Positions 1 through 64,000 of a stretch of DNA of 64,000 bases are shown piece by piece (position 1 is the first letter of the stretch; the number at the start of each line of letters is the position of its first letter). This DNA is from Okamejei kenojei (taxonomy: Eukaryota). The notes under the pieces were generated by a model that saw only the letters and a list, made by a program, of their open reading frames with translations, made no database searches and was not told the origin of the DNA. Location of the stretch: NCBI GenBank assembly GCA_035221665.1, contig CM069133.1, positions 44,826,001 to 44,890,000 on the forward strand, read 5' to 3'. The position numbers and the translations under genes were made by a program.

Positions 1-2790
1 TTGCATTAGTGAGCTTCTTGTGCTCAGACACAGGCCCCTGTCTGGGTTACCTGCCATAGCCCATGCTTTGGTGGCTTCACGGGCTTTCAGTATGGATACT
101 CAGCTACATACTTTTCCAGCCAGGTCTGATGTTATGTGTCTTATTTTTATGCTTGCAGTAGGACTTACTGCCTACATATAAGGCGCTTACTATATCTTTA
201 TACATGGAGCAGATATCTTCCCTATGCTTCATATCTTTACAGTTAACATTACTACATATTATTGCATCTTTAGGTAGATGAATATTGCTTAAGGATTTAT
301 TTGTATGGGCATAATAGGCTAGGATGGCGTCCTTTGTAAGCGTTGACCAGTCCAGTTTTTCTGTGTTAAGGCTATTTCTATCTCTGGATACCACAGGTAT
401 GTGTTCAACATTTATTGTCATAGCAACAGGTATATGATCAGTCATTGTGCCCGTACAGAATGCTCATACACCCAAATGAGGCATGTGCATCAGCTGTACT
501 AATACAGTGGTCCAGCCATGATGTGGTTGTGCCAGGCCTCACTAATATAAGTATAGCTATCTGTAGGTAAAAGCACTTTGCTTGATAATATTAAATTATT
601 ATCTTGACAGAACTGAGCCATATGATTGGCAAATAATGAGTTCCTATCTGAGATATCTGCATTCATATCCCCAATGACATATACGGTACATATAATTATT
701 GTTTTGAATGAAAGAATAGATGAAAGCAGGTCTATTTAAATATTCATCCTCATTCTGATGACATTCATAGGGTGTATATACATTCAGGATAACAAATTCC
801 TTATTGTTGTGAATAAAGTGTATGGCAATGCACCAATCAACATCAAGCTGAATCAAATTTACTGATGAGTCAAGCTTCTTGTTCCATAGAATGGCCACCC
901 CACCTGGTATCCTACCTCTGACTATTCCCATGCCAAGGTCAGTTGTAGACTCCCCAACCCCGTGAAAGTTGTCATTGAGAGAATTGAGTTTGTCATAGTC
1001 TTGCTTCGCTAAGAATGTCTCTTGCATACATAGTATGCCACAGTTTCCAGGAGGTTGTCAACAATGAGCGGCGAGAGCTTTATCCCTTGCACTCTGGCCC
1101 AAATGCAGGCCACGACAATTGTATGATAGTACTCTAATGTTCATTTAGTAAGACTAGTGAGTGCCCCTAGCACCAGCAGGTATACTCATTCGCCCCGCGG
1201 CAGGCGCAGTGCTTGATCCGATTACTCCAACCCTGCGCGGCTCGTAATAGCGCCGTACAAATGCCCCTTCTGGCCAGATCTCCGGATTGTACATTTCGCC
1301 AACCTCATTGCATTCCGCAGATACTTTAAATGAACTGTATCTACTGTGTACATTGTCAATCTTTTGACAGGTAACCTCACGGCCAAGTTTTTCATTAAGA
1401 TAGACAGATAAAGTTCTGACGTCTAGATCTGGTGAAAACGTGGAGGCAAAAACACTCACCAGCTTAGTCTTAATCATTTTGATGTTGCCCGCAGCTCCGG
1501 TACCAATAGTAGGCATAGCATTACTGGATTTCTTTATCTGCCCGGTGGACAATTTTGGCTTACGAACAGTGTTGTCTGGAGCATGTCGTCGACCCTTTTT
1601 CACAACATGACTCCACTTTGGAGAGTCTTGCAACGTTAGACCATTGGGACTATTCTCCACGTTTAATGCAAGGCCCTCGCCACAGCCCTCACTCCAACAA
1701 CTAAGCCAGAGGCTCCTGCCCGTGCAGCTCCCAGTGCTGTCTCTGCCATGCCAATGGTTCATCCAACACCGCCAATGCATCTGGGACCACCGCCCCGAGA
1801 CAGGTCAGTGTTGTGCTCCAATGCACACACTGGAGTAGTGATCAAGGTGCGCTTCCAATGCACCCCACTCAGCGATCAAAATTCCACCGTGATGGCACGA
1901 AAATCTTCGCTTATATCAGCCTGTAGCTGCATGATGTGTTTCATTGAACAGACCTCAGCGTACAGCTTGCTCCATTCTCCCAAGTAGGCTCGAGACATCT
2001 ATGTTAGAAAATGTCACCGGCGGGGCAGTTCATCCAAGTAGTGAGAGACAAATCTAGGAGTATTCTCCCGCACACTCATTCATTACTTTAAGGCAACTCT
2101 TTATGTTGTTTATGTCTTTCTGTGCCCCTTTATGGGAGACGTTCCGCTGTGTAGTGGGGCAGAGTTCAAACAGACTTTCTTCGAGGACTCTATCCACTCA
2201 GAGTCAAAGGTATTTTGCGGCCAGAAGGACGATGTCATCCTGCTTAATGTCTTAATCTTTACAGCAAGAAAAATTAAGTAACTCATCCTCGACAGTAACC
2301 TTACCGTCAACAGTCTTGTAGATCACAGGCTTCATTTCTAGACCTGCCAAGACGAGGTGCAATGCTTGAACGCTAAACTTCGCCTGTCTACTTGCTGCCC
2401 ATGGCCGATGCACCAGCTCTCCCGTCGCCTCTTGCCCTTTTGGCACCAAGTTCCAGGTTTTCACTGCTCACGCTCTGGGTCTCTGCTGTTCCAAGCTCCG
2501 GGCTCCGCTGCCTGACTCCAGCACCACTGCTCCCCAGCCCAGGTCGGGCCCGTCTCGGGCCACAGCTCCGGCTGTTCACCGCTGAACTTGGTGCCCGTTC
2601 CCCGGGCCTGGACTGTGACTCTCTCCCGGCACTGCGCTGGACGTTAAGGACCAGGGTTTTTTTGCCAGCAACAGTGCCAAGGTGACATTCGCACTCCTCG
2701 CAGGGGGTAAGTAAGTTGTTTTTTTGTTTTTTTTGGGCACTAAGGACACAAGTTTGACTTTGCCGCCAGGCGCGAGAACGTGACCGTAGT
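1..2790 (-). mobile_element. 5' part of a non-LTR retrotransposon (RTE-X-like; ORF1 ~2333-1154, ORF2 APE endonuclease from ~1144), degenerate, runs off the window start
   Basis: SYNCRGL, QETFL, GGVAILW, LNVYTPY and TDHIPV APE motifs. ORF1 ends in YSSFKV...IWPEGAFVRRY. Frameshifted; clade assignment is from memory. Confidence 0.75.
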
Positions 2791-2999
2791 GTGTGTAAGA
2801 TAGTGTTGTTAATTATCAAGAACCATCAGTTTTTACTGATACTTAATGTGATTTTTGTGTGTAATAAGTAGTGCTGGTCTGCAATCTTATGCTGATACTA
2901 AAGTCATAGCATTATTACTTTCAATGTTAATTTTTTGAATTATTGATAGAATTGGGAGTCCATTGCCTAAGGCAAGACAGGACTATGCCTATATATATA

Positions 3000-5900
3000 T
3001 TCCTTTTACATATCGGGATATTACGGATGAGCCCGATAAAATTCTTGGTCAGCAATTTGTCCGAATAGGACAGATAAACACTATGAGCCCCTATTATTGG
3101 CCCCTGTCACTTAGATGCTCCGAGAAAAAATGCAATCCACAAGGAAACTCCCATGTATCTAATAATGATAAAATAACTTTTACTGTCTACAAAAAGACTT
3201 CCAATTTCTTATAAAAAAAAATATTGTTTTTTTAATGCTATTTCTCCAAATTGCAAGTATAACATTCCTTTTGTACATAATTTGTTATATTGTTAAAACA
3301 TTCAATAGACTCCTCTCCTATGACTATCAACTGTTTAATGGTCTCGGTCAAAACATGCAAGATAACCCAAATTCTATCTTCATGCATGGATGAATTTTTG
3401 TCAACAATAAATTACTACACTTATGAGTCGTCATAAACTTGTTCAAACATCACTCTCAACATTATGAGAACCATGACGTCGGTTTGGGCCACCAAATGCG
3501 CCCCTGGCAGTGTCTGCACATTTTCATTAGACCACTGCCCAATTAGACAAGAATTGTAGGAACATTAAAAGAACATCTTTCCTCATTTAATTTAGCGAAA
3601 ATGATCCACCGCTCTGCTCCTGGTTTTCCCAGGAGAAAATTTGGCAATCAGTGATTTTATTGGACACAATATAGATTAATCTTATGTAATATGCCCGCAT
3701 AGTAATGACAATGGTTTTTTCCCATGATTTGTTGTCGTGCGCAACATTGGTCACCGCCTTAGAGATAAACATCTGAACTCAGATATTAAATGAAACGCAC
3801 ATCTGGTTTACCAGATAATCACTGTTAATGAATCTCCTTGACCCATGTGATTGATAAATGCCCCAGCTGTTGTATTGTTCACTGATTGGACATGCAAACT
3901 TTCATAGTAGACAATAAGCTTTTAATCATATAAAAAAGTCTCCTGATACTCCAATATTAATACAAATGTTTGGAGGGAAAAAATGTTTTCTTAGGACAAT
4001 CATTTGCAACTCCCTGGTGTTATTGTCCGTGCTCCTAAACAAGGGACGTATTCAAATATTAACCTTATAAAGAATAGATATTATACTTATCTTAGCCCAA
4101 ATAATCACAGAAACTGTCCATAATCTGAGAATACTTGCTTTCAGTTTGCAAACAAGCTGCTAAGCTTATATGTTAAAGCAGCTTGTGGAACTTCTCTATC
4201 CACACTTTTATTCTGATTTAAAGTATCCTTTGGTAATTGATAGGGCCTGTCAAAAAAGGCCTGCATACTCACATATAATGCTTGTGTTTTTCCATGTTTT
4301 TGGAGCTTTTTTACTCATATTACCTAAGAGCATTCTCGGATAGAAGGGACAAAGTTTGTCTAACAAAGCAATGACACTATTTGTAATATTGACATTTTGT
4401 TTATTGGAAAAAAAAAATTCCCCCATATGGTGCTGAATTACTCCTAAACCCAGATAGTAATTTGTTTAGGATGCCTCTAAAACTAGTTTTTATGGATGGG
4501 TCAGGGACCCTAGCCTCTCAAAGGCTTGAAATTGCTGCACTAATTTGCAGCTGGACTCCTGATCAACCTTCCAATTTAAAATGTGATCAAGATAACCATG
4601 ACCATGTGTCCTCATTAGTGCAAGTGGCTGATCTTCTATCAGGTGCAAATGCTGTTCCAATAATTGTGTGAACAACCTAGAACTGAGTTTAAGCATTAGA
4701 CAATGTTCTTATAACGTTGCAACAGTGACCCATTAATTATTTCAAGCACTGTAAATATGATAATAATGGTACTAAAATACCATCTTTCAAGTCTGTATAG
4801 TAATGATTTAAAATTGTTAACAACAACTGTTTTGCAGATTGAGATGTCCATTTTGATAAAATGTTTTACACTGTAAAGGTGTATTTAAAATGATGTCTAG
4901 TATGGCTTTACACCACATCTACCTTTTTCCCTGGGGAAATTTATCTGATAACATTTGCTGAGATACTGCTTCTTTGATTGGAGATATTTTGGGGACAAGA
5001 AGCAAATCATTTTTAGGTTTTCCTATAAAGATGGAATCAATCATTGATCATAACACACCTGATAATCTCCCCAATGGGAGATTTCTCAACTTCCTTCTGT
5101 AACATGTTTTTGCACCTCTTCAATTAAAGCCTTTATCCCCACCATATGGGTTCACATAAAGCTGTGTAGTTGGATTACTATATTTCTTTACCATACTCCT
5201 GCCTCTGTTTGATCCATTATCAATCTTTACATTGATCATAATTTTGCCAATTGTTAATGACCAGTAGTTCTTTCCTTTTAAACAATGTCTTGATTTATCT
5301 TGACGCAGGTTTTACTCCATAAATAATCAGGAGTTTAACATGACAACTGGATCGTGTACTCAATGACCTGCAAATCTAAAATCCCAATAACAATTACATA
5401 TATCNNNNNNNNNNNNNNNNNNNNNNNNNNNNNNNNNNNNNNNNNNNNNNNNNNNNNNNNNNNNNNNNNNNNNNNNNNNNNNNNNNNNNNNNNNNNNNNN
5501 NNNNNNNNNNNNNNNNNNNNNNNNNNNNNNNNNNNNNNNNNNNNNNNNNNNNNNNNNNNNNNNNNNNNNNNNNNNNNNNNNNNAGCTCCACTAACCTAAT
5601 GCAATTTGTCTTTTTATTCATTTTCTTTTTTTGGTTTTGCCACAATGTTTTTTGACTTGTTTTACCTAAGTAGTGATGCACGCACCAGCTTGAAATTCTT
5701 TGAAATCGTATTTCCTTATGTCTCCATATAATTGAGACATGGGGATACCGTAATCGCAATGTGCCCGTTAGGTGTACCTTATCTGAAAAGCACAAATGTT
5801 GTTGATCAATTAACTCAGCCCGTTTTCCAACCATAACTCAGCCTTATTAGAGCATGGTCGATGGAGGCCAATTAATGTTGGTTACCATGAGTTTCCTTTC

Positions 5901-6845
5901 ATGGCCTCACATCCTTCATTCAGGTATCGTACTTAGTACACTTGTATGTATATTTGTGCTGTAGTGGGTACTTATGCACCAGCACACTAATCAATGCACC
6001 TTCAGGGTCAGTTTTTATGTCATTTTGCCTTAAATGACGGATGGACCCTGGGTAGGACGTGGCCTGAGACTTTTGCTCAGCGCAGACATTAAGAGAACGT
6101 CCGTCCACACCAATCTTGAGGTAGATATTTCCCCGGTAAAAAACGAACACTATATGCGCAGCGATATGTAAGACCCACATCAGGGTCTGCTTGATTGCGA
6201 GAATATGTCTGGGGCCTTTTTTAAAACCCTTTTGGTTTGAATTTAAATTGGAGTCTTTCTCCATAATTTATTCTAGCCATAAAGCTTTTTTTTTTGTCTG
6301 GAGGCCTTTTTTATTGCAACTTTCTAAATCATGGCTCTCAACAAACTTCTTAAAATGTTTCATTCGCTCTCCACTGGTGTTTTTCGTCTATAGCCAAAGG
6401 TTGTTGTAGTTTGGGGAGCAACTTAAAGTCTCCCTACAGTGACGTACTTTACATGGCCTTGTATGGAACGAGAACGTCTGCACTAATGCTGCCCCGTCCC
6501 GATCGCTGAGTTTTCCCCCCGGGACGCTTTTTAAACTCTGTTTTTCACCGGAGGTATTTTCTTTCTGTTTAACTTTTAAACTCCGTTTTTTCACCTGTGG
6601 TATCTACTTCTTCTTTTAGAACTCCTGGTGAGCTGTACTCACCGCCACGGAGACATGCCCTGTAAGTTATTCCAATGTTTTAAAAAAACTTACCTGGTAT
6701 GGCCCCGGTTCCCGGACGCGCGAGAGGAGCTTAGCGCTCTGCAGCTCTGTGCTCTGCCCGTCCAGGCGTCGACGTATGGCACCGATCAGACCAGGCGGGG
6801 CTTCGTTCCAGTAGTCAGCTCACGTGACTCCAGAAGTTTAAATAG
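3000..6845 (-). mobile_element. Highly degenerate DIRS1-type tyrosine-recombinase retrotransposon
   Basis: Terminus ctcacgtgactccagaagtttaaat (~6819-6843) resembles the termini of the two other DIRS copies. RNase H-like NTTA..FINHMG on minus at ~3840-3878; 5' splice donor at 6688-6695. Left boundary uncertain. Confidence 0.6.
5405..5583. other. Assembly gap
   Basis: Run of N. Confidence 1.
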
Positions 6846-6859
6846 CTGTGTGTAAGTGC

Positions 6860-7361
6860 TGACATTTATCACATTAGGAGATACATTTGAAAAAATTTTA
6901 TGTAATTGGGATTTGGATATAATGCAATTATGTAAATACTTTTAATTTGTTGTCAATAGAGTGGGTCTAGCATTTAAGGAATCAGTGGTGTTTTATGTTG
7001 TAAACTTCATCCCATACTTCTGTAGAATTATTTGACCTAAATTCGTTTTTCCCCATAATTGCCTATATATTTCTGGTCATGGGTAATCGTTTTCCCAATA
7101 AAATGTTAGTAAGATATGATATCAATTTTTCTAGTGTTCGGGGTGTTTATTTAGACATTCATCCTAAAAATTTCTGTTCTGTCTTTTTCTAAATTTGTGT
7201 ATTTGATTTTACATAGTCTCTGATTTTGTAAATGTCTAAAGTAATCTTTTGAATGATAATTCATTAAATTTTGTTGTAGTCCTGGAAATGAAAGAAAGGA
7301 GTTTTCCCTTGTCGAGATCGCCCGATCTTATTAATTCCATAGTTTTTTCCAATTGTAAAAA
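6860..7361 (-). mobile_element. L1/Tx1-type ORF2 C-terminal fragment
   Basis: AT-rich; GDL...LLSF..., IRDYVK segment comparable to the L1 ORF2 at ~21300-21600. Confidence 0.6.
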
Positions 7362-7861
7362 NNNNNNNNNNNNNNNNNNNNNNNNNNNNNNNNNNNNNNN
7401 NNNNNNNNNNNNNNNNNNNNNNNNNNNNNNNNNNNNNNNNNNNNNNNNNNNNNNNNNNNNNNNNNNNNNNNNNNNNNNNNNNNNNNNNNNNNNNNNNNNN
7501 NNNNNNNNNNNNNNNNNNNNNNNNNNNNNNNNNNNNNNNNNNNNNNNNNNNNNNNNNNNNNNNNNNNNNNNNNNNNNNNNNNNNNNNNNNNNNNNNNNNN
7601 NNNNNNNNNNNNNNNNNNNNNNNNNNNNNNNNNNNNNNNNNNNNNNNNNNNNNNNNNNNNNNNNNNNNNNNNNNNNNNNNNNNNNNNNNNNNNNNNNNNN
7701 NNNNNNNNNNNNNNNNNNNNNNNNNNNNNNNNNNNNNNNNNNNNNNNNNNNNNNNNNNNNNNNNNNNNNNNNNNNNNNNNNNNNNNNNNNNNNNNNNNNN
7801 NNNNNNNNNNNNNNNNNNNNNNNNNNNNNNNNNNNNNNNNNNNNNNNNNNNNNNNNNNNNN
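7362..7861. other. Assembly gap
   Basis: Run of 500 N. Confidence 1.
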
Positions 7862-8990
7862 AGGCAGAGACAATGGGTCTGCCAGGGCAAGTCGGGTTTG
7901 TGGATTTTGGGGAGAAGGTAAAATCGGCCATTGGCGGGGCAGGGAAACGATGAAGGTGGAGGCTCGGGGGGGGTAGGAGCGAGCTGATGAAGTCGGCTTA
8001 TGGTGCTCGCATGGTAGCCGGTGTTCGTCAGTGGTCCCATGGCCAGGGTAAGTAGGAGGAGTGTCCAAGATTGGCAACGCGGCCTCTCTTTGAGAGATAC
8101 GATGCGCCGACTACCACGGCAAACCTCCCTTGTCGGCGGGTTCTGCGATAACCCAGTCTGGGTTGTTACGAGTGAGTCGATGGCAGTACGTTCGGGCTGG
8201 AGAGACTTGGAGTGAGAACTCAGGGAGGAGAAGGCGAGGTGGTTTGATGCCCCGACGGCAGTTCCTGGATAAATAGTTTTTTAGGCTAACAAGTGTGGAT
8301 CCAAGAGAGGGGTACCTGGAGACCAAGGAAAGGGGATCATCAGTGTAGGGCAAGGACTTCTTTCCACCATGGAAGAGAACGCTGCTGACAGGCGGCGAGG
8401 CGACGGAGAAGAGCTCAAGCGCGTTGTGGGGCGCGCGAAACTCACATGAGGTGGGGACAGAGGGGGACAAAGTAAAGAACTCTGCTGAGGACGACAGACG
8501 CGTTCGATGCTGTCAGATCATGGGGACGCGGTCCGGGCGATGGTGAATCCCGCGGCAAGGAAGGGGGTTGTGGCCGAGGAAGCAGGTGAGTCACTGAGAT
8601 GGAGCGTTTGTGTGGTTGGGGGTGAGGGTGTCAGGGGGTGGGAGGTATGGGGCTGTGTGTGGGTGGGGAAGAGCAGCGGGTTTACATGGAGGGGTGGCAT
8701 GGGAAGACCCAGTGGAATAGCCCTAAGGTTACTGGGCTGGGGAGATGGGCACTAGGACCCAGTGCCGTTTAAAGACAGTGGTGGGAGGAGTTTAGCCACG
8801 TGAGTCTCAGGCCCTCTGCAAGTCCGTCTGCAGTTGAGGCAACGGCTGTGAGGGCTCTGGTGGGAGGGATGTCGTGGTCAGCGCGGACCCGAAGGTAGGA
8901 GTCCGCGGTGCATGGAGTTTGGGGTCGCTAGGCGGGCGATGTGTTGAGCTCCCGGTCGACGGGCGATGCGTTGGAGGTCACGTGGGCGGA
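7862..8990 (-). mobile_element. Penelope-like element fragment (N-terminal RT region)
   Basis: PADKGG, FYLLPKIHKP and PGRPIVS motifs typical of PLE reverse transcriptases; frameshifted. Confidence 0.8.
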
Positions 8991-11854
8991 CCGCAACTTC
9001 CCTGTACACCTGTATTGTACTGTGCTACGGCTATACATTACAACTGTACTCTGAGATTGCTTCAATCTCATATGTATGTAAAAAAGTGCTTAAGAAAAAG
9101 TGATGCTTGTATTGACTGCTCACAGAACCACAAACTATGGACTATTTCAATATCACGAACAATGCACCACACACCACGGTCTACACACAGGACAAATAAT
9201 GTACCACACAAAGCGAGAGGAGATAAATAAAACAAACATCTTTAACCAAACTGATAAATGCCGGGTTACGAGATGGATGGACAAAGCAGCGTGAGGATTT
9301 ACTATTGACCAAGTTATATCTTTAGAAGTCAGAAATTTTGAACGAGAGGACATCATATACTCTAGCAGTCAGAAAGGAAATTAGGTTGGTAGTCTTGTAC
9401 ATTGTTCCTTAAAAGTGGCCGCACAGTCTGACCAAGTGCACTTTTTTAACATATGTGCTTCAGGCTTCATAATGCATCTGCAAACATTACAAGAATAAAG
9501 GAGTCTTGATGAACCCTTCCATAAAATGTCTGCCCAGCACAAGATTTTAAGAAAGATAGGGAGTATAGCAAAGTGATTTATCAAAATGACATCAAGAGAT
9601 GAGCAACAGTTCAGTTATGTGAGATTGAACAGTTAGAAACTGAGCCTGTTTTTCCACATCTGACATCGGAGTTCTGCTTAAGTGATTCATCCTGAGGCAG
9701 ACAGCTAAATGAGTTCATAGGTGAATGCGGGAAATCCTTACTTTTACGCTGCGAGAAGAAAGGACACGACAGTGTGCGCACACCACTGCGGAAGTTCATG
9801 GAATGGGGGAATGTCGGACAAGAATCGTCATGGCGGTGTTGCAATACTTAAGGCTGCGAAATATCATGCAACAGAATTACATATACACCAAGGCAGTCTC
9901 GATTCTACGAGGAGAATTGCCATATTCATCGCGCCTCAAACAACTCCTTACCAAGTTGCGTTAAATTCAAAAATCCTTCTTTCCCCATCATCAGGTCACG
10001 AGATGCAAATGATCGTTGATTTCACAATGTGTAATGCCCTCAGCAAATAATGTATCCCAGGCCCTGCAGAAGAGCAAAAAAGACGTCTCATAGACGCCAT
10101 GCAAAACCAGCGCCTATTTAAGAGCAGTTCCATCCTGAGGAAATTTACCTCCTGCTGCCCACTCACCAACTGCACAGCACAAAGCCAGGAGTGTAAATGA
10201 AGAATTTTCATTTACTTAGCTGAGAAGAGTGTGCAGAACAACTCAACACTAAGAGAAGAAAACAGCTGCTTTGATTGGGAACATCAACAGATGAAATCTG
10301 CATCACCCCGATTTTTAAAACCATCGCAAACCACCCCCGGATCTGGAAATATCTTCAGGCCTCTGAAATCATCTAATGCAGAGTTGGATCATAAGAGGAC
10401 ATTTAATGGAGAAGATTGATAAATCATTGAAGGATTATGAACAAAGTGAAAGGGATTCTGAATGGATACCCGATGTATTATGTCTTCCTTGCATCTTCAC
10501 TGGGTCTGTAATCCTGCAACTCCTTCCCAAACACCTAGTGGGTACAAGCTCACTGCAATGGTTTAAGAAGGTTCTCCACCACCACCTCCTTGTGAGCAGT
10601 GAGGGGTGTCAAATATTCTGAAAAAATATTTCAAAAAGTAATGGAAATAATTCAGAAAGTAGTTCAAGATAGTCCAGAAGTTTGCATGATTCCGCTCTCA
10701 CTCATGTTCAACTCCGCATTCCAACACATCCGCGTATTTGAATCATCTTCACCCAACACAACACCCCAGTAAATATCAACCAAATCCTGGAAATTCAAAC
10801 CCTACATGCTGCAAAGTATCACGTGTTAAACCAAATAACAGTCAACCTACACCTTTAGGATTAAAAATAAATGGTGTTGTGACAAAATGCCAATCCCTTC
10901 GTAGTAATTGTTGGAATTTCTGCTTGTTTTGCATCAGATATTGGCATTATTTATTATTGTTTGTGTGTACTGAAATAGGGTGCTATCCATCAAACCATAC
11001 CAAAACCACATTACAATCAAGTCGTATCAAATGTAAACCACTTACTGCCAAGCGAAAAAAGTCCTCATGGCATTCGAGTATTACAGTTATGGAGAATAAG
11101 TGCAAGGTCTGCATTTGAGTAGTTTTAGGGGGGGGGAACATTGGGGACTACACCCAAGCCCATCGGAGGAACCATTTAGGTTCTGCTAACAGCAAGGAAG
11201 AAGCTGTTCTTCAAATCTGATGGAACATGCTTTCAAGCATTTGATCCTCCTGCCCAATGGAAGAGGAAAAGAAATGACATAGTAAACTGGACTTGAATTG
11301 CGTTCCTAAGCAGGTGGAAGGCAGATGAAATCGAAGGTGGGAAAGGTGTCTGTGTGATGGAACTGGGCTTAGATCCACACTGGAATTTCTTGCAGTCTTG
11401 CAGAGCGGAACACAAACCAAGCTGTGAATAATTAATGGTGTAACATCCTCTCCATAATACAGACAAATAAAACAAAAACAATCATCAATACAGTGATGGT
11501 TTCTATTTCTATGAACAGGATCTCCAGAATGTAGCATTTTTTCCTGCTTGAATTGGCACTTGTATGTTCAACTGTTCCACGAGGTCCTGCTTGGGACCAC
11601 AATCGCCAACACTTCCTCAAAATGGAAGAATTCTTCAGGTACTGGGTTTTTAAAAATGCAGACTGATTGTCCTTTTCCAAACACGAGAAAATAGTTTGGT
11701 GTCAAACTAATAGTGAGACAACTCAAACCTGCTTCACCTTTGATGGAAATATGGCTGATATACCATTGTCCTGCCTATTCTTAAATCCACATCGGAGCTG
11801 TTCTCTTTCCTTCTATTCTCAACAGGGACAGGGATGAGAAATAGCTCTTGAAAG

Positions 11855-12145
11855 ACAGCACAGTGGTTCAATCTGGTGTGCCTACTGCTTCACAGCGCAA
11901 GAAACAGGATCAATCCTGACTCCGATTCAGTCTGTGTAGATTTTACACCTCTCCCTATAAACATGTGGATTTTCTCCCGCATCCAAAGACAAACGGTTGT
12001 AGTAAAATTGTCCTCTGTAAAATGGCCCCAAGTGGTGTAGGGGGACGGATGCAAAAGCAGATTAATATAAAACTTGTGTGAATGGATGTTCGAATGGTTA
12101 GCATGAACTCGCCGTGAGCCGAAGGGTCTGTTTCCCCCATGCAAG
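11855..12145 (+). mobile_element. tRNA-derived V-SINE (HE1-like)
   Basis: cagcacagtggttc...ctgcttcacagcg head, central gtggatttttctcc, CR1-derived tail gagccgaagggtctgtttcc. Confidence 0.65.
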
Positions 12146-12170
12146 AAATATATTTATAATAATCACATAT

Positions 12171-12920
12171 GAAACATAGAAAATAGGTGCACGAGTAGGC
12201 CATTTGGCCTTTCGAGCCTGCACCCGCCATTCAATATGATAATGGCTGATCATCCAAATCTAGTATCCTGTACCTGCCTTCTCTCCATACCCCCTGATCC
12301 TTTTAGCCACCAGGGCCACATCTAACTCCCTCTTAAATATTAGCCAATGAACTGGCCTCAACTACCTCTGTGGCAGAGAATTCCACAGATTCACCACTCT
12401 CTGTGTGAAAAATGTTTTTCTCAACTCGGTCCTAAAAAGGCTTCCCCCTTATCCTTAAACTGTGACCCCTTGTTCTGGACTACCGCCCCAACATCGGGAA
12501 CAATCTTCCTGCCATCTAGCCTGTCCTACCCCTTTAAAAATGTTGTACGTTTCTTTAAGATCCCCCCTAAATCTTCTAAATTCTTAGCGAGAGTACCAGC
12601 CAAGTCTATCCAGTCTTTCTTCAGTGAAAGTCCTGCCACAACCCAGGAATCAGTCTGGTGAACCTTCTGTGTACTCCCTCTATGGCAAGAATGTCTTTCC
12701 TCAGATTAGGAGACCAAAACTGTATGCAATACGCCAGGTGTGGTCTCACCAATGACCTGTACAACTGCAGTAGCACCTCCCTGCTCTTATACTCAAATGC
12801 TTTTGTTATGAGTGTGTGCTAAATACCATTCGCTTTCTCACTGCCTGCTGCAGCTGCATGCCTACTTTAAATGACTGTGTACCAAGACACCCAGGTCTCG
12901 TTGCATCTCCCCTTTTCCTA
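12171..12920 (-). mobile_element. CR1 LINE 3' fragment
   Basis: gaaacatagaaa tail, same 3' UTR as other copies, ORF2 C-terminal remnants. Confidence 0.9.
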
Positions 12921-13084
12921 ACAGCCACATATCGGATTTTGGATCAGGCCATGGAGAGCCGTGCACATGAAAGTCTTGAATATTATCTCAGCAATCATCA
13001 TGTCAGCCTGGCCCAGGAATTCAAGACCGTGACTCGAGAATCTTATGACCTGATCCGTGGAACTGGCTGCTACAGGGAGAAGTA

Positions 13085-14200
13085 GAAAACTAAACAGGGA
13101 GAGCCAGTGGATGTATGTACCTGGACTTTCAGAAATAATTTGATGTCCCACATAGGAATTAGTGGGCAAAATTAAAACATTGTATTGGGGGTAGAGTGCT
13201 GACATGGATAGAAAATTGGTTGGCAGACAGGAAACAAAGGGTAGGGTTTATTAACGGGTTCCCTTTCAGAATGGCAGGCGGTGACTGGTACCGCAAGGCT
13301 CGGTGCTTGGACTGCAGCTATTTACAATTTATATTAATGATTTGGGACGAAGGGATTTAAATGTAACATTAGCAAATTTGCACATGTCCACAAGCTGGTG
13401 GTAGTCTGAACAGTGAGAGGATGCTATGCGGAATGCAGGGTGACTTGGATAGGATGGGTGAGTGGCAGATGCATGGCAGATGTAGTTTAATGCGGATAAG
13501 TGTGAGGTTATCCACTTTGGTGGCAAAACCAGGAAGGCAGATTATTATCTAAATGGCATCAAGTTTGGAAAAGGGGAAGTACAACGGGATCTGGAGGTCC
13601 TTGTTCATCAGTCAATGAAAGTAAGTATGCAAGTACAGCAGGCAGTGAAGAAAGCAAATGGCATGTTGGCCTTCATAACAAGAGGAGTTGAGTATAGGAG
13701 CAAAGAGGTCCTTCTGCAGTTGTACAGGGCCCTAGTGAGACCAGGATAGAATTGAGCGGCTGGGCTTGATAGAATGGAGCGGCTGGGCTTGTATACTCTG
13801 AAATTTAGAAGGATGAGAGGATATCTTATTGAAACATAAGATTAGTGAAGGTCTGGAAACGCTAAAGGCAGGAAACATGTTCCCAATGTAGGGGGAGTTC
13901 AGAACCAGGGGCCACAGTTTAAGAATAAGGGGTAAGCCATTTAGAACGGAGGTGAGGAAAAACTTTTTCCCACAGAGAGTTGTGAGTGTGGAATTCTCTG
14001 CCTCATAGGGTGGTGGAGGCTGGTTCTCTGGATGCTTTCAAGAGAGAACTAGACAGAGCTCTTAACGATAGAGAAGTCAAGGAATATGGGGAGAAGGTAG
14101 GAACGGGGTACTAATTGTGGATGATCAGCCATGATCACAATGAATGGCGGTGCTGGCTCGAAGGGCCGAACGGCATTCACCTGCACCTATTGTCTATTGT
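13085..14200 (+). mobile_element. CR1 LINE 3' fragment (different subfamily, ctattgt tail)
   Basis: YLDFQK, PQGSVLG, KCEVIHFG and RTRGHSL remnants; ends ctattgtctattgt. Confidence 0.9.
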
Positions 14201-14285
14201 TTAAACACAGAACTGTGTTTTAGAAGAGAAATGAAAAAAGGGAAGAGAGGAAAAGAAGGATACTATGATGGGTTGAGATGAAGTG

Positions 14286-17082
14286 GGTGGCATGGTGCCA
14301 ATAGAGTTGCTGCCTTACTTGTAGACAAGGCTGTCCTCTATCACCTTTATTGTTCACGCTAGCTATAGAACCTCTCGCCCAAAGGGTGAGATTACATCCG
14401 GAAATACATGGATATGATACTAAAGATACTAAGAATAAAATCTCGTTATATGCGGACGATGTAATACTTTATATCACTGAACCGGGAAATAAGTATCCGA
14501 AATTTGTTAAAACTAATAACGGAATTTGGATTAATCTCAGGATACAGTATCAATTGGAATAAAAGTGAACTTATGCCAATAACGATGAATAATTTTTACA
14601 GATATTACAACAATTTCCTTCAAGATAACAAATGAAATATTAAATATCTTGGCTTTTTCGTTACAAAAAGATTTGATTCTTTATTTAAATCTAACTTCCC
14701 GTTATTACTGAACAAATTAAATAAGAATATTTCATACTGGAAAGTTACCTATTTCAATGGTTAGGTAAAATCAACGCGATTAAAAATGATTTTTCTCCCA
14801 CAAATTATATATTTATTTCAATTAATTCCGATATATCTCCCTAAAAATTTTTTCAAAAAATTAGACTCCCTAGTTACTAACTTTATCTGGGATTATAAGA
14901 ACCACAGAATAAATAAAAAACACTTATGTAAAGCTAAAATAAATGGGGGATTAGCATTACCAAATTTTATGTTTTATTACTGGCAGTTAATATCAAAAAT
15001 ATGAATTTTTGGCTAGAAGAAATAGATAACAAACCAAACTGGTTAAAAATGGAAAAAAGAAGATTGTTCTCCATTTGAAATTAGTTCTATAATATTTGCT
15101 AACACTAACGTAGCTAAGAAAATTTATAGTGAAAACCCGATAATAGAAAACGGAATCCGCATTTGGAAACAATAAAAGAAAACATTAAAATTAAAATCTA
15201 TACCGTTAGGTCTTACCATTGCCAACAATTTTACATTTAAACCTTCAACGATGGATAAGGCTTTTTTTACAATGGAAAAATAAAGAATTTTAAACATAGG
15301 GGATCTTTATAAGGAAAGCTCTTTTCTTTCATTTCAAGAGTTTACAACAAACTTATGGACTACATAACAATGAATATTTTAGATATTACAAATCAGAAAC
15401 TATATCTCTGCAAATACACAAGAACTTAGAAATAGAAAGACTGAAATTTTAGATGAATGCTTGAATAAACCATCCAAATACAGAAAAAATGATATCATAT
15501 ATTTATAATATTTTATTGGAAAGTGATATCCCATCAACGGAAACACATAGACAGATTTGGGAAAATGAATTAGGTCAAATAATAAGCCCAGAAATATGGG
15601 ACGAAAGCTTACAACACATACATCATGTTCGTTAAATGCTAAACATGCTCTTATACAGTTTAAAATTCTACATAGACTATATTACTCCAAATCTAAATTA
15701 CATCATAAATTTCCAAAATTATCGCCTATATGTGATAAATGTCAAAATCTCAGAAGCAAATTTGTCACATTCATTCACTAATGTAATAAAGATTGTAGAA
15801 TATTGGAACAAAATATTTAAGATAATTTCGAATGTTTATTAATATTACTATGATTTCTGATCCAAAGTTAATAATACTTGGAATACTTGAAACGGACCAA
15901 CTAATTACAATGAACAAAGAATTTTTATCGACTATTGTCTAATAATCGGGAAAAAATTAATACTAAAATTTTGGAAAGGCCTGCATCCCCAACAATTAAA
16001 ATGTGGAATACAGTGAAATGTCGGAGACACTTCACTTGGAGAGATTGAGGCTTGTCCTTATGGATAGGTTAGATCTCTTCAGAGGGATTTGGTCTCCATA
16101 TATTAAATATTTACAGGGTCATAACGGTTCGGCGCGAAGACTTGACTGAGGCCTGAATATCTGAATGGATGAAGAAATATATATAATAAATCATGAATAT
16201 ATCTCCAAGGACGGATTAATGAGTAATATTCTAATCTCCATCAAACTTTCAACACTCCTTTTCTATTTTCTATTTTTTATTTTTTCTATCCTTAATTTGA
16301 GAAAAAGTATAGAAACACATTATATTAAATTCTTAATATTAGTGCAAATATAGATATCATTAGTTGTATGAAAATATTATTAATGTCTTGTATTTTTAAT
16401 TACATAAAATTGTGTAGTTTCAACTATATAATAATTTAGAAATATAAAGTCAATAATAATACAAACACTCTTTTATTATTATGAAAATATAATGAATATT
16501 ATAGAAGTTCGGTTATATTGTGTATTATACAATTATAACATGGGGGACTTATATTTTGAAATCAGAGGAAATATGGATATTATGAGTAGTATGAGTATAT
16601 TGCTAATATTAGGAATGTACTATACACGCTCCCAATTATACAAAATAAATAACCTTGATATGTATAATTGATAATATTACAAATAATATAAACAGTATCA
16701 ATTTATCATTAATATTATATATTTTTTATCGTCGTATAAGAGTGTACTTTGTAATTACTTTGTTTCTATAATAAAAAAAATAAAATAAATTAAAAAAAAA
16801 AAAAGAGTTGCTGCCTTACAGCGCTTGCAGCACCAGAGAACCGGGTTCCATCCCGACTACGTGTGCTGTCTGTATGGAGTTTGTAAGTTCTCCCTGTGAC
16901 CATGTGGATTTTCTCCGAGATCTTCGGTTTCCTCCCACACCCCAAAGACATACAGGTTTGTAGGTTAATTGGCTTGGTGTCAATGTAAATTGTCCCTAGT
17001 GTGTAGGATAGTGTTAACGTGTGGGGATCGCTAGTCGATAAAGACTCATTGGGCCCGTTTCCATGCTGTGTCTTTAAAACTA
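14286..17082 (+). mobile_element. HE1-like V-SINE split by the L1 (head 14286-14318, body 16804-17082)
   Basis: tRNA-like head, B-box-like gggttccatccc, V-domain gtggattttctcc...ggtttcctcccaca, CR1-like tail. Confidence 0.8.
14319..16803 (+). mobile_element. 5'-truncated L1/Tx1-type LINE with poly(A) tail and 16-bp TSD, inserted in a SINE
   Basis: RQGCPLSPLLF, LYADD, GGLALPN and QFKILHRLY motifs; A-tail ~16771-16803. AGAGTTGCTGCCTTAC occurs at 14303-14318 and 16804-16819. Confidence 0.92.
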
Positions 17083-18109
17083 GAAAAAAAGAGCAATGAG
17101 AGGAGGCTTGACACAGCAACATCCTCAGCCGTCCATCTGGGCTGATGGCCCCATTCGACGTGAACCAGAGCAAGGAAATGATCTAATTGGTATCTAATTG
17201 GTTTGACAGGAGAAAAGAGCAGAAATGTAGAACGGGAACTGCGGGTAAACACGGGGACTAAAGTACAACAGAATGAGGAAGGATAAACATTTCCTTCCCC
17301 AAGGGGCAGACATCTGTTTCTTTACAACACTGTGTTAGAATTGAGGATGATGTTGCAGATCCAGCTCAGGTCTCCATCCATAGATAGGAACCAGATCCCA
17401 GAAGGGCCACAGAAAGTGTAGTTGCTCACATAACAGCGTCATGGTCTAGTCAACTGACTTCCAGTTGTATCCTGACTGTGGGTGACCTGAGTCCCTGGGC
17501 TAAAATGTGCAAGAATTAGTTTTCTCAAACTCCAACAGTTAACTGAATGTGCAGGAATCCTGTCCCACCGTCGTGTATTCCAAAGAGCTTTACAAACAAT
17601 GAAGCCACGGTGAAGCACTGTGATTGTGATGTTAGGGAAAGCAGAAACTAGTGCACAAATAACTTTCCACAAACAGCAATGACCAGGCTAGGAAGAATAA
17701 TACCATCTAATCATTGTTCTTGGTAAGCAGCAACCTGGCACATGTCACCAGAAAATTTTGTCCCTGACCTCAGTAAAATCTACGAACACACTAATCCCAC
17801 CTAGGCACCAGAAATCAAGGACTTGTTTTTGTTTCTAATTGTGCTTTGTTCCAATGTATCGTTTTTGCTTTAGTTTGTTTTGATTGTCTTGCAGAATTTG
17901 TGTGATTTTTGTATCATTTGTTTATGTGTCTGAGTATATGTACCTCTCATGCTGCTGCAAGCAAGAATTTCTTTGTACCCGTACCTCACTATACCTGCGC
18001 ATATGTGACAATAAACCATGACAATAAAATGTGAAATTCAGACATTTCTAGTGGTGGGGTGACTGTGAAAATCCCTGCAAAGCAACATATTTTTGATCTG
18101 ATGTGAATG

Positions 18110-19660
18110 TGTCCTTTAGGACTGGACTGGATGTGTCTCCAGGACCGGACAATGTTTCCCTCTCTACTCTCAAGCTCTGTGCCAAACAATTGTGTAGAAA
18201 ATGTTTACACAGACATTTTTAACCAGTACTGTACTGTACTGTACTATCAAAACCCGTACTGTCCCTGCCAGCTTCAAAGCCTCCACCATTGTCCCTGTAC
18301 CCAAAAAGGCAAGGATTAATTGTCTTAATGACTACAGGCCTGTCGCACTGACCTCTGTAGTCATGAAGACCCTTGAAAGGCTTGTGCTGGCCAAGCTGAA
18401 AAAATATCACAAACCCCCTGCTGGATCCGATGCAGTTTGCATATCAGGCCAATAGATCTGTGGATGATGCAGCCAACCTGGGCCTGCACTTCATCCTCCA
18501 GCACCTAGACCGCCAGAGGAACTATGCAGGGATTTTGTTTTTCTGATTTTTGCTCTCTATTCAACACCATTGTTCCAGAGCTACTACACTCCAAACTTTC
18601 CGAGTTGACTGTGCCTGAACCCTTCTGTGAGTGGATCACCAGCTTCCTGACAGACAGGAAGCAGCATGTGAGGCTGGGAAAGCACATCTCGGACCCGCAA
18701 ACCCTCAGCATTGGAGCACTGCAAGGCTGCGTACTCTCCCCTCTCCTCCACTCTCTCTACACCAATGACTGCACCTCCATAGACCTCTGTCAACCCTGAT
18801 TGGACTGATCCAGGATGGGAAGGAATCTGCCTACAGACAGGAAGTGTCACAGCTGGCATCCTGGTGCCAATGCAATAATTTGGAGCTCAATGCTCTTAAG
18901 ACAGTGGAATTGATTGTAGACTTTAGGCGAGCTCCTCCTCCCCTCACCCCACTCACCATCAACAACACCACAGTCACATCTGTGGAGTCTTTTAAGTTCC
19001 TTGAACCATCATCTCCAAGGACCTTAAGTGGGGGGCTACTATCAACTCCACAGTCAAAAAGGCACAACAGAGAATGTACTTCCTACGTCAGCTGAGGAAG
19101 CACAATCTGCCACAGGCAATGATGGTCCAATTCTATACGGCCATTGTAGAGTATGTCCTCACCTTCTCCATCATGGTCTGGTTTGGCTCAGCCACCAAGC
19201 ACAACACCCGGAGGCTGCAGCGAATCATCTGATCAGCAGAGAAGGTTATTGGCTGCAACCTTCCCTCCATTCACAAACTGTACACTGCAAGGGCCAGGAA
19301 GCGAGCGGGCAAGAACATCTCTAACCCCTCTCACCCTGGCCACAAACTCTTTGAATCACTTCCCTCTGGAAGGCGACTCTGGACTGTCAAAGCTGCCACA
19401 GCCAGACATAAACACAGGTTATTTTCCGCGAGTAGTAGCTCTACTCAATAACCAACAATCTACAGCCTCCTTTTGCTCTGGTATTTTGTTTGGTTCACAT
19501 GTTTGATCAATGGTATTTTATTATTAATGTTTAGTGTTTTATGTGTCATTCGTAACTGTGACTGTATGTCATGTTGTCACTTGTGGGCAAAGCACCAAGG
19601 CAAATTCCTTGTATGTGAATACCTGGCCAATAAACGTATTTATTCATTCAATCATTCATT
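18110..19660 (+). mobile_element. Rex1/Babar LINE, 5'-truncated, degenerate RT
   Basis: [35 protein letters not shown] and KTVELIVDFRR motifs; aataaa followed by an (attc)n tail. Confidence 0.88.
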
Positions 19661-19974
19661 CCTTAACAATTATGCACGGTATCACATATCAAATATTTGG
19701 TGATGCATTGAGGGATGATGCAGGGTCTTGACCTGAAACGTCACCATCCCTCTGCCTCCACAGATACAACATAACGTGTTGAGGACATCCTGCAATTTGT
19801 TTTCCTGCATGTCAAATGTTTGTTCAAATGAGGTACTACTGTATTTAACAAGAACCTGATTACTATCAGGTATGGTTTCTTACATTTGTGACAAATGTAT
19901 CCATGGCGTAATCAAAGCTATGAAATTATAAAAAAAACTTGATAACATATAATTTCATCATCACCCAGCACAAA

Positions 19975-20402
19975 TGCATTTTGCAATCCTTTTCATATTT
20001 TGCTTCAGGTTATGAACAAGGAACAATCTTTCTTCTTCCTCCTGGTCAACTTTCTGAGAATTCTGCAAACTCTTTCTAATCAAGATATGTGAAGTGCGGT
20101 GTGGACTTGAAATGTTGCTGGTGCATTTTGCAATGCACCACAGATGGCTCAGCAGAGAGAGGGTGAAGCTCTTGTTGCTGCTGTCAGTTCCACTCAGATT
20201 CTGCAAAGACAAGGACTGGTTGATTGAAATGCAAAGTGGACTTGTCCATTTGAAGCTGTCTGACAATTCTTGCAGTCTTGAGCTCTTTTACACTCTATGT
20301 TAACTGTAAAATTCAGAAAACTACAGGAAACAGCAAGGAGTCTCGGTTCTACTCAGCCAGTGGAAAGACATACGGCATTTGAAAGCTCAACGAGAGAAGA
20401 GA
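19975..20402 (+). promoter_or_regulatory. Candidate proximal promoter of the Siglec-like gene with leukocyte-type motifs
   Basis: Non-repetitive DNA before the ATG. It contains GAS TTCTGAGAA (20052-20060), PU.1/ETS CTTCCTC (~20034) and CAGGAAA (~20324), RUNX TGCGGT (~20095) and C/EBP-like TTGCAAT (~19981, ~20128). These are motif matches only. Confidence 0.4.
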
Positions 20403-20451
20403 ATGCTGTTTATTTTGCTTTGTGTCTTTGCACTGCCTGTCACCGCTGATC
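20403..20451 (+). CDS. Exon 1: signal peptide [16 protein letters not shown]
   Basis: ATG in context AGAATGC, hydrophobic leader, perfect donor C|GTAAGT in phase 1 that matches the exon 2 acceptor. Confidence 0.8.
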
Positions 20452-23400
20452 GTAAGTATCCTTTTTTTAAAAATATATTTATTAGAAGTACATTACATTT
20501 TAATGGTACCTTTTTACAGGTTCCCAGAATTATTAAAACATTATTTGTACAACTTCCTTTTTTTTTAAAAACATTTTTTTTAGAAAGAAATGAGAAAGAA
20601 AGAAGTAGTGAAGTGTGAAGAATAGACTAGTGAGTGTAGAGTGAAGAAAGAAATGTGAGAAAGTAAAGCAGAAAGGAGATTCTCCCAAGCAACCCAACAA
20701 TGTTATTTTTTTAATATTCTTAATCAATTCAGTCAAAACCAGAATTTTTTATTTTATGATGATATTACACCCCATGATTCCACGAGGTCAATAAATGGAG
20801 ACCAACTCATTAAGAATTGGTCTTTTTTTTCTATTAGGAGGAGTCTCATTTCTTCCAAATGTGCCGTTTCCAACATATTACCAATCCACATTTTGAGTGT
20901 TGGTATAGTAGCCTTTTTCCAAAATTTAAGTATGAGTTTTTTCGCTATTATTAAACCATAATTAAAAAATGATATTTGGGATATATTTAATGTATTTACA
21001 TCTCCAAAGATAATCATTTCCATGCTAGGTTCCATTTTATCTTAAATAAACTAGTGAATATATCAAAATATATCACACCAAAACTTTGAAGTTTTATGCA
21101 AGAAATGAAAGAGTGTGTAAGATTGGCATTTTGAGAAAGACATTTATCATAAATTGGTGAGATATTTGAATAAAATTTATTCAACCTAACTTTTGAATAA
21201 TATAGTCTGTGTAATATTTTAAATTGAATTAAATTATGTTTGGAGTTAATCGAACATTTATGTAGATATATCAAATACCTCTCCCATGTTTCTTTAGAAA
21301 TTTTTATCATCAAATCTTTTTTCCAGTCTTCTCTAATTGCCTCTGTTGAAGGCAATTCTCTATTAAGAATACTATTATATAGATATGATATTAATTTTTG
21401 TGAGTCCGCCTTAATATTCATTGCTTCTTCCAGTGGGTCTATCGTTATATTCTGTAATCTTGGTATATATTTTTTTATAAAGTCACATATCTGTAAATAT
21501 TTAAAGTATTGGTTATTATTCAAATTAAATTTTGATTTTAATTGTTGAAATGATAATAAATTTGCCATTTCATACATGTCACCCAACTTTTTAATTCCCA
21601 GTCTTTCCCATTGTCAATATGTTTTATCCATAATAGATGGTTTAAATACCGGGTTATTCACTATTGGTGTTAATGAAGATAAGTTTCTTAATTTTAAGTT
21701 TAACTTTATTTGTTTCCAAATTCGAATTATATCGTGTATAATTGGATTCTTCTTATATAATATATTATTCAATTTTATCGGGGAGAAGAGAATCGCTCCT
21801 AAATCATAAGGGAAACAATCCTCTTTTTCCATTCTTATCCATTCCATCTGTTGAGAAGAACAATCCAACTAATAAATAATATTCTTAATATGCACTGCCT
21901 AATAATAATATTAAAAATTAGGCAGTGCAAGTCCCCCTACATATTTAGGTTTACATAAATGATTTATTTTAATTCTATGTGCTTTGTAGTCCCCATATAA
22001 AATTCGTAATATTAGACTCTAGTATAAAAAATATATATTTTGGTATATATATTGGTGTGGATTTAAATAAATATAAATATTTGTGGTAGCACTATCAGTT
22101 TTATAGCATTTATTCTGCCAATTAATGATAGTGATAGCGTTTTCCAAAATGTAATCAAAGTGTTCAATTTATTTAACAGAGGACTAAAATTAGCATTAAA
22201 TAATGATTTATATCTTCTGGTAACTTGAATACCTAAATACATACATTTTTCCGTTGCAATTTTAAATGGAAATTTTAATAGATGATTCGCTTTCTGAGGA
22301 TGTAATGACATAATTTCACTTTTATTCCAATTTATTCTATATCCAGAAAAGGAACCAAATTCCTCTATTACATTTAATATGTTCGGGATACTCGTTTCTG
22401 AATTTCTAATATATAAAGGTATATCATCCGCGTATAATGAAATTTTATTATTAGAGTCCTTAGAATATATCCCTGAATATTCGGATGAGTTCTTATCCTT
22501 TCAGCCAATGGCTCTATCATAAGGGCAAATAGCAGGGGTGATAAAACACATCCCTGCATATTGCCCCGTGATAGTTGAAATTTTTGAGACAAACGTATTA
22601 TTAGTTAATATTCTTGCTGTTGGTTTATTGTATAATAATTTTACCCATCTAATAAAATTATCTCCCATATTAAATTTTTTGGAGTACTATGTATAAATAC
22701 TGCCACACTACCTGATCAAATGCTTTTTCTGCGTCCAAAGATATAACTGATAAGTCTTCCTTTTCCCCTTTATGTGAATACATTATATTATAAAGTCATC
22801 TCAAATTGTTAAATGATTGTCTTTTGGGTATAGAAACATAGAAACATAGAAATTTAGGTGCAGGAGCAGGCCATTTGGCCCTTCGAGCCTGCACTGCCAT
22901 TCAATATGATCATGGCTGATCATCCAACTCAGTATCCTGTACCTGCCTTCTCTCCATACCCCCTGATCCCTTCAGCCACAAGGGCCACATCCAACTCCCT
23001 CTTAAATATGGCCAACGAACTGGCCTCAACTACCTTCTGTGGCAGAGAATTCCACAGATTCACCACTCTCTGTGTGAAAAAACGATTTTTCTCATCTCAG
23101 TCCTAAAAGACTTCCACCTTATCCTTAAACTGTGACCCCTTGTCCTGGACTTCCCCAACATCGGGAACAATCTTCCTGCATCTAGCCTGTCCAACCCCTT
23201 AAGAATTTTGTAAGTCTCTATGAGATCACCCCTCAATCTTCTAAATTCCAGCGAGTACAAGCCAAGTCTATCCAGTCTTTCTTCATATGGAAGTCGTGCC
23301 ATCCCAGGAATCAGTCTGGTGAACCTTCTGTGTACTCCCTCTATGGCAAGAATGTCTTTCCTCAGATTAGGTGACCAAAAACTGTACGCAATACTCCAGG

Positions 23401-26400
23401 TGTGGCCTCACCAAGACCCTGTACAACTGCAGTAGTACCTCCCTGCTCTTGTACTCAAATCCTTTTGCTATGAATGCCAACATACCATTCGCTTTCTTCA
23501 CAGCCTGCTGCACCTGCATGCCTACTTTCAATGACTGGTGTACCATGACACCCAGGTCTCACTGCATCTCCCCTTTTTCTAATCGTTCACCATTCAAATA
23601 ATAGTCTACCTTCCTGTTTTTTGCCACCAAAGTGGATAACCTAACATTTATCCACATTATACTGCATCTGCCATGCATTTGCCCACTCACCCAGTCTATC
23701 CAAGTCATCCTGCAGCCTCCTAGCATCCTCCTCACAGCTATAAACCCCGTTTGGTCCTGGTTTATCTATTTATTAATATATTTGCTCAATCTTCTTGCTA
23801 AAATCTTTGCTAAAATTTTTTGGTCTGTATTTAAAAGTGATATAGCTCTATACGAGCCCGGATCTTCTAGATCTTTATCTTTTTTTTGGTATAAGGATAA
23901 TTGTAGATTCTGCTAAAGTTTCTGGTAATTTCTTATCGGTAAAAGCATACCTGTATAATTTAAGTAATCGTGGGACCATTAACTCCTGAAATCTTTTATA
24001 AAATTAATTATTAAAACCATCAGGCCCTGGAGTCTTCCCATTTTTCAATTCTTTTATTGTTTCTCTTATTTCTTCACTTGTAATCTGGGCTCCTAATTCC
24101 TCTTGTTCTACGATATCCAATTTTGGCAAGTTACACTTATCTTACTATCTTATAATTTTATTGTCTTCAATGTTAGTTTTATATGTATATAAATTTTGAT
24201 AAAATTGAGCAAACCTTTTGTTAATATCCTTAGGTAAAGTTAATAGTTCCCCGTTCTCTGATTTGATTTTACTAATTGTTTTTTCCTTTTCTTGTTCCTT
24301 CAATTGTCGTGCTAGAGGTTTATGTGGTTTATCCCCAAATACAAATTGTACTTGTTTTGTGATCTGAAATAATCTTATTGCTCTTGCCGATAATATTCAA
24401 TTAAGTTTAAATTTCAGTAATGTGATCTTATTATGTTTATCTATGTTTGGGTCTTTTGTGTTTCCTAATTCTAATAATTTAATTTCCTTTTCTAACGTCC
24501 CTTGTTCTGTCCTGTTTTTTTTATTTAGAAAACTTTGATACGAAATTATAACTCCACAAATAAATGCCTTAAAAGATTCCCATAATAGAGATGTTGAAAT
24601 CCCTGGAGTCTCATTTATTTTAAAAAAATGTTCATTTGTTGTTTTAAATACTCGTAACCTTGTGAGTCATTAGCTATTTGTGTGTTAAATCTCCAAAAAA
24701 CGTGTGTACCTGGCATACACTTAAAGTGAAAGTCAGCGGGGGAGTGATCAGATTATAATACTGTTGTGGTATTTAGGATTAATCGTGTATGGTATTAGTT
24801 TTGAGTCCACTAAAAAATAATCAATTTTTGAATAAGTTTTGTGTACTGATGAGTAAACGAATATTCCCTTCCAGTTGGGTTAGTTATTCTCCATAAATCT
24901 ATTATATTAGTGTTTTTTATATGTGTTTAAGAATTCACTAGACTTGGATTTAGCACTACCCTTCCTAAATTTTGTTGATTTGTCTAAGTATGGATCTATA
25001 ACACAATTAAAGTCCCCCCCTAGTATTACATTTTGAAAATTGTACTCATCTATTTGATCCATAATTTTCTTAAAAAATTGGGGATTATCAAAGTTTGGAG
25101 CGTAAATATTTATCAGAGTCAGTGGAGTGCAATACATTTCTCCTGCCACTATCGTGTATCTTCCTTCTTTATCAGATATTGTATTCTTTAATATAAACGA
25201 TATACCTTTCCGAATAATAAAAGCCGTTCCTCTGGCTTTAGCAGTAAATGACGAATGATACATTTGGCCTATCCAGTTTGCCCTAAATCTCATCTGTGTT
25301 TGTAGTTTCATATGCGTTTCTTGCAGAAACGCTATATCCACCTTCAAAGATTTTAAATGGGCCATAATCTTGCCCCGTTTAATTGGATCATTCGCACCCC
25401 TAAAATTTCAACTACAAAATGTGACTCCTCCATTCTTATTTTCCTTATTGTCCTGCATTATAAATAGGTTTTAATAATTTTACTTCATGTGGTGTAATTA
25501 GGTTCCTCAGACTTTTGGGTATGTGGGTATCATCCCACACTTCTGATGTTATTTTACCTCTCCTCCGTATATTGAACCTCTGTAATAAAAAGAGAAAGGT
25601 GTGTTGAAAAATAGTGATGAAAAAAAGAAAAATAGTTAATTGAGCCACATAAGAGTAAATGCAACAACAACAACAACAAAACTCTTGATTTTAAGGTATC
25701 AAAAAGGTGATACCCTAAATACAAGAAGCCATCTATGATGACTAAAAATTGATTGACCTCCGTAGATGGAATTATACATTGAGTTCAGCCACCTAAATAC
25801 ATTGGGATTTACAACTACATGCCGTTTCATCCAAATATATCTTAATATGTCTTAATATATCTAAGGAAAAAAAAAAAAAAGGTCATCCTTAATGTTTCTC
25901 TTTTCTACCCCGATTTTAAACCTTCTATATTACTTGCTCGGTATCCCCGAGTCCTAGAATTAAAAAACATGAGAACACCTGCCCTGTCCCTGTCCAAATA
26001 TACAGTATTCATTAGTACCTTAATTACCAGCCTGTTTCAAGGGTTGCATTTCTTATCTTAAATAGTAAGATTAAATAAGAAATACCAGTTTGAAGTTTGA
26101 TATTTATTTTATGAGGAGTTACGATGAGGGATTACGTGAAGACCCCGCCAGGACGCATGCGCGACATTCTTCAAAGCAGTAGTGTGAAATCACAGATACC
26201 AGAGTAGACTAATATAGTAAGATAAGAGAGAACTTCCATACCATTGAACTTTTATAATAGAGGGTTTTGGGAGCGGAGGGCACGTAATCCCTCATCGTAA
26301 CTCCTCATAAAATAAAGATCAAACTTCAAACTGGTAAGTTCTCATTTAATCTTACTATTTTACTTTGGAGTCACGTGAGTGACTACGTGAAGATTTCAAA

Positions 26401-29400
26401 GCTCTGTGATTTCATGCCCTGGAACGAGACCATGCTCACACACTGCCATTCTGGGACGGAGGATGAACGTATTTCACACACGACACTGTGCTGAAAAACA
26501 ATAAAGGTATTATTCATACCTAAAATAATATGCCCCACATTGGGTAATTTATTTTACAGAACTTAATTTTTCCCTGCAAACGTCTCAGGATCGGCCACGG
26601 GTTTTATTATAAAGCATGAATGCGTTCATTGCTCCACCACCCCGCTGTGGCAAGGATGTGGTCAATAGGAACTCCCATCATCCTAGCGTCCGATGTAGAT
26701 GCAGCCCTGTTGGAGTGAGATTTGAAACATTAGTATTCACCACTGCACGTAATACCACCAGAAACATCTGGATATGGTTTGCACTGTGACCTTAGGCGAG
26801 GGCATTTATGGCTAATGAGAAAGCTCTCTCCGTGCCCAAAAGTGTCTTGGTGACTATATATTGGAAAGTATGTGTCACTATGCAGGGCCGACTATCTGCA
26901 GGATAGGCCAGAACTCTAATATTGGCCAAAGGAACCGGTCAGTCTAGTTTAAGTACCCCCTGTATGTAGCAGGTTATGTGCCATTTGTGACAGACATGAC
27001 ATCCTATTCTAGCTTGTGTAAGGACTGGACCCGTTGTGCTGATCCAAGTGCCATAATCATTCCCATCTAGGATATTAGTTTGTCCAGAGTGAGCCCCGAT
27101 ATTGGTGTCCATCCTCGTAACATGGTGTACTACCTATGTCCCATATATGGGTGTATCTGGGCCTGGGGGGAATAGAGTACAAATACCCCTCATTCGTTTA
27201 GGTACTAGTGGGTGTGATCCTATAGCCAGGTGATCACTCCCTCTGCCCAGATATTAGATAGGGCACTCCTTGCACAATAATGGCACTGTAACTCAAACCT
27301 TCATCGAAATGAAGGGTGGCCAGAAACTCCAGCACTTCAGTGTTGGTGTCTGAGTCATATGTAGTGTTCGTCCTGGTGCAGAACACTTCCCATTTCCTGA
27401 CATATGTCAGGTACTGTCTTCTCGTGGACTCCCTGCACGACGCTGAGATGGCATTGATCGTCCTGTCGGAGAGTCCGTATGCCAGAAATGGCCTGTTCAG
27501 AAACTGCAAATCAACAAGTTCATACAGTCATGGCACGGATACTTTCCCGCACGGGGTGTGCCAACCTCCTTGGCCGTTGTTGATCCAGATGCAGGGTTCT
27601 GAGACCATCTTTGTACTGTTGGGAACCATGGTACCCGTTGCGGCGTCTTGTTTAATTATTGTAAGACTCGCCTGATGAGGCAGAAGGGGAAAAATGCATA
27701 GCAAAACAAATCCCCCCCCCCCCCCCCAATGCAGCGAGAAATCGTCCATCGCTGCTGCCCCTGGGTCTGGTTCCCAAGCAACATATGTTGGTAGTTGGTG
27801 AATTAGTCCGGATGGAAAAAAGGTCGATATCTGGTGTCCCATACCGGTCTATAATATCTGTAAACACTTTCCGATCCAACATCCATTTAATGTTGTCGTT
27901 GAATTTACGTGACCTGATGTCTGCCACTGTATTTAGCTTACCTGGAAGGTAAGTGGTTGAGATCCAAATCTCTCTCCCAGACACCAGTGCCAGATATTAT
28001 TAGGCAATTCATCACATGATATCAACTTTATTTCACCCATATGATTATATATAGGCCCCCAGTGTGGTATCAATCTGTACCGTACATGCAACTGGTGCTC
28101 ATCTGAGCAGTAGACCCTGAGTCCATGAAACGCTCCCAGCATTTCTAGATAATTAATTCCTAGTGCTTTAAACAGAATAATTTTTGTGCACTCATCTGCC
28201 ACCACAACTTGCGGTGGTAATAGTTGCTCCCCAACCTTTAGCACTGGCATCAGTCTGTAATGTACCCTAGGGATATAGAATGGGGTGATGGGGTTAGGAT
28301 AATATGGAACATTTCTATCCACCAGTTTAATTCTAATTACTTTCCCTGGTAGTTGCATAGGCCTATTGAAATGGCCTGTATGATTTTTGAGAGCTAAAAT
28401 TTCCCTCTTCCAGGTTTTAATAATGGAGTGGTCCAATTGTGCTGCTGGGAACGCAGCCACCAATTCCCAATCACTCTTGCTCCTTGCCGAATGGATGGTT
28501 CCCTGATGCCAGTGAGGCTTTTGCATACTCCCATCAAGTCTGTCACTTTGTTTGGTGGCAAGGTGATAGACATATGAACAGAGTCAATAGTGAACCCCAA
28601 ATAATCCATGGTAGTGGAGGGTTCCAATTTTGATTTATCTGGATGTACGTTAAACCTCTCTGTTGTGGCTGATACCACCAATGTAGCCAGCTCCAATTTT
28701 CACCTACAATGAGAATATCATCAAGGTAAGCCATGACGATATGGTTATGTTTCTTTAAGTATGCTAAAGCTGGTTTTAATAAATTTGTAATAGCCTGGGT
28801 GCTGATGACAACCCATTGGATAAGGCATACTGCCATTGCTGTCCCATCCAGATAAATTTCAGGTATTTACGATGACCCTGTGTGTGACAAACGTGTCTAT
28901 TTTGAAATGGCATACTGAACGGAAGTATTTAGTTCGGTCAAATCTGTAATGATACGGCAACCACCATCTTTTTAGTTTTTTATAAATATATTTGATACGA
29001 ACTCTTGAAATTCTCTGATTGTTTTCTCAATCCCTTTTGTGTTTAGTCTTAACAGTTCAGCATGGCCTGCTGTTCTCTCTTTTTGTGAAGCATGAACTTC
29101 CTGCTAGGCGTATGCTGAACTGGGGACGGTAGTTCGTATACAAATTCAATTTTGTAATTCTGAATACTTCCGAGTATGTAAAAGTTCAGAGGTAAAAGTG
29201 CAGCACACATGATGAAACAAGTGCAACCGTCCCCCAACTTTAATGAATCGGACATGCAATGTTTTTTAAGACAACCAGACCCACCTACCTCCATGGTTGT
29301 GTGGTGTGGGTTCTCTCCGCAGTTGTTTCTTCTGGTATTGTGTTGCTGCGTTGTGGGGTTGGCGCGTTTTCCATGAAGGCCGGGCTGGGCCATGGTCTGA

Positions 29401-32400
29401 AAGACCGCTGTGCAGGTGGGCCGGCCTTCGAGCTTTCACCACCAGATGGTCTTCCATAGCACCGATGTCTGGTGGGTGTGTAGGGGTGCTGCCGCTGTTG
29501 ATAGTGGGTTTTAGAGGTGCTTGGCACCTTGATCAGGCCTATAGCCTTGGCTTCCTCATGCAGGTCTTTCACCTGCTTCGGGAGGTTCCCTCAACAGCAA
29601 TTTTGGCGCCTGTGTGCTACTTGTCTTGCATAATTCCGCACTTCTTGATGATGCTCTTCCTGTAACTGTAAATCTCCACTGAGTATTACACAGTCTGCTA
29701 GAGCATCACGTAACTCTTCAGGCAAATCAACCCCATCAGTTGTCCTGGTACTGCTGTGATTTTAGCAGCCAGCAGTTTCCTCTGGAGCTTCCCCTCCTGG
29801 CTCCTTATAGATGGGCTCCTGTTGCCCCAGATGGGGTCATAGACTGCTGGTACTTTAAGAGAAATGGAGTTCTCTGGAGCAATGTGCTTCCCAGCCATAA
29901 AGTTAATGGCTTGCTCCTGTAGCTGGTTTGTAGCCATTTTTTTTTTTTTTTTTACTGGCTTGCAGCTTTGTATAGGCAGTCCTTCTTGAGTTGATACAGC
30001 ATGTGTCCCACAATCTTCTGCTGCTCTCTCTTCTGGCACCCCTCACAGTTGACTGTTCAGCCATTGCCCCTTCTTCAGGGTCAGCCCAGCTCTGACCCCT
30101 AATGCTCCCCTGCGAAGAGGGTGAGACATTTGGCAGTCCTTGAAAGGATGCTGCCGTGGGTCTGCGAGGAGACCCACTGTGACTCTGCCCCTGCATAAGC
30201 AGGTCACGCTCGAGCACTGCTCCCCATCCGCTCCCGCGGGAAAGACGCCCGCCGTCGCTATCCGTGAACGGGGTGTCTTCAGGTCCGGACCCAGCCGAGT
30301 CCACGGACCTGTCCGACTTCCGGGTGGTTTTGCCGCCGCCCGCGGCGCACCTGCGGTCTGTAGCGGCAAGAAGCCGGCAGCTGCGGGCAGCACCTGCAGC
30401 TCTGGAGAGACGGCACACTGCTGGCTGCTTCCACGGCAGCGGTATCAGCTGCTGCTCTCCCCTGCGCGACTCCATGGTGCTTCCTCCTGAAAAAGAAATC
30501 ACACCGAGTCGCCACGCTCACCAGAAAAGGTAAGACTTACCTTCAGTAATTTTTCAAAATTCGCGCTGGAGGAGCGGCGCTCCTCCCGACTGTCCGCTTC
30601 CGCAATGCGTTCGACGATATGTCGCGCATGCGTCCTGGCGGGGTCCTTCACGTAGTCCACTCACGTGACTCCGAAGTAAAATACAACCATCTTCCAGCCC
30701 AAACCTCTGGAACTTTTCCAGATCATTAATGCCTCTTTCTTCCCACAGGTTTATGATGTTCTAATATTCTTATACCCCTTTTTCATTAATTATAATGTGT
30801 TAGTGTACATCCTAAATTGTATTTCATTTCTTTTCAACCAAATTAACCTTATCTATCTGTTAATAATAATAATCTCTATATGCCCCTTATCCCCTGAATC
30901 CATTAGGTTAATTACCCTTGGTTCCTCATATTAACATTACTGTAATAGCATAACCATTAATTAGTGATATATATTAATTAATTCTTTAAGTTTATATAGT
31001 TAATTAATTCTTTACATTACATATATACTGTATTATAAAACATTTCTTAAGTCCATAATGTCCTTTGATTTTCTTTCAAATCTGATCGAGTTGTTTCAAA
31101 ATAACTGTTCTTTCAGTTATTTCTCTTCTTCTTATCTGTTCAAGGTTGAAACCAGGGCCTGTTCATTGCATACATATTCCTGACAGATAAGCCTGTCTGG
31201 TTAATGTCTAGAGCATTCCATCGTCTTAATTACAGCACAGATTCCCAATAGACATTTACTCATCCGCTTTTACTTCTGTTTTTTCTATTTTCTTTACAAT
31301 TTCTTGTGCGTAATTAAATGCCAAATCCGGGTCCGTGAAGGCGCGTTGAATAGAGTTATAATTAATTTTCATTTTCGCGGGAAACACTATTCCGTATTTC
31401 ACCTCTGATTTACCTTGCAGAATGCTGCTTACTCTTTTAAATTTATTTCTTTTTTCCAGTATTTCACGTGAGTAGTCTCTGTAGAATCTGACAGTTTCTC
31501 CATCAAATGTAAGCCTCTCCCCACATGGTATCATCTTCATAAGTTTATCCAAACTTGAAATGTCCAAAAATTTCACAATAATCTGTCTTGGGGGAGAATT
31601 TATTTCTCTTCTGAAGTGACCTACCCAATGTGCCACATCAATCCTTGGGTTTTCCTTCAACTTAAAGACATCTTTGAGTATTTTAGTAACGAGTTCAGTC
31701 ATTAAAATTCCTAGCTCTTGCCCTTCCTTTACTCCTACAATCCTCAAGTTCTGTCTCCTTGATCTAGCTTCAAAGTGTTTGAATTTTATCTGTCAATTTA
31801 TTCAATTGCTCCCGATTAACCCCTTGTTCTTCTTTCAGGGTCGATATTTCCCGAGACATCTCACGTATTTCAATCTTCATATCTTCTATCAACTTATCAA
31901 CTCCTTCATTCAATTTCATCAAATTTCTTATTATAATCATTATCCATTCTCGCAAATTCCTGAGTTGTCCTCTGATCCAAATCCGACAGTTGTTGCTCCA
32001 AAAATTCAAACTGTTGATTCAGCACGCGCAGCCTCTGTTTTCTTGGAGAGATTAACCTCCATTTTAGATAATTTGCTCTCCAGTATCTTGTTCATATATT
32101 AGTGAGCATTTTTGAGAATTCCTTAGTAAGATCTATGGTAAGATCTTTAGTAAGATTAGCTCTTACTGTTTCTTCCCACTGCTTCATCTCTTTCTCCTTT
32201 TCTGTCCTTTTCGTCTCTCCTTTTGTAGCCATTTCAGATACTGCTTGTTGAGAATCAAATTCTTCGTCTGAACTTTCAGTTGTTGTTTGGAGGGCTGCCA
32301 AATCGTCTTCCAGCAGGAGTCTGATAGTGGATTTCAGTCTGATAGTGGAGCCAGCAGGAGTCTGATAGTGGAGCCAGCACAGCCGGGAGAAGGGGAACCA

Positions 32401-35400
32401 CTGTTAGTGTCACAATCCCACCTCTCCCAGCTCACCACGTGGTGAGGGTGACAAACAGCACAGCAAACATCGCAGCTCAACCGCCTTCCACAAGGGCAGG
32501 GACCCAGGGTGGGCGCAGCCTCCTACAGTGACTGTGGCCCTCAGATCAGTCTTAACGTTACATCTCTGTGTCTTCACAGGCTGCACTGTCAGTGGTTGGA
32601 ACATGCAGACACCGGACAAGGTGACGGGGAGGGTGGGGAAGCTCATGGTTCTGTACTGCAAGTTCACTCACCCTCACCATGAATACAAAGACAACATCAG
32701 CATCATCTGGAGTGAGAAGAATGCCAACAAGATCTTTTTCAAATACACAAATTATCTATCAAGCAACAAGTATAAAAATGTGATCATGAATAATGTAGAA
32801 ACTCGCTACAAACCAATGGGGGACCCGCGGAAGAACGATGCTTCCATAATCATTAATCAGCTGAGAAAGACGGATACAAACAAGGCCCTCAATTGTCGTG
32901 TTGAGCTCACAGAGCAAAACGGAGCAAATTTTGGATGCCCACATGGGCCTATCACAGTATCAGGTGAGGAATTATTGTAACTGAATGATTATTGTACTGT
33001 AAACTAATGATTTGCCTGTGATTCCGATGTCACTGGCATCGCAGACAATTGTTCAAGCTGTTGACTTGTTGGGTACATCACTGGGAGATCATGTCCTGGT
33101 TTGACCGCCTAAAATACAACACGTTGCACTAAACTGAATTTAACTCTATTAACCATCCCTCAACCCCACTTGACCCGCTGATCAACATCCTGCTGTCGTT
33201 TTTGATAACCATGTTCACTCATACTCCTCATTTCTGCCTTGACCATGATGTACAGTCACTGTGGAATGGGGTGATGTCATTGCCACATCTGGCCTGCTGT
33301 TATAGTCACATATTATGTCTCCTCCAGTTAAGTTTCAGATATTGGTATTGGTTTATTATTGTCTATTGCACTGAGATACAGTGCCATTTTTCCGAGTGCT
33401 ATCCTGACAAATCATACCATTGAGGCACTAGAAACTGCAGATGCTGGAACCATGAGCAAAACACAAAGTGCTAAAGACACAGTGGGTCAAGCAACATCGG
33501 TGGAGGAAATGGACAGGCAATTATCTGGGTGGGTTCCCTTCAAACTGATGGAGTAGTAGGGAGAAAGATGGGAATGGGGCAAAGCTTGCCCAATGATAGG
33601 TGGATGGAGGTGGAGGTGGGGGGGCATGGGGGAGGTGCCCATCAGATGGGTGGAGACAGTGATAATGGTGAGTGGTGGAAAGGAGACATAAAAGATGTCA
33701 GACAAGGAAACAAAATGTAAAGGCGGAGGCAAATGGATGTAATGGGTCAGGGGAGATGGGCAGGGGAAAGACGTGATAGAAGGAACTATGGGATTTGTGG
33801 ATGAGAGATGAATACGGGAGAAAAAAAGGAGCAGTGTGACAGGGATAATGGGAGCAAAGTGTGCACAGTGGGCTGGTGGGGGGGGGGGGGGAGTGGGAGG
33901 TATTATTTGAACTTTGAGAGTTCAGTGTTCATTACGGTTGGGTTACTCAAGCTACTCAAGCTGACCATGAGGTGCTGTTCTTCCAGTTTGTGTGTGCTCT
34001 CACGCTGATAATACACAAGGCCAGTGACAGTCAGGTTGGTGTGGGAACAGAAAGAGGAGTTAAAAAGCATAGTAACCAGGAGCTCCAGCAGGCCTTGGCA
34101 TGATTGGCAACCTGATAATCATGTTTCTCTCCTGCTTTTTTTCTGTTTGATGGCAATGTAACTATTGTAATCTTGTATTTAATACTTTCATCATTGAGCC
34201 CAGTGTCTCGCACTTCACTAACCATTGCCTCAATGTGTCACATTTGTTTTATTTAATTGTGTCTCGTAAGGAGTTTCTCCACATGTTCCTTGGCACCCTT
34301 TAGCATTGTTCTCCACTTCTACATATTCCATCTGCAATCTTGTTACAATTCAATGGAAAGTGAACATGTAGTAGAACATGCAGTAGAAAATGTAGTAGGG
34401 GTATACTACATCCACTGGATCCTCCCTTATCAATCCTGCTTGATATATTGTCTACCCTAACCCTAAACTTCACTTAAAGTGTCAACAGAACTTCCCCTTC
34501 ATCAAGAATTAAAACAGAAATTGCTGTAAAATTAATCAGGTCTGAATGCAAAGTCAACTGGAGGGGCGACATTATCAATGTAGGGAGATGTGTTGCTGCT
34601 ACTCAGGAGGATTTAATCTAGTTTGGCAGAAAGTTGGTAACTGGAGCAGGTGGAGCGTTTGAATGGGATGTAGACTTCAGCTTAAGACTGATCAGAAGGG
34701 CTGGCAGGGCCAGGTTAACGAACGCTATTTATAAAGAAGATGAAGTTACATATATAGTTACATTTCACCTCTCTAGAGCAGCGCTGGAGGGTCACGTACA
34801 GATGGGTCAGAGTGGGAGTGGGATGGAGAAACATGGTCACAGATGTGTAGGAAGGAACTGCAGGTGCTGATTTATACCGAAGATAGACACAAAATGCTGG
34901 AGTAACACAAAGTGCCAGGCAACATCTATGGAGAAATGGAATAGATTCTTCTTCAGGTCTGAAGAAGCGTTCCATTCAGAAACATCACCTGCTCCTTTTG
35001 TCCAGAGATGCTGCCTGATCCGCTGAGGTACTCCAGCATTTTGTCTATCATCGTGGTCACAGACACAGGTGAAGTATTGATGAAGAAAATGTGGTTAATG
35101 CGTTCGACCAATGAATAATGCCCATATTTTAAATCTTTCTCTATCCGAGGTGATGTCAGCGCATCCATGGTGATTGGGAAGAGAGGAGGTGGTGCCACAC
35201 TGAGCTGCCCCTTCAGTCGCTCGAGCGTAAAGAGCAAGGTGATCACTATCAACTGGATGAAGGGGACTCCATGGGGAGAGTCCGTTGTCTTTAATTTTAC
35301 CCGCCCCTACCCCACAGGTGGCCACGGCACTGTCAATGTAAATATAGGAGGTCGATATGAGCTGGTGGGAAGCCTAAACAAGGGAGACGCCTCCATCAGA

Positions 35401-38400
35401 GTGAGGGGACTCACGTTGAATGACACCAACGACTATTTCTGTCATGTTTGGACCTGGAATTCCCCTCTGAATAAAGATATTCAGGTGACTCAGGATGAGA
35501 CGGGACTACAGGTTTTGGGTAAGGAAACAGTCAGTGTTGAGGAGTAAATGATAAAATCACATTGAACAATGGTAAGCAGAATGAGCTTCGTTCTGTTTCA
35601 TCTCTGAATATTTCACTCCATTCTCCTGCTGGGTCTCTTTCAAATCTTCACACCTTCCTGGTTCTCCCCCTGCACCAATGAATAACAGTGAATGTAATTG
35701 ACTTTTATCCCTCTCTAGGCTTCAGCCACCATCTTGGAGCAATCGTGATAATGTATCTGGAGATACCTGTGTGTGCGGGAGGGAATGGGCAGGTTGATCA
35801 TTTGAGCTGCCATTTTTTGAGTCTACTTTCTTGTGATTGGCTTCACTTTCTAGTGTTAAACATAGGTGGACATCATGTCCAATCTCCATTGCTGGTGTTC
35901 ATGGGAGATCATGGGACCTCCAGTGACATTGTTGTCAGCCTCTGGTTCTGGTAATGAGGGAGGGGAGAAGAGAGAGTAACTCAGGTGTGAGTGATCCTTG
36001 ATTATGTTGGCTGTTTTCCCAAGGAATAAATGCAGTTGATGGGCGGGGGAATGAGGGAAAACCTTTTACTCGATCTACATGGTTAATCCTGAGCTTTCTG
36101 TTGCTTGTAATCTTAATCATCCATGCAATTCCCCCTCTGACTATTTTTTGTGATTTTCTTATAACCAGTCTAATGCAATTTGAAGAACAGGGCTCACTGC
36201 ATCATTCCAGATTGCATTGAATTCAAGAATTTTGGATGTTACTTTTTCTCTCTTTACTCAGAACTAACCAGCTCTACTGAAGATCAGCAAACTGGAATAT
36301 TAATCAGTTATTCTCTCAACGATTATTGCAACTTAAAATAAGTTAGCTGAAGTTGCAGGGGTTGTATAGAGGGGCGGATTGGAAATAGGAAATATCTCTG
36401 AAAGGGTGAGTCTAGGTTTGCTGTTGATGAAATTATCTGGTTGATAAATTAAAGAAGAAAGCTGGAGACAGAGAACACAAACAAAGATATAAACCAGAGC
36501 TGCAAAATGCACGTCAGAGCTGCAAGAAACACCCTGCAGATCAGGCAGTGTCAGTGGAGAGAGGAGACCTGAGTCAGTCTTGCAGATGGATAACCTGCTG
36601 CAGAACTTCTGATAAAAACAGCGAGAAAGTTACCAGAAATTGTTGTATTCAATGTTGACTCAATGATTCATTGGATCAACCTTGAATAGAACAATTTCTG
36701 GTGACTTGCTCGCTGTTTGTATCAGAACTGGCGGGTTCTACCACATCTGCGATACTGACAGTTCTCCTGAAGAAGAGTCATGACCCAAAACGTCACCCAT
36801 TCATTCTATCCAGAGATGCTGCCTGCCCGCTGAATTACTCCAGCATTTTGTGTCTATTTTCGGTTCAATGATTTCTTTATTATCACATGTACCAAGTGCA
36901 GTGAAATACTTTTTTGCATACAGATCAGTAAGAATATCACCTTACATAAATAAGCACAATCCCCCCCGGTTAGTACATAATGTACAGAAGAATCCACTGA
37001 GTCTGGGCAACAGTTGCCATTTTGCACCATTTTACAGTCCTAGTTGCAGTGGCCATAGAGGCCCATTGCAGCCGCCGCTTCTATTCCAGTTGTCCTGGAA
37101 TGTTGACCCTCACCTTGCACAGCCCTCTTCAGCCCTTCTTCCCCACGGGCGGTGTGTGGTGGGGGGGCTTCTCCCGCAGATGAGATTAAGGTGCGGAAGT
37201 TAAAAACCCCTCCACCCCTCCTGATTCGGTTGACCATGCCATTTCTGGTTGGCTGTCAGTTACTAGCAGAGTTCCGCAGGGTTTGGTGCTTTGGCCGCTG
37301 CTCTTCACGTTGTATATTAATGATTTGGATGAGGGGATTGAAGACTTTGTGGCCAAGTTTGCGGATGATACGAAAATAGGCGGAGGGGCAGGTAGTGCAG
37401 AGAAAGCAGGGTGTCTGCAGAAGAACTTGGATAGGTTGGGAGAGTGGGCAGAGAAGTGACAGATGGAAAAGTGTGGAAAAGTGTGGAGTCATGTATTTTT
37501 GTAATAGGATTAAAGGCGTTGATTAATTTCTAAATGGGGGAGAGAATCCAGAATTCGGAGGTGCAAGGCGACTTGGGAATGCTCGTGCAGGATTCCCAAA
37601 AAGTTAATCTGCGAGTCGATTCAGTTGTAAAGAAAGCAAACAAAATGGGATGTGGAGGAGATGTTTCCATTAGTGGGATAGTCTAAGACGAGAGATTTTA
37701 GCCTCAGAATTAAAGGACGTCCTTTTAGGAAGGAGATGAGGAGGAATTTCTTTGGTCGGAGTGTGATGAATCTATGGAATTCTTTGCCACAGAAGGCTGT
37801 GGAGGCAAAGTCGGTGGATATATTTAAGGCAGAGATAAATCGATTCCTGATTAGTGCGGGGTGTCAGAGGTTATGAGAAGGCTGGAGAATTGAGTTAGGA
37901 GAGATAGATCAGCCGCGATTGAATGGCGGAGTAGCCTTGATGGGCCGAATGGTCTAATTCTACTCCTATCACATATAATTGTATGAACCGTGCCTCCGTA
38001 GATGAGCTTATGGTGCAGACCCTAAGACCCCCACCCCACCCAACCTGATTCAGCTACCCACGCCTTTAGCCATCCTCCTCTCTGGTTCCTCATCTTCAAG
38101 GTCAAAGCTCAATGGGAGCCATGAAGGCTCCATCTTGTCCAGACTAAAGCTGAGATGTCTTTAGTTCAGATTGGCCCTTAATAGAATACTGCAGGAGGTC
38201 AGGAACAGATGGATCAGAGTGGGAATGGGATGGAAAATCCAAGTCACAAATGTGGATGAACTATTGATAAAGACCGTGTGGTTATTGTATTCAATTACTA
38301 AATCATATTCACACTTTAAAACTCTTCTCTATGCAAGGTGATAATGACAGAGCATCCATGGTGATTGGGAGGAAGGGTGCGACTGCCACACTGCCCTGCT

Positions 38401-41400
38401 CCTTCAGTCCCTCGAACAGGAATCCCAGCTCCATCACCATCAGCTGGATGAAGGGGAATCCATCAAAATGGTCTGTTGTCTTTCATCACACTTCTCCCCG
38501 CCCAGCAGCACATCGCATTCCTGTAAATGTAAATATAGGGGATCGATATGAGCTGGTGGGAAACCTTACGCAGGGAGACGCCTCCATCAGAGTGAGGCAA
38601 CTCAAACTGGGTGACGCCAGCGATTACTCCTGTCACGTTTCTGTCAGGAATTCAACGTTGATGACTGTGACTCAGGATGAGATGAAACTGCAGGTTGTGG
38701 GTAAGGAAACGTAAGTTATGCTGTAAACGATAATATCATATTGAACAACCTTAAGAGGAATGAGCTCCCACTGACAGCGTAGACCAGCACAGGAACAGGC
38801 CCTTTGGCCCGCAATGTCTGTACCAAACATGATGCTACGTTAATCTCATCTACCTGCAGGTGATACATTTCTTCCATTACCTGCATTTCAAAAAGCCTCT
38901 AAAACTCCACTATCATAGCTGCCTCCACCTCCACCCCTAGCAGTATTTTCCTGGCACCCACCACCCTCTATGTAAACAATAACTTTCCCCAAATATCTCC
39001 TTTCATCTTTTCCCCTCTGTCCTTATCACAATGCCGTCTATTCATTGACATTTCTGCCATAGGCAAAGGATTCTGACTCTCTGTCCTATCCATGTCTTTC
39101 ATATTTTTATAAACTTTCGACAGTCCAGAAAAACAGTTCAAATATGTCCGACCTTTTCTTATCACTAATACCCTCTAATCCAGGCAGCATTCTGGTAAAC
39201 CTCTTCTGAACCCTTTGCAAAGTTTCCACATCCTTCCTGTAATGGGTGAGAACTGCACATAAAACAGAATGCAATAATCCCAGTGTCGTAACTAAAGTTA
39301 TATAGAGCTACAACATGACTTCATGACTTGTATTCAGTAGATAGACACTAAATGCTGGAGTAACTCACCGGGGACAGGCAGCATCTCTGGAGAGAAGGAA
39401 TGGATGACGTTTCAGATCGAGTATCTTCTTCTTGACCCGAAACATGACCCATCCTTTCTCTCCAGAGATGCTGCCTACCCAGCTGAGTTACTCCAGCTTT
39501 TTGTGTCCATTTTCAGTTTTAACCAGCATCTGCAGTTCCTTCCTACACTTCTTGTATTCAGTATCTTGACCAATGAAAGCAAGCATACTGTACACGTTTT
39601 TAACATGTTGCCATTTTCAGAGAGTTATGGAATTGGATCCCAATATTTTTCTGTACATCAGTAATTTTAAGGGTCTTGCCCTTGTCTACTTTCCACTTGC
39701 ATTCAACCTCTCAAAGTCAACACTTCACACGTGTTCGGATCAAACTCCATCTGCCATTTCTCTGCCTATATCTGTATTTAGATTAAAAATTGCAGTATCT
39801 TTCTACAGTTCTACAGTTATCTGCCTTCCTCATGATAGTCTTGCACTTTCAATAAGCACACTACAGACCATGCGTGGGTTTGATATTTGAGCTGCCACTT
39901 ATGTGGACTGTACTCTTGCAATTGACTTCACTTTCTCATGTTTGAACAGAGGTGAACGCCACTGTCTCATCTCTAATGTCACTGTTGACAGCAGTCTTGT
40001 GCCATCTCCAGTGATATTGTCATCAGCCTATGGTTATGGTGGTATGGGTCAGGTGATATTGACTTCTGAGGCAGTTCTGGCCAGTTCTTGTACAAACAAT
40101 AAAGGGCCTGTCCCTCTTTGGTGACAACTGAAGACAACTGAAGACTTCTCTTGATGCCGGTAGCTGTCGCCGGTTGACGTAGGTTGACTTAGGTAGTCGC
40201 CAATTGAATTCACCGAAGTCAGCACCGGCGACAACCTACGTTATCCTGGCAACAACCTACGACAGCACCTACGTCAGGAGAAGACAAGCTACGAGAAGCC
40301 CAAGGTTGCCAAGAGTCGCCGAAAAGTTTAGACCATTTCAAAATCCAGCGGTGATCAGAAAAACGTTACGACTCTTTAGGCGACTTGAGGAGACAACTCA
40401 CAACCATACAGATGATACCCGGCGACCGTGTGGCGACTGCCCAGTCGCATGTAGTGGCCTAAAAAAAATCGCGTAAGTTGGACAGGCCTTAAGCAAGTTA
40501 TTGAAATTGTTGCTTTAAATGTTAGCACAAAGGCTTCATGCTGCCCAGACAGAAGATGAGGTGCCGTTGCTTGAGATTGGGCCTCGTTAGAACAGTGCAG
40601 GAGGTCTGAGACAGACAGATCAGAGCGGTAGTGGGATGGAGAATCAAAGTCACAGGCATGGATGATGTATTTTTATAAACCATGTGGAATAGATTGTTAA
40701 ATACAGCTTTTGTCTTTACAAGATGGAAAGAAGAAGACACCCATGGTGATTGGGAAGAGAAGAGATTCATCCATACTGCCCTGCTCCTTCAGCCCCTTGA
40801 ACAAGAATACCAGCCCCATCACTGTCCGCTGGATGAAGGGGAATCCACGGGAGGAGTCCACAGTTTTTAATCACACCCACCCCCACTCTGTGAACCGTCC
40901 CTACACTGTCACTGTAAAGGGAGGAGGTCGATATGAGCTGGTGGGAAAACTAGACCAGGGAGACGCCTCTATCAGAGTGAAGGAGCTCAGAGTGAACGAC
41001 AGCAGTGACTATTTCTGTCACGTTTGGGTCAGGAATTCCACACAGGAGACGGTGACTCAGGATGAGATGAAACTGGAGGTTGTGGGTAAGGAAGATCTGT
41101 CTGTGTTGTGCTGTGAACGATAAAATCACATTAACAACTGTAAGAGGACATGAGATCCACTGACAGCTGGAGCCGAGATCGGCCCACTCCATTGTAGGTT
41201 CCAACCCTTGCCCTGGGCTTCCCTTGCTCAGCACTGCCCCCAGTGGTTGGACAACAGTGCTGATTCCAGCCAGAATGCACGGAGCTCCCTGCAGCAGGAT
41301 CAGAGATTCAGAACCACATTCATCTGCTGAACCTCCAGTCCCTGTGTCTGTGACATGGTCTGTGTTGCAAAGATCCACAGACTGCCCTGGGGTATTTACA

Positions 41401-44400
41401 TCCGTCTCTTTCATTCACATTGAGTCCGGGAACCTGTATGTTCTCTCACTGAATATTACACAGACAGTACAGCACAGGAACAGGCCCTTTGGCCCGCAAT
41501 ATCTGTGCAGAACATAATGGTACTGTAAGTTAAACTAATATCATCTGCCAACACATGATCCATATCCCTCCATTTTCTGTAGATCCATGTGCTTCTTAAA
41601 AACACTATCATATCTACAAATATTTCACTGCAGTCTCCTAGGTGTGTTCTTCCAATCCCCATTCTGAAGGACTCTATCTGCACACACCATCAACAGTGAT
41701 TAATTCAATTAATTTAATTTAATTTCTTCCTTCTCCAAGTCCCAGCCACCATCCTGAAGCTGTCTGTTGTGAGCGACAATGTAACTGGAGAACACACCCT
41801 CGTGTGCTGTGCTGAAGGGAAGCCCCCTGCAAACATCACGTGGATCGACCCAGGGAACAGCGCACTGCCCGGGAACAGTAGTGAGATGACAGTCACGCAT
41901 GATCCAGAGAAACTACTGACTGTGGGAAAGATGCTTCACCCCAGACTGCCAGGGAAATACACGTGTGTGGCTGTGAATGAGTACCAGAGAGACACGCGTG
42001 AGATCCCCCTATTCGACGATGTGAAATGGTTGGTGCAGGTCCTCCGCTTTGGATTACCCATATTTGCTATTGTCCTCCTTGTGATGGTATTTGTTCTCGT
42101 GTCTTTGAAAAAAGGTGAGTTCGCTAATAACAACTGCATTGTGGGCTGTTGTGGGTGTTCTTGGGACAGGTGGCATTTTCAAATATTATAGGCCAGAAAT
42201 GTGAACAGGAGGCCAGTCATCCCTGGTTAGGCCACATTTGGAGTATTTTGTCCAGTTCTGGTCACCACATTTCAGGAAGGATTTGGACACTTTGGAGAGG
42301 GTGCAGAGGGTTACAGAATATTGCCTGGATTAGAAGATTTTAGCTATAAGGAGAGGTTGGATTGTTTTTCTCTGGAACATCTGATGCTGAGGGGCGAACT
42401 GATCAAAGAATGTCAAATTCTGAGACACATAGTTAGTCTTTTTCCCCGGAGTTGAGGTCAAAAACTGGAGGGCGTGGTTTAAGGTGAGAGTAGGAAAGTT
42501 TTAAAGGAGATTTAAAAAGTGCCATTTGTTCAGAATGGTTGGTGCCTGGAATGTGCAACCAGGGGAGATGTGGAAGCTGACATGATAGCATTGTTTAAAG
42601 AGCATTTATACATGTAAATGTGCATGGAATGGAAATAGATCAACCATGTGCAGAGAGATGCGATCGGTTTAATTTGGCATTGTGGTCGGCACAGACATCG
42701 TGTGCCAACGTTAAATCTTCAGTTCTGGTGGACTGGGGCTGTACCCCTTGAAGGGTCAAGTCTGCCCTCACCATTGTTACCCTGACAGACCTTTTCCATG
42801 GTGACTTGGGTATAACAGGGTCAGGAATTCCTGTTCTCAATAATACAGTCCTGAGATAAGGTATTCATTGCCCTTTCCCTCCGATTAATTTGTGGGAAGG
42901 TTCGGCGGTGATTCTGTCCTAAGATCCTCGCTGTTCTTCAAATGCTTGGGTATCATTTGAAAAAGGTTCTGAGCTTTCCGAATCAATCGTGGACCAGTTT
43001 GCAGATTATGTGAAATTGAGTGGGAATGTGATGGCTCAAGGTTTGAAGAGAAAATGTGAGATAATCCACTTCAGTAAAAAAAGCTGGCAAACTTCAATAC
43101 TGTTACAGCGGTGACGGATTGGGGAATACCGAAGTAACTCAATTTATGTATTAAACCGGTGGATTTCGGAAAACAAATGTAATGTTGGCCTTTAATGCAA
43201 GAAGATATGAACTCAGGTATAAATGTATAGGTCCTTGGTCTCTATGCTATCAAAAGGACATGTGGGCGTGGAGAAGATGTTACCAGCAGTGAGAGAGTCC
43301 AGGACCAGAGGGCACAGCCTCAGAATAAAAGGATGAACCTTCAGAATGGAGATGAGGAAGATTTTTTTTTTAGCCAGAGACTGATGAATCGGTGGAATTC
43401 AATGCCACAGGCAACAGTGGAGGTCTAGTCAGTGGAAAGTTTAAAGCGGAGATTGATAGGCTCTTGATTAGGTCCTTAGATTTGTACAACAGCAACAAAT
43501 TCTTGCATTCATGTATTAATTTATTATTATAGTCACTTCTACTGTGATACAGTGAAAATCTTTGTTTGCATGTTATTTGGTCGAATCTAATCATACTACA
43601 CTTGAGTACAATCAATCCATATACAAGTACAACAGGTAGTGTAGATAGAAAAATAGCAGAGTACATAATATTGTGTTTTAGACTAGTAGAGATACAGCGT
43701 GGAAACAGGTCCTTTGGCCCACCATGTCTGCGCCGACCAGCGAGCACCCTGTATCATTAATACTTATGTCTATCATGTGTGGGAGGAAACCAGAGCACTC
43801 AGAGAAAACCCAAGTGGTTACAGGGAGAACATACAAACTCCATACAGACAGCACACATAGTCACGATCGAACCCGGGTCTCTGGCGCAGTAAGGCAGCAA
43901 TTCTACTGCTGTGCCACTGAGCTATCCGTAGTTACTTCATTGCAGTGTTACAGCTCCAGAAAAAATTCAGATAAAAAGAGAAAAAATGCAAGGGTCGCAC
44001 TGAAGTAAGTTGGAAGATCGGGACTGCACCTTAGTTTGTGGGAGGACCATTCAGTAGTCTGACAAAAGTGGGGGAAGAAGCTGTTCCTGAATCTGGTGGA
44101 TTGTGTCTTTAAGCTTATGTATCTTCTGCCCAATGGGGGAGGGGAGAAGATCCTTGATTATGTTGACTGCTTTCCTAAGGCAGCGTGAAGTGCAGATGGA
44201 GTCAATAGTGGGAAGTGTGGTCTGTGTGATGGACTTGACTACATCCCCAACTCTCTGAAATTTCCTACAGTCTTGGGGAGCTGTTCCCAAGCTGTGAAGC
44301 ATCCTGAGAGTATCCCGAACCTGACCCAAAACATTATCTATCCATTTCTCTCCACAGAGCCTGCGTGGCCCTCTAAATCTCTCCAGCACTTTGTTTTTTA

Positions 44401-47400
44401 CTGGGGAAAGTAGTTAGGGAGCAGCTGCTCTTGGGACAAGTTTGCATCAGGAAGTGAGAGTGATTTAATGATGAGAGGTTGTAAATTTAGTCTCTAAGGA
44501 AAAGGATGCATATGCAAAGTTTAAGGAACTGAAATTAGGCAGGGCCTTTAAGGAAGATTATGAAAAAGGAAAGGGAATTATGAGGCCCAGATGGGTTAGA
44601 GCTGAAAGTAGAGAAGTGTGCTAAAGGAGGAGAGTGGGAGAGGTTACAAGAGGGAATTCTCACAGAATACTTTCCTGTGTCTTTGACAGGTTCACAGCAG
44701 CGTGTGTGTTGTGTTGATGCCAGCGTGGCCAATGGTCGGAAACCACAAGGACCAGAGCCAGGTAATTGGGGAATCTGCTTAAACTTCCTTTCACATTGAG
44801 GACATTCTTTGGAAAAGCAGAACTGAAACCTGCATTTAATAACTGGCCTTTCAATTGTCGCTACCACCTACCCTCCTTCCCTACCTCCCATAGCCTCCTA
44901 ATTAGATCAGCAAAGACAATCCCTCTCAGAGCAAATCGGGTTGTGTGTTCAAGTGGAATATTAATACTTAAAAGACTCGCCTCAAGGCCCAGGGCTTGCA
45001 CTAAGATTCCAGATTCCTCAGTCATGGGAATTAATCTATTCTGTCAAACATACTGGAAGTATTTAATATTGGATACCTGTCCTTAACTCTAAAGATTGAA
45101 GGTCCAACCTATTTAATCTCTTTGTCATCCCAGAAACCAGCCTCATGAACTTTTGCTGCACAACCTGCAAAGTAAGTACAGGTAGTTCTGCTCAACATAG
45201 GTTTCGAAATTTTAAATTGGCCACAACAGGATTGCTGAAATAGGTAATGCTATTATGCAGCCTGAATTGGTTATAAAGTAATCTCTATCAGAAAGTAGAG
45301 ATCCAGTTAAAAGTTACTTAGGAAAGCAGAAAAAAAGCATGTTCATGTAACCTCTCTGCAGTAATAGTAAGATTAAACAAGAACTTACCAGTTTGAAGTT
45401 TGATCTTTATTTTATGAGGCGTTACGATGAGGGATTACGTGAAGAACACCGTCCAGCCGTTGGTGCATCAATCTTCAAAGCAGCGGAGTGAAATCACAGG
45501 TAATAATGACTGAAGTATAATAGTACGATAACAGAGACTAGAACTACTAGATGATATTTATGAGGGTTGGGAGCGGAGGGCACGTAATCCCTTATCATAA
45601 ATTGAGAAACTAATGGATGTGTCCCTACTGAATGTAACTCTGAACTCATGGGTAAATAAGAAGACAGAGCACTTCTGGCTGTATTAATCGCACTATAGCT
45701 TAATTTTTGATCAAAGTAAAGAGTGGACAAAAACTCCAGTACGTCTGGGATGCCTGCAATTTGATGTGAGATATTCTGCTGTAGACAGAATACATCCCAC
45801 TTCCTTATCGAGGTGATGTACTGCTTCTGAGTACTATCCCTACAGGCCTACATGAGAACATCCATGGTATGATCAGACAGTCCTCTCCCCAGGTATGGCC
45901 TCCTTAAAATCTGCAAATTAACAGATCAATACGATCATGTAAAGGATGTTGATCGCCAGTTACTGGATTTACCAGTAGATTTTTACATTTGGGAATAATC
46001 ATGTGAGGCTGACAAGCAATTTGCAATACGAGAGGGAACCATGGTTGTGTAGGCTAATCTGGTACTACCAATACTCCTAAAGCGGAGTCCTACTTAATTT
46101 TTTGCAAGCATCGACTGATGAGACAGAATGGAGGAAATGCATCAACAAACATTCCACCCCAATGCAGTGAGAATGCATCCACCGCTGCTGCACCAGGATC
46201 TGGTTCCCATGAAACATATCTGGGCAACTGATGGTTTAGTCTAGATGCAAACAAGTCTATATCTGGCATTCCATACTGAGCAACCACTTGATTAAATATG
46301 TCCTGATTTAACATCCATTCTAAGTTATCATCGAATTGGCGTGACCTAATGTCAGCTACTGTGTTGAATCTACCTGGTAAATATATTGCTGAAAGCCAGA
46401 TGTTTTGGTCAATGCACCAGCCCCAGATCTGATTAGCCAGTCTATCACAAGACTGTGACTTGACTCCATCCATGTGGTTTACATATGCCGTTGCTGTAGT
46501 GTTGTCAATCTGAACCTGCACCTGCAAGTCACTCCTGGCAGAGCAATAAGCTTTAAGCCCATACCAGGTTCCCAAAAGCTCTAAATAATTGATCCCTCTT
46601 AATTGAAGAAGGGATGTCTCATTAGTATTCCATCTGCCTCCACAACTGGAAGACATATCTGTAGCACCCCAACCCAGCGCACTGACATCCGTCTGTAATA
46701 TTATGGAAGGTGGTTAAACCAAAACCTCCCTGGAGCTTTTTGAGACATTTATGATCCACCATTGAATGTCTGAAATTGCCCCAGCTGACAATTGCATAGG
46801 CCTATCAAAATGACCCGCATGTGTCCTCAGTGCCTGTTCTTTTGCTCGTTGTAATTGTTGATAATGCAGAGGTCCAAACTGCACAGCTGGAAAAGCAGCC
46901 ACCAATTTACCAATTAAACTGGCTACTTGGCTAATTGAAGGTCCTTGTTCACTAAGGAGATTAACACAATCCTCAATTAACTGCTGCCATGTGTCCCTGG
47001 GCAAAGTCACTAACATGTGATTCAAATTAATGGTAAAGCCCAAATAATCAATGATTTGAACTGGTGACCATTTGGATTGCCATTAGGCAATGCTATACGT
47101 CCCCCAGTCTTTTTAGACCTAGGAAAAATACTTTATAGAATCATAGAATCATTGAAAATAGGTGCAGGAGTAGGCCATCAGCCCTTCGAGCCTGCACTGC
47201 CATTCAGTATGATCATGGCTGATCATCAAACTCAGTTCCTAGATTATTTACCAAATTGTTAAAACCTGTTCTAGGATTACTCCAAGCTCAGGGGCATGTT
47301 GTAATGGCCCATTTAGATGATATTTTAATTGTCGGGAAGACTCGGGCTGTAGCTGAATCATCTGTTTCAATTGTTAAACTCACTTTTGAACAATTAGGGT

Positions 47401-50400
47401 TCATCATTCATCCAGATAAATCCAACTCAGTATCCTGTACCTGCCTTCTCTCCATACCCCCTGATCCTTTTAGCCACAAGGGCCACATCTAACTCCTTCT
47501 TAAATATAGCCAATGAACTGGCCTCAACTACCTTCTGTGACAGAGAATTCCACAGACTCACCACTCTCTGTGTGAAAAATGATCTTCTCATCTAGGTCCT
47601 AAAAGACTTCCCCCTTATCCGTAAACTGTGACCCCTTGTTCTGGACTTCCCCAACATCGGGAACAATCTTCCTGCATCTAGCCTGTCCAACCCCTTAAGA
47701 ATTTTGTAAGTCTCTATAAGATCCCCCCTCAATCTCCTAAATTTCAGCGAGTACAAGCCAAGTCTATCCAGTCTTTCTTCATATGGAAGTCCTGCCATCC
47801 CAGGAATCAGTCTGGTGAACCTTCTCTGTACCCCCTATGTGGCAAGAATGTCTTTCCTCAGATTAGGAGACCAAAACTGTACGCAATACTCCAGGTGTGG
47901 CCTCACCAAGACCCTGTACAACTGCAGTAGAACCTCCCTGCCCTTGTACTCAAACCCTTTTGCTATGAATGCCAACATACCATTCGCTTTCTTCACTGCC
48001 TGCTACACCTACATGCCTATTTTCAATGATTGGTGTACCATGACACCCAGGTCTCGTTGCATCTCCCCATTTTCCTAATCGGCCACCATTCAGATAATAG
48101 TCTACCCTCCTGTTTTTGCCGCCAAAGTGGTTAACCTCACATTTATCCACATTATACTGCATCTGCCATGCATTTTCCCACTCACCCAACCTATCCAAAT
48201 CACCTTGCAGCCTCCTAGCATCCACCTCACAGCTAACACTGCCCCCCAGCTTCGTGTCATCCGCAAACTTGGAGATGTTGCATTAAATTCCCTCATCCAG
48301 ATCATTAATATATATTGTAAATAGCTGGGGTCCCAGCACTGAGTCTTGCGGTACCCCACTAGTCACTGCCTGCCATTCTGAAAATGACCCATTTACTTCC
48401 TACTCTTTGCTTCCTGTCTGCCAGCCAGTTCTCTATCCACATCAATACTGAAGACAATACTGAATTTTCTATCCACATCAATACTGAACACTTGACACAA
48501 ACTGACGGTTTTGACGAACTGACTTCTCAATAACCCCTTTTTTGTGTAATGTGTTAAGTTCTGCTTGTATGTGCACATTCTCGTCTTCTGAAAATAGAAG
48601 TTTCTGATTTGGAACATGCTGATTATGTGAGCACACAGTAGAGTAAAATTCAATTTTAACCCCCTCTATACTGCTCCGTATAAATGAATCTGATGTTATC
48701 TCCTGCCATTGTTTGAGAAACAAGTGTAATCTGCCCCCAATTTGAACATCTATTTCACTTGATTTATTTTCTTTAGGAGGAAAATTTCTCACCTGCATAC
48801 ATCCTGGCTGCCCTTGTTGCCCCCGGCCCTTTGTAGGGAAAGTCATCCTTCCCCTCAAGCCTGAGGCAGGATGCCAGCTCCGAGATTGCTAAGCTGAGTG
48901 GCTGGTCCCTTCCCCGGCGTCCGTAATGGTACCCCGCCGGAAAGGAAAAACCTTTTTTCCTAGTTTGCCACCCGGCTTGATGAGGCCCATAGTTCTAGCA
49001 TCCTCATGGAGTTCTTTAACTCGCTTGGCGAGATCCCCGCCAAAGAAAAGATTAGACGGTTCTACGCTGGGCGCCTTACACAATGATGCCAGATTAGGAT
49101 TAATAATTGGCCGAATAGCACTTCTTCTTATATTGTTAATTTCAAAATAGGCACTACACAGATGTCCCAGTGCATCTTGGTGAGCTTCCAACATATGCCC
49201 CTTGTCTACCATAATAGCAAATGGTGTAAGCCCTGCTGAAAGTAATTTCAATACTTCTTGAAATTTTAGTTCTTGGGATCTTGCTGACACCCCCAACTGT
49301 GTCCATATGAGATGGTTTACCATTGGTACTTTTAGTAAACCACAATTGATAGGGGCTTCATACTTTTTAGCCGCCTCATCCATGGCCAATGCTTGCAGCT
49401 GATGAGAGAGCATATATTGGATGGCTGATGCCAATTCTTCCCCTAACGTCTCTCCTGCCTTTCTCGGGACTGCAAATTTCTCCGCTATATTTGGAATAAC
49501 TTTAAGTTCCACTCCCTTGTGCCACTGATTCGGCGTCAGTAAACTGCTGCACCGGTATACCCTCCTCCTCAAAGGTTGGGTATTCTTGCAGCCCTATTAT
49601 AAGTGCTGCTAGCAGAGGCTCTCCACTAGCCTGGTGTGGGCACCACTCCTCCTCACGGAGTTCGTCCCTGTCGAGCATCTTTTGTAATAAGACCTCGACC
49701 TGGGAGAGCCATGAGCAAACGATCTTTCCTTGTGAGGGTAAAACCTCCAGACCCGACTCTTGGTCCACGGGCCTATTTGATTTTGCAGTAGCCTTACTCC
49801 CTACCGGCATGGCTACGCTGCTCACAGGCAGCGGGTCTGGTGTCGCTAGCTCCATTGCTGACATTGGACTTGGTGACCTAGGCGGGCATCCGCTAACAAT
49901 ACTATCACGGTCCTTGAACCTTTTCCCTGCAGATCGCCTCGCCGACACCTTCTTCACTTTCTGTAACATTTTAACAGGCTACACCCTACCGCTAAAACAG
50001 AAAGTGAACGCAAGAAAAGTTTGAAACTTACCTTGTGTTTTAAACTAACTTTAGGAGCTCTGCTGCTCCAACCGGCCGACTGCTCCAATGCGTCTGACGT
50101 AATGACACACCAACGGCTGGACGGGGCTCTTCACGTAGTCACTCACGTGACTCCGAAGTAAAATCAGTTACCACTGTCTCTTATGAATGCAGATCATCAT
50201 GGGGTGGCCAAGCAATCATTTCAATTGACATTTGTGCAGTGATACTCTATTAAACAATGTAACATTGAGCCATCAGTACTTGTAGATTGCAGCTACAAAA
50301 ATAAACTTGGACCTATAGAAAAGATCTTTGTTTTTAAAAAATCAGTGGGCGAAATAACATTGTTATTGCAAGTCTCATAATCACTAGCCCCTTAACTCCA

Positions 50401-53400
50401 TTTTCACATTGTGTTGGTCTTGAGTCCTTGTAATAATAAATACCTCACACCTTGGCAGGTTATACACTGTTTATTTAGAATAAAGAACTACAAGCTCTTA
50501 CTTGAGAGTTAACTTCATACTGAAGAGTGCAGTAGCTCGCGACGCTAATAAGCTAGTGCAAATAAGCGTAACGACAAAAGCATGACTCATAACGAGCCAC
50601 TGATCTGCACATTGGCACAATTATTTTCAGAATGTAATTTTCTACAATAAGATGTTCCTTAAGAATGCAGCATTCGTGGTATAGCTGAACTGTCTGTACA
50701 TTGCTTTTTGGGGTAAGGAGACCAATATTATACCTAATACACCAGCTTTGGTCTTGAAAGGCCAATGTAATTTGGAATTGATCCTATTATTCCCAAAGTA
50801 ACAATACCTGATCAATGTATCTCATAGGTTTGCACAAAGAACCTCATCTATGTAACCCTCCACCACCCCTGAGGATAGGGTTGGAAAGTTCTGCATGTTG
50901 CGATTACTCCAGGATTCCCTTCTGTTTTATCTACAGTTTTGACCCTGTGGGAGGGGATGAGGTGGACAGTTTGGGAGCTCTAATTTCTCTATTAAAATAC
51001 CCATTGTTTTTTTGTGTCTTTGACAGGTTCACAGGAGCCTGAAGGGGACCCTATTTACAGTGTTGTTGATTTAAACATGGAGACAAGAAACAGGGCAGCC
51101 ACCCAGGCAGTTCCAACACCAGGAGAATTGGACAGGAATGTTGGTGAGTGCAGTGATGGTGATCATTTGGAATTTGCACAGAGGTAACCTGGAGGAAGAG
51201 ATGCAGGAAGTAAATGCCAGCTTTCATGATCCAGCTCCTGTGGTTAAAAGTTGTAATTTTATGGATACAGCATGGAAATAGGCTCTTCCGCCCACTGAGT
51301 TTATGCCAACCATTGATCATACTTTCACACTAATTCTATATCAACCCACTTTCTCATCTCCTTGGATCTTTGGGGCAATTTTACAGTCCAATTAACTCGC
51401 ATATCTATGAGGTGGTGGAGGAAACTGGAACAGCCGGAGGTAACCCGAGCATTCACGGGGACAAACACAGACTCTATACCAACAACACCCAAGCTCAGAA
51501 TTGAACCCAGATCTCTGGTGATGTGTTGTGGTGCAACTGGCAGAGCTGCTGCCTCACAGCGCTTGAGACCCGTGTTTAATCCCAACCTTGGGTGATATTA
51601 GTGTGGAGTTTGCACATTTTACCAGCTGTGCCACTGTCGTTGAGCAAGGGAACTCCTATTGATCTGAGAAACAAAGAGGAGATGTTTCTGAGGCAAGCTG
51701 GAGTAGGTAGAGATCCCAAGGTTAGCAAAGTGGACCAGCTTACAGACAATCTTCACACTGAGATGCCCCCGAGCTGGAGCCAGTGGAGGTCAATGGAGCG
51801 TAGTGTACAGATTAAAACTCATGTAAGCGGTGACAAGGCGGGAACTATTTAAGATAGGGACAAAGTTTCAGCAGCAGAAGTGTTTGGAGTGGGGCTGGGG
51901 GGAACATACAGTATCATGGATGTAGAAATTAGAGGCATTAGAGTGAGAAAAACTTGACTAAGCTCCCAAAGCATCTTTGCAGAATGGATTTGAGAAGATG
52001 CTTGGTCTTGTGAGCAAACCTGGAACGAAGAATTACTGTTCACAAGTAAGGGTCACCTACTTTAAGATGACTTGATTTTTGTTCCTTAGATCAACTGTCT
52101 TTGGAACTCTCTTCCTCAAAAGATTAAGTTTTGAATATTTTGAGCCAGAGATAGATGGAGAATATCTGGAAACAGAAATATCTGGAAACCCACAACAGGT
52201 CAGGCAACCTCTGTGAAAAGAGAAAGCACCAACATTTGTGCTGGACACACCTTTGTCAGACTTTTCATGCTCTTTAGGAGCACAGGGGTGAACGTTTAGC
52301 ACAGGAGATATCAGTCATGATGTCATTAAAAAGCAGAGCTGAGTGGTTGATTCTTGCTCTCAACTTGTATTCAAAGGTTACAAAGGACTTTTATTGTCAC
52401 GTACCATTTAAGATACAGTGATATGCAAATTATCATACTGCCATACAAGAGACACAATTACATAAAAGTAAACATCCACCACAGCAGATTCCCTACTTTC
52501 CTCACTGTGATGGAAGGCCAAAAAGTCCAATCATCATCCCCTTTAAGGAATATAGGAGTGAAACCTTTCCTTGCAAACACAGGAGATACAAACCTATCCC
52601 TACATCTCATCCCTTACATCCATCCAGGAACCTCCAGCAGTCCTTCCAGGTGAGACAGAGGTTCACCTGCACCTCCTCCAACCTCATCTACTGCACCTGA
52701 TGTGCCCTCCTTTCCATTGGCGAGACCAAATATAGCTTCGGCGACCGTTCCACTGAACACTAACTCTGTGCAACAAGATCTGCTGGATTTCTCTGTTGCT
52801 ATGCATTTTAACTCCCCTTCCCATTCCCACCCTAACCGCACTGTCCTGGGCCTCCTCCATTGTCAAAGTGATACCATACACAAACAGCACCTCATAATCT
52901 ACTTGGGTCATTTACAACCTAACGGTGTGAACATTGAATTCTCCAATTTTAGGTAACTTACCAACAAAACCCATCTCCACTTCTCCCCACCCCCTTCCCA
53001 CCCCACCTTTCTCTTCTCTATGCCCCATCACTACGAGCACCCATTTTAATTCTTCCTCTCCCCTTCCACCCACATTCATTCCTCTGGCTTCACAATTCAC
53101 ATATATCCTTATCTCTCACCTTGAGTCTTTCACCTCTGGCCACTGTTCAACCCACCTGCCAATCAAATAACCCCTTCATGTGTAGGGAACAGTGAACACA
53201 TGGTGAGCAGCAAAACACTGCCAGTCCCAAGATTCGCGCCTCCAGGGTCTTGTCAATATTCTATTTTTCACCTGCAGGGAAGTAAAACTGCAGAAAAGGG
53301 AGTAGGGTGAAAGGAGAAGGGAGAGATTGGGCTGTCAGGGCTTGGGCTGGGGGGGAGAGAGACAGTTGGACAGTTACAGTTTTACACGTGTACCGAGGTA

Positions 53401-54612
53401 CAGTGAAAAGCTTTTGTTGCGTGCCATCCAGTCAGCAGAAAGACAATACATGATTACAATCGAGCCATTTACAATGTATCGATACATGATAAAGGGAATA
53501 ACATTTAGTGAAAGTAAAGCCAACAAAGTCTGATCAAGGACAGTCCGTGGGTCACCAAAGAGGGAGATAGTAGTTCAGGGGCTACGATTGTGAGGTTAAG
53601 ATAGCAAGGCGATGAAGTTGTGCAATAAATTTGTGTCCTTTCCAGATTCCTGTGACTCTTCAGATGCCCTCATTTACAGCATTGTTCACATTCAAAGCCG
53701 TTCCCGAGTAGGAGTGGAGATGGGTAAGGAACAGTCAGCACACGGTGAGCTGTGAAACAACAGTAGCAGTGTGGACGCTCCATGCAAAATAGTGTCCTCA
53801 ACAGGCTGGGAGGCAAACCCTTGATGTATTGATTAGAAACATCCACTGGCATTGACAATACACACTGGGCTTCCCATCGAGCCTGTGATCCTGAGCTCTC
53901 CATATCCAACATTCAGGGAAGGTGCAGCAAAGACCAGACATAGTGGAAGCAGTAACAAAGACCCAGGACATAGAGTTACTAGAGATCCTGGTGTTGTTTA
54001 TTTTCCACTTCCCATCATCGGGCAGCCAAGCATCAGACCTGGAAGTACAATGCTGTCTGTTCTGCAGTACATTTCTGTATCTATAGAAGCAGCGAGGGTT
54101 CTCTTGGGCTTGCCATGTATCACAATGAGGGGTGAAGAACAGTCTTGGCAAAAGATGGACCACTATAGGAAGGGCAATTGGAACAGGCATGAGACAGCGA
54201 TTATCAAAGGTGGGGACTCATGGAGTCATACAGCACAGAGACAGGCTCTTTGGTCCAACTTGCTCAAGCCAGCCAAAATGCCCCATCCACACTAGTCCCA
54301 ATTGCCTGCATTTGGCCCATATGCCTATACACCTTTCCAATCAATATACCTGTCCCAATGTCGTTTAAATGGGAGTGGGTGGTTTGTGATAAAAAACAGT
54401 GGGGAAGAGATGCTGGAATGCAATAACAATCTGTGTTCTTTTCAGACCCCCAGGAGTCTCAGAATAACACTCTCTATGGCAATGTGCACATTCAAAGACC
54501 TCCCTGCAAAGAGGAGGAGACTGGTAAGGACCACCGAACACACCGTGAACGGCAAAATACACACATCTGCGAAGACACCGCTTGGGAACACATCAAACCC
54601 ATTTCATACTGA
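20403..54612 (+). CDS. Spliced Siglec-15-like type I IgSF receptor (SP-V-V-V-V-C2-TM-cytoplasmic ITIM/ITSM). Join 20403-20451, 32580-32963, 35150-35518, 38338-38700, 40723-41085, 41740-42114, 44690-44761, 51027-51143, 53646-53723, 54446-(54523 donor or 54612 stop)
   Basis: All exons are bounded by AG/GT, all junctions are phase 1, internal exon lengths are multiples of 3 (384, 369, 363, 363, 375, 72, 117, 78, 78) and there are no in-frame stops. Domain order is that of a type I receptor. The 3' end is uncertain. Confidence 0.85.
22833..23738 (-). mobile_element. 5'-truncated CR1 inserted in L1 ORF2
   Basis: (gaaacata)n tail; [14 protein letters not shown]. The L1 QTGFIPKRQS coding sequence resumes across it, with TATA on both sides. 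Confidence 0.92.
26061..30682 (-). mobile_element. Full-length DIRS1-group retrotransposon (gag ~30476-29285, RT/RNase H ~29310-27500, tyrosine recombinase ~27509-26590), ORFs frameshifted
   Basis: [13 protein letters not shown]; RNase [12 protein letters not shown] and PDIDLF; [11 protein letters not shown] and ILATAGW. Inverted terminal repeats and an internal complementary region at ~26281-26395. Confidence 0.95.
32311..32378 (+). repeat. Short tandem duplication at the L1 5' junction
   Basis: agtctgatagtgga occurs three times; cagcaggagtctgatagtgga occurs twice. Confidence 0.8.
32580..32963 (+). CDS. Exon 2: N-terminal V-set Ig domain, Siglec-15-like, retains the sialic-acid-binding Arg
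   Basis: Acceptor ttcacag, donor G|gtgag. Motifs [25 protein letters not shown] and CRVEL parallel my recollection of Siglec-15 (VLPCTFTHPH, GNPRRNDLSL, YFCRVEF). Arg codon at 32897-32899. Confidence 0.9.
33425..34110 (-). mobile_element. Degenerate Penelope-like 3' fragment
   Basis: gaaactgcagatgctgg end and gagttcagtgttcat...gaggtgctgttcttcc, reverse-similar to the PLE fragment at ~52555-53180. Confidence 0.65.
34850..35050. repeat. Palindromic Penelope-derived short repeat with hammerhead-like core
   Basis: gatagacacaaaatgctggagta ... tactccagcattttgtctatc inverted arms; ctgaaga...gaaac at ~34959-34983. Confidence 0.65.
35150..35518 (+). CDS. Exon 3: V-set Ig domain 2
   Basis: ATLSCPF...INWMKG...RYELVG...GDASIRV...DTNDYFCHV. 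Acceptor ccgag, donor G|gtaagg. Confidence 0.9.
35608..35770 (+). pseudogene. Truncated relic of a C2 exon and its acceptor intron after V2
   Basis: ag|gcttcagccaccatcttggagc...gataatgtatctggaga resembles the exon 6 start ag|tcccagccaccatcctgaagc...gacaatgtaactggaga. Upstream intron aatatttcactccattctcct matches aatatttcactgcagtctcct at ~41619. Confidence 0.65.
37240..37985 (+). mobile_element. CR1 LINE degenerate 3' fragment
   Basis: VPQGLVL, INDLDEG and KFADDTKIG remnants plus CR1 3' UTR. Confidence 0.85.
38338..38700 (+). CDS. Exon 4: V-set Ig domain 3
   Basis: ATLPCSF...ISWMKG...RYELVG...GDASIRV...DASDYSCHV. Acceptor gcaag, donor G|gtaagg. Confidence 0.9.
38775..39330 (-). mobile_element. 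Old CR1 3' fragment
   Basis: cagcacaggaacaggccctttggccc tail and aatccaggcagcattctggtaaacctc. Confidence 0.7.
39338..39545. repeat. Palindromic Penelope-derived short repeat
   Basis: gctggagtaactca...ggcagcatctctggagag ... ctctccagagatgctgcc...tgagttactccagc inverted arms. Confidence 0.75.
40103..40489. mobile_element. Non-autonomous PIF/Harbinger-type MITE
   Basis: TIRs agggcctgtcc / ggacaggcct flanked by TAA at 40100-40102 and 40490-40492; internal gtcgcc/ggcgac repeats. Confidence 0.75.
40723..41085 (+). CDS. Exon 5: V-set Ig domain 4
   Basis: SILPCSF...VRWMKG...RYELVG...GDASIRV...DSSDYFCHV. Acceptor tacaag, donor G|gtaagg. Confidence 0.9.
41740..42114 (+). CDS. Exon 6: C2-set Ig domain plus transmembrane segment
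   Basis: [16 protein letters not shown]...GKYTCVAVN, then hydrophobic [20 protein letters not shown] and a KK stop-transfer. Polypyrimidine acceptor, donor G|gtgagt. Confidence 0.9.
42210..43480 (+). mobile_element. Two degenerate CR1 3' fragments
   Basis: [13 protein letters not shown] remnant (ggttaggccacatttggagtat) and RTRGHSLRI remnant (aggaccagagggcacagcctcagaata). Confidence 0.7.
43680..43920 (-). mobile_element. HE1-like V-SINE
   Basis: Reverse complement of the SINE head and body: tgtgggaggaaacc, gatcgaacccggg, gtaaggcagcaa. Confidence 0.75.
44690..44761 (+). CDS. Exon 7: cytoplasmic, [24 protein letters not shown] (no Tyr)
   Basis: Acceptor tgtgtctttgacag|GTTCACAG is identical to that of exon 8. 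Donor G|gtaatt; 72 nt, phase 1-1. Confidence 0.65.
45363..50164 (-). mobile_element. Second DIRS1-group retrotransposon (different subfamily) in intron 7, internally deleted and rearranged
   Basis: Same outer termini (aatagtaagattaaa... and ...ctcacgtgactccgaagtaaaat). Gag ORFs 49969-48889; RNase [25 protein letters not shown] and AFPPF. The ICR is truncated at ~45600. Confidence 0.92.
47137..48488 (-). mobile_element. 5'-truncated CR1 inserted in the DIRS RT
   Basis: tagaatcatagaatca tail; [17 protein letters not shown] and [13 protein letters not shown]. Confidence 0.92.
51027..51143 (+). CDS. Exon 8: cytoplasmic, [39 protein letters not shown] (ITIM-like)
   Basis: Strong polypyrimidine acceptor, donor G|gtgagt, 117 nt, YxxV motif. 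Confidence 0.8.
51265..51620. mobile_element. Two opposed SINE remnants
   Basis: Minus copy 51265-51515 (ggaggaaactgg, gaattgaacccag) and plus head 51530-51620 (gagctgctgcctcacagcg). Confidence 0.6.
52555..53180 (+). mobile_element. Penelope-like 3' fragment (GIY-YIG endonuclease region)
   Basis: [29 protein letters not shown] and [10 protein letters not shown]. Confidence 0.8.
53646..53723 (+). CDS. Exon 9: cytoplasmic, [26 protein letters not shown] (canonical ITIM LIYSIV)
   Basis: Acceptor tcctttccag, donor G|gtaagg, 78 nt. LxYxxV at 53669-53686. Confidence 0.8.
54446..54612 (+). CDS. Exon 10: cytoplasmic, [26 protein letters not shown]... (ITSM TLYGNV). Ends at donor 54523 or reads through to TGA 54610-54612
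   Basis: Acceptor ttcttttcag; TxYxxV at 54469-54486; internal donor G|gtaagg gives a 78-nt exon, like exon 9. Confidence 0.75.
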
Positions 54613-54614
54613 GT

Positions 54615-56370
54615 GGGCTCAGCACCGATCCCTGTGAGACACCACTAGTCATAGGCCCCTGGTCTGAATAACAAACCATCACCACCACCTTCCACCAAGC
54701 CAAATTCATATCCAATTGGCTCATTAACCCTAGACCTCATGTGATTTAATCTTCCAGACTAGTAAGCCATGTGAGAACTTGGCAATGGCCTTGTTAATGC
54801 CCATGCAGGCCATGTGTACCAGCTCTGCCCTCGTCAACAGATTCATCGCCTCGTCAAAAGCTCAGTCAAATTCATGAGTCACACACAAATTCCACACACA
54901 AAGCCATGCTAACTATCCCTCATCAGTCGTTACCTTTCCAAATCCGGGTACATCCTTGTACATCCTTGTAAAGCTCGTACTAAGCTTCCCCCAGTCTAGT
55001 TTCAGTCAATAAGATACTGAGTCAAGCACTTGCGTATGTAAACTTTATTTTGGAAAAACACAATAATAGTTACCCACTATAATACATAACCACCGTGGGT
55101 TAGATCCTTGTACCTGCTTGGCCAAGCCCTCCTAGCCTCGTGCAAGCAGAGACTCTCCAAAAGGTCACGCAGTCCTAAGCGTTCGCCCCGAAGATTGACA
55201 CAGGACCTCGTGGGAGCTACATTTTATAGTTCCCCGAAACTTGAGGGGCTGGACCATATGGGGGTGGTCTCTTTACAGTCCAATAACAGAGATCAATTAA
55301 CACAATGCATGATAGACATTTCCCTAACCTAATAATATATTAACCAATACATTGTATTCAAACGGAGCTTCTGGAAGGAAGCAAACATAGCAACATTTGT
55401 CCAGATATTCAAGAAACCCAGACAAGGCTCAACACTTAATCCAATCAACATCTAGCAAAGTAAAGCGTTGTAACAATATTTACAATGTGTATATCTGGTT
55501 TGCATTCACCCAATCCGTTTCATGCAATTTACACCTAATTGTAAGAATCCGCAGAAGTCCCATTCTTTCCCTGCAACTCTTACCTGGGATCTTGACAAGC
55601 TGGCACCATTCTGCAGCTTGGCCCATTTCTGCAGAAGGCACATTTAAATTGACCAAATGGCCTAGCAGCCCAGAAGCCTTTACACAATTTTAATGTCCTG
55701 GCATCTCCAGTTTGGCCAGAATTAACATCCTGACCCTCAAAATCCCCTCCAGTAATTCCCTCACCACTACAGGCTCACCGGTCTGTAGTTCCCACTCTTG
55801 TACTTGCAGACCTTCTTAAATAGGGGCACAACATTACGCACCCTCCAATCTTCCGGTACCACACTTGTGTTAAAGATGATGCAAATGCCTCTGCCAGAGC
55901 ACTTGAAATTTCTTCCCTAGCTTCCCACAAGATCATAGGATACACCTGATCAGGCCTTGGACATTTATTTACCCTAATATGTCATAAGACTGCCAGCACC
56001 TCTTTTGTAATATAGACATGTTTCAATGTATTGCAATTCAATACTCTTAATTCCTTTACTTCCATTACCTTCTCCACGATAAATACAGATGAGAAATGTT
56101 AATTTAAAACCTCGCCCATCTCCCATGGATGACCATGTTGATCCTATTCTCTTTAGTTAACCTTTTGCTCTTAATATACTTTGAGAATTTCTCTGCATTC
56201 TCCATTATCTTATCTGCCATAGCTATCTCATTTCCCTTTTTTGTCTTCCTGATTTTGCTCTAAATTGTAAGCCTACACCCTTTATACTTGAGAAGTTTGC
56301 TTGATTGCCAGCTGCCTATATCTGACATATGCCCCTTTTGCATGACTAATGCCTCAATATCCTTCATCAA
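54615..56370 (-). mobile_element. Old CR1 ORF2 fragment interrupted by a solo LTR
   Basis: cagcaccgatccctgtgagacaccactagtca (VTSGVSQGSVL reversed), cacaaagccatgct (QHGFV) and acacctgatcaggccttgg. Confidence 0.7.
54967..55727 (-). mobile_element. Solo LTR (ERV/Gypsy type), ~760 bp, 4-bp TSD TCCT
   Basis: TGTAAA...TTAACA termini; TCCT at 54963-54966 and 55728-55731. Minus-strand TATAAAA (~55222-55228) lies upstream of AATAAA (55044-55049). The CR1 resumes on both sides. Confidence 0.75.
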
Positions 56371-58097
56371 TCATGTTGAATAGCAGAACAGTCTTGAGTG
56401 GCTGAACTATTCCATACATTCTGCAGACAAGATTCCTCAGACAGTAGCTTGGCTCTGTGTAGTCGGCTGTCAACCAAAGGACATAGGCTTAACTCAAGAA
56501 CCAGATGATGTAGGTTTATTGTGAGAGCTAAAAGATATAATAGGAAAAAGAGGAGCAACTTTTTCACACTGAGGGTGGTGGTCAGATCTACCAGAGGAGG
56601 GTAGTTGAGGAAGGTACTATGACAACATTTAAAATACATTTGGTCAGGTACATGGAAAGGAAAGGTTTAGAGACATATGGGCCAAATGTGGGCAAGTGGG
56701 GTTAGTGTAGATGGGCATCTTGGAAGGTATGGGCAAGTTGGGCCGAAGGGCCTGTTTCCAAACTGTATGACTGACTCTATGCTGATGATCCCGGTCTCAG
56801 GGGTTTGGATGGATGATGGGGGGAAGGGGTCAGTGTGGCAGCAAAGAGCTTTGGAATGGGGCAAGTTCCCTCCGGCAATGAGAAGACTAAGATTACCCAC
56901 AATAAAGAGGAGAGACTCTCTGACAACCTGGTTCTCTGATGGGTGAGAGGGCCTGGCCTTGCTCAAACTGGGTTGAATTCAAGCAATTATCTAATATTGA
57001 GAGGGCAGGTCCAGGGAAAGTCATTGAAGGACTAGAATACAAGGAGCCCAAAACTACCAGGATGACCATGTCATCGGTTTATCTTACGTAGAAACAAAGA
57101 AACATAGAAAATGGGTGCAGGTGTAGGCCATTTAGCCCTTCGAGCCTGCACCGCCATTCAATATGATCATGGCTGATCATTCAACTCGGCATCCTGTACC
57201 TTCCTTCTCTCCATACCCCCTGATCCCTTTAGCCACAAGGGCCACATCTAACTCCCTCTTAAATATAGCCAATGAACTGGCCTCAACTACCTTGTTCTGG
57301 ACCTCCCCAACATCGGGAACAATCTTCCTGCATCTAGCCTGTACAACCCCTTAAGAATTTTGTAAGTTTCTATAAGATTCCCCCTCAATCTTCTAAATTC
57401 TAGCGAGTACAAGCCGTGTCTATCCAGTCTTTCCTCATATGAAAGTCCTGACATCCCAGGAATCAGTCTGGTGAACCTTCTCTGTACCCCCTCTATGGCA
57501 AGAATGTCTTTCCTCAGATTTGGTGACCAAAACTGTACGCAATACTCCAGGTGTGGTCTCACCAAAACCGTACACAACTGCAGTAGAACCTCCCTGCTCC
57601 TTTACTCAAATCCTTTTCCTATAAATGTTAACATACCATTCGCTTTCTTCACTGCCTGCTGCACCTGCATGCCTACTTTCAATGACTGGTGTACCATGAC
57701 ACCCAGGTCTCGTTGCATCTCCCCTTTTCCTAATCGGCCACCATTCAGATAATAGTCTACTCTCCTGTTTTTGCCACCAAAGTGGATAACCTCACATTTA
57801 TCCACATTATACTGCATCTGCCATGCATTTGCCCACTCACCCAACCTATCCAAGTCACCTTGCAGCCTCCTAGCATCCTCCTCGCAGCTAACACTGCCCC
57901 CCAGCTTCGTATCATCCGCAAACGTGGAGATGTTGCATTCAATTCCCTCGTCCAAATCAATATATATTGTAAATAGCTGGAGTCCCAGCACCGAGCCTTG
58001 CGGTACCCCACTAGTCACTGCCTGCCATTCTGAAAAGGACCCTTTACTCCTACTCCATGTTTCCTGTCTGCCAGCCAGTTCTCTATCCACATCAATA

Positions 58098-61000
58098 ATG
58101 TCAATAATTCATTTCAATAGCAGAAGTTTATATGCAAATTTTCACAACATCAAAGATTACTTAAGTCATATAAACAAACCATTCAATGTGATAGCCATAT
58201 CTGAGACCTGGCTTAGTACTGAAAAGGTTGTGGATTTTGAGTTAAATGGATATGAACTGAATTATATAAATAGGAAAAATAAAAAAGGAGGAGGGGTGGC
58301 TTTGTATGTAGATAAAAGATTAATTATAAATTAGTGGAAAATATGACAACTAATATTGATGATGTGATGGAGATTATTACTGTAGAAATCTACCTGGAAA
58401 AAAAGAAAAATGTAATTGTAAGTTGTGTATACAGAGCACCTGGTTCCAATATTGAAATATTCAAGAATAGTATGGAAAGATTATTTGCCAAGAAAGATCA
58501 CAGACTTGTGTTCATTTGTGGGGATTTTAATTTAGATCTCTTAAATCCCAACAAGCACAAACAGACTGATGAATTTATCGATGTATTGTTCAGTATGAGT
58601 TTTTTTCCACTTATCACCAAACCAAGCAGAATAACATCTCACTGTGCAACTCTAATAGACAACATATTTACAAACAGTATGGCCAACAGCATAAAGAGTG
58701 GGTTACTACTAAATGACATCAGTGACCATCTGCTGGTTTTTGTAATGTTTGTTTGTGATTATGTTAAGTGTAAGGATGTTAATAAGATTAGATACATGAG
58801 AGTAAGATCAGAAGAATCTATAAATAAATTTAGAAATGTATTACTGACCCAAAATTGGAAACAAGTGTTTAAAGAGACTGATACCAACAAAGCATATGAA
58901 ACATTCCTGATAATATTTAAATCATTATATGATGAACACTGTCCTTTGAAACAACACACCAAGAAGCAAAAATATATAGATAGGCCATGGATGACAAAGG
59001 ACTACAAAGTGCATGCAAAAAAAAGAATATCTTGTATAAAGAATTAATAAAATTTAGAACTATAGAAGCAGAAAGTAAATACAAAAGATACAAAAACAAA
59101 TTGACTAGTATTATGAGGATATGTAAGAAAGATTATTATAATAAAATATTAAACGATAATAAAAATAATATCAAGGGCATATGGAATGTGTTAAATAATA
59201 TTATCAGGAATGGATCAATGAATATAAACTACACTCAGTATTTTAAAGACACTGATACAACTGTAAGCGATATGAATGATGTGGTTAATGGGTTTAACAA
59301 TTTTTTTGTAAGTGTGGGACCAAAACTGGCAGAAGAAATCGATAATCCACAGTCAGAAGAAGGAGAGGGGAAGGTTGTGGATTTGTTAGACAGCAACCCA
59401 AACACAATGTTTTTGAACGCAGCTGATGAAAAGGAGATTATTGACATTGTTAGTAATTGTAAGAATAAAAGGTCTACAGACTGGAATGACATTGATATGG
59501 CTTTAATCAAGGTAGTCATTGGTGTAATTGTAAAACCCTTAACTTATATTTGCAATTTAACTTTAAAAACTGGTGTATTTCCATGTAAAATGAAAACTGC
59601 CAAAGTCATCCCACTATACAAAGCTGGAGACAGAAATCAATTTACAAATTACAGGCCGGTGTCGTTACTCTCTCAGTTCTCAAAAATATTAGAAAAACTG
59701 TATGTAAGTAGATTAGATAATTTTATCGAGAAGCACGAATTGCTAGTTGATAGTCAATATGGATTCAGGTCAAACAGATCGACATCCATGGCATTAATGG
59801 AGTTAATTGAAGACATTACCAGTTCTATAGATAACAAGAAATATGCACTGGGTGTATTTATAGATTTGAAAAAAGCATTCGATACAATTGATCATCATAT
59901 GCTAATCAAAAACATAGAAAAGTATGGAACCAGAGGGGTTGTACTAGAGCGGATGAGAAGCTACATACGTAAAATACATCAGTTTGTGCAACAAGGGGAC
60001 TGCGAATCAACATGCTTAGAAATAACTTGTGGAGTCCCACAGGGGTCGGTTTTGGCCCCCAAATTATTTATTTTGTATATTAATTATATATGTAGGGTGT
60101 CAAACCTCTTGAAATTTGTATTATTTGCAGATGACACTAATATTTTATGTGATGGGGACAATTTGCAGCAGCTTTTGGAGGTGGTCACAGCAGAAATGAG
60201 TAAACTAAAAACATTGTTTGATTTGAATAAATTATCATTAAATTTAAACAAAACCAAACTTATGCTGTTTGGAAAACGCAAAATAAATACACAAGTAAAA
60301 GTAATGATAAATAATGTTGAATAATGAAATAGAAAGAGTGTATGAAAATAAATTTCTGGGTGTGATTCTTGATCACAAAATCTGCTGGAAACCCCATATA
60401 ATGTGAGAGCAAAAGTAGCATGGTGTATTGGAGTGATAGGGAAAGCAAGGCATGTTTTGAATGAGAGTGCACTGTATATTCTGTACAGCTCACTTGTGTT
60501 ACCGTATTTAGATTACTGTGTGGAAGTATGGGGCAACACCTGCAAAACCACTTTACAATCACTAAGCACACTACAAAAAAGAGCTATTTGTATAGTAAAC
60601 AATGTAGGATATCATGACCACACCAATATACTGTATTTAAAATTATACACCTTAACTATTAAGGATCTGGTAGAATTTAAGACTGCACAAATAATTTATA
60701 AAGCAAAAAATAAACTGCTACCTGTAAACATACAAAAACTGTTCAAAGACAGAGAGGGGGGTTATAACTTTAGAGGGAAACTAAACTTGAAACAGCATTA
60801 TGCTCGGACCAATTTTAAAAGTATGTGTATTTCCATTTGTGGGGTGGTTTTGTGGAATGGTCTTGACGAAACGACTAAACAAAGTATGAATATAATGCAA
60901 TTTTAAAAAAATGTACAAAAGATATATCCTTGAAAAGTACAGTAATGAGGAAGGAGAATGTAAATCTCACAGATGTTAATGGTGCTTGTTCTTTTGTTCT

Positions 61001-61395
61001 TTTCTTTTTTTGTTTTTTTTAATTAATAGCTTGATTGGAGTAGTTTTATTTGAATTGTCTGTTCAGTATATTTTATTGAATTTTGCATTTGTTAATGGTG
61101 AAGAAGGGGGGTAGGACTTGACAAGCATAGGCTTCTTCCTATCCCTTTTCGAACGAGTCTAATGTGTATTATGTTGAAATTGGCGTTTGATTTTTTAATT
61201 TATNNNNNNNNNNNNNNNNNNNNNNNNNNNNNNNNNNNNNNNNNNNNNNNNNNNNNNNNNNNNNNNNNNNNNNNNNNNNNNNNNNNNNNNNNNNNNNNNN
61301 NNNNNNNNNNNNNNNNNNNNNNNNNNNNNNNNNNNTATTAATTTTCATCTTTTCTTTTCTTCTCTTTTTTTAATCGTTCAAAATAAAGATATAAT
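58098..61395 (+). mobile_element. L2/Crack/Daphne-group LINE ORF2 (APE+RT) inserted in the CR1
   Basis: SIIHFNSRSL, ISETWL, CGDFNLDLL, TLIDNIFTN, ISDH, NYRPVSLL, DLKKAFDTIDH, GVPQGSVL and LFADDT; few frameshifts. TCAATA is present at both junctions. Confidence 0.9.
61204..61335. other. Assembly gap
   Basis: Run of N. Confidence 1.
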
Positions 61396-64000
61396 TCAAT
61401 ACTGAATCCCCAATACCATGTGCTTAAGTTTGCATACTACTCTCTTATGTGGGACCTTGTCGAAAGCCTTCTGAAAGTCCAGATATAACACATCCACTGG
61501 TTCTCCCTTATCCACTCTACTAGTTACATCCTCGAAAAATTCTATAAGATTCGTCAGACATGATTTACCTTTCATAAATCCATGCTGACTTTGTCCAATG
61601 ATTTCACCATTTTCCAAATGTGCTGCTATTCCATCTTTAATAACTGACTCTAGCAGTTTCCCCACCACCGATGTTAGACTAACTGGTCTGTAATTCCCCA
61701 TTTTCTCTCTCCCACCCTTTTTAAAAAGTGGGGTTACATTAGCTACCCTCCAATCCTCAGGAACTACTCCAGAATCTAAAGAGTTTTGAAAAATGATCAC
61801 TAATGCATCCACTATTTCTGGGGCTACTTCCTTAAGTACTCTGGGATGCAGAGTATCTGGACCTGGGGATTTATCGGCCTTTAATCCATTCAATTTACCT
61901 AACACCACTTCCCGGCTAACCTGGATTTCACTCAGTTCCTCCATCTCATTTGACCCCCGGTCCCCTGCTATTTCCGGCAGATTATTTATGTCTTCCTTAG
62001 TGAAGACAGAACCAAAGTAGTTATTCAATTCGTCTGCCATGTCCTTATTCCCCATGATCAATTCACATGTTTCTGACTGCAAGGGACCTACATTTGTTTT
62101 AACTAATCTTTTTCTCTGCACATATCTACAAAAACATTTGCAGTCAGTTTTTATGTTCCTTGTCAGTTTTTTTTCATAATCTATTTTCCCTTTCCTAATT
62201 AAGCCCTTTGTCCTCCTCTGCTGGACTCTGAATTCTCCCCAGTCCTCTGGTAGGCTGCTTTTTCTGGCTAATTTGTCTGCGTCATCTTTTGTTTTGATAC
62301 TATCCCTGATTTCCCTTGTTATCCACGGATGCACTAACTTCCCTGATTTATTCTTTTGCTAAACAGGGATGAACAATTGTTGTAGTTCATCCATGCAGTC
62401 TTTAAATGCCTTCCATTGCACATCCACCGTCAACCCTTTATGAATCAATTGCCAGTCTTGGCCAATTCACGTCTCATACCCTCAAAGTTATCTTTCTTTA
62501 AGTACAGAACCCTTGTTTCTGAATTAATGTCGTCGCTCTCCATCCTAATGAAGAACTCAACCATATTATGGTCACTCTTGCCCAAGGGGCCACACACAAC
62601 AACACTTCTAACTAACCCTTCCACATTACTCAATACCCAGTCTAGAATAGCCTGCTCTCTCGTTGGTTCCTATACATGTTGGTTTAGAAAACTATCCCGC
62701 GTACATTCCAAGAAATCCTCTTCCTCAGCACCCCTGCCAATTTGATTCACCCAATCTATATGTAGATTGAAGTCACCCATTATAACTGTTTTATCTTTGT
62801 TGCACGAATTTCTAATTTCCTGTTTGATGCAATCCCCAACTCCACTACTACGGTTAGTTGGCCTGTACACAACACCCACTAGCGTTTTCTGCCCTTAGTG
62901 TTTCACTGCTCTACCCATATCGATTCCACATCCTCCAAGCTAATGTAATTCCTTTCTATTGCGTTAATCTTCTCTCTAACCAGCAACGCTACCCCACCTC
63001 CTTTTCCTTTCTGCCTATCCCTCCTGAATATTGAATATCCCTGGATGTTCAGCTTCCAGCCTTGGTCAGCCTGGAGCCATGTCTCCGTGATCCCGACTAT
63101 ATCATATTCATTAATAACTATCTGCACATTCAACTCATCCACCTTAATACAAATGCTCCTAGCATTGGGACATAAAGCCTTCAGGCTTGTTTTTACAACA
63201 CTCTTACCCCTTATACAATTATGTTGAAAAGTGGCCCTTTTTGATTTTTGCCCTGGATTTGTCTGCCTGACACTTTTACTTTTCACCTTGCTACCTATTG
63301 CTTCTACCATAATTTTACACCCCTCTGTCTCTCTGCTCACACATTTAAGAAACCCACCACCTCTTATTCTATTTATTATATTTTTCTTCTTTCTCCCCTA
63401 CATGTTGGGTCTGAGTGCTTCACTTCTCTGCCTCCTGCCTCACACACTGTCTACTAGCTTTCTCTATTTGAGTCCCTCCCCCCAACCGTTCTAGTTTAAA
63501 GTCTTCCCAGTAGCCTTTGCAAATCTCCCCACCAGAATATTGGTCCCTCTCGGGTTCAAGTGCAACCCGTCCTTTTTGTACAGGTCACACCTTCCCCAAA
63601 AGAGGTCACAATGATCCAGAAACTTGAATCCCTGCCCTCTGCACCAGTCATTCAGCCACGCATTTATCCTCCACCTCGCTGCATTCCTACTCTCACTGTC
63701 GCGTGGCACAGGCAGTAATCCTGAGATTATTACCTTCACAGTCCTTCTCCTTAACTCTGCTCCTAACTCCCTAAATTCTCCTTTCAGGACCTCTTCTCTT
63801 TTTCTACCTATGTCATTGGTACCTATATGTACCATGACCTCAGACTCCTCTCCCTCCCCTTTCAGGATATCTTGGACACATTCAGACACATCCCCGACCC
63901 TGACACCAGGGAGGCAAACTACCATCCGGGTCTCCTGACTGCATCCACAGACCCTAACTATAGAGTCCCCTATTACTAATGCCCTCCTCTTCTTTTCATT

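What the first reader, a model, noticed from the sequence alone, without database searches (positions are those of the whole stretch)
20403..54612. Hidden 10-exon Siglec-15-like receptor with a non-canonical V-V-V-V-C2-TM-ITIM/ITSM architecture
Seen: ten phase-1 exons splice into one uninterrupted frame across 34 kb of nested transposons. Known: Siglecs normally have one N-terminal V-set (two in Siglec-12) followed by C2-sets, and Siglec-15 is V-C2 with a TM Lys for DAP12. Here a Siglec-15-like V-set and C2-set are separated by three extra V-sets, there is no mid-TM Lys, and the tail carries three Tyr motifs. Inference: a lineage-specific, probably uncharacterised inhibitory or switch immune receptor of cartilaginous fish, and the best candidate here for a new system.
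Basis: partly seen in the sequence, partly recalled or inferred. Interest (0 to 1): 0.9.

Follow-up and report, generated by a model that had tools for sequence, protein, structure and literature searches.

The report
Skate multi-V Siglec-15-like inhibitory receptor gene
This is a real, intact gene for an immune receptor of a skate that carries one Siglec-15-like sugar-binding domain, three copies of a second V domain, one C2 domain and an inhibitory tail. It belongs to a gene family found throughout cartilaginous fish that databases predict but, in the literature searched here, nobody has studied.

Summary
Ten + strand exons, all phase 1 with AG/GT sites, encode leader, V1, V2, V3, V4, C2+TM and four tail cassettes. 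V1 is Siglec-15-like by sequence (7ZOZ, E 1e-11) and by fold (TM 0.86), and it keeps the sialic-acid Arg. V2-V4 carry His at that position.

The architecture is not unique or hidden. RefSeq models in related skates have the same domain order: Leucoraja erinacea LOC129695366 (694 aa, with TM and tail) and Amblyraja radiata LOC116971578. The basic V1-V'-C2-TM plan occurs in chimaera, sharks and rays, in both ITIM-tailed and Lys-TM short-tailed forms. It is therefore a paired-receptor family, separate from the canonical Siglec-15 that skates also have.

New here: decayed TM pseudo-exons lie after V2 and after V3. Both carry the same TGA at the TM Arg codon. The extra V' exons therefore came from duplicated [V'-C2-TM] units whose 3' ends had died.

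Homologues splice onward to a last 'IYATV' exon, which is not in the window.

No RNA evidence could be obtained. The likely function is an inhibitory lectin-type receptor. It is a new variant of a known kind, of moderate interest.

The parts
20403..20451 (+). Exon 1: start codon and signal peptide (16 aa plus 1 base), GTAAGT donor
   Evidence: 94% identical to the leader joined to a V1 in Amblyraja models P0003 and P0161.
32580..32963 (+). Exon 2: V1, a Siglec-15-like V-set domain with the C-R-V-E motif (essential Arg kept)
   Evidence: Pfam V-set, E 3e-6. PDB 7ZOZ Siglec-15, E 1e-11. The Arg is invariant in 29 homologues. AF2 model pLDDT 95; best fold match is 7ZOZ at TM 0.86, next best 0.70.
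35150..35518 (+). Exon 3: V2, a V' type V-set domain (C-H-V)
   Evidence: Pfam E 3e-15. 1:1 with Amblyraja domain 2, support 100/99. 81% aa identity.
35747..35970 (+). Relic 1: a scrap of a C2 start plus a decayed TM and 3' flank pseudo-exon. It has 5 in-frame stops, including TGA at the TM Arg codon
   Evidence: tblastn with Pristis P0136, E 9e-8. Translation and 72.7% nt identity to relic 2. TGA codon.
38338..38700 (+). Exon 4: V3, V' type
   Evidence: Pfam E 7e-14. 1:1 with Amblyraja domain 3, support 100/100; sister to V2, support 97/87.
39861..40055 (+). Relic 2: a decayed TM and 3' flank pseudo-exon. It has one in-frame stop, the same TGA at the TM Arg codon
   Evidence: tblastn with Pristis P0136, 56% identity over 66 aa, E 6e-14..
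40723..41085 (+). Exon 5: V4, V' type. It is the copy nearest to the single V' of rays
   Evidence: Pfam E 2e-13. 91% identical to Leucoraja P0160. AF2 model pLDDT 84; best fold match is 7ZOZ at TM 0.80.
41740..42114 (+). Exon 6: C2/I-set domain, stalk and transmembrane helix in a single exon. No Lys; one Arg at the outer border
   Evidence: Pfam I-set E 7e-7, C2-set_2 E 1e-4. 41-47% identical to the C2 of canonical Siglec-15 of sharks and skates, E 1e-18 to 1e-20. TM sequence.
44690..44761 (+). Exon 7: cytoplasmic cassette cyA (juxtamembrane, Cys-Cys, no Tyr)
   Evidence: 96% identical to Leucoraja P0160, 83% to Rhinoraja P0165. Mobula match.
51027..51143 (+). Exon 8: cyB with PIYSVV (ITIM-like, Pro at -2)
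   Evidence: 92% identical to P0160. Its acceptor flank is a 22-nt exact copy of that of cyA.
53646..53723 (+). Exon 9: cyC with LIYSIV (canonical ITIM)
   Evidence: 95% identical to P0160. Narcine match E 3e-6.
54446..54544 (+). Exon 10: cyD with TLYGNV. In-phase donors at 54524 and 54545.
   Evidence: 80% identical to Rhinoraja P0165, whose model runs to the position of the second donor and then into a last exon '...IYATVV...'. Donors. No such last exon in 54524-64000.

Best explanation
The stretch is one protein-coding gene of a skate. It encodes a type I membrane receptor: signal peptide, V1, three V' domains, one C2 domain, a TM helix and a cytoplasmic tail built from short one-motif exons. 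The gene very probably continues to an eleventh exon beyond the window.

Inferred mechanism:
- V1 has the Siglec-15 fold and keeps the Arg that makes the salt bridge to sialic acid. It binds a sialylated ligand.
- The three V' domains have His at that site, and this His is conserved in most V' domains of the family. They do not bind sialic acid in the Siglec manner. They act as a stalk, or as extra protein-binding or cis-interaction modules that push V1 away from the membrane.
- On ligation, Src-family kinases phosphorylate the tail tyrosines (PIYSVV, LIYSIV, TLYGNV and probably a last IYATV). These recruit SH2 phosphatases (SHP-1/2) and damp activation.
- Relatives with a mid-TM Lys and no tail are the activating partners, so the family works as a paired-receptor system.

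Evolution, shown by the sequence:
- The family is a chondrichthyan sister lineage of canonical Siglec-15.
- The extra V' exons arose when a [V'-C2-TM] unit already disabled by a CGA-to-TGA change at its TM Arg codon was duplicated.
- Its V' exons stayed open and spliceable, while the C2-TM parts decayed.
For: Shown:
- Domain types.
- Exon phases, splice sites and junction residues identical to homologues.
- The same chain in RefSeq models: Leucoraja LOC129695366 X3 (694 aa, tail 92-96% identical) and Amblyraja LOC116971578.
- V1 resembles Siglec-15 by sequence and fold, and its Arg is invariant.
- V2-V4 have His in the same column.
- The V1 clade is chondrichthyan only (96/90), the V' clade is supported at 98/99, and canonical skate Siglec-15 is a separate gene.
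- Family members with ITIM tails and members with Lys-TM short tails.
- Relic TM pseudo-exons share a TGA, and V2 and V3 are sisters.
- V2 and V3 have no stop or frameshift, while relic 1, which starts 229 nt after V2, has 5 stops in 63 codons.

Inferred from established knowledge:
- The role of the Siglec-15 Arg (R143) (PMC10264397, PMC7226832).
- ITIM recruitment of SHP phosphatases.
Against: - No transcript evidence.
- The RefSeq models are computational.
- The last exon is not in the window.
- dN/dS among V2, V3 and V4 is 0.54-1.17, so purifying selection on them is not demonstrated.
- Symmetric phase-1 exons can be skipped, so the four-V form may be only one isoform.
- Zebrafish Siglec-15 bound the tested glycans poorly (PMC7226832). 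Arg conservation therefore does not prove lectin activity.
- Several sialic-acid contact residues of human Siglec-15 (Y87, the C95-C104 loop) are not conserved in V1.
Confidence: 0.6

Rival explanations
1. The gene is real, but V2 and V3 are mostly or always skipped. They would be leftovers of dead duplicated units. The working product would then be the family's standard V1-V'-C2-TM receptor using V4 only.
For: - V2 and V3 sit in units whose C2-TM parts are dead.
- All V exons are symmetric phase 1, so skipping stays in frame.
- Relatives show isoforms that differ by one V exon: Heptranchias X2/X3 and Callorhinchus X1/X2.
- dN/dS is up to 1.17.
Against: - V2 and V3 keep open frames, framework residues, acceptors with pyrimidine tracts and GTAAGG donors, while the neighbouring relics collected stops and deletions.
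- Each has a 1:1 counterpart in the same order in Amblyraja and Leucoraja models.
Confidence: 0.15
2. The locus is an unexpressed or decaying member of a large tandem family. It would be a young pseudogene that has lost its last exon and is swamped by transposons.
For: - The last exon is not found within 9.4 kb downstream.
- Introns are 0.65-12 kb and full of LINE fragments.
- No RNA holder was found.
- The ectodomain evolves at a near-neutral rate.
Against: - All ten exons are intact, with good splice sites.
- The tail is 92-96% identical to the Leucoraja protein, more conserved than the ectodomain. This is what is expected of a working receptor under diversifying selection on its ligand-binding part.
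- Introns of 6-12 kb occur inside the gene, so a last exon beyond the window is unremarkable.
Confidence: 0.1
3. It is a dual or 'switch' receptor. The Arg at the outer end of the TM helix would couple it to an ITAM adaptor (FcR-gamma type), as in KIR2DL4 or chicken CHIR-AB1. The tail would add inhibition.
For: - An Arg lies 21 residues before the end of the TM.
- Canonical shark Siglec-15 has its Lys at a similar depth.
- The dead TM relics and the Pristis P0136 TM also have an Arg there.
Against: - The Arg is not conserved in the nearest relatives: Cys in Rhinoraja P0165, Trp in P0162, and no counterpart in Leucoraja P0160. All of these are single CpG-type changes.
- 20 hydrophobic residues follow the Arg, so it can sit outside the bilayer.
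- The family's evident activating members use a mid-TM Lys and a different TM sequence.
Confidence: 0.1

Closest known systems
Canonical Siglec-15 (human Q6ZMC9, PDB 7ZOZ; skate orthologues XP_032874289 and XP_055488226)
   Same: - The V1 sequence and fold, including the B-F disulfide with the Arg right after the F-strand Cys (PMC10264397).
- The C2 domain is 41-47% identical to shark and skate Siglec-15.
- A Mobula read-through model (P0130) fuses a family member to canonical Siglec-15, which suggests the genes are neighbours.
   Different: - It is a separate clade from canonical Siglec-15, which skates also have.
- There are three extra V' domains.
- There is no TM Lys.
- The tail is long and carries Tyr motifs, rather than being short and activating.
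RefSeq uncharacterised models LOC129695366 (Leucoraja erinacea), LOC116971578 / LOC116971575 / LOC116971577 (Amblyraja radiata) and LOC144611565 (Rhinoraja longicauda)
   Same: - Same family and the same exon junctions.
- LOC129695366 X3 has the identical V1-V2-V3-V4-C2-TM-cyA-cyB-cyC chain.
   Different: - Identity is 71-91% in the Ig domains, so this is another species or a paralogue.
- The Amblyraja model lacks the TM. It ends in an exon whose counterpart in the window (42889-42957) has no AG acceptor.
- The Rhinoraja model has one V' only.
CD33-related Siglecs and Siglec-12
   Same: An N-terminal Arg-bearing V-set plus a tail with a membrane-proximal ITIM and further ITIM-like or ITSM motifs. 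Siglec-12 has two V-sets.
   Different: - Homology is only distant: CD33 E 1e-5, fold TM about 0.66.
- CD33-related Siglecs use a B-E intrasheet disulfide. Their extra domains are C2-sets, not V-sets.
Paired activating/inhibitory Ig receptor families (KIR, LILR, PILR, teleost NITR and LITR, skate MDIR)
   Same: - A tandem multigene family with ITIM-tailed members and charged-TM short-tailed members that share similar ectodomains.
- A rapidly evolving ligand-binding domain.
- Variable domain number.
   Different: The ectodomain derives from the Siglec-15 lineage. No sequence relation to these families was seen in the searches.

Membership tests
[quoted passage not shown] | N-terminal V-set domain with the conserved F-strand Arg that pairs with the sialic acid carboxylate | tested here: met
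   The V1 C-R-V-E motif aligns with human R143. The Arg is invariant in a 29-sequence alignment.
[quoted passage not shown] | V-set followed only by C2-set domains | tested here: not met
   Three V-set exons lie between V1 and the single C2.
[quoted passage not shown] | Measured binding to sialylated glycans | not testable with these tools
   This needs recombinant V1-Fc, sialidase treatment and Arg-mutant controls.
Canonical Siglec-15 orthologue group | V domain falls inside the Siglec-15 clade of jawed vertebrates | tested here: not met
   V1 sits in a chondrichthyan-only clade (96/90). Carcharodon, Mobula, Amblyraja and Leucoraja Siglec-15 form their own clade (100/100), joined to the bony-vertebrate Siglec-15 clade only weakly (61/64).
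Canonical Siglec-15 orthologue group | Fold of the V domain like 7ZOZ | tested here: met
   TM 0.86, rmsd 2.1 A over 125 columns; the next hit is 0.70.
Canonical Siglec-15 orthologue group | TM Lys for DAP12/DAP10 and a short tail without ITIM | tested here: not met
   The TM has no Lys. The tail has at least three Tyr motifs.
Chondrichthyan V1-V'-C2-TM family (unnamed; RefSeq 'uncharacterized' or 'Siglec-15/12-like') | V1 clade domain, then V' domain(s) with C-H-V, then a C2 with the PPANITWI motif. Same phase-1 junction residues | tested here: met
ITIM-bearing inhibitory receptors | At least one (S/I/V/L)xYxx(I/V/L) motif in the cytoplasmic tail and no charged residue in mid-TM | tested here: met
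   LIYSIV in cyC, and TLYGNV fits the ITSM pattern. TM sequence.
ITIM-bearing inhibitory receptors | Phosphotyrosine-dependent recruitment of SHP-1, SHP-2 or SHIP | not testable with these tools
   Biochemical assay needed.

The most novel reading that the evidence does not exclude
The Siglec-15 lineage is treated as a single conserved activating gene in vertebrates. In cartilaginous fish it would instead be the seed of a large paired activating/inhibitory receptor family. Ectodomain length in that family would be tuned again and again by duplicating [V'-C2-TM] units and keeping only the V' exon. This skate gene would show the process in action: two dead TM exons sharing one founding nonsense mutation still sit in its introns.
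Probability: 0.5. Interest if true: 0.55.

Novelty: new variant of a known kind. Interest (0 to 1): 0.45.

Why it matters
Siglec-15 is a drug target and is described as one of four Siglecs conserved from fish to man, always as a V-C2 activating receptor (PMC7226832). This locus and its relatives show something different in the oldest living jawed-vertebrate lineage. There, the same V and C2 modules were built into a multigene family with inhibitory and activating members and variable numbers of V domains.

This gives a natural series for two questions. What does stalk length do for a lectin receptor? Was an inhibitory partner of Siglec-15 ancestral and later lost?

The intronic TM relics are also a clean, datable example of how a gene gains domains by capturing exons from a dead duplicate.

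The gene itself is an expected kind of immune gene, and automatic annotation in sister species already predicts it.

Tried and rejected
1. RNA evidence.
- The look-up of sequencing runs found no holder on record as RNA.
Local scripts used the whole window only as a BLAST subject.

No Amblyraja or Leucoraja DNA could be fetched, so there is no synteny and no dN/dS between species.

3. The last exon.
- Regex and tblastn with the tails of Mobula, Heptranchias, Narcine, Callorhinchus and Rhinoraja found no 'IYATV' exon in 54524-64000.
- A 'TAAIY' hit at 13311 lies in a LINE fragment.

4. The search for homologous proteins with the C2-TM exon, aimed at short transcript-derived proteins that cross junctions, gave only two fragments from other species.

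5. Logan protein P0008 reads through the V1 donor into the intron. It is unspliced and not evidence of splicing.

6. The TM-less end of the Amblyraja model maps to 42889-42957. The window has no AG acceptor there, so it was rejected as an exon here.

7. The similarity of Narcine coding sequence to the intron after cyB (51156-51236) is in another frame behind a stop. It was treated as a possible old exon extension, not as part of the model.

8. Five literature searches found no paper on this family.

9. The joined ten-exon protein was never built, searched or folded. All searches were made exon by exon, by reference.

10. Assembly gaps (5405-5583, 7362-7861, 61204-61335) were left as they are.
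Full report
**Observation**

The + strand between 20403 and 54612 holds six long open frames with Ig or leader character. Pfam assigns V-set to four of them (E 3e-6, 3e-15, 7e-14, 2e-13). It assigns I-set/C2-set to the fifth, which runs straight on into a hydrophobic TM stretch.

I placed the exon limits from AG/GT sites in the right phase and checked them together:
- L 20403-20451
- V1 32580-32963
- V2 35150-35518
- V3 38338-38700
- V4 40723-41085
- C2+TM 41740-42114
- cyA 44690-44761
- cyB 51027-51143
- cyC 53646-53723
- cyD 54446-54523

All internal exons are multiples of three and phase 1. Acceptors follow tracts that are 65-85% pyrimidine. Donors are GT(A/G)AG, except GTAAT after cyA.

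I did not build the joined protein. The nine split codons, read singly, give R, G, G, D, V, G, G, D, D. These are the residues found at the same junctions in predicted proteins of other skates and rays.

The introns range from 0.65 to 12.1 kb. They carry LINE-type endonuclease and reverse-transcriptase ORFs on both strands.

**What the domains are**

V1:
- Against solved structures, its best hit is human Siglec-15 (7ZOZ, E 1e-11). CD33 and myelin P0 are far behind.
- The alignment puts the V1 C-R-V-E motif on human C142-R143. R143 is the residue whose change to Ala abolishes sialic acid binding (PMC10264397, PMC7226832).
- In an alignment of 29 V1 and Siglec-15 V domains, only three columns are invariant: the B-strand Cys, the C-strand Trp and this Arg.
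- An AlphaFold model from that alignment (pLDDT 95) matches 7ZOZ at TM 0.86 and rmsd 2.1 A. The next fold scores 0.70.

V2-V4:
- They are 52-58% identical to each other and 23-25% identical to V1.
- They carry His in the Arg column.
- A model of V4 (pLDDT 84) also has 7ZOZ as its best match (TM 0.80), with a small margin over sodium-channel beta subunits and TIM proteins.

C2:
- It matches human Siglec-15 only weakly (E 0.01).
- It is 41-47% identical to the C2 of canonical shark and skate Siglec-15 (E 1e-18 to 1e-20).

**Relatives**

A full HMMER search with V1 and a word-indexed search with the Amblyraja protein recovered a family.

The same chain occurs in two skate models:
- Amblyraja radiata LOC116971578 (596 aa): V1-V2-V3-V4-C2, 72-88% identical per domain.
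- Leucoraja erinacea LOC129695366 isoform X3 (694 aa): V1-V2-V3-V4-C2-TM-cyA-cyB-cyC. Ig domains are 71-91% identical and tail exons 92-96%.

No hit is near 100% identical. The window therefore comes from another skate, or from a paralogue.

The simpler plan V1-V'-C2-TM occurs in Callorhinchus, Heptranchias, Mustelus, Cetorhinus, Heterodontus, Pristis, Hypanus, Mobula, Narcine and others. Automatic annotation calls these 'uncharacterized', 'Siglec-15', 'Siglec-12' or even 'CD276-like'.

Domain number varies repeatedly:
- Callorhinchus LOC103188797 has three or two V1 copies, by isoform.
- Heptranchias has two or one V'.

Two kinds of member exist:
- Long tails with several xYxx(V/I) cassettes: Callorhinchus, Heptranchias, Mobula, Narcine, Rhinoraja, Leucoraja.
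- A mid-TM Lys and almost no tail: Callorhinchus LOC103174418, Mobula hypostoma, Pristiophorus.

This is the signature of a paired inhibitory/activating receptor family.

**Trees**

I built a careful ML tree of 71 V domains (128 columns). A quick tree of 97 rows agrees with it.
- The V1 domains form a clade of chondrichthyan sequences only (96/90).
- The V' domains form another clade (98/99), again chondrichthyan only once all members are named.
- Canonical chondrichthyan Siglec-15 forms a third clade (100/100). It includes Amblyraja and Leucoraja orthologues and joins the bony-vertebrate Siglec-15 sequences.
- The order of these three groups is not resolved.

So V1 is Siglec-15-like, but the gene is not Siglec-15.

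Within V', the skate copies are monophyletic (91/92). V2 and V3 are sisters (97/87). Each window domain pairs 1:1 with the Amblyraja domain at the same position (100/99 or better).

**Origin of the extra V domains (new here)**

A fragment from Pristis pectinata (P0136) carries V'-C2-TM with an Arg in the TM. Searched back on the window, it hits two intronic places besides the live exon:
- 39861-40055, after V3: 56% identity over 66 residues, E 6e-14, one stop.
- 35782-35970, after V2: E 9e-8, five stops. A scrap of the C2 start precedes it at 35747-35788.

Properties of the two relics:
- They are 72.7% identical in DNA over 165 nt. This is the same level as V2 versus V3.
- Neither matches the live TM exon at the DNA level.
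- In both, the codon aligned with the Pristis TM Arg is TGA, in the same local context.

V4 with its flanks matches V3 with its flanks (71.6% over 661 nt) and V2 (73.3% over 431 nt).

The simplest history is this. An upstream [V'-C2-TM] unit lost its TM through a CGA-to-TGA change. That unit was then duplicated. The C2-TM parts decayed, while both V' exons stayed open with intact splice sites.

The relics also serve as an internal control. V2 (122 codons) has no stop, whereas relic 1, starting 229 nt after it, has five stops in 63 codons.

dN/dS among V2, V3 and V4 is high, at 0.54-1.17. Selection on them is therefore better described as 'kept open and fast-evolving' than as conservative.

**The 3' end**

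The exon has two in-phase donors, GTAAGG at 54524 and GTGAAC at 54545.

Narcine, Mobula and Heptranchias proteins leave the homologous cassette at the first position. The Rhinoraja model leaves it at the second. All of them continue into a last exon of the type '...(A/C)IYA(T/A)V...'.

No such exon exists in 54524-64000, which is filled with LINE copies. I therefore expect an eleventh exon beyond the window, carrying a fourth Tyr motif. The read-through tail is unverified.

On the motifs:
- Only LIYSIV is a canonical ITIM.
- PIYSVV has Pro at -2.
- The Thr that makes TLYGNV an ITSM is Ser in Rhinoraja and Narcine.

**The TM Arg**

The TM has no Lys. An Arg lies at its outer border. It is followed by 20 hydrophobic residues.

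At that position Rhinoraja LOC144611565 has Cys and a Rhinoraja paralogue has Trp. The Leucoraja protein has a different stalk without it. This weakens the adaptor-switch idea noted elsewhere in the scan.

**Limits**

- No run on record as RNA held the stretch.
- Expression, isoform usage and between-species dN/dS therefore remain open.
- Earlier notes of this scan report further family members 7 kb and 70 kb upstream, and Lys-TM members 9 Mb away. I did not test these.
- Five searches of the held literature found no description of this family.

**Verdict**

This is a real, intact gene (apart from its unseen last exon) for a multi-V, ITIM-tailed receptor derived from the Siglec-15 lineage. It most likely works as an inhibitory lectin-type receptor, paired with Lys-TM relatives.

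It is not a hidden or unique architecture. It is the skate version of a chondrichthyan-wide family that automatic annotation already predicts.

Novelty: a new variant of a known kind. Interest is moderate. The dead TM exons that record how the domains were gained are the most instructive detail.

Noticed in passing
window 35747-35970 and 39861-40055 (+): Two decayed TM pseudo-exons lie in the introns after V2 and V3. Both have TGA at the codon aligned with a TM Arg of a Pristis homologue. They are 72.7% identical to each other and unrelated in DNA to the live TM exon.
   Followed up: yes
window 54524 and 54545 (+): Exon 10 has two phase-1 donors 21 nt apart (GTAAGG and GTGAAC). Homologue models use one or the other, and then a last 'IYATV' exon that is absent from the window.
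   Followed up: partly
window 51156-51236 (+): The intron just after cyB resembles coding sequence of a Narcine model in another frame (43% over 28 aa, E 0.02), behind a stop. It may be an old longer form of the exon, or chance.
   Followed up: partly
window 42889-42957 (+): This stretch is 91% identical to the TM-less C-terminal exon of the Amblyraja model XP_032874704. The window has AA instead of AG in front of it, so it cannot be spliced in the same way here.
   Followed up: partly
window 42020-42114 (+): The Arg at the outer TM border is Cys or Trp in Rhinoraja relatives and absent in Leucoraja. Canonical skate Siglec-15 also lacks a mid-TM Lys and has Arg-His at the border.
   Followed up: partly
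P0130 (Mobula birostris XP_072113672), P0003 (Amblyraja XP_032874700), P0002 (Mobula XP_072113536): RefSeq read-through models fuse neighbouring family members. P0130 fuses one to canonical Siglec-15. This suggests the family sits in tandem arrays beside SIGLEC15.
   Followed up: no
P0001 (Protopterus annectens XP_043935463): A lungfish protein has seven tandem Siglec-15-type V domains before one C2. This is an independent multi-V expansion inside the bony-vertebrate Siglec-15 clade.
   Followed up: no
window 44668-44689 and 51005-51026 (+): The 22 nt spanning the acceptors of cyA and cyB are identical. This fits tail cassettes that arose by exon duplication.
   Followed up: partly
window 24907-25362 (-), 57602-60906 (both strands), 61396-63340 (-): LINE-type endonuclease and reverse-transcriptase ORFs fill the introns and the downstream flank. 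No other cellular gene was seen in 54.6-64 kb.
   Followed up: partly
They lie in the intron between the TM exon and cyA, and I worked around them.
   Followed up: no

What the first reader, a model, noticed from the sequence alone, without database searches (positions are those of the whole stretch)
32891..41021. Essential Arg kept in V1 but His in all three duplicated V domains
Seen: the F-strand reads C-R-V in V1 (CGT 32897) and C-H-V in V2 (CAT 35443), V3 (CAC 38634) and V4 (CAC 41019). Known: this Arg forms the salt bridge to sialic acid in Siglecs. Inference: only the distal domain is a lectin, and V2-V4 act as a stalk or bind another ligand, possibly in a pH-dependent way through His. 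CGY to CAY is a single CpG-type transition that would predate the triplication.
Basis: partly seen in the sequence, partly recalled or inferred. Interest (0 to 1): 0.72.

Follow-up and report, generated by a model that had tools for sequence, protein, structure and literature searches.

The report
Skate Siglec-15-like receptor with spacer domains
A skate immune-receptor gene keeps a complete sugar-binding (sialic acid) site only in its outermost domain, while three inner copies are old, non-binding spacer domains left over from fused neighbouring gene units; it belongs to a little-studied shark and ray family of paired "calm" and "attack" receptors.

Summary
The four codons are as stated. They lie in one intact skate gene: leader, V1-V4, C2/TM and a tail with ITIM and ITSM motifs. 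V1 folds like Siglec-15 (Z 19.0, rmsd 1.7 A) and keeps the W44, R143 and Y154 equivalents. V2-V4 lack all three, so they are unlikely to be lectins at any pH. The His is no skate novelty: His V domains are a separate lineage, 25-28% identical to V1, found back to chimaeras (45 of 52 rows His); a sister family has Leu there. A CpG origin is possible but not shown; pH sensing has no support. New beyond the finding: (1) the introns after V2 and V3 hold dead C2/TM ends of an Arg-in-membrane class, so the gene is a chimera of tandem units, not a plain exon triplication; (2) in a sister family the distal Arg is kept in 28 of 29 tyrosine-tail members but only 14 of 28 membrane-Lys members (not significant after correcting for kinship). 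Best reading: an inhibitory sialic-acid "self" sensor on a lengthened stalk. Binding and expression are untested.

The parts
20403..20451 (+). Leader exon (ATG to phase-1 donor), 12 kb upstream of V1
   Evidence: tblastn of orthologues, 92% identity to Amblyraja leader; GT donor and open frame
32580..32963 (+). V1 exon, distal Siglec-15-like V-set; Trp codon 32597 (W44 equivalent), Arg codon 32897 (R143), Phe codon 32930 (Y154)
   Evidence: model matches 7zoz at Z 19.0, rmsd 1.7 over 121 residues
35150..35518 (+). V2 exon, proximal-type V-set without A strand; His codon 35443; weak GAG acceptor
35719..35970 (+). Dead terminal exon after V2: start of a C2 exon joined by a large deletion to a decayed Arg-class TM segment; stop codon at 35803 where live genes have the TM Arg
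   Evidence: local alignment to the live C2 exon scores 114 against a shuffle maximum of 39; tblastn to Pristis P0042 E 6e-9
38338..38700 (+). V3 exon, proximal-type V-set; His codon 38634
39861..40055 (+). Dead Arg-class TM segment after V3 (no C2 part detected); stop codon at 39888 at the TM Arg position
   Evidence: tblastn to P0042 E 2e-15; aligns to the first remnant at 136 against shuffle maximum 37; no C2 match above shuffles
40723..41085 (+). V4 exon, proximal-type V-set; His codon 41019; four N-glycan sequons
   Evidence: model matches 7zoz at Z 15.9, rmsd 2.3 over 114 residues, from chain residue 49
41740..42114 (+). Live C2-set plus transmembrane exon; no Lys in the membrane core, an Arg at its outer edge
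44690..44761 (+). Cytoplasmic exon 1
51027..51143 (+). Cytoplasmic exon 2 with ITIM-like PIYSVV
53646..53723 (+). Cytoplasmic exon 3 with ITIM LIYSIV
   Evidence: consensus as in PMC7226832
54446..54523 (+). Cytoplasmic exon 4 with ITSM-type TLYGNV; the last exon (YATV motif in relatives) was not found in the window
   Evidence: ITSM consensus recalled

Best explanation
The gene encodes an inhibitory Siglec-15-like receptor of a skate. The distal V1 binds sialylated glycans through the Arg salt bridge and two aromatic contacts (inferred), the tail recruits SHP phosphatases through ITIM/ITSM motifs (inferred), and V2-V4 are non-lectin, glycosylated spacers that lift V1 away from the membrane (inferred). 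The His domain is the ancient second domain of a chondrichthyan V1-V2-C2-TM family (shown by alignment and tree). Its number rose from one to three in skates because tandem V-C2-TM units were read through after the C2/TM ends of the two upstream units died (remnants shown; order of events inferred). The His itself is most likely a structural residue of the F-G face next to the conserved Gln-Asp of strand G, not a switch.
For: Shown: intact 10-exon frame with ITIM/ITSM tail. V1's best solved match is Siglec-15 by sequence (E 3e-11) and fold (TM 0.86; Z 19.0 against 15.2 for the next). V1 has Trp, Arg and Phe at W44, R143 and Y154, the contacts named in PMC10264397. V2-V4 have none of the three. 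The number of proximal domains varies freely in relatives: 1 in most sharks and rays, 2 in a Heptranchias isoform, 3 in skates, 0 to 3 in the sister family. Within a species the proximal V and C2 of the membrane-Lys and uncharged-membrane paralogues are far more alike than their V1 (Pristis 79% and 91% against 49%; Leucoraja 74% and 78% against 46%), so V1 carries the class-specific function. The V1 Arg follows signalling class: Arg in 6 of 7 elasmobranch genes with an uncharged membrane core (window included), Leu in 9 of 10 with a membrane Lys; in the sister family Arg in 28 of 29 tyrosine-tail and 14 of 28 membrane-Lys proteins, with eight different replacement residues and at least 7 changes on the tree. 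A purely structural Arg would not relax in one class only. Dead C2/TM remnants after V2 and V3.
Against: No binding, expression or splicing data. Arg after the F-strand Cys is not diagnostic: 29 of 43 V domains of distant outgroup proteins have it too. V1 lacks the C95-C104 disulfide, the Y87 contact and the tyrosine corner of Siglec-15. Zebrafish Siglec-15, which keeps the Arg, bound the tested glycans only weakly (PMC7226832 passage). My strict prediction that membrane-Lys members lack the Arg failed in half the cases; the kinship-corrected test had only 5 pairs and is not significant (median p 0.5); in the gene's own family the contrast may rest on one loss, and the chimaera proteins do not follow it (Lys with Arg, P0028; tyrosine tail with Cys, P0029). 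His is kept in 40 of 46 non-redundant proximal domains over the whole class, more than an idle surface residue would be. The V1 model was folded from an alignment rich in Siglec-15 sequences, which may pull it towards that structure. Residue-level superposition was not available; the register rests on the adjacent Cys and on sequence alignment.
Confidence: 0.55

Rival explanations
1. V1 is not a sialic-acid lectin; it binds a protein or lipid ligand, and the Arg is part of a general F-G face, as in other V-set receptors. V2-V4 are still spacers.
For: Arg at this position in 29 of 43 outgroup V domains; V1 lacks the Siglec-15 C95-C104 bond and Y87; weak glycan binding of fish Siglec-15; V1 is only 32% identical to mammalian Siglec-15.
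Against: All three canonical contacts are kept together in V1 and the Arg and the G-strand aromatic are lost together in the nine Leu-type V1; Siglec-15 is clearly the closest fold, sialoadhesin third.
Confidence: 0.2
2. The His domains have a binding job of their own on the F-G-C face (cis dimer, co-receptor or a shared pathogen ligand), and three copies raise avidity rather than reach.
For: Phe97, His99, Val110, Gln112 and Asp113 form a conserved patch (84-100% of 25 rows); the domain has been kept across sharks, rays and chimaeras and is homogenised between activating-type and inhibitory-type paralogues, as ligand-binding domains of paired Siglecs are (PMC6288428).
Against: 30 of 120 columns are more conserved than the His; Leu or Gln stands there in the sister family; V3 and V4 carry a glycan sequon in the F-G loop next to the His; C2 is homogenised just as much, so conversion is not specific to this domain.
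Confidence: 0.15
3. One reading: V2-V4 are latent lectins whose His is protonated at low pH and then replaces the Arg.
For: The His lies at the R143 position and V4's closest fold is still Siglec-15; His is widely kept.
Against: The W44 strand and Y154 aromatic are gone; Tyr, Cys, Arg, Leu and Gln replace the His in relatives; Arg-to-His also arises in distal domains of membrane-Lys members alongside Cys, Gly, Ser, Asn, Gln and Tyr, which looks like loss, not a switch.
Confidence: 0.05
4. The four-V product is rarely made: V exons are skipped or the locus is a decaying array.
For: Weak GAG acceptor at V2, dead exons in two introns, last exon not found; several orthologous models are truncated or damaged.
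Against: Ten exons in frame without a stop; each V is 74-91% identical to its own counterpart in Leucoraja and Amblyraja (V1 71%), whose models join all four.
Confidence: 0.05

Closest known systems
Siglec-15 (human, PDB 7zoz; Lenza et al. 2023, PMC10264397)
   Same: Closest solved sequence and fold for V1 and closest fold for V4; B-F disulfide with Arg directly after the F-strand Cys; W44 and Y154 equivalents in V1; V plus one C2 plus TM layout; membrane-Lys paralogues in the same family.
   Different: Four V domains instead of one; no C95-C104 bond, no Y87; no membrane-core Lys but an ITIM/ITSM tail, so opposite signalling sign; belongs to a multigene paired family, whereas Siglec-15 is described as a conserved activating receptor.
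Paired Siglecs 5/14 and 11/16 (Angata 2018, PMC6288428)
   Same: Inhibitory and DAP12-type partners with extracellular parts homogenised by gene conversion; loss of the essential Arg in some lineages (here).
   Different: Those are CD33-related Siglecs of primates and convert the ligand-binding end; in this family the proximal V and C2 are homogenised and V1 differs by class, and the family derives from the Siglec-15 side.
Siglec-12/XII
   Same: A Siglec with two V-set domains and an ITIM-type tail, with a known loss of the essential Arg (R122C).
   Different: CD33-related; the loss is in the first domain and recent; here the distal Arg is intact and the non-Arg domain is as old as the shark-chimaera split. 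That its second V-set also lacks the Arg is recalled, not checked.
Lungfish multi-V Siglec-15-like proteins (XP_043934105.1, 2 V; XP_043935463.1, 7 V)
   Same: Tandem V-set multiplication on a Siglec-15-type C2 and TM.
   Different: All 9 of their V domains keep Trp, Arg and Tyr: repeated lectin heads, not a head on a stalk. Database entries only; no study found.

Membership tests
Siglec family | N-terminal V-set domain with Arg on strand F at the R143 position | tested here: met
   V1 Arg follows the F-strand Cys and aligns with R143; fold Z 19.0 to 7zoz
Siglec family | Aromatic contacts on strands A and G (W44, Y154 in Siglec-15) | tested here: met
   V1 has Trp and Phe at these columns; residues named in PMC10264397. 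Not met by V2-V4.
Siglec family | C2-set domain(s), one TM segment, and ITIM tail or charged TM residue | tested here: met
   C2/TM exon and LIYSIV ITIM
Siglec family | Arg-dependent binding of sialylated glycans | not testable with these tools
   needs a binding assay
Siglec-15 orthologue proper | C95-C104 disulfide in the V-set | tested here: not met
   Tyr at the C95 column in V1; no Cys pair in V2-V4
Siglec-15 orthologue proper | Lys in the membrane segment for DAP12 | tested here: not met
   absent from this gene; present in paralogues such as P0007, P0010, P0013
Siglec-15 orthologue proper | Groups with bony-vertebrate Siglec-15 in a V-domain tree | tested here: inconclusive
   quick tree: Siglec-15 clade (SH-aLRT 98) holds no chondrichthyan row; careful tree does not resolve the deep forks and splits Siglec-15 itself
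Siglec-15 orthologue proper | Conserved synteny | not testable with these tools
   no genome held; no flanking gene found in the window
Paired receptor family | Related members with tyrosine-motif tails and with charged TM and short tail in one species | tested here: met
   Leucoraja, Rhinoraja, Heptranchias, Heterodontus, Callorhinchus each have both; same in the sister family
Paired receptor family | Opposite signalling shown in cells; clustered on the chromosome | not testable with these tools
   only indirect: paralogues share the same longest-contig length within a species

The most novel reading that the evidence does not exclude
In rays and skates one leader plus one Arg-bearing V1 can be spliced to any of several downstream V-C2-TM cassettes, some ending in an Arg-in-membrane (activating-type) segment and the last in an ITIM tail, so a single locus makes both members of a sialic-acid-sensing receptor pair; in this skate the activating cassettes died and their V exons became the stalk of a purely inhibitory receptor. 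Fits: the two intronic remnants and seven Rhinoraja models of this TM class that have no leader and no V1 (P0022, P0024, P0027, P0030, P0031, P0315, P0316). Against: automatic models in tandem arrays are often fragments, and there is no RNA evidence.
Probability: 0.15. Interest if true: 0.75.

Novelty: new variant of a known kind. Interest (0 to 1): 0.45.

Why it matters
If V1 binds sialic acid, cartilaginous fish have their own large set of paired Siglecs, built from the Siglec-15 branch rather than the CD33 branch, with the sugar-binding Arg held in the inhibitory members and relaxed in the activating ones. That would place 'inhibitory receptor reads self sugar, activating twin drifts towards pathogens' at the base of jawed vertebrates as an independent invention, and it is directly testable with a few Fc fusions. 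The locus also shows a clear way to lengthen a receptor: read through dead terminal exons of tandem units. The Arg-versus-His contrast alone, as first reported, is ordinary: inner Ig domains of Siglec-like proteins need no binding Arg.

Tried and rejected
Expression: no RNA holder listed for the stretch; no read data were obtained, so splicing and expression stay open. No whole genome is held, so synteny and the last exon could not be checked; a short-query search for the last exon in the window found nothing convincing. Complex prediction of two V4 copies gave no answer (score 0.00, alignment not used); it is no evidence either way. NKp30, PILR and TIM were considered from memory as alternatives for V1: PILR (Z 13.6) lies well below Siglec-15 (Z 19.0), NKp30 itself is not among the 50 rows listed, TIM matches are weak. 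Strict rule 'membrane-Lys members lack the Arg': rejected, 14 of 28 keep it. 'V2-V4 are recent copies of V1': rejected (25-28% identity, separate clades). No C2 remnant above shuffle level between V1 and V2 or between V3 and V4. No second family gene in the window. Earlier scan notes: four look-ups, nothing relevant. Literature: ten searches found no paper describing these chondrichthyan receptors; the library lacks most subscription journals, so this is not proof that none exists. Supplements were not read; those of PMC8455134 list Siglec families and might bear on gene counts.
Full report
Observation. The four codons are present at the stated places and each follows the F-strand Cys. All four exons are Pfam V-set domains. 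tblastn with relatives and splice-site checks give ten exons, all phase 1 and GT-AG: leader 20403-20451, V1 32580-32963, V2 35150-35518, V3 38338-38700, V4 40723-41085, C2+TM 41740-42114 and four tail exons to 54523. They join to 749 codons without a stop. The tail holds PIYSVV, LIYSIV (fits the ITIM consensus given in PMC7226832) and TLYGNV (ITSM type, consensus recalled). The last exon was not found. The closest relatives are RefSeq models of Amblyraja and Leucoraja at 71-73% for V1, so the window is from a skate (inference).

Is the residue the Siglec Arg? Siglec-15 is V1's best solved relative by sequence (E 3e-11; CD33 next at 5e-5). An AlphaFold2 model of V1 (pLDDT 95.7) matches 7zoz at TM 0.86 and Z 19.0, rmsd 1.7 A over 121 residues, model 4-127 on chain 42-165; the next entry has Z 15.2. 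In Siglec-15 R143 follows the disulfide Cys142, and W44 and Y154 give the CH-pi contacts (PMC10264397, passages). V1 has Trp, Arg and Phe at these columns. It lacks the C95-C104 bond, the Y87 contact and the tyrosine corner. The tools give ranges, not residue pairs, so the register rests on the Cys and on alignment; the model was folded from an alignment rich in Siglec-15 rows. The V4 model (pLDDT 83.7) also has Siglec-15 on top (Z 15.9, rmsd 2.3 A, 114 residues; next 14.5) but aligns only from chain residue 49, so W44 has no partner. The Y154 column is Val in 25 of 25 proximal rows. V2-V4 have therefore lost the whole site, not one residue.

Age and origin of the His. A profile search gave 37 chondrichthyan proteins. 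Most are V1-V2-C2-TM. Of 52 proximal V rows (window included) 45 have His, 4 Tyr, 2 Arg, 1 Cys; after dropping 6 rows from isoforms or partial models, 40 of 46. Chimaera proteins have His, so it is at least as old as the shark-chimaera split. V1 is 25-28% identical to V2-V4, which are 52-58% identical to each other. In a careful tree of 50 chosen domains the distal V (97/93) and the proximal V form separate groups; the His domains (89/85) are sister to the proximal domains of a second chondrichthyan family (96/99), which have Leu in 80 of 96 domains, Gln 9, Val 2, His 1, 4 unscored. Deep forks are unresolved and the bootstrap had not settled. Outgroups mostly have Arg, so descent from Arg is plausible, but Arg-His-Leu, Arg-Leu-His and two separate changes are equally short; the CpG story is one option. 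The window's V2-V4 group together against the Pristis domain (99/83), and each has a one-to-one counterpart in Leucoraja and Amblyraja (74-91%), so the expansion is a skate-lineage event (conversion could mimic this).

How the three copies arose. The intron after V2 holds the start of a C2 exon with its upstream intron (score 114, maximum of 30 shuffles 39), joined to a decayed membrane segment; the intron after V3 holds a second decayed membrane segment. Both match a TM class with an Arg near its outer end that is intact in Pristis P0042 and Rhinoraja P0030 (E 6e-9 and 2e-15 to P0042), match each other (136 against 37), and match the live TM exon only at shuffle level (40 against 39; 33 against 33). 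Both read stop at the TM Arg position (35803 and 39888). So V2 and V3 were each the proximal V of a V-C2-TM unit of another signalling class, and the present gene reads through their dead ends to the last, ITIM-bearing unit. That this TM class is activating is an inference from recalled Arg-in-membrane receptors; its models read through a donor-like site, so its true tail is uncertain.

Does the V1 Arg matter? Arg here is not diagnostic: 29 of 43 V domains from 16 distant proteins (TIM-like by my reading of the sequence, hagfish and lamprey, others unnamed) have it. The better test is its spread by signalling class. In the gene's own family, 9 of 10 elasmobranch proteins with a membrane Lys and a whole V1 have Leu and also lack the G-strand aromatic; Mustelus has Arg and Phe. 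Of 7 elasmobranch genes with an uncharged membrane core, 6 have Arg (window included; Mobula Gln; the Pristis model shows no tyrosine motif). Chimaera does not follow the rule: Lys with Arg (P0028), Lys with Trp (P0034), tyrosine tail with Cys (P0029). This may be a single loss. I noted the prediction that the sister family would repeat it and searched (139 hits, 120 listed; 84 new chondrichthyan rows plus 15 held earlier were used). Of 99 proteins 84 had a scorable first domain; 57 fell in the two classes. Arg stood in 28 of 29 tyrosine-tail and 14 of 28 membrane-Lys proteins, the rest being His 5, Gly 2, Ser 2, Cys, Lys, Asn, Gln, Tyr. The strict prediction failed; the weaker one held. After dropping 4 isoform rows: 25 of 26 against 14 of 27, Fisher p 3.5e-4, at least 7 changes on the tree, but only 5 independent pairs, median p 0.5. 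The trend is suggestive, not established. It fits constraint on a self-ligand site in inhibitory members, and shows Arg-to-His arising among plain losses.

What the His domains do. Their number varies (1 to 3 here, 0 to 3 in the sister family). Within species the proximal V and C2 are far more alike between classes than V1 is (Pristis 79, 91, 49%; Rhinoraja 76, 76, 47%; Leucoraja 74, 78, 46%; one chimaera pair is alike throughout, 93, 90, 87%). V2-V4 carry 8 sequons, two in the F-G loop beside the His. A spacer is the simplest reading. His99 lies among conserved Phe97, Val110, Gln112 and Asp113, yet 30 of 120 columns are more conserved; a structural hydrogen-bond role is my guess, and a binding role of its own is not excluded. 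Nothing points to pH sensing.

Comparison with what is known. It works like an inhibitory Siglec and meets the sequence criteria of the family in V1; binding is untested. It is not Siglec-15 proper (no C95-C104, no membrane Lys; tree inconclusive). Paired Siglecs, conversion between them, two-V Siglec-12 and loss of the essential Arg are known in primates (PMC6288428, passages). PMC7226832 (passages) lists four Siglecs as regular in fish and has no occurrence of 'shark' or 'cartilaginous'. PMC8455134 and PMC13262535 (passages) mention Siglecs only in passing. Other papers were seen as search listings only. Ten searches found no description of this family; subscription journals are mostly missing from the library.

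Verdict. Observation confirmed; interpretation partly supported. The Arg/His contrast is real but ordinary once the His domain is seen as an old, non-lectin second domain. The value lies in the context: a seemingly undescribed Siglec-15-derived paired-receptor radiation in cartilaginous fish, a class-linked constraint on the Arg, and a chimeric origin of the stalk. New variant of a known kind; interest 0.45.

Noticed in passing
window 32582-32584 and 32936-32938: V1 has two extra Cys, one just before strand A and one on strand G beside the pocket. They vary together in the four skate sequences that show both places: both present here and in Amblyraja P0001, both absent in Amblyraja P0004 and Rhinoraja P0005. 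Possibly an extra disulfide at the edge of the binding site.
   Followed up: no
window 32880-32896: V1 has no tyrosine corner (ALNC for YxC, one residue longer); shared with other skate V1 domains, so not an assembly error.
   Followed up: partly
window 42018-42114: The live TM has an Arg at its outer edge (VLRFG) where Rhinoraja models have Cys or Trp; with an ITIM tail this could be a dual-type receptor, or just a border residue.
   Followed up: no
P0039, P0045 (Protopterus): Lungfish Siglec-15-like proteins with 7 and 2 V domains, all keeping Trp, Arg and Tyr: an independent multiplication of complete lectin heads.
   Followed up: no
P0213-P0296 and P0047, P0048, P0076: Two further chondrichthyan Siglec-15-like families: a large V-V-TM family without C2, with up to about ten models per species, and a single-V family with C2; all appear to share chromosomes with this family (equal contig lengths).
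   Followed up: partly
P0016 (Mustelus), P0019 (Rhincodon): Apparent returns to Arg: Mustelus membrane-Lys V1 has both Arg and Phe; Rhincodon proximal V has Arg where its relatives have His.
   Followed up: no
window 20452-32579, 45300-50200, 58000-60900: Introns and flanks are filled with decayed retroelement pieces (reverse-transcriptase and endonuclease-like frames; class names not tested); the first intron is 12 kb.
   Followed up: no
window 35147-35149: V2 uses a GAG acceptor and V3, V4 and C2 use AAG, all weak types; V-exon skipping, and so variable stalk length, is plausible.
   Followed up: no

Follow-up and report, generated by a model that had tools for sequence, protein, structure and literature searches.

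How a receptor comes to carry several tyrosine-based signalling motifs in one cytoplasmic tail, and whether such motifs are switched in and out by splicing, is the question raised by a run of four short exons in the genome of the skate Okamejei kenojei. A first-pass annotation of this DNA read them as duplicated cassettes with one motif per exon and proposed that splicing tunes their output combinatorially. We analysed the whole 64,000-nt stretch (the window), reading positions 20000–64000 directly and covering 1–19999 through a list of open reading frames and scripts. The cassettes are exons 7–10 of a ten-exon gene on the + strand (Table 1). Joined, the ten exons give 749 stop-free codons; all of them have intact frames and splice sites, and all nine introns, together with the donor after exon 10, are in phase 1, the usual phase of Ig-domain exons. 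The borders of exons 7–10 are predictions from sequence, with AG/GT ends and lengths divisible by three, and exon 10 ends in an open frame. Judged by sequence, exons 7–10 are the predicted cytoplasmic tail of a skate type-I Ig receptor related to Siglec-15.

Table 1. Exons and pseudo-exons of the receptor gene, in window positions.
Feature	Position (strand)	Length (nt)	Characteristics	Matches
Exon 1, leader peptide	20403..20451 (+)		ATG at 20403; phase-1 donor	Rhinoraja P0001, 20313-20453
Exon 2, Siglec-15-like V-set	32580..32963 (+)		CRVE arginine	Pfam V-set; PDB 7ZOZ
Exon 3, V-set	35150..35518 (+)		His replaces arginine	Pfam
Decayed C-domain/transmembrane pseudo-exon	35598..35952 (+)		intron 3' of exon 3; deletions, stops	
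Exon 4, V-set	38338..38700 (+)		His replaces arginine	Pfam
Decayed transmembrane pseudo-exon	39880..40040 (+)			TM of short-tailed Rhinoraja paralogues (P0009, E 3.5e-4)
Exon 5, V-set	40723..41085 (+)		His replaces arginine	Pfam
Exon 6, C2/I-type Ig domain and transmembrane helix	41740..42114 (+)		helix uncharged	Pfam
Exon 7, membrane-proximal cassette	44690..44761 (+)	72	Ala at Tyr position; two cysteines	
Exon 8, PIYSVV cassette	51027..51143 (+)	117	YxxV	
Exon 9, LIYSIV cassette	53646..53723 (+)	78	ITIM; alternative start 53664, alternative end 53744	
Exon 10, TLYGNV cassette	54446..54523 (+)	78	ITSM consensus and YxN; alternative end 54544	

The first V domain has Siglec-15 as its best PDB match (7ZOZ, E 1.1e-11; CD33, E 9.3e-6) and retains the N-terminal Trp, the FTHPH stretch and the arginine that in Siglecs follows the F-strand Cys/Phe, its CRVE being aligned to the CRVE of 7ZOZ. 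Passages of PMC7226832 describe the Siglec arginine (R143) as essential for sialic-acid binding and report that zebrafish Siglec-15 bound the tested glycans weakly. V domains 2–4 have His at this position. Siglec-15 itself consists of one V and one C2 domain with a short tail. The skate receptor has in common with it a C2-type domain before the membrane and the presence of lysine-TM paralogues within its family; it differs in having four V domains, one C domain and a tail of at least four exons, in an exon 6 helix that is uncharged and has no TM lysine (for DAP10/12 association), and in an exon 2 without the two mid-domain cysteines of 7ZOZ. By its architecture it is not a Siglec-15 orthologue, and we do not class it as Siglec-15 because a TM lysine, that architecture and the extra cysteine pair were each tested for and not found. 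Like the CD33-related Siglecs, it belongs to a tandem cluster that has inhibitory tails next to DAP-type lysine partners, and its first domain changes fast, whereas its V domain is nearer to Siglec-15 (E 1e-11 versus 9e-6) and its motifs lie one per exon. Fish genomes are without CD33-related inhibitory Siglecs according to passages of PMC7226832, which do not mention sharks. By analogy the skate receptor would work like a CD33-related inhibitory Siglec, and we file it neither there nor under Siglec-15. The MDIRs are likewise multigene activating and inhibitory Ig receptors of a skate, which passages of PMC3031540 describe as CD300/TREM/pIgR-like; exon 2 gave 9 PDB matches and exon 5 gave 24, and CD300, TREM and pIgR were absent from both sets.

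The closest proteins come from the skates Rhinoraja, Leucoraja and Amblyraja, with exon 6 identities of 74–84% among the best-matching rows. In the first V domain 85/119 residues are identical to Leucoraja, against 19/20 to 35/38 in the tail, and this value lies below that of a read-through intron used as control (83–90%), which suggests either diversifying selection or paralogy. We rejected conservation of the tail among skates as proof of selection, since tail identity (85–96%) is no higher than that of the same intron.

Two decayed C-domain/transmembrane pseudo-exons sit 3' of V exons 3 and 4. The first resembles the start of exon 6 (score 114; 300 shuffles, mean 22, maximum 37) and is 72.7% identical to the second. 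The TM remnants of the two are similar to short-tailed Rhinoraja paralogues; against the TM exon of the present gene they scored 26 and 31, which is not significant beside shuffle maxima of 33 and 35. Possibly the gene acquired its four V domains by absorbing neighbouring V–C/TM gene units, the C/TM exons of which then died. We found no neighbouring gene of the family within the window.

The regularities on which duplication of the cassettes had been proposed are present in the DNA. The Tyr codons of exons 8, 9 and 10 (TAC, TAC and TAT at 51056, 53675 and 54475) each begin 29 nt into the exon; the 11-mer common to exons 9 and 10, which are of equal length, and the 22-mer common to exons 7 and 8 each occur in their two exons and nowhere else in the window. 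In each of four leave-one-out profile searches, the omitted exon came first among the 3798 AG sites of the + strand and outscored every one of the 4180 sites of the − strand. Exons 8–10 scored 45.8, 39.2 and 25.3, and exon 7 scored a weak 6.6. No fifth copy was found in the window, the next-best profile score being −7.1 as against 67.8–80.0 for the four exons.

This profile takes in the acceptor signal itself. The acceptor makes up part of the shared sequence, a point in favour of the alternative that common splice signals and a short Tyr motif arose by convergence in exons without common descent. Ungapped comparison of exon DNA by itself (67 nt; about 17 identities in 5000 shuffles) gave 38 identities for exons 9/10, 33 for 8/9 and 31 for 8/10 (p≤0.0004), and 27 for 7/8 and 26 for 7/10 (p 0.006–0.008), so that five of the six pairs exceed shuffles at p<0.01; pair 7/9, with 22 identities of 67 nt, is not significant (p 0.07). 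At the protein level only pairs among exons 8–10 are significant, the likeness of the exon 7 peptide to the other three being within chance (p 0.14–0.23), as convergence would have it. Aligning the exons pairwise with 150-nt flanks, the check that the first-pass annotation had suggested, upheld duplication for part of the set: pairs 9/10, 7/8 and 8/9 beat all 500 shuffles, 7/10 and 8/10 fell short of this, and the alignment of 7/9 was out of register. The likeness among cassettes fades beyond about 30 nt upstream of the acceptors, a further point in favour of convergence. Against it, an alignment of exons 9 and 10 that takes in both flanking introns shows 69% identity in 132 columns, with 25/40 nt matching 3' of the donor, and the extension into introns is, on this sequence comparison, the clearest sign of duplication. 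In the shark Heptranchias, moreover, the repeated cassettes are nearly identical to one another; the first of them has His where the Tyr would stand, and an ILYSSV motif occurs among them. Convergence is thus largely refuted for exons 8–10, and as an account of the whole set we hold it to be extremely improbable. Descent of the four exons from one exon as old copies is well supported by sequence, with strong homology for exons 8–10 and weaker homology for exon 7. The tandem duplication of a one-motif cassette is backed both by these window statistics and by relatives, whose tails show the same repetition.

The borders of the copies may have some play. Within exon 9 an inner acceptor lies in frame at +18, and both exon 9 and exon 10 offer an in-frame second donor at +21. 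The inner start of exon 9 matches both Leucoraja models, which reflects either use of this site or an 18-nt deletion in Leucoraja, and the full-length exon 9 is used in all three Rhinoraja tails. The longer end of exon 10 matches Rhinoraja P0001 (one of three Rhinoraja models), the shorter one P0170 and P0215. Given these alternative sites, the 29-nt and 78-nt figures may describe ancestral borders, with other borders perhaps in use too. For the greater length of exon 8 we considered a dead old donor at +60 and rejected it, just 15/36 nt matching the ends of exons 9 and 10. Across their acceptors (44676–44704 and 51013–51041), exons 7 and 8 agree at 27/29 nt, but elsewhere they are about 40% identical, and short gene conversion or splice constraint could account for this.

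The motif strings read by the first-pass annotation (none, PIYSVV, LIYSIV and TLYGNV) are as it gave them, and their classes fare differently. Under the ITIM consensus (S/I/V/L)xYxx(I/V/L), as used in passages of PMC12151841 and PMC5856374, LIYSIV of exon 9 passes and PIYSVV of exon 8 fails. TLYGNV of exon 10 fits the ITSM consensus TxYxx(V/I) in the window, and its standing depends on relatives. We compared 12 relatives' tails, with cassette borders deduced from protein. Tails of the same kind occur in Rhinoraja, Leucoraja, Hemitrygon, Mobula, Narcine, Pristis, Heptranchias, Heterodontus and Callorhinchus, and the number of cassettes varies: skates have the same four, Hemitrygon and Mobula an additional YxN cassette between the exon 8 and exon 9 types, and Heterodontus and Callorhinchus fewer. 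Exon 10 has counterparts in nine of the 12 tails (three of the nine being Rhinoraja paralogues; Pristis and two Callorhinchus tails are without one). The full ITSM consensus appears in one of the nine; the residue at −2 is Thr in two and Ser in six. Because the Thr is so poorly conserved, the ITSM/SAP reading of exon 10 appears weak on sequence. YxN is kept in 6/9, and Grb2 prefers pYxN. Counterparts of exon 7 are clear in 7/7 batoid proteins tested (p 0.0002) and weak in Heptranchias (p 0.03), and were undetectable in three further proteins. The two cysteines of exon 7 lie near the membrane, and at least one Cys is present in six of the seven batoid counterparts; we guess that the skate's cysteine pair is a palmitoylation site.

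The four-cassette description of the tail was correct and also incomplete, since it overlooked the motif exon that is most conserved. An IYAxV motif after the last cassette ends ten of the 12 relatives' tails and is the family's most conserved motif. It was not found in the window by tblastn, pattern search or peptide alignment; all six terminal peptides aligned over 54524–64000 scored within the shuffled range, one equalling the shuffle maximum. It is therefore conceivable that this lineage lost the terminal exon and now reads through after exon 9 or 10, leaving a truncated or decaying receptor whose cassettes are under no strong selection. Both Leucoraja models do finish by read-through into the intron, and read-through after exon 10 enters repeat-like sequence that is frameshifted between Leucoraja and the window. 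Yet the window extends 9.5 kb past exon 10, interrupted by an N gap at 61204–61335, the gene's introns reach 12 kb, three Rhinoraja tails retain the terminal exon, and the intact state of all ten exons is hard to square with decay. We consider truncation very unlikely; the terminal exon may be located outside the window or within the N gap, or may have been lost. The C-terminus of Leucoraja X1 was rejected as the true end of the protein, because in the window the corresponding DNA has a shifted frame, is interrupted by a stop and resembles repeats at 48332 and 57984. If present, the terminal exon would place one motif in every spliced form and so restrict how far skipping could switch the output.

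The proposal that splicing tunes the tail began from the symmetry of the exons, and all 16 inclusion/skip combinations of exons 7–10 are indeed in frame and stop-free. In-frame skipping works, however, for any internal exon of this gene and not only for the cassettes. As the symmetry is gene-wide and a prerequisite for in-frame duplication, it is no evidence of skipping. We therefore turned to the long-tailed loci of relatives with more than one RefSeq isoform (four loci and ten isoforms, all automatic models, with some isoform numbers absent). Compared with X1, Heptranchias X2 is short of precisely one cassette, which has 24 residues and a YSII motif. Leucoraja LOC129695285, which belongs to a sister subfamily with two V domains, has an X3 that is without one 36-residue cassette and an X2 whose end is ten residues shorter. 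The isoforms of Leucoraja LOC129695366 differ solely in their end position, and those of Callorhinchus LOC103188797 solely in V number. Single-cassette skips thus appear in the models of two of the four loci, and two cassettes skipped together in none; in the closest relative the two isoforms compared, out of at least three, show no internal skip. Both single skips occur among near-identical neighbouring cassettes, where mis-mapping of reads can create false junctions.

What is at stake is whether regulated, combinatorial skipping lets one gene produce receptors with different SH2 partners (SHP-1/2, SAP or Grb2) in different cells. The in-frame combinations, the two single skips and the use of each alternative in-frame site of exons 9 and 10 in some relative's model all speak for it, as does the expression of an sh2d1a-like gene in bamboo shark T cells reported in a passage of PMC11372145. 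Precedents are available as well. PECAM-1 (CD31) has a tail on many short, alternatively spliced exons, and loss of its exon 14 abolishes SHP-2 binding (passages of PMC5664058, in which its exons are not described as tandem copies); its ectodomain is unrelated, and its splicing is demonstrated, whereas that considered for the skate tail is hypothetical. LILRB1 has a four-ITIM tail that loses one ITIM when exon 15 is skipped (passages of PMC12827074), but it belongs to another family, with MHC-binding Ig domains, and has primate transcript evidence. Splicing or exon exchange alters tail motifs in CEACAM1 and in Xenopus FcR-like paired receptors (passages of PMC2110893, PMC2832619, PMC5856374 and PMC2413239), and PMC5112662 likewise has passages on tail changes in the CEACAM and Xenopus FcR-like families. 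CEACAM1 differs in carrying ITIM and ITSM on one exon and in shortening its tail by frameshift rather than by in-frame cassette loss. The absence of double skips, the unskipped isoforms of the closest relative, the gene-wide symmetry, the risk of mis-mapping and the rarity of the full ITSM consensus count against a combinatorial system, and on balance we think one unlikely. Single skips are plausible, whereas a regulated combinatorial code is hypothetical.

The family around the receptor bears on how its tail might be used. Short-tailed paralogues with a tail of few residues and a TM lysine are common, and a TM lysine with a short tail is the Siglec-15/DAP12 layout described in passages of PMC7226832. 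By sequence, long tails with an uncharged TM beside TM-lysine paralogues mark this as a predicted paired-receptor family. The arginine is kept in six of nine long-tailed relatives and in two of 15 lysine paralogues from cartilaginous fishes; lungfish Siglec-15, the sixteenth row and a control, keeps it. Its loss in 3/9 long-tailed relatives and 13/15 lysine paralogues makes both sialic-acid binding and a shared ligand uncertain, and a common ligand for inhibitory and lysine-bearing members appears doubtful from these sequences. The sister subfamily (P0046, P0050, P0076, P0077 and P0139) has two V domains and no C domain, and its tails combine duplicated cassettes of their own (CTYASI) with the same YxAV motif at the end; duplication within tails thus occurred more than once in the cluster. 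Lungfish P0080 and P0090 are multi-V Siglec-15-like proteins, with seven and two V domains, and the expansion of V domains is thus not limited to cartilaginous fishes.

Based on these data, we propose that the gene encodes an inhibitory paired receptor related to Siglec-15 whose phosphomotifs recruit tandem-SH2 phosphatases, whose cassettes are mostly spliced all-in and whose cassette number is set genomically, an account that we consider probable. The tail would have grown as one phase-1 exon of about 72–78 nt, with a single Tyr-x-x-hydrophobic motif, was duplicated in tandem. The copies appear to be old, their order and flavour having been kept across skates and rays. The series begins with a dead spacer, continues with a PxYSxV, an ITIM and a YxNV copy, and is predicted to close with the terminal IYAxV exon. 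On the expressed receptor, the first V domain would bind the ligand, probably a sialylated glycan. As in known paired receptors, Src-family kinases would then phosphorylate the motifs, and SHP-1, SHP-2 or SHP-2L would dock on motif pairs; passages of PMC12151841 describe tandem-SH2 phosphatases as conserved to sharks, with SHP-2L as a third gene. The docked phosphatases would be expected to dampen the signal of the lysine-bearing activating paralogues. The usual transcript probably contains every cassette, minor forms arising from single skips or from alternative splice sites, and cassette number would shift mainly through genomic gain and loss between lineages. A more far-reaching version, in which cartilaginous fishes have their own paired Siglec system, derived from Siglec-15 and not from CD33, with cassettes specialised for different SH2 partners (phosphatase, Grb2-type, spacer) and regulated splicing by which one gene would span a range from inhibitory to activating, seems to us distinctly unlikely.

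The principle of paired receptors that lose ITIM exons by splicing is known from mammals, as is the layout of one motif per tyrosine exon in mammalian inhibitory receptors. The genes of the present family are already in RefSeq under automatic names. In the literature searched, which covered few subscription journals and whose supplements may list the family, we found no description of this family or tail and none of an inhibitory Siglec-15-derived arm in cartilaginous fishes; look-ups of terms for shark Siglecs in PMC13358205 and PMC13262535 gave nothing. At this locus the DNA still shows clearly how exon duplication gave rise to a signalling tail with several motifs: dead, ITIM and YxN copies stand next to one another, and copy numbers differ between lineages. 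It is also a pointer to an inhibitory branch of sialic-acid sensing, derived from Siglec-15, in cartilaginous fishes.

The window also contains pieces that look like mobile elements. Two related, broken retroelement copies lie on the − strand at about 45300–50170 (intron between exons 7 and 8) and 26050–30680 (intron between exons 1 and 2), and we take their ORF pieces to be DIRS-type-like. Broken reverse transcriptase/endonuclease pieces of several kinds, presumably LINE-like, occur at 20700–25400, 47100–48450 and 57100–63400.
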